This document shows positions 1 through 64,000 of a DNA stretch of 64,000 bases, one piece after another. How positions within the stretch are numbered: the stretch's first letter is position 1; the number at the start of each line of letters is the position of its first letter. The DNA comes from Sphyrna mokarran (Eukaryota), in assembly GCA_024679065.1 (NCBI GenBank), contig JAGIQG010000014.1, positions 4,340,001 through 4,404,000 on the forward strand. The letters are read 5' to 3'. The position numbers and the translations under genes are program-made. Under the pieces are notes generated by a model. The model was not told where the DNA came from and did no database searches. It saw nothing but the letters and a program-made list of their open reading frames with translations.

Positions 1-2689
1 GTCAAATTCGTGTGAAGCTACTGAAACTTGCCGGAGATGTGAAAAGAGGGCATTTTTTGGTAGGACTCAAACTCAGCCTTTGTTCGGGGAGCTGGAGAAT
101 GCAGACTTTCATTGCTTCATCGGCAAGTGACTAAACGGAGAGAAAAAATCAACTCCTAACAATGAGTTGAACCAACAGTTTAACCATCAGAGACAGAACT
201 ACCCGAGGTTCCACTGTTTGTCTTTACCCGGTGTCTGCAGCGTCTGAGAACAGATCCTCCACTTATCCACTCCTTCTCAATCCTCCCTTTATAGATCATT
301 TCCATTACTGGCAAGACTACTTCTTCAATTTGATCTTATCTTCATAAATCCTGTTGCACCTAACCATCTGCGTAAGGGACAATGTGACAATTGCTGTTTC
401 TCTCGTGTTTCTGGCCAATAGAGCATTGAAGATAATTTTAATTATGGAAATACATGAGATTTATGGAGTGAAAAATCGAAAGCATTTTATCTTGATTGTC
501 CTAAAATGAAGAAAGCTAAAGTCCGTGTAATTGTGCTAAATGTAATTTTGGATAATAAACGGATTTGGCGTCCAATTTGTTCGTTGAAGTGTTTCACATT
601 TCACTTTTCCATGCTTTCCTGATGAGCGTGTAGTCATATTAATTATTCATTTCTTTCGTGTCGGAGCTGGGTTTCGGAGTCCAATGTCTTGGAATTCCAA
701 CCAGTGTTTGTACAAGTGGGCTGAAAGGTGAGTTAATGTGATTTTCTGCTTGTCTGACCCCGTTAATATTGATTTGGAAACGGAAACGTGAGCACCACAC
801 TGCTTAATGCTGAAAACAATACCGTTAAAATTTGAAGCGCTTCTCTGTACATGGGGTACAACGCACGGTTGACGTTCCATTTCAAGCACTCGGGATTAAT
901 TCATAACCACTTTTAAACAATAAACGAGCAACACATTTCATTACAAAATTGCGGAGAGGCACATTCCAGGAACAGATGGAATTAAAACTAGTTTATTTCA
1001 AACACGTAAGCAATTTCCGTATTTTGTTGGAGACAAAACAACATATTTTATTGAATAGATTACCCCAAAATATTTTATCACACACTTCACAAAATATGTT
1101 GTCACATATTTTACGACATAATACTTTACTACTTCTATTTACCGCAGACTGTTTTAACGCAGAATGATTTAGTGCACACCTGGCCACATAATATTTCAAG
1201 GCATATTTTAAGACATAATACCTTGCCACATATTTTGTGAAGAACACTTTACCACATGCTTACTGCAGAATGCTTTACCGAGAACAGAAAAGAAATATAG
1301 TTATTCTACTCCATGGTGACACTACCAAGGGTGGGGACGTGGGATTTATGAATAAAACTAAACTAACTTTATTAAGAAATTATTTTTACGCAATGCATCC
1401 TCAACCTCACGACGTTCGCAAACACTTTAAAATTAATGAATATTTTTAAATATGGACACATCGTGGAATTAAGAGCAAAGTTCGATCGACAGGAAATGGT
1501 TCGGAATCGATGAGGGAGAGATATTAGAAAGGGGTTTCAGCGAGACTTTGGGTGTGTTAGAATGAAGAAGAATTCTGATAGGTGAAATTAGCGAGTGGAT
1601 TGATAGATTCCATCACCCATTTTTATTTTTATTTTTTACTCTGTTTAACTTTCTCAGGAATTCATCAAACACCAAGCACTCATGGACGAACGCAATCACC
1701 GCGACAACTAAGTCCCTTCCTGGTGACTGTGCTGTTTTGACAATGAAACCATTCTAGATCGGTGCCGGTGGAGCCATGTTGCTGCAGGTCGGACCCTGAA
1801 GTGGCCGCGTTTGAGTGGTGATGTCCTCATCAGTGGGTGTATTATTTTGCTGCAAATTGATGTCAAAACATTGAATACACTTAAAATTAAAGTAACTGAC
1901 ATGAAATGTAACGATTCATTTTCAATATCAATGACATTTCTCAATAACTAATAATTCTGTGTAATTATTTCTTTGTAACGTTGAAGTACACACTACAATT
2001 CAAAATTATTAGAATCACTATAGGTTGCTGGCACTGTCTTGCCCGTTGGTCAAAAAAAAAACAGACTCACTGAATTTGTGAAGATTATGCAATGTCAGGT
2101 GCCCAGAAGAGGATGCAAATTTTGTCATTTGAACCGAAATGGAAGTTAAATAAATGTTTCACCCACTGAGAAAAAAAACATTAACAGTGTTGGTATGAGA
2201 ATAATAACATAGATAAAACTTTCATGGCAGCTGATTGGCTCCGGAATTGAAGATGGAAAGCTTCTGAACTGTGTAACCACAGACCTCAAAATACCTTTTG
2301 ACTAGAAGATCACCACTTAGACCCCTATGCCATGGTTCTACTTCCATTCAGTTTGGTCTTGTCCCTGAAGCAACTTAACTACCAATTCCGTTATTTGTAA
2401 GTTTCTGCTTCTGACACCCACAGTTATTTGCCTATCGTGCATGCAATGTCACCTTCAAGGCGTAGCCTTTCCCACCGTATATATCCACCTCGCAACTTTC
2501 TTCAGAACCATGATAAGTTTTCATTCCCAGATTCCTCTCCGAGCCCCGATGAAGAATATTTGTGAGAGCAGAATGTTTAATTGATTTGTTTTCAAGCAGA
2601 ACTTTCAAAATCCAGACAGTTCTCTGAGAAATAAATCAGCTGAATTTTTCGCATCGTTGTTATGAATGGTTTTAAAGCTCTGCCGGGCT

Positions 2690-2752
2690 AGAACAAAGAA
2701 CAAAACAACACGGGAAACAGGCTCTTCGGCCCAACGAGCCCGCGCCGCCACC
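2690..2752 (-). mobile_element. CR1/SINE 3' tail fragment (unit 1 only)
   Basis: Reverse complement of GGGCTCGTTGGGCCGAAG.GCCTGTTTCC...TTGTTCTTTGTTCT; absent from units 2 and 3. Confidence 0.7.
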
Positions 2753-2835
2753 TCGACGTTCCCACTTCCACCCATGATCCATGTCTATGTTTATAGAAAT
2801 CTACATCGGTATAGAAATCTGCATTGGAACCAAAC

Positions 2836-3028
2836 TGGTGAAACAATTTAGGGAGAGTTTGTTCTGACAATCAGCCTAAGAACACATCTTTGGGGTGTGG
2901 GAGGAAACCGGAGCACCCGGAGAAAACCCACGCAAGTACGGGGAGAATGTGCAAACTCCCACAGATACAGGCCGAAATCCATGCATCTGCACAGCATAGC
3001 GATAGTCACTAAGCTGTCGTGTTGCCCG
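2836..3028 (-). mobile_element. HE1/V-SINE-like SINE
   Basis: V-domain-like core TGTGGGAGGAAACCGGAGCACCCGGAGAAAACCCACGCA...GGGGAGAATGTGCAAACTCC. Confidence 0.8.
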
Positions 3029-3784
3029 TCAACTGGTCCAATTCAAGCATACGCTAACGACGTGAAGCACTAGGCTATTCTCGAAAAGTCAACAACAAGG
3101 CGGAGCGAAATACCTGTAGGATTGTCACACCAATTCGCGAGAGGGAGTGACTGCTCTCCAGCGTGTCCCACAATGCCTCCCAGCATCTTAAATCCCTTAC
3201 CTAATTCATCTCCAAAACATTATTCGTCCAATCAGACTTTGGAACATTTCAAAAAATCTTTTCGATTTCATATTCACTGCCCCGTCAATACCTCCAGTGC
3301 TGGTTATAGGGACAGCCCATATTTGAAGAATTGTCCACAGATGTTCCAGTTGAAGAATAATCAATTTAAAGACATTTAGCCCATATATTTAATTTAACAT
3401 TGCTCAACTTCATTCAAAATTCTGGCAACAAACGTCAATGTGGACGGCAAAGCTTCTCCACTCCAAACGCGTGCGTGTTAGATTGACTGGCCAGGGGAAG
3501 TTGCAGCTTCTTGTCAGGGAGCCGCACAAGCTAAATACGTGCAGTTAGCGGGATGGGCCTGGATGGGATTGTTGTTGGTGCAGAATCAGTGGGCTGACTT
3601 GCTTCGTTCTGTACTCCAGCGACTTCTGCACTCTGTTCCATGTTTTGTTTTGAGTTATCTGCACATTCCAGAATGGAGCAATTTGAGCAATTTCACTGAA
3701 GAAACGCAGCAAATCGCCGAAGACAGTATCTTTTAAACATACATGCACGAACATCTATAAGGACCATGGAAATCTATAAGGACC

Positions 3785-4893
3785 ATAGAACATAGAACAC
3801 GACAGTGCAGCACAGGCCCTTCGGCCCTCGATGTTGCACCGACCAATGGAAGCAATTTTATGACCCTCTATCCTAAACTATTCCAATGCTATCCGTATGC
3901 CTATCCACTGACCATTTGAACGCCCTTAAACTTGGCGAGTCCACTACTGCTGCAGGCAGGGCATTCCTCGCCCTTGCTACCTTCTGAGGAAAGAACTCAC
4001 TTCTAGCATATGTCCTATAACTACCACCCCTTAATTTAAAGCTATGTCCCCTCGTGCTATCCATCTCCATCCGAGGACAAAGGCTCTCACGATCCACCCG
4101 ATCTAACCCTCTGATCATCTTATATGTCTCAATTAAGTCACCTCTTAGCCTTCTTCTCTCTAATGAAAATAGCTTCAAGTCCCTTAGCCTTTCATCATAA
4201 GCCCTACCCATCATACCAGGCAACATCCTGGTAAACCTCCTCTGCACCCTTTCCAATGCCTCCACATTTTTCTTCTAATGTGGCGACCAAAACTATACAC
4301 AATATTCCAAATGCGGCCTCACCAGAGTTTTGTACAGTTGCAACATAACATCTCGGCTCCGAAATTCAATCCCTCTACCAATAAATGCTAACACACTATA
4401 CACCTCCTTAACAACCTTATCAACTTGAGTACCAACTTTCAGAGATCTATGCACCTGTATACCGAGATCTTTCTGCTCATCTACACTACTAAGAATCCCA
4501 CCATTAGCCCTATATTCTGCACACAAATTAATCTTACCAAAGTGAATCACCTTATACTTTTCCACATTAAACTCCGTTTGCCACCTCTCGGCCCAGCTCT
4601 GCAACTTATCTATGTCCCTCTGCAAACTGTAACATCCATCCTCACTGTTTACAACTCCTCCGACTTTGGTGTCGTCAGCAAATTTACTAACCCATATCTC
4701 TACACCCTCATCCAGGTCATTTATAAAAATAACAAACAACAGTGGCCCAAAAAAAGATCTCTGAGGAACACCACTAGTAACTAAACTCCAGGTTGAATAT
4801 ATCCCATCAACCACCACCCTCTGTCTTCTATCAGCTAGCCAATTCCTAATCCAAATTGCTATATCTCCCTCAATCCAGTGCATCTGCATTTTC
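3785..4893 (-). mobile_element. 5'-truncated CR1 LINE (RT C-terminal part and 3' tail), unit 1 only
   Basis: ORFs 4293-4922 (SGVPQ..GPLLF, KFADDTK, LYKTLVRPHLEYC) and 3873-4265 (LERVQRRFT, RRRLRGDLIE); (TTCTATG)n tail. Confidence 0.95.
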
Positions 4894-4914
4894 AGAGAAG
4901 CAGAGTCGTAGAAA

Positions 4915-5150
4915 TACCTCAATCTGGAAGTTTCTCTTCAAGTCACTCAACATTCTAACTTGGGAATATAGTGCCGTTCCTTCACTGTTGCTATGTCGAA
5001 TCCTTGAACTCCTGCCTAGCAGCACATGTGCCTACATCACATGGATCAGTCCTAAATGTCAGTTCACAAGCAACTCCTAAACGACAATTCTTGATCAGGA
5101 AGAAATGATGGCCGAACCTGCTATACAGAAACCTGGCTAAATAAGCTTAA
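4915..5150 (+). mobile_element. Old LINE 3'-end remnant (also at 30997-31230 and 63957-64000)
   Basis: CAAGTCACTCAACATTCTAACTTGGGAATATA..GCCGTTCCTTCACTG resembles a common elasmobranch LINE 3' end; in unit 2 its tail resembles that of the SINE at 46410. Confidence 0.6.
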
Positions 5151-5817
5151 AAATTATCATGTTGTGTGACTCTTTTCAATATGCATGTCTTTAAACATTT
5201 ATGATTGATGCTTCGAATCGTGCTGTGTCATTTTTTCTATTCTGTATATGCCGCTACTGGTTAACATATATAGAGTGAGCAACTATCGCATTATTTGCAA
5301 ACACAACGTTGTTTCACCAAACATGCGACTGTGATTCATTTGTAGAAGTAATTGATTCAAGATCGTTATGAAACCACCACGCGCAGCTAAAAGACAGAAC
5401 GATTATCTGATAATAAATGAGCACATTCCACTCCATTTCGTTGATGTGAGTCTATACTCGGGCCTAACGGTGAACTACAGTAAACAATGCTGAGGTTTTC
5501 GATCGATCACTTTCTGCACCGACATATGGAATGACTGGCAAAGTATTGCACCTAAAACAATGTCAGCACCTCTCAAGGATCGTTATAAAAAATGAAGTCT
5601 TATTTTAAACTGATGTTAACGGTGCAATTGAAAAACAAATGCTGAAGAAAATAGACATAAGATACTAAAGCATTGGAATCGGACCATCGAACATCTTTTT
5701 CGGGAAGGATGTTCGGAGGATGATTTTTGAATGGGGACGGGGACGATGCTCCTTTTCTGTCCTATTATTTCACGAGACAATTCGTGTCCAATTTAGGGTG
5801 CAGGCAGGAGTAGACTA

Positions 5818-6024
5818 TCAGATGCCAGCTTTTGGACTAGATGTCTGACTTTCCATAATTCTGTGACAGAACACCACTCCAACAGTACACCAATAGAGCA
5901 CAAGCCATGATTTCTGCGCACAAGTGAATTGGGGCCTGTTGTTCTGACTGAGGTGTTTGCAAAGCCATATTACAACACTGAGAAGAATAGTAGAGAATCG
6001 TTCAGAGATATCCTGGAGTATTTT
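5818..6024 (-). CDS. Candidate terminal exon of MS4A-like paralog 1 (KILQDISERFSTILLSVV...)
   Basis: Pyrimidine tract CTCTGTCTTTTTT followed by tandem AGs (GAGAGGCAG). The phase-0 frame after CAG is open to a stop at 5818. Other acceptors (6028 or ~6114) give short tails, so the call is uncertain. Confidence 0.35.
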   Translation of the reverse strand, partial: KILQDISERFSTILLSVVIWLCKHLSQNNRPQFTCAQKSWLVLYWCTVGVVFCHRIMESQTSSPKAGI

Positions 6025-6196
6025 CTGCCTCTCAGCCAAAAAAGACAGAGTATTAACTATTCATAAGCGCAATGTATTAGAGTACTCATTAATGACCATT
6101 GGAATTCATTTTCTTGTGAACAAAGTAAAGTTGAGACAAAAGTTCTTACTGTTCACTTCATCCATAAATATAATTAGAGCTTATGCATTTACCAAC

Positions 6197-6322
6197 CTTA
6201 TTGATTCGCATCTTAGAAATTCTGCACAGCATCACACACCCGACAATGGAAGCAGTGACTGAGACTGCGAGCTCTAGCAACGCTAGGCTCCAGAGGATGA
6301 CAAGGAAAATCCAGCAATAATC
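6197..6322 (-). CDS. MS4A-like paralog 1, TM4 exon (42 codons)
   Basis: GATACAG|GAT...AAG|GTTGGT; IFLVILWSLALLELAVSVTASIVGCVMLC followed by basic residues. Confidence 0.87.
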
Positions 6323-9300
6323 CTGTATCAGTGGTAAGAACATGTTAAGGACCATTGGAGTTAAGTAAAATGAATTGTGGCAAAAATATTTCTCACACTC
6401 CCTCTGACAGCATAATTGACTGCGATACTTATCCCAAAATATTCGGCAAAGAATATTTCAAACTGCGGCAAATTTAACAGGTTGGATGTAGGATTGACCT
6501 CCCTTAGTTGTGATACTGCATTAGTGAACGCTTGTTTCAAGCATACATGGTTTGCTGTCGAATCGAGTTCAAGGGAAAATTACATATATTGGCATTCCAT
6601 TTACCCACGTTTTTCGTTGTCTCAGATGGGGAATGATGGAGATCTGATTGACGAGTCCTGCTCAGGGAAGCAACAAAAAAATTATGTGATAGATCATTCG
6701 GTCAGTCTGTTCACGAGTCGGCTGACTTTATCATTTTTATCCATGGCTCCTGACCTTGCCCCACAGCTCTGCATTTGGCTATTATATGTATATCCAATTT
6801 GCTCCTTAAAGTCGGGGTCGGGTGGGGGGGGGGGTGGTCGTGGAGGGGGTTGATCTATTAACACCAGACAATTCAACCAGATTTGAGAATTTTGGAGAAA
6901 ATGCTTAATAATACAACAAACTGATGAGACTGGGAACATTTCCCTTAAATGTTCCTGCCAAGCAAAATCCTGGACGGTGATGTGTCAGTAATATTTAAAA
7001 ATGTGTACAGATTACTACAAGTCGCCTCCTTTTTTTGTAACTCCAAAATTAGAAACATCTGCTGACAAAAACAAAGCGTTCAATCGTTCTGGTATTTGGT
7101 GCTGGGGAGGTAGGATTTTGGTTTTGGGGCATTCACATGACAAATCGATGCTCATGTTTGCTTGTGCTTTTCAGTGGAAACTTCAGGGATGGTTGGGGAA
7201 AATCTCCTCAATGTCTCGTGCCTCTGGATTCACCTGTTCAAACGAGCATCTCACCGGTCAACCAGATTGCATGATTCGTAAGATTGAAATCAATCGATGC
7301 GTCCTTGCCAATGTAAAGTGTGCTCTTATGGTACTCTCCCTGAATCTGCAAATCAGAGGCTCGTGGTAATGCTGTTTGAACATCTTAGTTTTTTAAAGTT
7401 AGTTTTATGTTCGTTGCTAGGTTGAGCTTGTTTTTTGGAAGCATGTTGGTGTGGAATAGCAACACGGGATCAAGTTACTTCAGTACTAAGTATTGCCAGT
7501 ATGTCTATGTCAAATGAAACGAAAGGCTGACTGCTGATTTATACATTATTACGCTATTTTTAGATTGTATTACATACTTACAGGAAAGTAGCAGAAGGTA
7601 TCCACCTGTTTTAAAGCACAGAAATATCTTGAGATGCAAAAGCGGGCGTCAACATGAAACAGAAATAAATCCAGAGCCACCGCTAAGCCACTGGCCAAAT
7701 TCACCAATAGGCATTTCGTCACCTGAGAAGATTAAGCAGCAATTTTTCAGAAAACTGCTCATCATGATATCTCACAAAATTATTGGTTATTTGGATATTA
7801 AAAATTGCATTCGGTACATTGACCAAAGAGGTGAAAATTTATTTCAATAGCATTGCAAAATAATTTGAATTTATAATTATTTTGGTAGTCCGAAATAATC
7901 GTGAGCATTGCATTCTACAGAATGCGGCACTTTATACACATAGCAAATCATCAGATTTGAAGAATGAGGCCCCCTCTCAGCCGTGGAATCACGTGTTATA
8001 AATGTTCCAGAGCCTCTGTGCATCTTTGAGGAAACCCAAGCACGTGTATCCCAATGTTCGTTTCACTAAAGTTCCAATTAAACTTAAACTGTCATCATTA
8101 ATTTTCATTTTGATTCTCCGTCAAAATGCAAATGTGCAAATGCGAGCTAGCTACGCCAATTCCCTATCATTTATTTTACACGCTAACTGAATCCCCCGTT
8201 ATTTTAGCAACTTACTCTCTCACCCGTTATTTTAGCAACCACTTCACTAAAGAATTCACCATGAAGAGTCTTTATCAAATCACCATGTAATAGGCCAGTG
8301 ACAGAATGAACTTTAAAACAGTACTGCTCACAGTGAACTTTTGTTTCAGAGTAACGCTATATGTGTATACTTACACGATATTTGTTTCTGCCAGTTCCAA
8401 GATTAAACCACTGAGTTCCACAAACGATTACCTGGGATGAAAAGTACAAATGTTCATTCACTTGATACGACACATTGACCAAAAAGAAAAACTGCCTGAT
8501 ACGCTGCAGGAAAAGATGTCTCGAGGCACGGTACATGTTACGACAAGGAATGAACGGACACCGCTCGACAACCACCCTACAAGAGTGTTCCCCTTCTGTC
8601 AGTCAAGGGCATTGAACCTCCGATCTTCGGGTAAACGTTTTCCAAGGCGGCCTTCAAGACATCGGGCAACGCAGAATCGCCTAGCAAAAACTGATCGCTA
8701 AGTTCCATAAACATGAGGATGGCCTCAACCGGGATCTTGGGTTCATGTTACACTACGTATAACTCCCAACATTTGGTGTGGGCTAGCAAAATCCAACTAA
8801 CTGTCCTGGTTTGAGACAGTTCACAAACCTTTAATTATCCCTCTCTCCACTGGTATTGTCTGTTCCTGTAAAGCCTTGATTATCAGTAACGACTTGCATT
8901 CTAACTACTATCTTGCTATTTGAGTCTGTGTCAACATATGCACCCTATTTGTGAAGCCAACTCTCCACTCAACTGATGAAGGAGAAACATTCTGAAAGTT
9001 CGGGCTACCAAATTATCCTGTTGGAATTTAACTTGTTGTTTTAAGCCTTCTTTTTCTCCCATCCCTGTCCGACTCCGACATCTCGCATCACAACTACTAT
9101 CAACATTGTATCTCTATTTTTCTGTTTTTCATTCATAGGCTTGACCAGACTTGCCTGGCATGGATCTATATTTATACTGCAGTTTTTCTAGACGTTTTTC
9201 AAGTGTTTTTCTCAAGTTAAGGAAACAATAAGGAAATTGGACGAGAGCTGATAACTCCAAACAACTTGAGCTAACGTCGCTTTTTCATCAATTTAACAGG

Positions 9301-10202
9301 TCCCAAAAATGTAAGGGTTGGGGGCGAAACTGTGACACATGGGGGTCAGTGTATGTAATGTGAGCAGAAATTATGTCTTAACGTATAATTTGCCACGGGG
9401 CATTTTGCACTTAGTGGGAAGTGAGCGGCAATGGAGGCGTGGAGTGACGCCAGAGTTACTGTTGAAAGAAAAACGATGAAACCTATTGGTAAGATAGAGG
9501 GGTAACTGTGAAAATTCTATAAACGAGCCGGACATTGCCGTGGGAAGCCCCATTTCAAAACATGTGGATGAATGCAAATTTCAAATCATAATTAATACTG
9601 AAGAACATTGTGGCACAGACACAAGAAGGTTAAAAATCGGAAAATTCGGTTCATATATTAATTTCAATGTAGTTTTATACGAGTAGTTTTGGGTATTGGG
9701 AAAGGTGTCTTCTTATTACACTACAAAATAGAGGTCCAGATGATTTTATTTAGAGTTTCATCAAAACTGGTATTTTTAAAAAAGGGTGTGAAAAATCAGA
9801 GTTGCATTCTGGAGAACCAGGATTAAACATCAATGAGATGTGCAGTCAAGCAAAATCCAACATAGGTTCAATTATAACCAGTCCATGATCTGGACAAGGA
9901 ACTGTGACTTACCGACAGACCGCTGAACCAGTGCGTTCTGTAAATCCTTGAATTGGGCACCGGCATCGGAACAATTATCACCCAATAAAGAAAAAGCCGA
10001 TAGAGAATAAATAATATTCCCAAGACAACCTGAGTGACCTAAAACATGGAAAAGAACAAAGAAGGTAATATGCAAACAGGTGAACTGTATGAAATAAAGG
10101 AAAACCAAACAGTGCGTGTGAAGTGGATATGAGGCGGATGGGGTGAAGAGGTACAGGGATGGAATAGAAGGAGATGGAGGCGAGAGAGAGAGACTCTGTG
10201 TA

Positions 10203-10254
<52 letters not shown>

Positions 10255-11096
10255 AGTAGAAAATTTGATCAGGAAACAACAAAAGAAATCGTTAACGAGT
10301 TCACCAATACAAGGAATCGACATCATTTCAGAAGAAACAATCGTTGCATATATGTTGCATTGTATAATATGGTGAGCTGCATCTGCTGTCTACACTCTGG
10401 GAAACCGTCGGTGCATTTTGGGCAGCAATGATCAAAACGGCAAATACTATCATCTAGAATGACGGTTGATGGTAGGAGCTTTGCCATATCCAAGACCCGG
10501 CTAAATCACACAACAGCCTGCCTGAAAATATATTGCCAGCATGAAACCTTCCACTGTTGCCATGTTAAGGTTATGGGACTACCATCGTCAGAGACTCTGT
10601 AGTCATTCAAAATGACAATCCAGCCAAATATTATGAAGGGGCAGTTGGATATAGCATCATCAGCGACGCCCAGGTCTTCGGTATGACTGAAGAAACATCG
10701 AACTTTACTCCTGTATTTCTTCAAAATTATTTGAAACGAAACATACGAGTGATATTACTCAATACCTATGGATAACTACGGTCGTTAATGTTAATAACCT
10801 GTTGCATGATGTTCATGCACACAATCGTTAACACCATTTTGATCATTGCATGTTGTTTGTGTAACTTCGACAGCAAAGATTTTGAGCTTTCTGAATAAAT
10901 TTGAAACCCGAATAAAACAATGACGCAATCTTACACCCAGATGTTTCGTTGGTTCCAGCTTAATCGCTTGGATGATCGAGTTTCTGGCCTGTGACTGACT
11001 ATGGATGTCTCCACAAGTTGGTGAATCTTTTATACCCGACTGTAGGGATACATCGTGGATGGTGAATCCGGATTCAGCGCTCAGTGTGGCAGACAT
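6197..11096 (-). CDS. MS4A: MS4A-family (CD20-like) tetraspan membrane protein, paralog 1; core coding exons 11096-10935, 10038-9913, 8431-8375, 7722-7582, 6322-6197 (first and last exons uncertain)
   Basis: Five exons, all AG..GT bounded and phase 0 (162, 126, 57, 141, 126 nt), splice to a stop-free frame: MSATLSAESGFTIHDVSLQSGIKDSPTCGDIHSQSQARNSIIQAIKLEPTKHLG|VTQVVLGILFILYRLFLYWVIIVPMPVPNSRIYRTHWFSGLS|VIVCGTQWFNLGTGRNKYR|VTKCLLVNLASGLAVALDLFLFHVDARFCISRYFCALKQVDTFCYFP|DYCWIFLVILWSLALLELAVSVTASIVGCVMLCRISKMRINK. As recalled, this matches MS4A hallmarks: KxEPKxLG|xxQ before TM1, a 57-nt exon splitting TM2, xNxxS in TM3, LLExxVSxxxSxxGCxxLC in TM4. Family-level call only. Confidence 0.85.
7582..7722 (-). 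CDS. MS4A-like paralog 1, TM3 and large extracellular loop exon (47 codons)
   Basis: TCTTCTCAG|GTG...CCT|GTAAGT; VTKCLLVNLASGLAVALDLFLF helix followed by a Cys-containing loop. Confidence 0.85.
8375..8431 (-). CDS. MS4A-like paralog 1, 57-nt TM2-end exon
   Basis: CTTTTCATCCCAG|GTA...CGT|GTAAGT; 19 codons, same size as in unit 2 and as recalled for MS4A genes. Confidence 0.82.
8495..9090 (+). mobile_element. Penelope-like retroelement fragment (GIY-YIG C-terminus and 3' repeat) in an MS4A intron
   Basis: Translates LIRCRK...MNGHRS...SDLRVNVFQGGLQDIGQRRIA*QKLIAKFHKHEDGLNRDLGF; tail CTGATGAAGGAG...GAAAG. Confidence 0.85.
9913..10038 (-). CDS. MS4A-like paralog 1, TM1 / loop 1 / start of TM2 exon (42 codons)
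   Basis: TGTTTTAG|GTC...TCG|GTAAGT; VTQVVLGILFILYRLFLYWVII hydrophobic helix. Confidence 0.87.
10182..10250. repeat. Compound (GA)n/(GT)n/(GA)n microsatellite; counterpart at 36213-36300 with poly-G
   Basis: Direct reading. Confidence 0.95.
10935..11096 (-). CDS. MS4A-like paralog 1, N-terminal cytoplasmic exon (54 codons)
   Basis: Acceptor AG directly before ATG at 11096; ends ...EPTKHLG|GTAAGA; conserved in unit 2 with a 3-nt in-frame indel. Confidence 0.85.
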
Positions 11097-14000
11097 CTTT
11101 CAAATAATAGCCGATGTACCTTTCATGAAAAAAGGAGAATTTCTTAGTTTTGTTTTTAAATGCAAATATTTCACTTTTTAACGGTTGGGCATAATCTCTC
11201 AAGATACGTAACATTACAAACAACATAATAACAAATATAGGGATATATTTTGAGAACCACTTGAGTTCGATAGTTTTAAACCCGACATTTGTATGTCATG
11301 TAATTCATTTTTTGCCTTGCAATCACTGTCGATGTTCCAATCTAATAAATACCAAAGCAAAAAAAAAAACCTGAAGTCAAACTTCCTTTCCCAGTTTGAA
11401 GCATTGACAAGTGGTCAATTACTAATTTTTCATCTAATTCTTTAAAGTCGGAAGTTTGTGTTTCTCTCTCAGACCTGCATAGTGAAATGTCAAGGGCTTA
11501 CTCACCCAAAATAATTGTTGGCTGGAATGTCAAACGTAACTGTTACTTTCCAGACAATCTGCTTTATTCTACGCAAGCAATACCATGTGCTCATTCCACC
11601 GGAAGTTGCATCTTATCTTTGCTGGCTGTCATAGTAATCACAATAATTCAAACTTTAAAGCATTTGGCTGTTCAATTTGCACCGTCCATTTTACCAAAAC
11701 ACGCGTAAATGCATTGAGTAAATCTGATGTCCTGTTGAAAATATATAGGATATGATATTGCCCTATCTGTATTCTGTTCACTGCAATTATATATAAAAAA
11801 ACACAGTCTGCAATAATTTGTCAGGGAAATTTCCTGCGATTCGTCGAACAGGTACCCATTTCCCGGTAAATGCTTTTCCTCTCTTAATTTATTTCACATT
11901 TTCTCTCCTTACCTAGCTTTCTTTAATATTGGGAAAAGGTGGAAGGCTACAATATTTCCGAGTGGAAATGATACGACACCTAACTAATTAATAATTTCCT
12001 GGTTTATTGCACAATATTGATCCAACAACGTGGAACAAAAATACAAATACGTAGACTATGATCTATGCATTAATAAAAACTATCTAAATTGACATTGATG
12101 TGTAAACATACCAAGCTATATGGAAATACGCAAAAATGCGGTAATTCTGAATATAGGTAATAAGGTTTCAAAGACAGTACAGATTCTCAAAACATGTTCT
12201 ATGTTGAATATTTTAAACTCCTGATTAAATAATTATCATACCAAGATCGTAAGATCACATCATCAATCACAGCCAATTGCAACACCAAAATCCAATTACA
12301 TGCCTCAATAACAGAAACAGTTCCCTATAACGTTACCAGGTCACCCATCAGAAAAACTGATATCAGCAAAACCTCAGCAAAAAAGGAAATGTTCTTTCAT
12401 CATACATAGAGGAGCTGATGACAGAGCAACAACAACACTGTGATAAATTGTCTTTAATTCATCATAGAAGTTGTGGAGGAACCAAAATTAGATAATCTAT
12501 TTATGTAATCTGCCTACGAAAAGAAAGCAGAGTTAAATTATTTGTTTACTTATTAAATTAATGCCTGTTCATATTCTGGCCAACATCAGTTGCCTCGACT
12601 TATCCTCAGAATAAAATATTCTCTGTTAAGATTCTGATACGAGGAAGAATGAAAACAATAAGAAATTTGAACTTACACTTCATGAGAATTATCGCTTTAC
12701 ATCTGAGTCTGAGAACTGTTTTCCCTTCTTTTTGCTGAGTGAGTCTGGGCGCCCCCTCTCACCAGACCTTAGTTTCTGAGACTATAGAAAAAATGCACAG
12801 CCTGTTAATCACCCATTAAGTGAGCGGCATGGCATATAAAGAGTTACCAAGCAGATTTCCATCAAATCCAAAGTTACGCCTTGTATGTTTTTTGTAAGCT
12901 TTATTGAAACTTTATATGTCATGTAATCATTTTCTAAGAAATGTTATGAGTCATTTTTGAGAAGCATTCCGATTTCACGAGCTGAAGATTTAAATTTGAA
13001 GTTTTGTGTGCGCCTGCCAACCACTTAGCCACCTCTTAACATTATCTCCAAACATTTAGTGTCCTTTTTCGAGTTCTTTCTCTTTATCTTAATATTTGAC
13101 GTCCGCCGTATAATCTCAATTCTATTTATCATGAAAGTAGATTTCCTTGTAATTATAAACCAAATCAAAACCAAAATGTCCCACTTTGATGTAAATTTAA
13201 CATTCATCGAAGCTTCATGACATCTTTTCTTGATTAAAATTTCATAATTGATAAGAGGAACAATTTCTTACCGATGGGGTTGCATTATGTATCAAATTCA
13301 ATGAATTGTGAAACTGAAGTTTATTGATTTCGCTTTAACAAGGGCATTTTTTCTTATTTTAGATTGAATTAAATGCAAGTTGATTAATTAGATCTCTAAA
13401 AATCCTTATGTTTCCCTCTTTTTCCGAAGAACACATATTAGCGAACAATTCCACACAACTCAATACAAATATAATGATACATCAAACATGCTGATCGATC
13501 GATTCACTTCTGACCTGGCAAGCATCAAATCGAATAAACAGGTGGAATAAGCAGATGATGGAGATGGAATGTACTAAACAGTCCTGTCAGGCAAGACCAG
13601 ACTGTTGATTTTTGAAATACACATGAAACAATAGTTTTAAATTCGAATACAAATAATGAATGCACACCAATCAAATGATCGGATATATTTATACCCACTC
13701 ACGGTTATTGATTAGGGTTGCATCGTTTATAAGGGACAGGCATTAAACCGATGCTATTCACTTTACAGTTGCTCAATTATAATATCCAATCAGCGTTAGG
13801 TTTTTAATCACATTAGTAGAATATTGTTCCAACTAATTTTTGACAGTACAGCTGCATCTGAATATTAGAACAAAAATCATCGTAACATCGAGCCTAATGG
13901 TCTTTCCCAACCTAAGACTCCATAACTTCTTCTCTTCTTATCTGGAAGGATAATCAGTCATTCTAAAGCAGCTTATTAGGTAAGAATATGCAATATCTAT

Positions 14001-14574
14001 CTATCTATCTATATACGTATATATATGACTACTAATACTATTGTCTATAATTACTAGTTTATGAATTATTCTCATAAACCAACTTATTTTGACTGAACCG
14101 CAGCCCCAAGATGTCAGTGTAGCAATGTCAGCACAGAACCTACAAAGAAATGGTAGTTACAGTTGGATTAGTTTTCCTGACATTAATTTTCAGGCTGAAA
14201 GTTTCCAATAGAACAGGTACTTTAATACCGAAGCACTTGCGTTTAACGCATTGATGTGAGGTTCTAAGTTTGAACAATCCTGTAAAGGGGGCGATATCGA
14301 ATAGATTTTTGTGGGCAAACAGGAGGTGGGAACTAAGGTTGGGCGGAATGAGGAATATCCAGATCATTCCGCTAAGACCAGCACACAAATGCCCAACCTG
14401 GAAATTGGCTCTTTGTTCCCAAGAAAATGTTATCGCGTCGGAAATGGAAATCCAATGACAAATATGAAGTCGCCAGTTTACCTCCTGCGTTATTTGTTAA
14501 CCAAAAATGCTCCCTGCCTTGTTTCATTCCAGGGGAAACTTGTGTCACCCAGGCAGTGGTGGTGTTCGTGAGAG

Positions 14575-14615
14575 AGGGTGAGGGCGGGGTGTAATGGGAA
14601 TAAACCATTGGCATC
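14575..14615 (-). promoter_or_regulatory. Possible CCAAT box plus GC/CACCC box
   Basis: GGGTGAGGGCGGG..(~18 nt)..ATTGGC conserved in both units (40928-40963); motif evidence only. Confidence 0.3.
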
Positions 14616-14728
14616 CTGTTCACTCCTGTTTTCCAAGTGGTGCATTGTCAGAGTCGTCCTCGGATGCAGAGTTTTGTTGGTTGATGATCATTTCAGAATT
14701 TGAACTCATTCTCCCCAGAGCTCAACTG

Positions 14729-14797
14729 TGGCGGCGCGGGCTCGTTGGGCCGAAGGGCCTGTTTCCCGTGCTGTTTTGTTCTTTATCCTTTGAACTG
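14729..14797 (+). mobile_element. Short CR1/SINE 3' tail insertion (unit 1 only)
   Basis: TGGCGGCGCGGGCTCGTTGGGCCGAAGGGCCTGTTTCCCGTGCTG; CpGs retained; absent at ~41090. Confidence 0.75.
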
Positions 14798-15487
14798 AAT
14801 GTAGAACAGAACAGGCGAGGTAACAGAATTCCTGCAGTAACAACTACCACTAATTCAAGTCTGGAAATTGTACTTAGAACACCACATGAAGATCGGTTGC
14901 AGGATGAGAGTGTGATGAGACTTAAAACAGACTATGTTACGGTGCTGGTTTGCATAAGGAAAGGTTTTGAATTCAATTCCATTTATCTATTGCATTCAAA
15001 ATGTGACCTGAAATTAGCCAGTCCACCGCGAGAAATACTCACAAACTTCAAATGTCCTTGTGATATTGCAGACATGATTAATTTCAAGGGTAGAATTTGG
15101 TCTATGCGCTAACATTTGAGACCCGACTTTAATTCAATGAGAGTATCTTTCATCCGCCATTTCTCCAAAAATCACCCTGTCTATTGCGTGGCTCATCATT
15201 TGATAGAAGATTTTGAACTAAATCAAATGGTAAAATTTTGATATAAATGGGAATACATAGTTCGTAAAATATAGTAACCACGAATTCGCAAATAGTGGGC
15301 TTTCAATTTTAATCTTAATTCTCAAAATTGTGAAGTTCCTCAAATTGTCTTAAGCGTATTTTTGTTACAAACCAACTGAATTTAATTTAAAAAAGTGACT
15401 TTCTTCTAAACGTTCTCTAGAATGGTGATAACACTGGGGGACGGGGAATGAGGTGGAGGGAATTGGGAGATGTGATGTTCCACTTAC

Positions 15488-15634
15488 TTCCTGATTTCCG
15501 ACTCTTGGTTTGGCTGGAGGAGATGATAAATTCCATTGTGCAACCTCTGGTCGTTGCTCAATGTCAGCTCCTAACTTGATCATTTCAATGTCAATCTCCA
15601 TATTCAGATTTCCTGAAATTGAGGTCTGTTCCAT
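15488..15634 (-). CDS. Candidate upstream exon of paralog 1 (MEQTSISGN...AKPRVGNQE), either an in-frame N-terminal extension or 5'UTR
   Basis: Strong Kozak gccATGg; phase-0 donor GAA|GTAAGT conserved in unit 2; acceptor TTTTACAG at 15656-15657; would join in frame to the exon at 11096. Confidence 0.5.
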
Positions 15635-18476
15635 GGCCAGTTCTATCTAGAACTGCTGTAAAACCTTGCATCTTCGATGCTCCATTTCCTATCTTATTGT
15701 TGTCTTGAGATCACTAAATTGCTCGAAGCATTTGGCAGCAAAACAGATAAGAGAACGGCCATTTATTTTGCCTCACCATTCAGACTTCTTGTTGCAGAGA
15801 TAAGATAATGCTCTACCCATCCAGGACAACTATAAGTTGTAATACAATTAATAGCAGTCTGGAATGAATCTGTTCCTATATGCGCGACAAGGAACCTGTC
15901 ATTTATAATACTTGTAAAAACGCTCCTGATTCACTTACCTCTAAGGAAGAACGTAGGTCAAACTTACCTGCAGGTGACGTTGGATCCATAGAACCTTAGT
16001 TAACTTCAGAAATGACACAGCGAGACATTCGGTTAGTATTAACATAATTCTGGGATCATTCTCATGAGATGGGTTCCAGCAGCTGATGAACGTGTTGCCC
16101 GCAACCTTTTCCAACCAATTAAGGATGAGAAATGCATGTGACGGTCACAACTCTGCAAGAATTAGGCAAAAACATACAAATGTCTAACTTTCCAAGTAAT
16201 GATATCTAATTCTCAAACAATCATGGGTGAGCTGGTGTTTACATCCTGAGGTTAAGTGTAGGAACGACCTATTACAGCGCCGAACCAGATTAAATTATCT
16301 GAATTATTATGCTCGATACCAAAATGCAAAATTCGTGATCATTGGCTGTCACGAATCGGAGCGTGTTTACAGAAACTGTAAACTTATTTTCCACAAGTCT
16401 GGTATAGATTCTATGAGGTTGAAGTGTTGGTGTGCATTCTGGAGGTTGTAATTTATCTGGTGAAGTATTTTGACCCATAATGAAGTGGAATAGAAACTGT
16501 TTAATCAGCACAACCATTTACAGTGGTGCAAATAATCCATTTCTTAATTGCTCGAATCTCCTGCGATTGCTGCAGGGGTTTGGACGTATGGTACCAAATA
16601 TATACACGTCAATGGGATGCTGGGTCAATAGACCAAATTACAAACTTTTGTGTTGTTTTTTCTTTGGAGAATTGCTGACAACAGTCTTGAGGTTTTGGAT
16701 TTCAGTCCAGATTCTTCTTTTCTTTTGCCAAATAATTTCATGACTGCTGGAGGAAGAGGAAGTTTTCACTATCTTACTTCTTGTTCTCATTTCTGTTCCT
16801 TTAATGACAGATGTGCAGCTTCTGAATATACTTTCAATATCTAGAATCTGCTACGAGGCAAATGTCTAACCCATTAAACAATAGATGTTTGTGTCTTAGA
16901 CGCATAACTTTGACCTGTATCTAAACCGAGATGGCCTATTACCTCGTCAGAGACGCTGAGAATGTGAAAGCAGGAAACAAATTAAGAATATTAGCTTAAT
17001 ATTGTCGTCAGGCACGTATTGCTCACATTAACTATGCATTTAGTCCATCTTCCATTCGCATCTGTTTAAAACTATTCCACCTGAATAAATACGGAAACAC
17101 TTGAGCACCGAACTAAAACCACAGTCTACCATCATTGTCAGACTGCTGAACCACTGGGTCTCTGATATTGTTCATCTGCAGTCGAATGCATCGTTCACAA
17201 GTAGAGATCGGCTGAAGGAAGTGGCTGCTTTTTCCGTTACACTTTATGATTGCACGGCAACCAATCAGACTGAATGTTGCTTATCTGAGTGTTAAGAAAA
17301 ATTCTCTAAACTTAAGTGACGGCAATTATAGGGTAATAAAACAGCTATGCATAAAGTAACCTGTGGAAATTGGCTGATATGTATGACAGCAGAGCAATCA
17401 GGCATTTATGGAGATATTTCGTCACTCTAATTTCCTGAGTACTTCACGGATGTCGGATCCTTCTGCCAGATTTATTTTACAAGTTTAATACAACATGATA
17501 GAATTTAAAGATGAATGAGAGCACATTTACCATGCTGCCTTGATTAAATGTAGGCCAGACGAATGGGCAAAAATCTACACCAGCAAAGGTTGAGGAAGAA
17601 AAAGACAGTGATATAAATTCGAACACGATAGAATATAGCAAGTTATGTGAAAATACAAGTTCCCTTAAGTGCATAGAAAGGAACATATATTCACGGCTGG
17701 GTTGAATGGGTTGGCTGTAATGTAGCTACATTTTCCTATGGTGCAAAGAAGGAAACCAAATGGTGCAAAGTGTAGGTCAAGTGATTGGAGTGGCCTCGTG
17801 AATTGACAGAAATCTGGACACCAGGCAAGGCAAAGCGATAAAGTATCAAACTGCCGAAGCCGAAGAGGGATGGAATGCTTGAGACTGGAGAGTGTTGGTG
17901 AGGCTGAGGTTAGGTGAGATATACGTGGTAGGACTAGACTAAGGCTGATTGAAGTTGCCCAGCATTACATAATGCATTTGGCACTATGTTTTGTTTGAAC
18001 TCCCAGAATCCTTCACTTTATGAATAGCATTCACAGACTTCCCCCGCGTGGAGGACCCGGAGACGGTGTTGAAGTGGCCCAAATTCAGGCCAAGAGGGAG
18101 TTGGCAGAAGATCTGGGAAAGGCGGCATCTTCAGCGTGAGATAACTCGAATTCTGGATCAAGGCGTTCTCAGTTCAGACGTAGAAAGAAAGAAGGAAGTG
18201 AGTATCGGGAACGGAGATGGAAAGAGAAATGTCCACATATTTTGACCGGGACTTCGGCGTTGTCAGTTCAGTGAGGAACCCTGGTGACAAGACTGGAAAG
18301 TGTACATGATTTGCATCCGCATTCAGGATTTCAGATATTCAGGGAGTGAGCTCGGTTTGAGCCAAAAACCTGGTTCAATTTGGAGAGTCCAGGGAGGGCA
18401 ATATTCACTCGCCGGTTAAATCTATTTTGTCAGGTTAAAATATTTACATATAGAAAGAAATTCCGAGGCTACCCTT

Positions 18477-18637
18477 TGTGTTTTGCGTGTGTGTATGAGT
18501 TTGTGTTTCTGTATGTGCATATGTGTGTTTGTGTGTGTGTGTGTGTGTGCATGTTTATGTGTGTGTGTATCTGTGTGTATTTTTATGTGAGTGCATGCGT
18601 GTGAATGTGTGTTTGTGTGTGCGCGTGCATGTGTGCC

Positions 18638-18687
<50 letters not shown>

Positions 18688-18981
18688 ATCTGTGTGTATT
18701 TTTATGTGAGGCCTGCATGTGNNNNNNNNNNNNNNNNNNNNNNNNNNNNNNNNNNNNNNNNNNNNNNNNNNNNNNNNNNNNNNNNNNNNNNNNNNNNNNN
18801 NNNNNNNNNNNNNNNNNNNNNNNNNNNNNNNNNNNNNNNNNNNNNNNNNNNNNNNNNNNNNNNNNNNNNNNNNNNNNNNNNNNNNNNNNNNNNNNNNNNN
18901 NNNNNNNNNNNNNNNNNNNNNNNNNNNNNNNNNNNNNNNNNNNNNNNNNNNNTGTGTGCCCGCGCGCGTATGTGTTTGTGT
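18477..18981. repeat. Long imperfect (TG)n microsatellite containing an assembly gap (N 18722-18952)
   Basis: Direct reading. Confidence 0.95.
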
Positions 18982-19084
18982 ACAATAATTCATCATGTCA
19001 AAGTTCGGAAACATTATTGTTTTGCTGATATTGAGGTACTGCTCTGGGACGGAAAAATCGTCCCTCTAATCTTTCTTACCGAGC

Positions 19085-19273
19085 CCAACGATGTGCGGAC
19101 TAGGTTGATTAGCCTTTCTAAATTGCCCCTTAATGTCTCGGGATGCATAGGTTAGAGGGATTAGTGGGTAAATATATGGGGATATGGGGACAGGACCTGG
19201 GTGGGGTTGTGGTTAGTGTAGAATCGATGGGCCAAATGACTTCTCTCTGCACTGTAGGATTCTATGATTCTAT
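19085..19273 (+). mobile_element. HE1-like SINE 3' half (counterpart at ~44925-45118)
   Basis: GATGTGCG..TAGGTTGATT..CTAAATTGCCCCTT...GATGGGCCAAATG...(GATTCTAT)2 tail. Confidence 0.8.
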
Positions 19274-19678
19274 CAATTGAATCAATTATACGTTATACTG
19301 GTATAGATTCCGATGGATGTGATTACCGAGTACTCGGCGGGCATTTTATTATCAAACAATCCAAGAATGGCTTCTCAGTCTTTGGATTCACCAAAGATTT
19401 TCTTAGCCTCTTAGCAAAATTACATTGACGTAGTTTTGAAAGACTCTCCCTGTAATTACACAACTTGTGAACAAACCAGCTCAGGGGACTGGGGGCTTTA
19501 GCAATGTTTTTGCTCTCTTCCAGATTCTTATCAGCCTGTGATTCGGCCAAAGACGGAGATTCGCTATAACCAAACAGCCAAATAATAGGAAAATGCTAAC
19601 AGGGAAATCGGCTGCTACCAGTTCATGTAATGTTGTAGAGCAACCAGGGAAGTTCGCTGTATCGCTGTTCGAGTAGGA

Positions 19679-19757
19679 GCTTGCATAACTCAGTCGGTAT
19701 ATTTTTCATCTGAGGATACAGGATTCAACTCTCTGTTCAAGTTTAAAAGCAGCGCCC
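19679..19757 (+). pseudogene. Decayed tRNA-Lys(UUU) inside the inverted block
   Basis: ATAACTCAGTCGGTA...TCTGAGGATACAGGATTCAACTCTCTGTTC; internal deletion; 3' end flipped. Confidence 0.7.
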
Positions 19758-21369
19758 GAACAAAATCTCTATTCATGTAGCCGCACAGAAGTCATCCTTT
19801 TCTCTTTCAGAAATTGTAAGTCCCGCCTCTTTATTGATCTGGGAGTTATTTTGACCTAGTTTCGTAAATTGTCGTTCAAGATTATCTAATTCCTTATCAT
19901 TATGCACACCAGAAAGTTCTTTGAAATTCCTGCCGTCTCGTTAAATCTCAATGTCAGTTGTTTTTAAAGACACAAGTATTCAAACCGCATTCAATTGTCC
20001 CATTTCATATACAGCTTGAACTTTGCAGTCTACTCCTTTAACTAATGTTTCAAAATAATTAATTTGTTGTTTCAAAGCGTTTATTTGACAAGTGGACATT
20101 CCCTCTACTGGCAGAGTACTGCAATTGTAACTCATTATGAAGAGATTTATGATATGCTGCCAAAGCTCTTTTTCCAAAGGAGATGAGGAATTAGCCATCA
20201 TGTCCAGCGCATATTCTTAATCAACATCAGCAAGGCAGACGATCACGTCATTGGAGGAGCGTTTCCGATGAAAATTGGCTTCCGTGATGACTTCATGCCT
20301 GAAATAAAAAGGCAACATTGGGGCCTATGGTGAAAAGGGCCGTAAAAAAAGATGTGTCTCTTACATAGATTTAAGGTATAAATTCAAGCGTTTTTAGAAA
20401 AACCCGTTAATAAGGCAGAAATTGCTGTTTGAACGATTCATATGCGGGAGTTTCATCTTCACACTGAAAACTCTTTCTATATAATAGCGTAATGCAGAAT
20501 ATTTCTTTTAAGCTGATGGCCACAGCCTTGCCAAAATACAAGAGGCATGTTTGCAAATTGATTTGCCAAAGAAAGGGTGAGGACCACAGGGAGTTGTGTC
20601 GTTAACCGGGGAAATATCGATTATGCCCACCAAGAAGCTTAACCATCTCATCTTTCAACTGAAACAGGTGTTTAATTGCATTTTTCACGTTGTTTATGTT
20701 GTGTTCGCGGTGGGCTGTTCCACTCCTCGGGAAAGAATCTCTCAATAAATTAAGTGCTCTTTGGAATTCTATTGTACGTGTTGAATCCCCGTCCTTTCTT
20801 TGTTCACCTATTCTCTAATGCATCATAACGAGGCGAACATTACCTATTTGGCTTTGTGTGATTCCATGAAAGAGGAAGTGCAGATTGTGTTTTAATGTAG
20901 ATGCAGCTATTCTGTTAAAGTGTAAGAAATTGCCTTAATTCCCCCCCTTACCCACATCTAACTGTCAATTTCTGTCTAAGTGATCCTGTAATTCCCTATA
21001 TGAATTTCAGCTACGGAGATCGACTGGTGAAGATGGCACTGTTTGCCTCACAGATGAAAAGTTTGAGAGTTACTGATTTGTTCTTGGTCATTGGAAAGTA
21101 TGATGCCAACCACGTTGAGATCGAAATGACAATTAGTTTATCTTTCTAAATCTCAGAATGCTGAGTAAGTGATATATTTGGCAAAACAAATATCAAATCC
21201 TTCAATTTCGATCCGTATTCTGTCTTTCTTGTGCGAAGTCTAACAGTAATTCAGTCTTGCCTTCGTTTGTTAATGCATTTGTCCAATCAACGTGAATTCA
21301 AATCATTGTGCTAGCTTTCTGCGCATTTTACTGAATAACTTTTGAATTCGAAACTTCTGAACTGTGTGA

Positions 21370-22040
21370 GATCATGCATTTTCTGATCCAATGCACGTAG
21401 GAATTCTACATAAATGGAAGAGCACTTAGAAGTATTGACAGGCAATGAAATCTGGATGTGCATGTCCACAGATCACTGAAAGTGACAACAACGTGGATAA
21501 AATGGGCAAGAAGGCATATGGCATGCTTGCATTCATTGGTCGTGGCACTGAGTTATATATAAAAAATGCATGTTATGCTGCTGCTGTATAGAACCTTAGT
21601 TAGGCCTGATGCAGATTATTGTGTGCAATTCTGATTACACTACCAGAACAATTTGAATGCGTTGGGGAGGGTGCCGAAAAGTTTCCTATAGCGTTGCCTT
21701 GGACTGGAGGGTTTTACATATGAGGGAAGTTTTGCTCTCACTGGAATAACGGAATTTGAGAGATGACCTGATGGTGATTTACAAATTATGAGTGACATGG
21801 ACAGAGTGGATAGTCAAATGCTGTTTCCTAAGGTAGAAAGTTAAGTACTAGGGTACATAGATTTAAGGTGCGTCGGAAAAAAATTAGAGGAGAAATGCAA
21901 GGCATTTTTTTTACACAGCAGATGATGAATAGCTAGAAGACACTGCCCGGGAATGCTGTGGGAGATATGATTGCGGCATTTAAGATGCAACTCAATGAAC
22001 AGATCAGTAGGAAGGAATGGAAGGATACGGACTCCATAAG
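21370..22040 (+). mobile_element. Decayed CR1 3' fragment (counterpart at ~54635-55300)
   Basis: Remnant KKAYGMLAFIGRG, LYRTLVRP and RDDLM motifs. Confidence 0.85.
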
Positions 22041-22393
22041 TGGATGCAGCTTTACTTGAACTCTTAAAACGCACTTTAACATTAACATAAAGTTGAAAAT
22101 CAACTTTAAACATCATTTAACTGAAAACAGATACGATTTGATGGTCTTTCTCTCGGTTAGAGTGGAGTTCGATCATTAATCTTAAAATAATCATCATGAA
22201 TTCCTTGTGGGTTCTTGAATATCATTACTTATGTTGGAGAGCACTTGAAACTTCATAGCAGAGAAGGCTGAGAACCATCCGGTGCAAAATTGGACTGAAA
22301 TGGATCCGCGTTTGAATGTCTGGAGCAAACGAAAAGTGACCAATGGCTCACTTGAGACATGAAAGAGTGTGACTCGATTGAGAATGGAGGTTT

Positions 22394-22398
22394 AAAAA
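22394..22398 (-). terminator. RNA polymerase III oligo-T terminator of tRNA-Lys
   Basis: TTTTT on the minus strand just 3' of the tRNA. Confidence 0.75.
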
Positions 22399-22402
22399 GC
22401 AT

Positions 22403-22475
22403 CGCCCGAACAGGGACTTGAACCCTGGGCCCTCAGATTAAAAGTCTGATGCTCTACCGACTGAGCTATCCGGGC
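22403..22475 (-). tRNA. trnak-uuu: tRNA-Lys(UUU), intact
   Basis: Reverse complement GCCCGGATAGCTCAGTCGGTAGAGCATCAGACTTTTAATCTGAGGGCCCAGGGTTCAAGTCCCTGTTCGGGCG matches the canonical vertebrate tRNA-Lys3 gene (as recalled) except U47C. A and B boxes are intact, a T5 terminator lies 4 nt downstream, and a TATA-like TATAG sits near -30. Confidence 0.97.
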
Positions 22476-23284
22476 TCTGGTGCTAGGATTGTGGAGCGCC
22501 CTATACTGGCCGGTCTGAACATCGCGTGGTTGAAGTTTTGCGTTCCTTCCAGCTATCATCCAGTATTTTCAGATTGTTTCTATCACACAAGTATTCGCCA
22601 ATGGGTTTGAGACTATTAGTGTCTTCCTCTCAATTATACAGCTCTCTCTTCAAACCTCATTGCCTCGCCAAAACTTGCTTGTCGAATTATTGTCAAAAAA
22701 CCCGAATCCTTCCAAAGAAAGCCAACTCCTAGCATTCACTTTTAAACATTCTTACGTCTTGGCCTTTATTCCTGTGAGGGTGGGAGTGAGATAGTGATGC
22801 TGCAAGAAGTTGGAGTGAAGGATGGGAGTACTGTCGGGCGTGTAGGAATAGAATGATATCGAGAGATAAGTCTCAAACAGTAACACAAAGAAATTCTTAT
22901 TTGTGTGGTTGTCCCGGAAACATCACTCTAACATAATAAACGGACCCTAATTTATGCCAAAATTTGAGACACTTACCTTATTGACAGTAGACTAATGATA
23001 TTTTCAATAACTCATTTAATTGATACAAACCAGTGGAAAATAAGTAAGGATTGTGGCCGCTTTGCAAACCTTTCTGAATGCAGAAAGTGGGAAATGAGTA
23101 TCTCCGTTCAACATGTTTGTCCATATTGCAGGGAACGAGAATTGTACCGAAGGAAAGATTACCAAAAGAAATAAAAACTGGACCACAACTTCCTAATGAT
23201 TTAGTTACCCAGTCTTGGGGAATCTGGAACAAATCTCAGTCTGTGGGCAAAACAGCAAACGACAAAAAGCTCATTTCGAAAACA

Positions 23285-23590
23285 TGTTTTCCATTACTGC
23301 AGTTCATGTAGTGTAGTTACTCTTATAGTACTTTTGGGAAAGATGTTCCAGCAATTGAGACCAACAACAGTTTTGGAATGTTTGTTATCGTTTAAAGTGA
23401 AGATACAAATATTGGCGCAATGATCCTAAAAGCATGGCAAAACAGCACACCATAATAACCTCTTTTAGAAGACTTTTTTTTACATCACTGCAGTTCATGT
23501 GGTGCAGCTACTCATATGTTACTTTGGGAAAGGAAGTTCCCGAACTTGAAGCTAACAAAGTGAGGGAATGGGTAATGTCGTTGAAAATTG
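23285..23590. repeat. Old ~190-bp-period local duplication (also 56550-56860)
   Basis: ACTGCAGTTCATGT.GTG.AG.TACTC...ACTTT(T)GGGAA.GA.GTTCC occurs twice. Confidence 0.8.
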
Positions 23591-24188
23591 AGATAAAGTC
23601 TGTACTTTCAATTTGAAACTTTAGGTAATGATGGAGGATTTAATTGCCCCGATAATTCAAAATTTGTCAATGAAAAAGCTCTCAGTCCATTCTTGAAAGC
23701 AAAGTTTTTACAAAGCATCGCAATGCCTGAAAAGGTTCAACATGAATTATGTAAATATCACAGAATGAAATATATTTGAATTTTAAGTATCCATGGAACC
23801 AATTGCGTTATGTTACAGATTTTTAATTGGACTGAACAAAAAAATCTGAGAATAGCCACGCTGAAAGGCCTGGATGATATTCACAATCTCATATTATCAT
23901 TCAATATAACTTGAAACATCTGGAACGGAAAAATAGCTTACAATCAGAAGCAGATTAGAATTTTCCAAAGTTCCCATTTAAGAATCTTAATGCGATAACC
24001 ATGAGTTCCTTGTGGACTCTGGGTCAGTATTATTCAAACACGACAGCACACAACGCTGAGAACCAAATGTTGCAGAAATAGATTGGAACAGATCCAGCTT
24101 TGAATGTCCAGGACAGAGACAAAGTCACCAGGACACTCACTCGACGCATGAAACAACGTGTCGATTGAGAATGGAAACCTGAAAACAA

Positions 24189-24239
24189 TATCCAAACAGG
24201 GACTTGAACCTGATGCTCGACCGACTGAGTTACCCAGAA
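24189..24239 (-). pseudogene. tRNA-Lys pseudogene lacking the anticodon/variable region
   Basis: AACAGGGACTTGAACC joined directly to TGATGCTCGACCGACTGAG (~22-nt deletion); flanks homologous to those of the intact tRNA. Confidence 0.8.
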
Positions 24240-24854
24240 GGTGCACAGCGCCCTTTACTGGCTGGTCCAAACATTGTCTGGCTGAAATTTTGCATTTCCT
24301 CCAACAATCATCCAATATTTTCAGATGATTTCTCTGACACAGGCATTCGCTTTGAGTTTCAGCCAATGAGTGACTACCTCTGAATTACACAGCTCCCTCC
24401 CTCAAACTTCACTGCTTCTCCAAATAGTTCACGAATGGTTGCCAAAAAACTCCAACACTTCCAATGAACACCAACTCCAAGCGTTCACTTTTCAACATTG
24501 TTTCGTCGAGATCATTATTGCATGTGAGGGTAGTGGTGAGATAGTGGTGTTGCAGGAACGTGGAACTGGGGGTGAAGATGGGGATATGGGAGCGGGATGT
24601 GATGTTAACTGACTCACAGAAATACGTTTCAAATAGTAATCTCTCGAATCCGTATAAGTGCCGTCATACCACACTAACCAAATGAGCGGACGCTAATTGT
24701 TTTCCAATATTTTAGTGAGCTGTCCGATTGAATTCAAAACATCATAAGATACAAGGCTGAGAAACAAGTGCATTGGAATAAATACACGTTTGAAAAACCT
24801 GGACCGACACAAAATGACCAGCGTTACATAAAATGGTGTGACTTGACTGAGAAT

Positions 24855-24927
24855 TGCCCACAAAGGGCCTTGAACCCAGTACCCACAGAGTGAAAGTTTG
24901 ATAGTCTACCAACTGGGATATTCAGAC
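24855..24927 (-). pseudogene. Full-length decayed tRNA-Lys copy
   Basis: Colinear with tRNA-Lys but with many stem mismatches; same flank family. Confidence 0.75.
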
Positions 24928-25087
24928 TGGCGTTTATTGGTTCACCGATCCCTTTGCTGACTGGTCCAAACATCGCATGACTGATGTTTTGCATTCCCTC
25001 CAGCAGTCATCCAATATCTTCAAATTATTTCTCTCACACAAACATTCGCTGTTGGCCTTGAGACAGTCGCTGTTTTCCTCTCAATTA

Positions 25088-25217
25088 TGATGCGGAGATG
25101 CCCGCGTTGGATTGGGGTAAACAAAGTAAGAAGTCTCACAAAACTAGGTTAGAGTTCAACCAGTTTATTTGATAGTAATGTTACAAGCTTTCGGAAACGG
25201 TGTTCCTTCGTCAGGTG
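25088..25217 (-). mobile_element. Penelope-type 3' repeat fragment
   Basis: Reverse complement resembles the tails at 8970-9090 and 34990-35094. Confidence 0.7.
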
Positions 25218-25499
25218 TGTGGAAGGTTCCTGCACAGCCCCCTTTATTGGCTGGTCTTAACATTGCTACTGGCTACTGAAGCAGTGAATTACTTAGCGTT
25301 ATGCTATCGAATTCAATGTCACTCAGTGCAGTCTGTTTACCTGTGTCCGAATTGCTGCCTATATGCATCAGAAATCAACTTATTTGCTTTGCTTACTGCA
25401 CCATAATCCAGATACACATTTCAAAACAATTCATATACTTCATGAACTCCACTGACCAGTCTACTCGGTAAGATCAGCCCGACCCAGTAGCACCAAAAA

Positions 25500-26000
25500 G
25501 TAAAGGGAAGGGCCGTGTTAATAGGGGACTCCATAGTCCATAGTCAGATGGACTCCATAGTCAGATAGACGTTTTTGCGGGCGCAGACGGAAGTCACGGA
25601 TGGTGGTCTGCCTCCTTGGAGCTGGGATCTGGGATGTCTCTGATCACAACCCAGATATCTTGAAAGGGGAGGGGGAGAAGCCAAAAGTTGTGGTCCATAT
25701 AGGGACCGCTGATGTAGGTAGGAAGAGGGAAGAGGTCATGAAAAGGGGTTATAGGGAACCAGGTAGACAGCTGAGAAAGGGGAACACAAAGGTAGTAATC
25801 TCAGGATTGCTGCCTTCGCCACGGGAAAGTGAGAGCAGGAATAGAATGAGGTGGAGAGTGAATGGGTGGCTGAGAGACTGGAGCAGGGGGCAGAGGTTCC
25901 GGTTCCTGGATCATTGCGACCTCTTTTGAGGCAGGTGTGACCTGTACAATAAAGACGGGTGGCACTTACATCCCAGGGGGACCAGCATCTTGGCGGGAGG
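25500..26000 (+). mobile_element. CR1 ORF1 SGNH-esterase fragment at the unit 1/2 junction
   Basis: VLIGDSIV, MVVCLLGA, VVVHIGTADVG, VVISGLLP; homologous to 47700-48216. Confidence 0.88.
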
Positions 26001-28902
26001 ACTCCAACTCAGCCTTTTTTCGGGGAGCTGGAGAATGCAGACTTTCATTGCTTCATCGCCAAGTGACTAAAGGAAGATAAAATCAATCCTAACTATGAGC
26101 TGAACCCACAGTTTAACCATCAGAGACAGAACTACCCAAGATTCCACTGTTTGTCTTTACCCGGCGCTCTGCAGCATCTCAGAACAGATCCCCCACTCAT
26201 CCATTCAACTCAATCATCCCTCTATAGATCATTTCCATTCCTGGCAGACCCACTGCCTCCCTTTGATTATATCTTCATAAATCATGTTGCACCCAACCAA
26301 CTACACGTCCCATCTGCTTAAATGGCGATGTGACAATTGGGGCTTCTTTCGTGTTTCTGTCCAATAGTCTATTGAAGGTAATGTTAATGAGGGACAGACA
26401 TAACTTAATATATTGTGAAAAATCGAAAGAATTTTTCCTTTGTTGTGGGAATGTTTGTTATTACCTTCCTAAATGGAAGCAAGCTACAGTCCGTATAATT
26501 GTGCTAAATATAATTTTGGATAGCAAACAAGCTTCACAGTCCAATTTGATCATTGAAGTGTTCCACATTTCATCTTCCCACGCTTTGGGTTTAGTCATAT
26601 TAATTATTTATTTATTTCGTGTCGGAGCTGAGTTTCGGACTCCAATGTTATTCCTTGGACCCCCAGGCAACACTTGAGCACGTGGGCTGAAAGGTAACAG
26701 TATGATTTTCTCCTTGTTGGATTTCGTTTACGTACCAATCGTTAGCACCGCACTCCCTAATGTGAAAGCAACACCGTTAAAATTTGAAACACTCCTTAGG
26801 ACAAGGGCTATAACGCACTGTTGAGGTTCCATCTCAAGCACTCGGGATTAATTCATAACCACATTTAAACAATAAACGACCAACACATTCCATTACAAAA
26901 AGGCGGAGAGGCGTAATCCAGGAACAGATGGAAGGAAAGAATTCACATATGGAAGTAAAATTAGTTTATTTCAAACATATAAGCAATTGCCGTATTTTGT
27001 TTATGATGAGATAACACAATATTGCACTGAACAGCGAAAACAGACAATATTTTACCACATACTTTACGACATTTGTCATCACATATTTTACGAAATAATA
27101 CTTTATCACATCTATTTACCACGGACTTTTTTAACGCAGAGTTCCTTATTGCATACTTTGCCACATAATGATTTATGACATGATTCCTTACTACATATTT
27201 TGTGAAAAATATTTTACCACATAATTTACTGCAGAATACTGTAACAAGAGTTGAAAAGGAGTACAGTTATTATGTTTCATGGCGACATTACCAAGGGTAG
27301 GGATGATGGGGGCGGGGGTCTGTGTTGGGAGGGAGGGCAGCGTGTGGATGGGGCTGCGGATATGGATGAAATGAAACTAATCATAATGAAAGCTTATTGT
27401 TCTACATTGCAGCCTCAATCTCACGACATCTGCAAACACTTTAAAATTATTGAAGGTGATTAAACATGGACACGGTGTGGAATGAAGAGCAAAATGTGAT
27501 AGGCAGGAAATGGGAAATGAGGGAGACATGTTGGAAGGTGGTTTCAGCTAGACCTTGGGTGTGGTAAAATCCAAGAGAATTCTGACAGGTGGAATTAGCC
27601 AGTGGATTGATGGATTCCATCACCCAATTTTATTTATTCTGTTTAACTTCCTTCTGAATTCATCAAGCACCAAGCACTCATGGGTTAACGCAATCCCACG
27701 ATAACTAAGTCACTTCCTGGTGACTCTGTTGTTTTGCCAATGAAACCATTCTAGACCGGTGCCAGTGGAGTCATGTTGCTGCAGGTCGGACCCTGAAGTG
27801 TCTGTGTTTGAGTGGTGATGTCCTCAGCAGTGGGTGCATTATTGTTCTGCGAATTGATGTCAAAATATTGAATACACTCAAAATTAAAGTAACTGACATG
27901 AAACGTAGCAATTCCTTTTCAATGTGAATACTTTTCTCAATAACTAATAATTCTGTGAAAACTTCATTGTTTCTTTTTGACATTGCAGTCTTTCAAAGAA
28001 TTAGACACTATATTCCAAAATTATTAGAATCACTGCAGGTTCCTGCACCATTTTACTCCTGGGTCAAAAAAAGTCAGATTCAGTAAATTTGTGAAGATTA
28101 TGTAATGTCAGGTGCTCCGAAGAAGAGGAAAAAGATTGTTCATTGAACTGGAATGGAAGTTAACTAACTGCTTCACCTACTGAAAAAAAAACATTTGCAG
28201 TGTCCGTATGATAATAATAACAACGATATAACTTTCATGGCAGCTGATTGGCTCCGGAATTAAAGAGGGACAGCTTCTGAGCTGTTTAGCTACAGACTTC
28301 AAAACATTTTTGACCACAAGATCACCACTTATACCCATGTGCCGTGACTCTACTTCCATTCAGTTTGGTCTTGTCCCTGAAGCAATTTAATTGCCAATAC
28401 CTGCTATTTGTAAATTTCTGCTTCTGACAACACAGCTTATTTACCTGTCGTGCCTGCATTGTCACCTTCAAGGCGGAGTCGTCCCCACCGTACATATTCA
28501 CCCTGCACATTTCTTCAGAGCCCTGATGAAGAATATTTGTGTGAGCAGAATGCTTAATTATTTTTTTCAATCAGAACTTTCAAAATCCTGACATTTCCAT
28601 GAGGAATAAATGCGCTGAGTTTTTCGCATAGCTGTTACAAATAGTTTTAAAGCTCTGCCTGTTTTTCACTCGCCAATCCGCTAAGGGACTTACTGATCTC
28701 CAACATGTGGCTCAATTCCTCTGTGCATCTTAAATCCACGACTTAATTCATTTCCAAAGCATCTTTCTTCCAATCAGACTTTGGGGATATAGAGAGGGCA
28801 GTGAATCTGAAACCGAAAAGATTTTTAAAGTATTCCAATGCTGGCATAGGGACATCCCATATTTGAAGAATGCTACATGAAGATTTGTCCACAGATGTTC
28901 CA

Positions 28903-30378
28903 GAACAAAGAACAATACAGCACAGGAAACAGGCCCTTTGGCCCTCCAAGATTGCGCCGCCTTTTGGCCCAACTAGACCATTCGTATGTATCCTTCCATT
29001 TCCAGTCTGCTCATGTGACTATCCAGATCGGTCTTAAACGATCCCAGCGTGTCCGCCTCCACCACCCACCTTGGCGGTGAATTCCAGATCCCCACCACCC
29101 TCTGTGTAGAAAACATCCCTCTGATATCTGAGCTAAACCTTGCCCCTCTCACCATGAACCTGTGACCTCTCGTGATCGTAACCTCCGACCTGGAAAAAAA
29201 AGCCTCCCACTGCTCACTCTATCTATACCCTTCATAATTTTATACACCTCTATTAGTTCTCACCTCATTCTCTGTCTTTCCAGGGAGAACAACCCCAGTT
29301 TACCCAATCTCTCCTCATGGCTAAGTCTCTCCATACCAGGCAACATCCTTTTAAACCTTAGCTACACTCCCTCCAAAGCCTCCACGTCCTTCCATAGCGT
29401 GGCGACCAGAACTGGGCGCAGTGCTCCAAATGTGGCTTAACCAATGTTCTACACAGCTGCAATATCAGACTCCAGTTTTTAAACTCTGTACTCCGTCACT
29501 AACTTCACCACCTGTGCAGCCACTTTCAAGGATCTGTGGACTTGCACACCCAGGTACCTCTGTGTGTCTATATTCTTGATGGTTCTGTCACTTATTACAT
29601 AACTTACCTCTACCCTACATTACGTCTACCAAAATGCGTCACTTAGCATTTATATGGATTCAGTTCCGTCTGCCATTTCTCCTCCCAATTTTCCAGCCTA
29701 TCTGTGTCCTGCTGTATTGTCCGACAGCGTTCATCGCTATCAGCAACTGCAGCCATTTTGTGCCATCCACAAACTTATTGATCACACCAGTTACACCTTC
29801 TTCCAAATTATTTATATATATCCCAAATAACAGAGATCCCAGTACAGAACCCTGGAGAATATCACCGGTCGGATAAAAAACCCTTGGACTACTACCCTCT
29901 GTCTCCTGTATCCAAGCCAGTTCTCTAACCATCTAGCCACCTCTCCTTGTATCCCATGAGATTTAACCTTTTGCACCAACTTGCCTAGGGACCTAGTCAA
30001 ACGCCTTACTAAAACCCATACAGACGACATCTACAGCCCTTCCCTCGTCAACAGATTTTGTCATCTCATCAAAAAAAACTCCACCAAATTTGTGACCTCC
30101 TTCTTACAAAACCATGCTGTCTGTCACTAATGAGATTATTCCGTTCTAAATGCGCATACTTCCTATCTCTAAGAATCCTCTTCAACAACTTTCCAAGCTC
30201 ACCGGCCTATAATTACCCGGATCATCCCTGCTCCCCTTCTTAAATAACGGTACCACATTCGTTATCTTCCAATCCTTTGTCTCTTCACTTGTGTCCAATG
30301 AAGTATCAAAGATTTCTTTCAAAGATACAACAATATCATCTCTTGTCTCCCTGAGCAGTCAAGGATAGATGCCATAGC
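28903..30378 (-). mobile_element. Decayed 5'-truncated CR1 shared with unit 3
   Basis: QGSVLGSLLF, KFVDGTK, HGIQGEVARW; TTCTTTGTTCT tail; empty site in unit 1 at ~3345. Confidence 0.92.
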
Positions 30379-30525
30379 CAGTTGAAGAATAAAAAATTAA
30401 AAGGCTTTTAGCCGACATATTTGATTTAACATTGTTCAACTTCATTCAGAAATTCTGACAACAAACGTTAATGTGGACAGCAAGGCTTCTCAACTCCAAA
30501 CGTGTGCGTATTAGATTGACTGGCC

Positions 30526-30700
30526 AGTTACACCTACTTCCAAATCATTTATATATATAAAATCACAAATAGCAAAGGTCCTAGTACAGAGCCTTGCGGA
30601 ATACCACTGGATACAGACTTTCAGCCGGGAAAAGACCCTTTGCCTTCTACCCTCTGTCTTCTGTGGTCAAGCCAGTTCTCTACAATTTTGTCAGGTTGCT
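30526..30700 (-). mobile_element. Small CR1 RT fragment (counterpart at 63463-63635)
   Basis: ENWLDHRRQRV..SGIPQGSVLGPLLFV-type sequence. Confidence 0.75.
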
Positions 30701-31952
30701 GAGCAAGCTCTACATATACGGTTACCGGAATGGGCCTGGATGGGATTGTTGTTGGTGCGGGATCAATTGGCTGAATTGGCTGGTTCTGAACTAGAGAGAT
30801 TGTATGGTTCTGTTCCAGGTTTTTTTGAGTGACATGCACATTCCAGAATGTTACAATTAGTTGTACATTCTCTTTGAGCGTTTTCACTGAAGGAACGCAG
30901 CAAAGCGCCTGAGACAGCACACTTTAAACACTCAGCCAAGAGCATCTATAAGGACCACGGAAATCTATAAGGACTAGAAACAGAATCATAGAAACACCTC
31001 TATCTGGACGTTTCCTTTCAGGTCACTCAACATTCTAACTTGGGATATATCGCCATTCATTCACTATCGTTGTGTCAAAATCCCTGAACTCTTCCCTAAC
31101 CGCACTTTGGGTGTGCCTACATCACATGGACCAATCCTAAATGCCAGTTCACAAGCAACTTCTAAAGGGGCAATTATGGATCAGGAAGAAACGATGGCCT
31201 AACCATGCTATACCGAAATACGGATAAAAAACTACGTTGCGTGACACTTCTCAATACGCATGCATTTTAAACATTTATGCATTAATATTTTCGATCGTGC
31301 TCTGTCAATTGTTCTATTCTGTATATATCACCCCGGTGTCGACAACGCTGCTCATTAACCTATATCGAGTGAGCAACTATTGTATCAGTTGCAAATACAA
31401 CACTGTTTCACCTTACATGTTGCAATGTTGACTTATTAAAATGAGAAAAGTCTAATTGATTAAAGTTCTTTGTGAAACCATCAAGCGACCATCTGGTAAC
31501 AAACTGGCATATTCCACTTCATTTCACGGATGTGAGTTCGAATTCGAGCCTAACAGTCTACTGCAGTAAACAATGCTGAGGCTTTCTATCTGTCATCTTC
31601 TGCATCCACATATGGAATGGCTGGCAAAGAGTCGCACCTAAAACGTTATTTGGATGTCCCAAGGATCGTTATAAAGATGAAACCTTATTTTAAACTGATG
31701 CTAACGGTGTAATAGAAAAAAAAATGCTTAAGACAGCTACACATTGCAAGATAGTGAAACATGGAATAGGGCTATACCTCGCCCATTTTTTTCAGGGAGG
31801 ATGTTCTGAGGATGATTTTTGAGTGCGTTTGCGGGTGATTTTCCCTTATTTCACGAGATCATTGGTGTCTAATTTAGGGTGCAAACAGGGGCAGACTGTG
31901 CGGACAGTCGAACATCTAATCCAAAAGCTGGCAAAGACGGTACAGCATTCCA

Positions 31953-32123
31953 TCAGTACAACAACAAAGTTCTGTGCACAAGATTTCTGTGCACATGTGT
32001 GATCACGGTAAATCGGGGCCTGACTGACTGAGTTTTCCTGACAGAGGTTGTTTCAAAGAACACATTACAACATAGAGAAGAGTAGCAGAAGGTCGTGTGG
32101 AGGTGTCCTGGAGTATTTTCTAC
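31953..32123 (-). CDS. Candidate terminal exon of paralog 2
   Basis: Homologous to 5818-6028. Tandem acceptors GAG|GTAG| give either VENTPGHL...LLLY* (stop 31953) or KILQDTST...PDLP* (stop ~32003). Confidence 0.33.
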   Translation of the reverse strand, partial: VENTPGHLHTTFCYSSLCCNVFFETTSVRKTQSVRPRFTVITHVHRNLVHRTLLLY

Positions 32124-32286
32124 CTCGCAACCAACAAACACGGAGTATCAACTGTTCATATGCACAACGAATAAAGAAACTCACTCGTGTGTTCACAAGA
32201 AAATCCGTTTCAATAATCACTGAAGTTGAGACAAAGGTTCTTGCTGTTCACTTCATCTATATATCAGAGCTTATGTATTTACCAAC

Positions 32287-32412
32287 CTGACTGATTTGCA
32301 TCTTAGAAATTCTGAACCGCATCACACACCCGAGAATGGAAGAATTGACTAAGGCTGTTAGCTCCAGCAGCGCTAGGATCCAGAGAATGACAAGGAAAGA
32401 CCAGCAATGTTC
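32287..32412 (-). CDS. MS4A-like paralog 2, TM4 exon (42 codons)
   Basis: GTACAG|GAA...CAG|GTTGGT, open frame. Confidence 0.87.
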
Positions 32413-35400
32413 CTGTACATCGATTGCAAGAACATGTTAATGACCGTCAGAATTAAACAAAGCGAATTGCAGCAAAAAAAAACAATTCTCACACTCCCTC
32501 TGGCAGCATAATTGAGTGCGAAACTTAATCCAAAATATTAGACAAAGAATATCGTCAAACTCGGGCAAATTAAACAGATTGGGTTTGGGATTGACCTTAC
32601 TTAGTTGTGATCCCGCATTGGTGAATGCTTGTTTAATGCATAAATGGTTTGCTATGGAATTGAGTTCAAGGACAAATTAAATATATTGGCATTCTATTTA
32701 CCCACGTCGTTTTGTTGTCTCAGATGGGGGAATGATAGAGATCTGATTGGCGAGTCCTGGTCAGGGAAGCAACAAAAAAAAGTGACAGATCATTCGATCA
32801 TTCTGCCCATGAATCGGCTCACTTTATCATTTTTCACCCACGACTCCTTGCCCCACAGCTCTATGTTTGGCTCTTATACGTATATCCATTTTTTTTTCTT
32901 GAAGTCGGTTGAGGATGGTGGAGGACAGAGGGGTGGGAGGCGTTGATTTATCAACAGCAGGCAATTCAGCCAAATGTGAAAATTTTGGAGAAAATGCAAC
33001 AAAATGATTAGACTGGGAGCATTTCTCTGCCAAGCAAAATCCTGGACGAGATATTTAGAAATGTGTACAGATTACTGCAAAGTAGTTTCTTTCTTTGTGT
33101 GACTCCAAAATTGGAAATATCTGCTTGTCACTGATCAAAAATAAAACATCCAATCATTCTGGTAATCGGCGGCGAGTGGATAGGATTTTGGTTTGGGCTA
33201 TTCGCATGACGAACATGCTTGATTGTGCTTTTCAGTGGAAACTGCAGGGATGGTTGGGGAAAATCTCCTCAATGTCTCGTGCCTCTGGCTTCACCTATTT
33301 AAATGAGCATCTGGCCGATCAACCAGGTTGCATGATGCATAATCAATCAATGCATCCTTGCCAAAGTGCGGCTATGACACTCTCTCTGAATCGACAACTC
33401 AGAGACTCGTGGTGATGCTGTTTGAACTTCTAGTTTTTTATTTAAATTAGTTTTATGTTCCGTTGCTGGGTTAAACTTATTTGTTGGAAGCACATTGATG
33501 TGGAACTGTGACACCGGAGCAAGTTAATTCAGTACTAAGTATTGCCATTACGTCTATGACAAATGAAGCGAAATACTAACTGCTGATTTACACATTATTA
33601 CGGTGTATTCAGACTCTATTACATACTTACAGGAGAGTAGCAGAAGGCTTCCACCTGCTCTGAGCTGTAAAGGTTGGCTTCAAGGTGAAACAGAAATAAA
33701 TCCAGGACCACTATAAAGCCACTGAGCAAATTCATCACTAGGCATGATGTCATCTGGAAAGATTAAGTAGCAATTTGTTCAGAAAACAGCTCATCATGAT
33801 ATCTCACAAAATCATTGAATATTTGAATATTAAAATTGCATTTGGTGCATTGACTAAAGAGGTGGAAATTTATTTCAATACTATTGGAAATTAGTGTGAA
33901 CTTATAATGGTGAGCATTGTATTCGACAAAATGCGGCACTTTATACACATAACAAATCATCAGATTCGAAGAATTAGTTCCCCTCTCAGCCGTGGAATCA
34001 CGTGTTACAAATGTTCCAGATTCACTATGCATCTTTCAGCAAAACGGTGCACATGTAACCCAATGGTCGTTTCACCGAGGGTCCAATTAAACTTAAACTG
34101 TCATCGTTAACTTTCTTTTTGGTCCGCCGCCGATATGCAAATATGCAAGTGTGAGATCGCTATGTCAATTCCCTGTCATTTATTTCACACTTTAACTGAA
34201 TCCCCCGTTATTTTAGCAACTTACTGTCTCACCCGTTAATTTGGCAACCGAACAGTCCATCATGAAGACTCTTTATCGAATCACCGCGTTATAGGTAACA
34301 AAACGAACGTTAAAGCAGTACTCTCACAGTGAAGTTTTATTTCAAAGTACTGCAATATGGGTGTACTTACAACGCGTTTGTCTCTGCCAGTTCCAAAAAT
34401 AAACCATTGAATTCCACAAACGATTACCTGGGAGGAAAAGTACAAATGTTCATTCACTGGATACGACCAGTTGACAAACAAAGACTAGCTGATACGTTGC
34501 AGGAAAAGATGTCCCAAGGCATGGTCCATCGATGAGACCATAACGCTACAACAATGAATGAATGGACTCTGCTCGACAAACCCCACGCAGGAGTGTTCCT
34601 TCCTGCCGAGAAACACTTCATCAGTCAAGGGCATTCAACCTCCGATCTTCGGGTAAACGTTTTCCAAGGCGCCCTTCAAGACATAGGGCAACGCAAAATC
34701 GTCGAACAAAAAATGATTACTAACTTCCACACAATGAGGATGGCCTTAACCGGGAACTTGGGTTCATGTCGCATTATGTATAACCCCCACAATTTGGCGT
34801 GGGTTTGCAAAACTGTCCTGGCTTGAGATAATTCACATTTCTTTAACCTGTCATTATCCCTCTTTCTACTCGCATTGTCTGTCGCCGTGAAAATTTATTC
34901 ATCTGTTAAGACTCACATTCCAACCCTTATCTTGCAATTGAGTATGCGTCAATATATGCGCACTGTTTGTGAAGCCAACTCTCCACTATCTGTTGAAGGA
35001 GTTCAGGCTACCAAATTATTCTATTGGAATTTAACCTGGTGTTGTGAGACTTTTACTTCACTCATCCCTGTCCAACGCCGGCATCTCCAAATCACAAAAA
35101 TAGCAACTACTCGAAACTAAGTATCATTATTTTTCTGTTGTTTTTCAATCACAGGCTTGACCAGAGTTGCCTGGCTTGGATCTATATTTGTAATTCAGCT
35201 TTTCTAGACATTACTGAAGTGTTTTTCTCAAGTTAAGAATGCAATAAAGAAATTGGGCGAGAGCTGATAACTCCAAACAACTTGAGCTGACGTCGCCTTT
35301 TCATCTATATAACAGGTCCCAAAGATGTAAGGATTCAGGATGACATGGGGGAGGGGGGTGGTGGTGGTGGGGTGGAGGGTGGGGGTGGGGGGCAGTGTAT

Positions 35401-37142
35401 ATAATGTGAGCAGAACTTATTTTTTAATTATAATTTGCAACAGGCATTTTCCACTTCGCGGGAAGTGAGTGGCAATGGAGGCGTAGAGTGACGCCGGAAG
35501 TAATGCTGAAAGAAAAACAATGAAACCGACTGGTAAGGCACATACAGAAAACTTTATAAACGAGCTGGACATGCCAATGGGAAGCCCGATTTCAAAACAT
35601 GTGGATGAATACAAATTACACATCATAATTACTACTGAAACACATTGTGACACAGACACAAGAAGACACTTAAAAATCCGAAAATTCGATTTGTATATGA
35701 ATTTCAGTGTATTTTTTTTCGAGTGGTTTTGCTCTGTGGCAACGTTGTCGTCTCATTATACCAGAAACCAGATATCCAGATGCTTTTATTTAGAGTTTCA
35801 TTCAACTGACATCTAAAGAATAATGAATGCAAAAAGATCAGAGTTGCATTCTGAAGGAACAGTATTAAACACGAATGAGATGTGCAGCCAAACAGAATCC
35901 AATAGTCTCATAAATTCAACTATAACCAGGCCATGATCTGGACAATGAACTGGGACTTACCGACAGACCGTTGCACCAGTGCGTTCTGAAAATCCTTGAG
36001 ATGTGCATCTGGGTTGGAACTAATATCAGCCATTGGAGAAAAATCCGATAGAGAATAAGTAATATTCCCAAGACAATCTGAGTGACCTAAAATGTGGAAA
36101 AGAACAAAGAACGTAATATCCAAACAGGTGAAATAAAGGAAAACCAAACAGTGCGTGTGTAGCGGATGACGTGAAGAGGGGTACAAGGATGTGATAGAAC
36201 GAGATAGAGACTAGAGAGAGAGAGAGACACAGAGTGCCTGCAACAGAGAGAGAGAGAGAGAGAGAGAGAGGCGGGGGGGGGGGGTGTGGGAGAGGGAGAG
36301 CAGACAGAAATGATCAGGGAACAAAGAAATCTCTTTCATGAGTTCGTCAACACAAGGAATCGGACATCACTTCAGAACAAACAATCGTTGCACATATCTT
36401 GCATTCTATAATATAGTGAGCTGCATCTGCTATCTACACTCTGGGAAGCCGTCGCTTTACTTTGGGCAGTAATGATCTAAACAGCAAATACTACCGTCTA
36501 GAATGATTGTGGATGGTAGCATTGCCATATCCAAGACCCATTATATCCAAGTCACACAACAGCTGATTTGAAAATATACTGCTAGCATGAAACCTTCCAC
36601 TGTTAGCATGTTATGTTTATAAGTACCATCGCCAAGATTCCGTAGCAATTCAAGACGACAGTACAGCTAAATATTATTAAGCATCAATTGGGTATAGCAT
36701 CATCAGCGAAGCCCAGGTCCTCGGTATGACTAAAATAAAACATCGAAATTTACTCCTCTATTTTTTGAAGAGTGCTTCAATCAAAGTATACAAGTGATGT
36801 TATTTCATACTTATGGATAACTAAGGGAGTTAATTTTAGTAATCTGTTGCTTGATGCTCATGCACACAACTGCTAACACAATTTTGATCATTTTATGTTG
36901 CTTATGTAACTTCGACAGGAAAGATTTTGAGCTCTGAATAAATTTGAAACCTGAATCAAACAATGACATAATCTTACACCAAGATATTTTATTGGTTCCC
37001 GCTTAATCTTTCGGATGATCGAGTTTGTGGACAGAAACTGACTCTGGATGTCTCCACAAGTCGGTGAATCTTCGTTTATATCCGACTGTAGAGTTACTTG
37101 GTGCATGGTGGATCCAGATTCAGCGCTCAGTGTGGCAGACAT
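32287..37142 (-). CDS. MS4A: MS4A-family tetraspan membrane protein, paralog 2; core coding exons 37142-36978, 36086-35961, 34427-34371, 33753-33631, 32412-32287
   Basis: Same exon structure (165, 126, 57, 123, 126 nt; all phase 0, AG..GT) and stop-free: MSATLSAESGSTMHQVTLQSDINEDSPTCGDIQSQFLSTNSIIRKIKREPIKYLG|VTQIVLGILLILYRIFLQWLILVPTQMHISRIFRTHWCNGLS|VIVCGIQWFIFGTGRDKRV|MTSCLVMNLLSGFIVVLDLFLFHLEANLYSSEQVEAFCYSP|EHCWSFLVILWILALLELTALVNSSILGCVMRFRISKMQISQ. Confidence 0.85.
33631..33753 (-). CDS. MS4A-like paralog 2, TM3 and loop exon (41 codons)
   Basis: TCTTTCCAG|ATG...CCT|GTAAGT; 18 nt shorter than in paralog 1, in frame. Confidence 0.85.
34371..34427 (-). CDS. MS4A-like paralog 2, 57-nt exon
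   Basis: TTTTCCTCCCAG|GTA...GTT|GTAAGT. Confidence 0.82.
34489..35094 (+). mobile_element. Penelope-like fragment at the orthologous position in unit 2
   Basis: ORF 34554-34826 HFISQGHSTSDLRVNVFQGALQDIGQRKIVEQKMI. Confidence 0.85.
35961..36086 (-). CDS. MS4A-like paralog 2, TM1 exon (42 codons)
   Basis: TTTTAG|GTC...TCG|GTAAGT, open frame. Confidence 0.87.
36978..37142 (-). CDS. MS4A-like paralog 2, N-terminal exon (55 codons)
   Basis: AG|ATG start; ends ...KREPIKYLG|GTAAGA. Confidence 0.85.
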
Positions 37143-51041: not shown

Positions 51042-53353
51042 AGAATTTCCTTCACCAGGACCAAAACGTTGTTGCCGAATGTAGACTTCCATTGCTCCAT
51101 GATTGTCCTTTGCAGCACGTGTGTTCTGCAGTATGGCTAACCAGAATTATCTCAAAACTGAGCGTCACTGGAGGTGCTAAGATGTAATGTTTTACAGGTT
51201 GACAATAAAACGCACGTGTATGACACGAAAGCTCCCTCCTGCGCATAGGCGAGTTAAACGAGATTTATCTATTTACTCAGTGACAGCCACTCTGCTTTTT
51301 ATTCCTCACTCCTTGAAATAAAAAGTACATCACGTTTGCAATGGAATTTGAGTATTTTATTTCTACACGACTATTTTTGTTTCTATGTTACTCGGCTAGT
51401 CTCCAATAGATCACTGACCATCTACTCAGAACGTCCATAGGTCTGAAATGGGTAGTTTCCTCTCCTGAACATCATGTGCCACCATTTTGTGCACTGACTT
51501 CAACCTGCAGTGGTTCTTTGCAATTTTATGCTCCCATCGACATTTTCTACTAGGCCACCAAAGCGGTTTAATGCATCATTTTAGACTTGAGGTTCCTGTT
51601 TATTTGCTTCACGTACAGTGAAAAAAGTGCACCCAGTACATATCGTTCAGTTAAACTCTGCATATCGCTGCAATAAAGCTCCCAGTTTGAGTGTGTGTCC
51701 ATTATCCCTACATTTTCTCTACGACATATCACCCAATGTCTTTCTGAAAACAAATAGGTTCGTTCGAACTGGGTGTGCTTTCCCTCTAGTTCCCAATCAA
51801 ACATTTTCCGATGTCCCCGACAACTTTTGAATTGAAGATAAGGAAATTGTTTGGACACACTTCTTTCCAAGTGGAACTTTTCTTAAAAGTTTCAAGGTGT
51901 TTTTTTCAATCCAACTTACCAGTAATTAATCCATGATGGGATCTTCAGATGATGTCTGTACGTTCGAGGCAGAATGTACATAAGGAACTAAAGGTCTGAG
52001 CATTGGAAAACTATTGAAGAAATGTTTGGCACTAAAAGCGTGTGAACTCCCAGGAACTTATTAATTAACATCTGCAAATACTGAAAATAGGACACTACTG
52101 TGAAGGAAAGGCATATAGGGAATTACAGGATCACTTAGACAGAAATTGACAGTTGGGTAAGCGTGAGAGGAGGAATTAAGGTAGTTTCTTACACTTTAAC
52201 AGAATAACTGCATTTACATTAAAACAATATCTGCACTTCCTCTTTCATGGAGCCACACAAAACCAAACACGTAATATTAGCCTCGTTGTGATCCATTAAA
52301 GAATTGAAGTGATAGGTGAACATAGAAAGGACAGAGCTTCAACCTGTACAATAGAGTTCAAAAGAACACTTAGTGGGCAACCAGCCCACCGCGAACATAG
52401 AATAAACAATGTGAAAAGTGCAAGTGAACGCCTGTTTCACTTGAAAGATGGAAGAGATGGTTACACCTCTTGGCGAACATAGTCGATATTTCCCGGTTAA
52501 CGGCACAACTCACTGTGGTCTTCACCCTTTCTTTGGCAAATCAACTTTGAAACATGCCTCTTGTATTTTGGCAAGGTTGTGGCCATCTGCTTAAATAAAA
52601 GCTGCATCACGTTATTATATAGAAGGCGTGTTCAGTATGAAGACGAAACTCCCGCATCCGAATCATTCAGATAGCAAGTTCTGCCTTATTAACAGTTTTG
52701 TCTAAAAACATTTGAATTTTGCTGTAAATCTATGTAAGATACATACCTCTTTTTACGGCCCTTTTCACCATCGCTCCAATGTTGCCTTTCTACTTCAGAC
52801 ATGAAGTTACCATGGAAACTAATTTTCATCCGAAAAGCCCCTACAATGACGAGATTATCTCCCTTGCTGATGTTGATTAAGAATATGCTCTGACACGATG
52901 GCTAATTCCTCATCTCCTTTGGAAACAGAATCTTGGCAGCATACAATAAATCTCTTCTGAGTGAGTTACAATTGTAATACTCTGCCAGTAGAGGGAGTAT
53001 CCACTTGTCAAATAAACTCTTTGAAACAACAACGAAATAAACTAAAGTTTCAAAATAAAAGAACGAGACTGCAAAGTTCAAACTGTCTATGAAATGTGAC
53101 AATCAAATGAGGGTTGAAAACTTGTGTCATTAAAATGAAGTGACAATGAAATTCCTGCCGTATCGTTAAATCTCAAAGAACTTTGTGGAGTGCATAGTGA
53201 TAAGAAATTAGATAATCTTGAATGACAACTTACGAAACTAGGTCAAAATAACTCGCAGATCAATAAAGGAGCGGGACTTACAATTTCTGAGAGAGAAAAG
53301 GATGACTTCTGTGCTGCGACATGAATAGAGATTTTGTTCAAGTTTGAAAGCAG

Positions 53354-53419
53354 CGCCCGAACAGGGAGTTGAATCCTGTATCCTCAGATGAAAAAAAATA
53401 TCGATTGAGTTATGCAATT
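53354..53419 (-). pseudogene. Decayed tRNA-Lys copy
   Basis: CGCCCGAACAGGGAGTTGAATCCTG...CTCAGATG...GATTGAGTTAT; counterpart of 19679-19757. Confidence 0.75.
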
Positions 53420-53851
53420 TCCGACTCGAACAGTGATACAGCGAACTTCACTGGTTGCTTTCCAATAATACATGAACTAGTGGCGGCTGATTTATCTGTT
53501 AGCACTTTCCTATTATTTGGCTATTTGGTTACAGTGAATCTTGAGCTGAGGCTCTTCAAATTTTGCCATTGCGTTTTGTAAGACTGCCTGTTTGGAAGAA
53601 TCAATTGTATTTCAGATTTCCCCAAACACATTTTTCGCACTGATCCACAGTGAGACTGGGTGGACAGCGATCTCGTTCTGTCTTTCTGGGTCTTATGAAG
53701 AGCAAAGTGAGGATTAATTTCTTTTTCACAGACAGTTCGTTGGAAATATATAACACATTAAAAATATTAAATTTATGAAGTAATATCAAAGAAGTACATC
53801 GTTTTCAAAAACGCATGCTAAACAATTGTGTTTAGGGTGGAAGAAAAGCAA

Positions 53852-53925
53852 CGCCCAAATAAGGAGTCGAACCCCGGAGACTCAGGTTAAAAGCCCTTAT
53901 GCGCTCCTGGCTGAGCCATCTGCCA
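53852..53925 (-). pseudogene. Decayed tRNA-Lys copy, present only in unit 2
   Basis: CGCCCAAATAAGGAGTCGAACCCC...CTCAGGTTAAAAG...CTGAGCCATC, followed by a T4 on the minus strand. Confidence 0.7.
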
Positions 53926-55669
53926 GATGTGTGATCTGTTCCAGCGTTGAACCAGCCACTCGTTTACAGTGAGTTGTCATTTGAAAGAGAGGACGCTGAG
54001 ATGTACATAGGACCCTAGGGACATGGGGTTCATCTCCATATAGTCCTGAAAGCAGCCAGTAAGGTAGATAAAATGGTTAGCTAGGCACATGGACTATCCT
54101 AATATATTAAACAAAGCGGAGGTTATGATGAAGGTTATGATGAAGCTGTATATAATGCTTGATGAGTTCCAGCTACATTATTCCATAGTCTACAGAATTC
54201 TGGCTTGACACTCTGTTTTGAGAGTGATTTCGCTGGAAGGGGTACAAAAGATATTGACCACGAAGTTGCCTCTATTGAGGAATTTCAGCTATGTAGATCG
54301 GTGAAGATGGTGCTGTTTAACTCAGAGGTGAAAAGTTTGAGAGTTGCTGATTTGTTCTTTGTCATGGAAAAGTGTGATGCCATCCACTTTGAGATTTAGA
54401 AAGATAAACTATTTGCCATTTTCATCTCAGAGTGCTGAGTATGTGATATATTTGGCAGAACAAGGTCCTCATTAAATCCTTCAATTTCGATCCTTATTCT
54501 GTCTTTCTTGTGCGAAGTCCAACAGTAATTCAGCCTTGCCTTCGTTTGTTAATGCACTTGTCCCATAAACGTTGTGCGACCTTTCTGCGCATTTCACTGA
54601 ATAACTTTTGAATTCGAAACTTTTGAACTGTGCGAGATCATGCTTTTTCTGAGGTCCAAAGCACGTAGGAATTTTACATAAATGGAAGAGCACATAGGAG
54701 TATTGACAGGCACAGCAATCTGGACGTGCATGTCCACGGATCACTGAAAGTGGCAACAAAGTGGATAAAGTAGACAAGAAGACATATGGCATGCTTGCAT
54801 TCATTGATCGAGGCATTGAGTTATAATTTAAAAAATGCATGCTATGCTGCTGCTGTACAGAACCTTAGTTAGGCCTCTTGCAGATTATAGTATGCAATTC
54901 TAATCGCTACACTACCAGAACAATTTGGATGCGTTGGGGAGGGTGCCGAAGATGTTCCCTATATCATTGCCTAGACTGGAGGGTTTTACATATGAGGAAA
55001 GTTTTGCTCTCACTGAAACAACGGAATTTGAGAGATGACCTGATGGAGATTTACAAATTATGAGTGACATGGACAGAGTGGATAGTCAAATGCTGTTACC
55101 TACGGTAGAAAAGTTAAGTACTAGGGAACATAGATTTAAGGTGCATAGGAAAAATTTTAGAGAAGATATGCAAGACTTTTCTTTTACACAGGCGATGTGA
55201 ACACACTGCACGGGAATGTGGTGGAAGGTATGAAGCGGTATTTACGTTGCAACTCGATGAATACACGAGTAGAATGGGAATGGAAGGATACGGACTCCAG
55301 AAGTGCATGCAGTTTTACTTTAACACTTAAAACGTACTTTAACATTAACTGAAAACTGACTTTAACTAAACATCATTTAATTGAAAATAGATACTATCGA
55401 GGTTATTTGATAATCTTTCTCTCGGTTAGAATGGAGTTCGATCGTTAATCTTAAAATAATCATCACGAATTCCTTGTGGATTTGGAATATCATTACTTTT
55501 GTTGAAGAGCACTTGGAACCTCATAGCAGACAAGGTTGAGAACCACCGGGTGCAAAATTGGATTGCAATGAATCTGCGTTTGAATGCCTGGAGCAAACGC
55601 AAAGTGACCAGTGGCTCACTTGACACATGAAAGAGTGTGACTCGATTGAGAATGGAGGTTTAAAAGCAT

Positions 55670-55742
55670 CGCCCGAACAGGGACTTGAACCCTGGGCCCT
55701 CAGATTAAAAGTCTGATGCTCTGCCAACTGAGCTATCCGGGC
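55670..55742 (-). tRNA. trnak-uuu: tRNA-Lys(UUU), probably intact
   Basis: Same as 22403-22475 with two D-loop changes (CAGTTGGCAGAG); stems intact; T4 terminator. Confidence 0.9.
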
Positions 55743-57477
55743 TCTGGTGCTGAAGTTGCGGAGCGCCCTATACTGGCCTGTTTGAAGATAGCATGGTTGA
55801 AGTTTTGCATTCCTTCTCGCTATCGTTCAAAATCTTCAGATTGTTTCTATCACACAAGTATTCGCCATTGGGTTTGAGATAGTCACTGCCTTCCTCTCAA
55901 TTATACAGCACTCTCACTCAAACTTCATTGCCTCGCCAAAACTTGGTTGACGAATTATTGTCAGAAAACCCGAATCCTTCTAAAGAAAGCCAACTCCGAG
56001 CATTCATTTTTAAACATTGTTTTGTGTTGGCCATTATTCCTGTGAAGGTCGACGTGAGACAGTGATGCTGCAAGAATGTGGGGTGAAGGGTGGGGGTGCG
56101 GGCGGTCGTACAGGAATAGAATGATATAGAGAAATAAGTTTCAAACAGTAACTCATTGAAGTCCTTATTTATGCATTTGCTCCGGAAACATCACTGTAAC
56201 ATAATAAACGGACCCTAATTTACTCCAAAATTTGAGACAGCTACCTGATTTACAGCAAACCAACGATATATTCAATAACTCATTTAATTAAAACAGACCA
56301 GTAGAGAATAAGTAAGGGATGTGTCCGCTTTGTAAACCCTTCTAAATGCAGAAAGTGGGAAATGAGCATCTCCGTTCAACATTTTTGTCTGTATTGCAGG
56401 GAACGAGAATTGCTCCGAAGGAAAGATTACCAAGTGAAAAAAATACTGGACCACAACTTCTTAATGATTCTGTTATCCAGTCTTGGGGAAGCAGGAACAA
56501 ATCTGAGTCCGTGGGCAGAACAGCAAACGAGAAAAATCTCATTTCGAAAACATGTTTTACATCACTGCAGTTCATGTGGTATAGTTATTCTTATAGTACT
56601 TTTGGGAAAGATGTTCCAGCAATTAAAACCAACAACAGTTTAGGAATGTTTGATATCGTTCAAAGTGAAGATGTAGATGTAGATGTAGGCGCAATGATTC
56701 CAAGAGCATGGCAAAACAGCACACCATAATAACTTCTTTTAGAAGACATTTTTGACATCGCCGCAGTTCATGCGGTGCAGCTACTCGTCTGTTACTTTGG
56801 GGAAGGAAGTTCCCGTACTTGAAGCCAACAAAGCGAGGGAATGGGTGATGTCGTTGAAAATTAAGATAAAGTCTTAACTTCCAATTTAAACATTTAGGTA
56901 GTGATGAAGGATTTAATTGCTCCGATAATTCAAATTTGTCAATGAAAATACTCTCAATCCAATCTTGAAAGCAAAGTTTTTACAAAGCATCGCAATGCCT
57001 GAAAAGTTTGAACATAAATTCAAATATATTTCATTCTGTGATATTTACATAATTCAAGTACCCATGGAACCAATTGCGTTATGTTAGAGATTTTTAATTG
57101 GGCAGAATAAAAAATATCTTAGAATAGCCACGCTGAAAGGCCTGGATGATATTCAGAATCTCATATTATCATTCAATATAACTTGAAACATCTGGAACGG
57201 AAAAATAGCTTACAATCAGAATCAGATTAGAATTTCACAAAGTTCCCGTTTAACAATCTTAATGCGATAACCATGAGTTCCTTGTGGATTGTGGGTCAGC
57301 ATTATTCACGCTGAGGAGAAATTCCAACGCGACAGCACACAACGCTGAGAACCAAATATTGCAGAAATAGATCGGAATAGATCCAGCTTTGAATGTCCGG
57401 GACAGAGACAAAGTCACCAGGACACTCACTCGACGCATGAAACAACGGATCGGTTGAGAATGGAAACCTGAAAACAA

Positions 57478-57528
57478 CATCCAAACAGGGACTTGAACCT
57501 GATGCTCGACCGACTGAGTTACCCAGGC
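57478..57528 (-). pseudogene. tRNA-Lys pseudogene with the same internal deletion as 24189-24239
   Basis: Identical deletion junction GAACC|TGATG. Confidence 0.8.
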
Positions 57529-58138
57529 GGTGCACAGTGCCCTTTACTGGCTGGTCCAAACATTGCCTCGCTGAAATTTTGCATTTCCCCCAGCAGTCTC
57601 CAATATTTTCAGATGATTTCTCTGACGCAGGCGTTCGCTTTGAGTTTCAGCCGGTCAGTGACTACCTCTCAATTACACAGCTCCCTCCCTCAAACCTCAC
57701 TGCTTCTCCAAACAGTTCACGAATGGTTGCCAAGAAACTCCAACGCTTCCAAAGAACACCAACTCCGAGCGTTCACTTTTCAACATTGTTCCGTCCAGAT
57801 CATTATTTCGTGTGAGGGTCGCGGTGAGATAGTGGTGTTGCAGGAACGTGGAGTTGGGGTGGAGATGGGGATAAGGGAACGGGATGTGGTATTAACTGAT
57901 TCACAGAAATACGTTTCAAATAGTAATCTCTCGAATTCTCATTAGTATCACACCACGCTAACCAAATGAGCGGACGCTAATTGTTTCCCAATATTTTAGC
58001 GAGCTGTCCGATTGAATTTGGAAAGTCATAAGATACAAGGCTGAGAAACAAGTGCATTGGAATAAGTACACGTTTGAAAAACCTGGACCGACACAAAATG
58101 ACCAGTGTCACCTAAAATAGTGTGACTCGACTGAGAAT

Positions 58139-58211
58139 TGCCCGCAAAGGGCCTTGAACCCAATACCCTCAGACTGAAAGTCTGATGCTCTGGCAACTGA
58201 GATATTCAGAC
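58139..58211 (-). pseudogene. Decayed tRNA-Lys copy (anticodon drifted to TTC)
   Basis: Counterpart of 24855-24927; acceptor and T-stem mismatches; D-loop GG lost. Confidence 0.75.
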
Positions 58212-58847
58212 TGGGTTTTATTGGTTCACCGTTCCTTATGCTGGCTGGTCCGAACATCGCATGGCTGATTTTTTGCATTCCCTCCAGCAGTCATCCAATA
58301 TCTTCACATTAATCTCCATCTGGAGATGACAAATACCTGCTTATTGTTCTCCAATTTTAGTCTCACAGATGGCAGAGACCGATCACGTCTGCTGTCCTGT
58401 TTGACTAGCACTGTTTATGAATTTAATTCAGGAACTTCACCTGATGGAAAGATGAGATGGGGCTTCACTAAGCATTGGAACTGCCGGTAAGGCCAAATAC
58501 ACACTACATTTGCTCTTGTTTCTGTTGTTCTACAGATGCGAATCAGAGAAACATCCACATTATATTAACCTCCGAGTGTCAACAGTACCGATTGACGAAG
58601 AGAATTCAGTCTTCCTGTGCGCTTAAATGGGCATCAAATTTGAATGTTGTCGCCTTTCTTCTCGTGAGTGCACAAACAGGAACTCTGTTCTGATGGAGCT
58701 GTTTATAGTGATATTTCACCTTGGCAGATGGATCTGTGCTAATCGATCGCCTTTTTTTTTTACAGGAAAGTTGCCGTAGATCCTTAACACTTTTGTGAAA
58801 ATCGAGTGCAGCTACTGAAACTGGCCGGAGATGTGTTTTTTTTTGGG

Positions 58848-61800
58848 AGGACTCAAACTCAGCCTATGTTCGGAGAGCTGGAGAATGCAGACTTTCATTG
58901 TTTTATTGCCAAGTGACTAAAGGAAGATAAAATCAATCCTAACTATGAGCTGAACCCCACAGTTTAACCATCAGAGACAGAACTACCCGAGATTCCACTG
59001 TTGGTCTTTACCCGGCGCTCTGTAGCATCTCAGAACAGATTCTCCACTCATCCATTCATCTCAATTATTGCCTCTATCGATCATTTCCATTACTGGCAGA
59101 CCTACTGCCTCCCTTTGATTATATCTTCATAAATCATGTTACACCCAACCAACTACTCGTCCCACCTGCTTAAATGGTGATGTAACAATTGGGGCTTCTT
59201 TCGTGTTTCTGTCCAATAGTCTATTGAAGTTAATATTAATTAGGAACAGATATGACTTTTGTATTGTGAAAAATCGAAAGAATTTTTCCTTGGTTGTGGG
59301 AGTGTTTGTTATTACCTTCCTAAATGTAAGCAAGCTACAGTCCGTGTAGTTGTGCTAAATATAATTTTGGATAGCAAACAAGCTTCACAGTCCAATTTGG
59401 TCACTGATGTGTTCTACATTTCACCTTCCCACGCTTTGGGTTTAGTCATATTAATTATTTATTTCTGTCATGTCGGAGCTGGGTTTCGGATTCCAATGTT
59501 ATTCCTTGGACCCCCAGGCAACACTTGAGCACGTGGGCTGAAAGGTAACAGTATGATTTTCTATTTGTTGGATTTCATTTACATACCAATCGTTAGCACC
59601 GCACTGCCTAATGTGAAAGCAACACCGTTAAAATTTGAAACACTCCTTAGGACAAGGGCTATAACGCACTGTTGAGGTTCCATCTCAAGCATTCGGGATT
59701 AATTCATAACCACGTTTAAACAATAAACGACCAACACATTCCATTCCAAAAAGGCGGAGAGGCGTATTCCAGGAACAGATGGAAGGAAAGAATTCACACA
59801 TGGAAGTAAAATTAGTTTATTTCAAACATATAAGCAAGTTGCCGTATTTTGTTTATGATGAGATAACATAATATTGCACTGAACAGCGAAAACAGACAAT
59901 ATTTTACCACATACTTTACGACATTTGTCATCACATATTTTACGAAATAATACTTTATCACATCTGTTTACCACGGACTTTTGTAACGCAGAATTCCTTA
60001 TTGCATACCTTGCCACATAATACTTCAACATATAAATTTAAGACATGATACCTGACTACATATTTTGTGAAGAATATTTTACCACATGATTTACTGCAGA
60101 GTACTGTAACAAGAGTAGAAAAGTAGTACAGTTATTATGTTCCATGGCAACATTACCAAGGGTAGGGATGATGGGGGCGGGGGTCTGTGTTGGGAGGGAG
60201 GGCAGCGGGTGGATGGAGGTGCGGATATGGATGAAATAAAACTAATCATAATGAAAGCTTATTGTTCTACATTGCATCCTCCATCTCACGACATCTGCAA
60301 ACACTTTAAAATTATTTAAGGTGATTAAACATGGACATGGTGTGGAATGAAGAGCAAAATGTGATAGACAGGAAATGGGAAATGAGGGAAAGAGGTTGGA
60401 AGGTGGTTTCAGCTAGACCTTGGGTGTGGTAAAATCCAAGAGAATTCTGACAGGTGGAATTAGCCAGCGGATTGATGGATTCCATCACCCAATTTTATTT
60501 ATTCTGTTTAACTTCCTTCTGAATTCATCAAGCACCAAGCACTCATGGGTTAACGCAATCCCACGGTAACTAAATATCTTCCTGGTGACTCTGCTGTTTT
60601 GCCAATGAAACCATTCTAGACCGGTGCCAGTGGAGTCATGTTGCTGCAGCTCGGACCCTGAAGTGTCTCTGTTTGAGTGGTGATCTCCTCAGCAGTGGAT
60701 GCATTATTGTTCTGCGAATTGATGTCAAAATATTGAATACACTTAAAATTAAAGTAACTGACATGAAACATAGCGATTTCCTTTCAATGTGAATACTTTT
60801 CTCAATAACTAATAATTCTGTGAAAACTTCATTGTTTCTTTTTGATATTGCAGTCTTTCAAAGAATTAGACACTATACTCCAAAATTATTAGAATCACTG
60901 CAGGCACCATTTTACTCCTGGGTCAAAAAATCAGATTCAGTAAATTTGTGAAGATTATGTAATGTCAGGTGCCCAGAAGAGGATGCAAACTTTGGTAACT
61001 GAATCGGAATGGAAGTTGACTAACTGTTCCACTTACTGAGAAAAAGCATTTTCATTGAGCGTATGGTAATAATAACAATGATATAATTTTCATGGTAGCT
61101 GATTGTGTCCGGAATTAAAGAGGGAATGTTTCTGAGCTGTTTAGCCAGAGACCTCAAAACATTTTTGACTCAAGATCACCACTTGTCCCCATGTGCCGTG
61201 TCTCTACTTCCATTCAGTTTGATCTTGTCCCTGAAGCAATTGAATTGCCAATTCCTGCTATTAAAAAGTTTCTGCTTCTGACACCTCACCTTATTTACTT
61301 ATTGTGCACGCATTGTCACATTGAAGGCGGAGTCATCCCCACTATAGATTCTCCCCACACATTTCTCAGAACCATGATAATTTTCATTCCTAGTTTCCTC
61401 TCCGAGCCCTGTGGAGACGATTTGTGTGAGCAGAATGTTGAATTGATTTGTTTTTGAAGCAAAACTTTCAAAATCCAGGCACTTCCTGAGAAACAAATTA
61501 GCTGAGTTTTTCACATAGCTGTTCCAAATGGTTTTAAAGCTCTGCCTGTTTGTTACCCACCAATCCGCTAGAGGGACTTATTGATCTCAAACGTGTAGCA
61601 TCTTAAATCCATTACTTAATTCAGCTCCGAAGCATAATTCTTCCAATCAGACTTTGGAACACTTTTAACAATCTTTTCGGCTTCACATTCTCTGCCCTCT
61701 CTATATCCCCAATACTGGTGTAGGGAAATATTTGAAGAATGCTATATGAAGAATTATGCACAGATATTCCAGAACAAAGAACAATACAGCACAAGAAACA

Positions 61801-64000
61801 GGCCCTTCAGCCGTCCAAGCCTGTTCCGCTCATTTTTCCAACTGGCCCATTCGTTTGCATCCCTCCATTCCCAGTTTGCTCATGTGACTACCCAGGTTAA
61901 TCTAAAACGATCGCAGCGCGTCCGCCTCCACTATATTTGACAGTGCATTCCAGGCCCCCGCCACTCTCTGTGTAAAAAACGTCCCTCTGATATCTGAGTT
62001 AAAGTTCGCCTCTTCCAGCGTGAGCCTGTGACCCCTCGTGATCGTCACCTCCGACCTGGGAAAAAAAGCTTCCCACTGTTCACCCTATCTATACCCTTCA
62101 TAATTTTATAAATTGCTATTAGGTCTCCCCTCATTCTCCGTCTTTCCAAGGAAGCAACGCCAGTTTAGCTAATCTCTCCTCATAGCTGAGACCCTCCATA
62201 CCAGGCAACATCGTGTTAACCTCCTCTGCACTCTTTCCAAAGTCTCCATATCCTTCTGGAAATATGGCGACCAGTACCGGACATGGTATTCTAAATGTTG
62301 CCTAACCAACGTTCTATACAGCTGTAACATCAGACTCCAGTTTTTATACTCTATGTCCCGTCCTGTGAAGGCAAGCATGCCATATGTCTTCTTCACCACT
62401 TTCTGAACCTGTGCTGCCATCTTCAAGGATCTGTGGACTTGCACACCCAGGTCCCTTTGCGTGTCTATACTCTTGATGATTTTGCCATTTATTGTATAAC
62501 TGCACCCCTCCCACCCACCCACACACACACACACACACATTAGTTCTACCAAAATTACATCACTTCGCATTTATCTGAATTAAATTCCACCTGCCACTTC
62601 TGCGCCCAATTTTTCAGCCTATCTATATCCTGCTGTATTGTCCGACAACTTGCTATCAGCAAGTCCAGCCATTTTTGTGTCATCTGCAAACTTACTGATC
62701 ACACCAGTTACACCTTCTTCCAAACCATTTATATATTTCCCTAATAGCAGACGTCCCAGTAAAGGGAACTGCAGAACACCACTGGTTACAGGCCACCAGC
62801 CGGAAAAAGACTCTTCGACTGCTATCCTCTATCTCCTGTGGCCAAACCAGTTCTCTGCTCAATTGGCCACCTCCCCTTGTATCCCATAAGATTTAACCTT
62901 TCCACCAACCTGCCATGAGGGACCTTGTCAAACGCCTTCCTAAAATTCATAGAGACGACATCACAGCTCTTGCCTCGTCAACAGATTTTGTCATCTCATC
63001 AAAAATAAACTCCACCAAATTTGTGAGGCATGACCTCCTTCTTACAGAACCATGCTGTCGGTCACGAATGAAATTATTCCGTTCGAAATGTGCATATATC
63101 CTATCTCTAAGAGTCCTCTCCAACAACTTTCCTACCACGGACGCCGGCCTATAATTACTCGGGTCATCCCTGCTCCCCTTCTTAAACAACGTACCACATT
63201 CGTTTTCCTCCAATCCTCTGATACCTCACTTGTGTCCAATGAAGAGACAAAGATTTCTTTCAAAGGCCCAACAATTTCACCTCTTATGTCCCTGAGCAGT
63301 CTAGGATAGATGCAATAGCCAACGAATAAAAAAATTAAAAGGCTTTTAGCCGACATATTTGATTTAACATTGTTCAACTTCATTCAGAAATCTTGGCAAT
63401 AAACGTCAATGTGGACAGCAAGGCTTCTCAACTCCAAACGTGTGCGTATTAGATTGACTGGTCAGTTACACCTACTTCCAAATCATTTATATATATATCA
63501 CAAATAGTAAAGGTCCTGGCACAGAGCTCTGTGGACCACGACTGGTGGTCCGACTTCCAGCTGGAAAAATACCTTTGCCTGCTACCCTCTGTCTTCTGCG
63601 GTCAAGCCAGTTCTCTACAATTTTGTCAGGGTGCTGAGCAAGCTAAATATATATACGATTACCGGAATGGGCCTGTTCGTGGTGTTCCAACAATCTTGGA
63701 ATGGATTGTTCTTGGTGCGGGATCAATTGGCTGAATTGGCTGGTTCTGAACTAGAGAGATTGTATGGTTCTGTTCCAGGTTTTTTTGAGTGACATGCACA
63801 TTCCAGAATGTTACAATTAGTTACACATTCTCTTTAAGCATTTTCACTGAAGGAACGCAGCAAAGCGCCTGAGACAGCACCCTTTAAACACACAGCCACG
63901 AACATCTATAAGGATCACGGAAATCTATAAGGACTAGAAACAGAATCATAGAAACACCTCCATCTGGACGTTTCCTTTCAGGACACTCAACATTCTAACT
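58848..64000. repeat. Segmental tandem unit 3 (partial; 3' flank only)
   Basis: Highly similar to 25998-31040, including shared CR1 insertions. Confidence 0.95.
61771..63320 (-). mobile_element. CR1 insertion orthologous to 28903-30378
   Basis: Same flanks; NYRPAS, RQHGSVRRRSCLTNL, LYRTLVRQHLEY. Confidence 0.92.

Follow-up and report, generated by a model that had tools for sequence, protein, structure and literature searches.

Why do neighbouring copies of one duplicated unit differ by so many short segments that are inverted in place? The question arises for a window of 64,000 nucleotides of Sphyrna mokarran (the whole stretch of DNA analysed, part of contig C446), which holds a tandem array of paralogous units: U1, U2 and the beginning of U3, with a fourth unit, U0, lying inverted outside the window (Table 1). 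The region is rich in rearrangements: besides the inverted unit it shows a 1.45-kb inversion and a second assembled copy. This copy, on the same contig (site C446:378657), is gap-flanked, repeats U1 at 99.8% and differs in paralog content.

In-place flips between the paralogous units

We consider micro-inversions (“flips”) of at most 125 bp in which the segment is the reverse complement of the orthologous position and the flanks are colinear. Ten had been listed between U1 and U2 in an earlier note, and all ten are in-place inversions, correctly located. Once flipped, the segments reach 78-100% identity (e.g. 47/59, 65/76 and 38/38) versus 32-62% in the colinear orientation; flipping changes the score by +20 to +115, the reverse-only control by -15 to +1. 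The arms that had been named (TTGG..CCAA, TGTTC..GAACA, AATT..AATT) are all present, and none of the ten flips overlaps the four located exons (of an incomplete gene model) or the two tRNA-Lys genes, as had been claimed. The count of about ten was nevertheless too low: three more flips split U1 and U2, which brings the total to 13 over 21.5 kb of alignment columns.

The five diverged unit versions together hold 32 separate in-place flips, 16-101 bp long, i.e. about 2.6-2.9 per 1,000 substitutions. With a call threshold of gain ≥20, the ten unit pairs give 81 pair-events in 28,248 mismatches; the null, in which segments are reversed without complement in all ten pairs, gives 0. At the 24 sites that several pairs allow to polarise there is in each case a single odd-one-out lineage, and no site was flipped recurrently among the five lineages. 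Along the unit the flips are not significantly clumped (p=0.30), nor are events significantly chained within one unit lineage (4 close pairs, 2.1 expected, p=0.14).

An artefact of assembly or alignment is contradicted for the tested sites. Contigs from short-read run X1, checked over window positions 4900-18400, exactly span three of the ten listed sites (5823, 6091 and 11205) and show no difference from the window over 5514-6725 and 10433-11525, while paralogous contigs carry strand-change joints at 10962/11023 and 17431/17505. The second assembled copy and the empty reverse-only null point the same way. On the other side, that copy is flanked by gaps, and the reads of X1 possibly come from the very sample that was assembled; on the whole we regard an artefact as very improbable.

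Table 1. Flips, genes and units of the array, in window coordinates unless stated otherwise
Feature	Position	Strand	Remarks
Unit 1 (U1), tandem paralogous array	1..25027	.	start about -493, outside window
Unit 2 (U2)	25995..58311	.	K2P 0.169 to U1
Unit 3 (U3), beginning	58311..64000	.	continues to about window+86 kb
Unit 0 (U0), fourth unit, inverted	-33 kb to -1.5 kb relative to window		
1.45-kb inversion	19557..21008 (U1) vs U2 53541-52106	.	U0 orientation is that of U2
58-bp flip	28781..28838	.	derived in U2; counterparts 3239-3297 and 61654-61712 mutually agree; arms TTGG..CCAA
Flip	5823..5857	.	derived in U1; U2 counterpart 31899-31933; exact short-read contig spans site
Flip	6091..6122	.	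derived in U1; U2 counterpart 32190-32221; exact short-read contig spans site
Flip	37252..37293	.	derived in U2; U1 counterpart 11205-11239; about 110 bp upstream of start codon
16-bp flip	38517..38532	.	derived in U2; U1 counterpart 12449-12464
47-bp flip, additional to the earlier ten	41049..41095	.	derived in U2; U1 counterpart 14706-14730
Flip	43565..43588	.	derived in U2; U1 counterpart 17248-17271
Flip of about 76-86 bp	17425..17510	.	derived in U1; U2 counterpart 43746-43818; strand-change joint in paralogous contig
Flip, unpolarised	19734..19762	.	arms TGTTC..GAACA; U2 53335-53363; nested inside 1.45-kb inversion
Flip, unpolarised	19922..19951	.	U2 counterpart 53147-53176
19-bp flip, unpolarised, additional to the earlier ten	20040..20058	.	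U2 53040-53058
40-bp flip, unpolarised, additional to the earlier ten	21116..21155	.	U2 54390-54429; arms TGAGAT..ATCTCA
Flip	57016..57059	.	derived in U2; U1 23745-23782; tRNA-array homologue agrees with U1
28-bp flip	45746..45773	.	derived in U2; arms CATTGAT..ATCAATG
Ancestral-state site	45301..45339	.	perfect 39-bp flip in second copy at C446:378657, tract about 7% divergent
27-bp flip, U2 vs U0, unpolarised	51154..51180	.	
First coding exon of the unit's membrane-protein gene	U2 36978..37142 (U1 10935-11096)	-	open in U1, U2, U3 and second copy; broken in U0 by 60-bp flip
126-bp hydrophobic exon	U2 35961..36086 (U1 9913-10038)	-	AG/GT-bounded; indel-free in 6/6 aligned copies
Hydrophobic exon candidate	32283..32372	-	open in 4/4 aligned copies; 5' end uncertain
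Likely last coding exon	27751..27892	-	conserved stop codon
tRNA-Lys(TTT), U1	22403..22475	-	
tRNA-Lys(TTT), U2	55670..55742	-	

The 60-bp flip in the first coding exon of U0, outside the window, probably helped to destroy this copy of the gene. A relation of the gene to MS4A/CD20 is a lead only: at its start the 126-bp exon resembles exons with a CD20 match that lie 0.55-0.8 Mb away (7/15 identities, E=0.001 for the two sequences), and an atlas lead to an MS4A3 cluster (0.79) is below the reliable range. Single exons do not match Pfam CD20 (PF04103), no name for the gene came from Pfam, PDB, a homologue search, a structure search or one atlas query, and the exons did not stand out in a scan for synonymous bias.

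Flip rate and its extent along the contig

Independent unit pairs contain 16 flips in 6,133 mismatches versus 0 in 6,003 in an Ig-domain tandem cluster of equal divergence (p=2e-5); planted flips of the same sizes were recovered in the control in 189 of 260 cases. A tRNA array 180 kb away shows 0 flips in 10,529 nearest-partner mismatches. With its 127 tRNA calls and, below the threshold, 4 weak hits for 6 in the null, it discards tRNA genes as the cause. Chromosome ends are discarded likewise, as five contig-end samples of 40 kb yield one unpolarised candidate in 10,184 mismatches.

The earlier note had found the rate seemingly high and had proposed a lineage- or locus-specific process. The rate is indeed far above the same-genome background (controls about 4-5 per 100,000 substitutions), and comparison with other paralog pairs and repeat copies of this genome confines the excess to this locus; the process is locus-specific and not lineage-wide. 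A generally high rate in this animal is scarcely conceivable, since the same-genome controls (Ig-domain cluster, tRNA array, contig ends and repeat copies elsewhere) rule it out: pooled, they give 3 candidates in 72,565 mismatches (4e-5), near the lenient human-chimpanzee figure of about 8e-5.

The excess is local, yet far larger than the duplicated units. Copies of repeats lying at 4.25-5.33 Mb of C446, mobile elements included, show 12 flips, all private, over 14,394 mismatches, those elsewhere 3 candidates in 56,033; the rate ratios of the hot interval to the sampled rest are 16 for this comparison (CI 4-86) and 63 (CI 18-338). In scannable repeat sequence this amounts to 12 flips in 97 kb inside versus 3 candidates in 440 kb outside (p=1e-6). 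The 12 flips fall into only 7 clusters; with clusters counted once and boundaries widened, the inside/outside contrast keeps p=3e-3. Stretches sampled only after the hypothesis had been formed give 6 versus 3 flips (p=4e-4), while their clusters taken alone give p=0.04, the CI including 1. None of the 5-62 copies that span each of these 12 sites shares the flipped orientation, and a trait of repeat subfamilies is discarded, the flipped state being absent from every other copy of the same families. The sampling concerns one genome and less than 0.1% of it; as the right edge of the domain was not mapped, its size is a lower bound.

The excess thus tracks position and not the sequence of the unit. 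That the unit's own sequence or gene family is flip-prone, and that the flips of nearby repeats mark no single domain but chance events or small patches, seems to us improbable. The clumping into 7 clusters would fit it, as would the absence of repeat flips in the 4.60-Mb sample and within the units (0, with 3.3 expected, P=0.04). It is opposed by flips located between 4.25 and 5.33 Mb, at distances of up to 0.9 Mb from the units, by the unflipped state of the same repeat families everywhere else, and by an inverted-repeat density in the units (179 per 100 kb) within that of the controls (171-229).

Signature of the flips and possible mechanisms

Terminal inverted-repeat arms of at least 5 bp are found in 12 of the 32 flips versus 15 of 189 planted ones (p=5e-5). 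They differ from site to site (2-12 bp) and are not universal, 12 flips having arms of at most 3 bp. Length is exactly kept in 27/32 flips, and in 12/32 the detected segment does not exceed 30 bp. At the 24 polarised sites the derived arm is longer than the ancestral one in 12, shorter in 5 and equal in 7. The flips look like neutral mutation rather than a switch. A recombinase-driven inverton is discarded, since long common recognition arms are lacking, arms vary per site and every flip is private. Hairpin-rich sequence is also discarded as the cause, the density of inverted repeats being ordinary.

The substitution spectrum, indels, GC bias and inverted-repeat density match the controls. Displaced inverted copies, searched with in-place flip sites excluded, number 1 versus 1 in the null in 1,162 bubbles, a test of low power for short events, which would miss those below about 12 bp at this divergence; inverted-templated gaps are 2/310 versus 4/227, again with low power for short events. 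As displaced copies are not raised and inverted repeats are ordinary in density, the region does not simply have more template switching of every kind.

It seems probable, if by no means certain, that C446 holds a hot domain of 1.1 Mb or more (about 4.25-5.33 Mb) with a 15- to 60-fold density of flips per substitution relative to the sampled rest, and that these flips arise when DNA synthesis switches template twice, at short inverted repeats. The growing strand would jump at one 3-7-bp arm onto the opposite parental strand, copy backward to the other arm and jump back, leaving a length-neutral flip. The hotness of the domain may be due to stalling or uncoupling of replication forks in the germline, on the scale of a replication-timing domain or fragile site. 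Template switching is a candidate and not a proven mechanism. Of the template-switch signature claimed earlier, the enrichment of short inverted repeats stands; the 12/32 flips with arms of at most 3 bp do not bear it out, and the same product is expected from microhomology-mediated break repair. Both models are set out in PMC8755829, where arms this short are argued to be insufficient for two polymerase jumps. The lack of flips in within-unit repeats and the grouping of the repeat flips into 7 clusters also count against the template-switch reading.

The same hot domain could instead reflect frequent, perhaps meiotic, double-strand breaks: in the model of PMC8755829 the break lies inside the segment, and its repair invades the sister chromatid by way of microhomology. 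Break repair tolerates very short or imperfect arms such as those of the 12/32 flips and yields in-place flips only, consistent with the missing displaced copies; the inverted unit, the 1.45-kb inversion and the second copy with its different paralog content also suit it. We nonetheless hold it to be unlikely, as signs of a high recombination or break load are wanting: the GC-biased substitution pattern of a high-recombination region was not found, equilibrium GC being 0.354-0.363 versus 0.355 in the single control cluster; 10-49-bp gaps are 11.9 versus 11.0 per 1,000 mismatches (units versus control), doublets are equal, and the contig ends are cold. Two nearby cuts with the piece re-ligated in reverse (end joining after SPO11-type double cuts or topoisomerase errors) would require no arms, and sizes of 30-100 bp lie within the range of meiotic double cuts. 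This we find hard to credit, since arms are enriched, the predicted extra small deletions are not raised, 27/32 flips are length-neutral and 12/32 detected segments are at most 30 bp.

Relation to known micro-inversions

Human and chimpanzee sequences diverge by 1.2%. For this pair, 59 definite micro-inversions are reported genome-wide (PMC8755829) and 0.98 per Mb by lenient criteria (PMC8755829; PMC3227671), i.e. about 2e-6 to 8e-5 per substitution assuming that divergence. As described there, they resemble the shark flips in being in-place, length-neutral, about 15-100 bp long and flanked by short inverted repeats; the shark domain differs in reaching 2.6-2.9e-3 per substitution within one domain. 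The interval chr11:58.4-61.3 Mb, judged by gene order, is probably the human counterpart of this domain. Among 60 of the 195 chr11 rows it holds 6 ape template-switch events, 2.1 per Mb versus 1.4 for chr11, and on these rows it is not a conserved hotspot (PMC7954356).

The largest regional excess described in these sources is that of human chrY, 2.2-2.4-fold (PMC8755829; PMC3227671). The avian CLTC/CLTCL1 hotspots, a few introns of two genes, reach 1.56-1.58 versus 0.25 per Mb per My, about 6-fold, with the same sites flipped recurrently (PMC3123225). Like them, the shark locus has a local excess that neither motif nor stem-loop explains; unlike them, the excess is 15-60-fold, extends over at least 1.1 Mb, follows position and involves no site flipped twice in five lineages. 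Its rate exceeds that of other loci of the same genome, then, without recurrence at the same sites. In the four-point template-switch model in-place inversion is one product among others; the majority types in apes, 1-4-3-2 and 3-2-1-4, create single inverted repeats, and 5.5% keep length (PMC7954356; PMC9435742). Here, by contrast, the excess concerns in-place flips and not displaced copies, as far as these are detectable.

The precedents in these sources are human chrY (2.4-fold) and individual genes of birds (about 6-fold); here the excess is 15-60-fold over 1.1 Mb or more. How micro-inversions form is unsettled, partly owing to rarity, as the 59 human-chimpanzee cases illustrate (PMC8755829). 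Five paralogous lineages of the domain yield 32 events within some 25 kb, to which its repeats add 12, and the same genome provides a matched background that is cold; the domain is a natural testing ground for fork template switching versus break repair. We put forward tentatively that a vertebrate chromosome can contain regions of megabase size whose mutational signature is their own. In this one, some 350-600 substitutions would go with one in-place flip of 16-100 bp, in any sequence, from the origin of the paralogs into recent times, with substitutions, indels and other detectable template-switch products unraised. If true, this would be an undescribed, region-bound germline process specific to in-place inversion. 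That micro-inversion rate can track position across a megabase is relevant to rare phylogenetic markers and to the alignment of such regions, and the flip in the U0 exon indicates that the process can alter gene content.

Inversions among the paralogous units

The window occupies positions 4,340,001-4,404,000 of an 82.5-Mb contig (C446) of a 2.77-Gb genome. Self-alignment resolves four old paralogous units, each 25-33 kb long: U1, U2 and U3 form a tandem series, and U0 lies to their left in inverted orientation. Pairwise K2P distances between the units are 0.16-0.21. A second assembled copy of the locus (M) matches the window at 99.8% identity on its left end and ~99% or more at the right, but its middle unit is a different version (M2): across window 33-41 kb divergence climbs smoothly from 0 to ~19%, and it is near 0 again by 52 kb. 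M2 groups with U3, not with U2. Copy M is probably another haplotype that differs in paralog content, and unequal exchange or long balancing selection would have shaped it. Together U0, U1, U2, U3 and M2 make up five lineages, which join in a nearly star-shaped tree with a total length of 0.53.

The ten segments that the earlier note had listed as micro-inverted between U1 and U2 all align better when flipped in place (score gain +20 to +115, against -15 to +1 when reversed without complementing). Inversion-aware alignment with our own detector, which starts from anti-diagonal matches near the colinear alignment and scores how much is gained by flipping in place, bears out these flips and indicates that their number had been understated. 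At gain >=20 it finds 81 pair-events in 28,248 mismatches over all 10 lineage pairs (0 in the reverse-only null), which reduce to 32 distinct sites with a median length of 37 bp (range 16-101 bp); four weaker sites (gain 12) were excluded. Where several pairs show a site (24 sites), it is always a single lineage that is the odd one out. These counts are lower bounds because the detector misses two of the ten listed flips in the U1-U2 pair, one of them at an alignment break. Short-read contigs, which cover window 4900-18400 and come from a run that may be the assembly's own sample, are exact across three sites and give strand-change joints from paralogs at two. The larger inversion (see table) is probably derived in U1.

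In each unit there is a multi-exon membrane-protein gene on the minus strand, accompanied in U1 and U2 by a tRNA-Lys. The gene resembles MS4A/CD20 genes, exons of which lie 0.55-0.8 Mb away; profile searches gave no confirmation of MS4A/CD20 identity. In line with the earlier note, none of its ten flips overlaps the four exons found. U0, where another flip disrupts the first coding exon, also has a stop in its last exon. With OSBP, tRNAs and MS4A as neighbours, the locus is reminiscent of human 11q12 in its gene order.

Coordinates of features in and around the units
Feature	Position	Remark
tRNA array	C446:3960001-4160000	127 tRNA calls over 200 kb; Lys(TTT)/Thr(AGT) pairs predominate
Second copy M	C446:338,858-408,030	gap-flanked; corresponds to window 6558-64000 and beyond
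1.45-kb inversion	window 19557-21008 vs 53541-52106	three micro-inversions nested within
60-bp flip in U0	window -17923 to -17856	first coding exon; creates stop codon
CD20-family exons and fifth paralog of the units' gene	C446 3556240, 3595237, 3808822, 4473568	fifth, more distant paralog at 4.47 Mb
Oxysterol-binding-protein gene	L014-L017	left of units
Single-exon 7-transmembrane receptor gene	L005:3100-4047	right of units; 126 or more relatives genome-wide, many of them on C960 and C994
12 repeat flips	C446 4.252, 4.281, 4.282, 4.293, 4.462 (two), 4.809, 4.811, 5.027, 5.332, 5.333, 5.333 Mb	

Flip rate in controls and along the contig

The flip rate of the units is far above that of the controls from the same genome. 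In an Ig-domain tandem cluster on C772, of matching divergence (K ~0.18), none of the 16 alignable pairs shows a flip at gain >=20; for independent pairs the values are 16/6,133 in the units and 0/6,003 in the cluster (p=2e-5). The tRNA array, which lies 180-380 kb leftward and has units of ~1.8 kb with several orientation changes, likewise gives 0 at this gain (160 kb scannable, 10,529 nearest-partner mismatches). Repeat pairs drawn from 50 random 10-kb loci yield 0 flips over 628 alignments. Planted flips of the observed sizes were recovered in 189/260 cases in the Ig-domain control and 72/105 in repeat pairs. The earlier note had raised the possibility of a lineage- or locus-specific process; these controls giving 0 flips, the excess is not lineage-wide, while the locus-specific part stands, the flip rate tracking position.

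Repeat copies from sampled stretches were aligned against copies elsewhere in the genome, excluding low-complexity hits, gains <16, one of the ten listed flips (window 57018) and copy M, whose divergent unit holds one further repeat flip. Between 4.24 and 5.34 Mb of C446 we found 12 flips in 97,370 scannable bases (14,394 nearest-partner mismatches), against three candidates in 439,680 bases (56,033 mismatches) outside, two of these with one partner only and one half ambiguous. All 12 are private, 0 of the 5-62 spanning copies per flip sharing the orientation (16/261 ambiguous). The inside/outside ratio is 15.6 (CI 4.2-86, p=1e-6). Moving the boundary out to 6.05 Mb lowers it to 12.5; stretches sampled after the hypothesis only also give 12.5 (6 vs 3, p=4e-4), and counting each cluster once gives 7.3 (p=3e-3); in the strictest form, clusters sampled after the hypothesis only, the count is 3 vs 3 (p=0.04, CI 0.8-47). 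Because half of each pair's divergence arose outside the domain, the per-branch rate in its repeats is ~1.7e-3, which is close to the units' 2.6-2.9e-3. The flip excess follows position, not the sequence of the unit. Repeats within the units nevertheless gave 0 flips vs 3.3 expected (P=0.04), which counts against a uniform domain.

The left edge of the domain is near 4.16-4.25 Mb: 0 flips vs 3.0 expected at 4.16-4.24 Mb, and 0 vs 6.3 in the repeats of the tRNA array. To the right, 10-78 Mb gave 0 vs 3.8 expected, samples at 5.65 and 6.0 Mb being too low in power to place the edge.

Anatomy and mechanism

The short inverted repeats noticed earlier at flip boundaries are enriched: arms reach >=5 bp in 12/32 flips, against 15/189 flips planted regardless of arms (p=5e-5). 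Arms are <=3 bp in another 12/32, and length is exactly kept in 27/32. No other feature measured distinguishes the units from the Ig-domain control, whether transition fraction (0.63 vs 0.61), equilibrium GC (0.354-0.363 vs 0.355), adjacent doublets, gap-size classes or inverted-templated gaps. Inverted repeats occur in the units at 179 per 100 kb, vs 171-229 in the main controls. Separately, C446 4.16-4.24 Mb holds 100 inverted repeats with 10-bp arms per 100 kb, vs 10-32 elsewhere, yet 0 flips were detected there.

Human micro-inversions have the same anatomy, and PMC8755829 offers two models for them: either a template switches twice at the replication fork (double template switch), or a break undergoes microhomology-mediated repair. 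From the product the two cannot be told apart. We nonetheless prefer the double template switch at the fork, by which the flips would arise, over its main rival, break repair, because break-related signs are absent and because the size of the domain resembles, as we take it, that of a replication domain. Displaced reverse-complement copies do not exceed the null (1 vs 1 in 1,162 bubbles, events below ~12 bp being undetectable at this divergence), and their lack weighs against a general rise in template switching.

The mutation type is known, and so are hotspot loci. Human-chimpanzee micro-inversions number 0.98 per Mb by lenient criteria, 2.2-2.4-fold more on chrY (PMC3227671), two hotspot genes of birds reach ~6 times background (PMC3123225), and template-switch products in apes are mostly single inverted repeats (PMC7954356); PMC9435742, PMC7658078 and PMC2826416 were also consulted. 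Our search, whose scope left out most subscription journals, found no shark micro-inversion study and no megabase micro-inversion domain; nor did the literature searched describe a position-bound domain that is this large and strong and is specific for in-place flips. Evidence for the domain reported here is drawn from a single assembly, of which 2.06 Mb was sampled, and from our own detector.

The flipping process is not only ancient, since one flip, located in a repeat whose identity to its relatives is 93%, matches these exactly once flipped, and a perfect 39-mer flip lies within a tract ~7% divergent.
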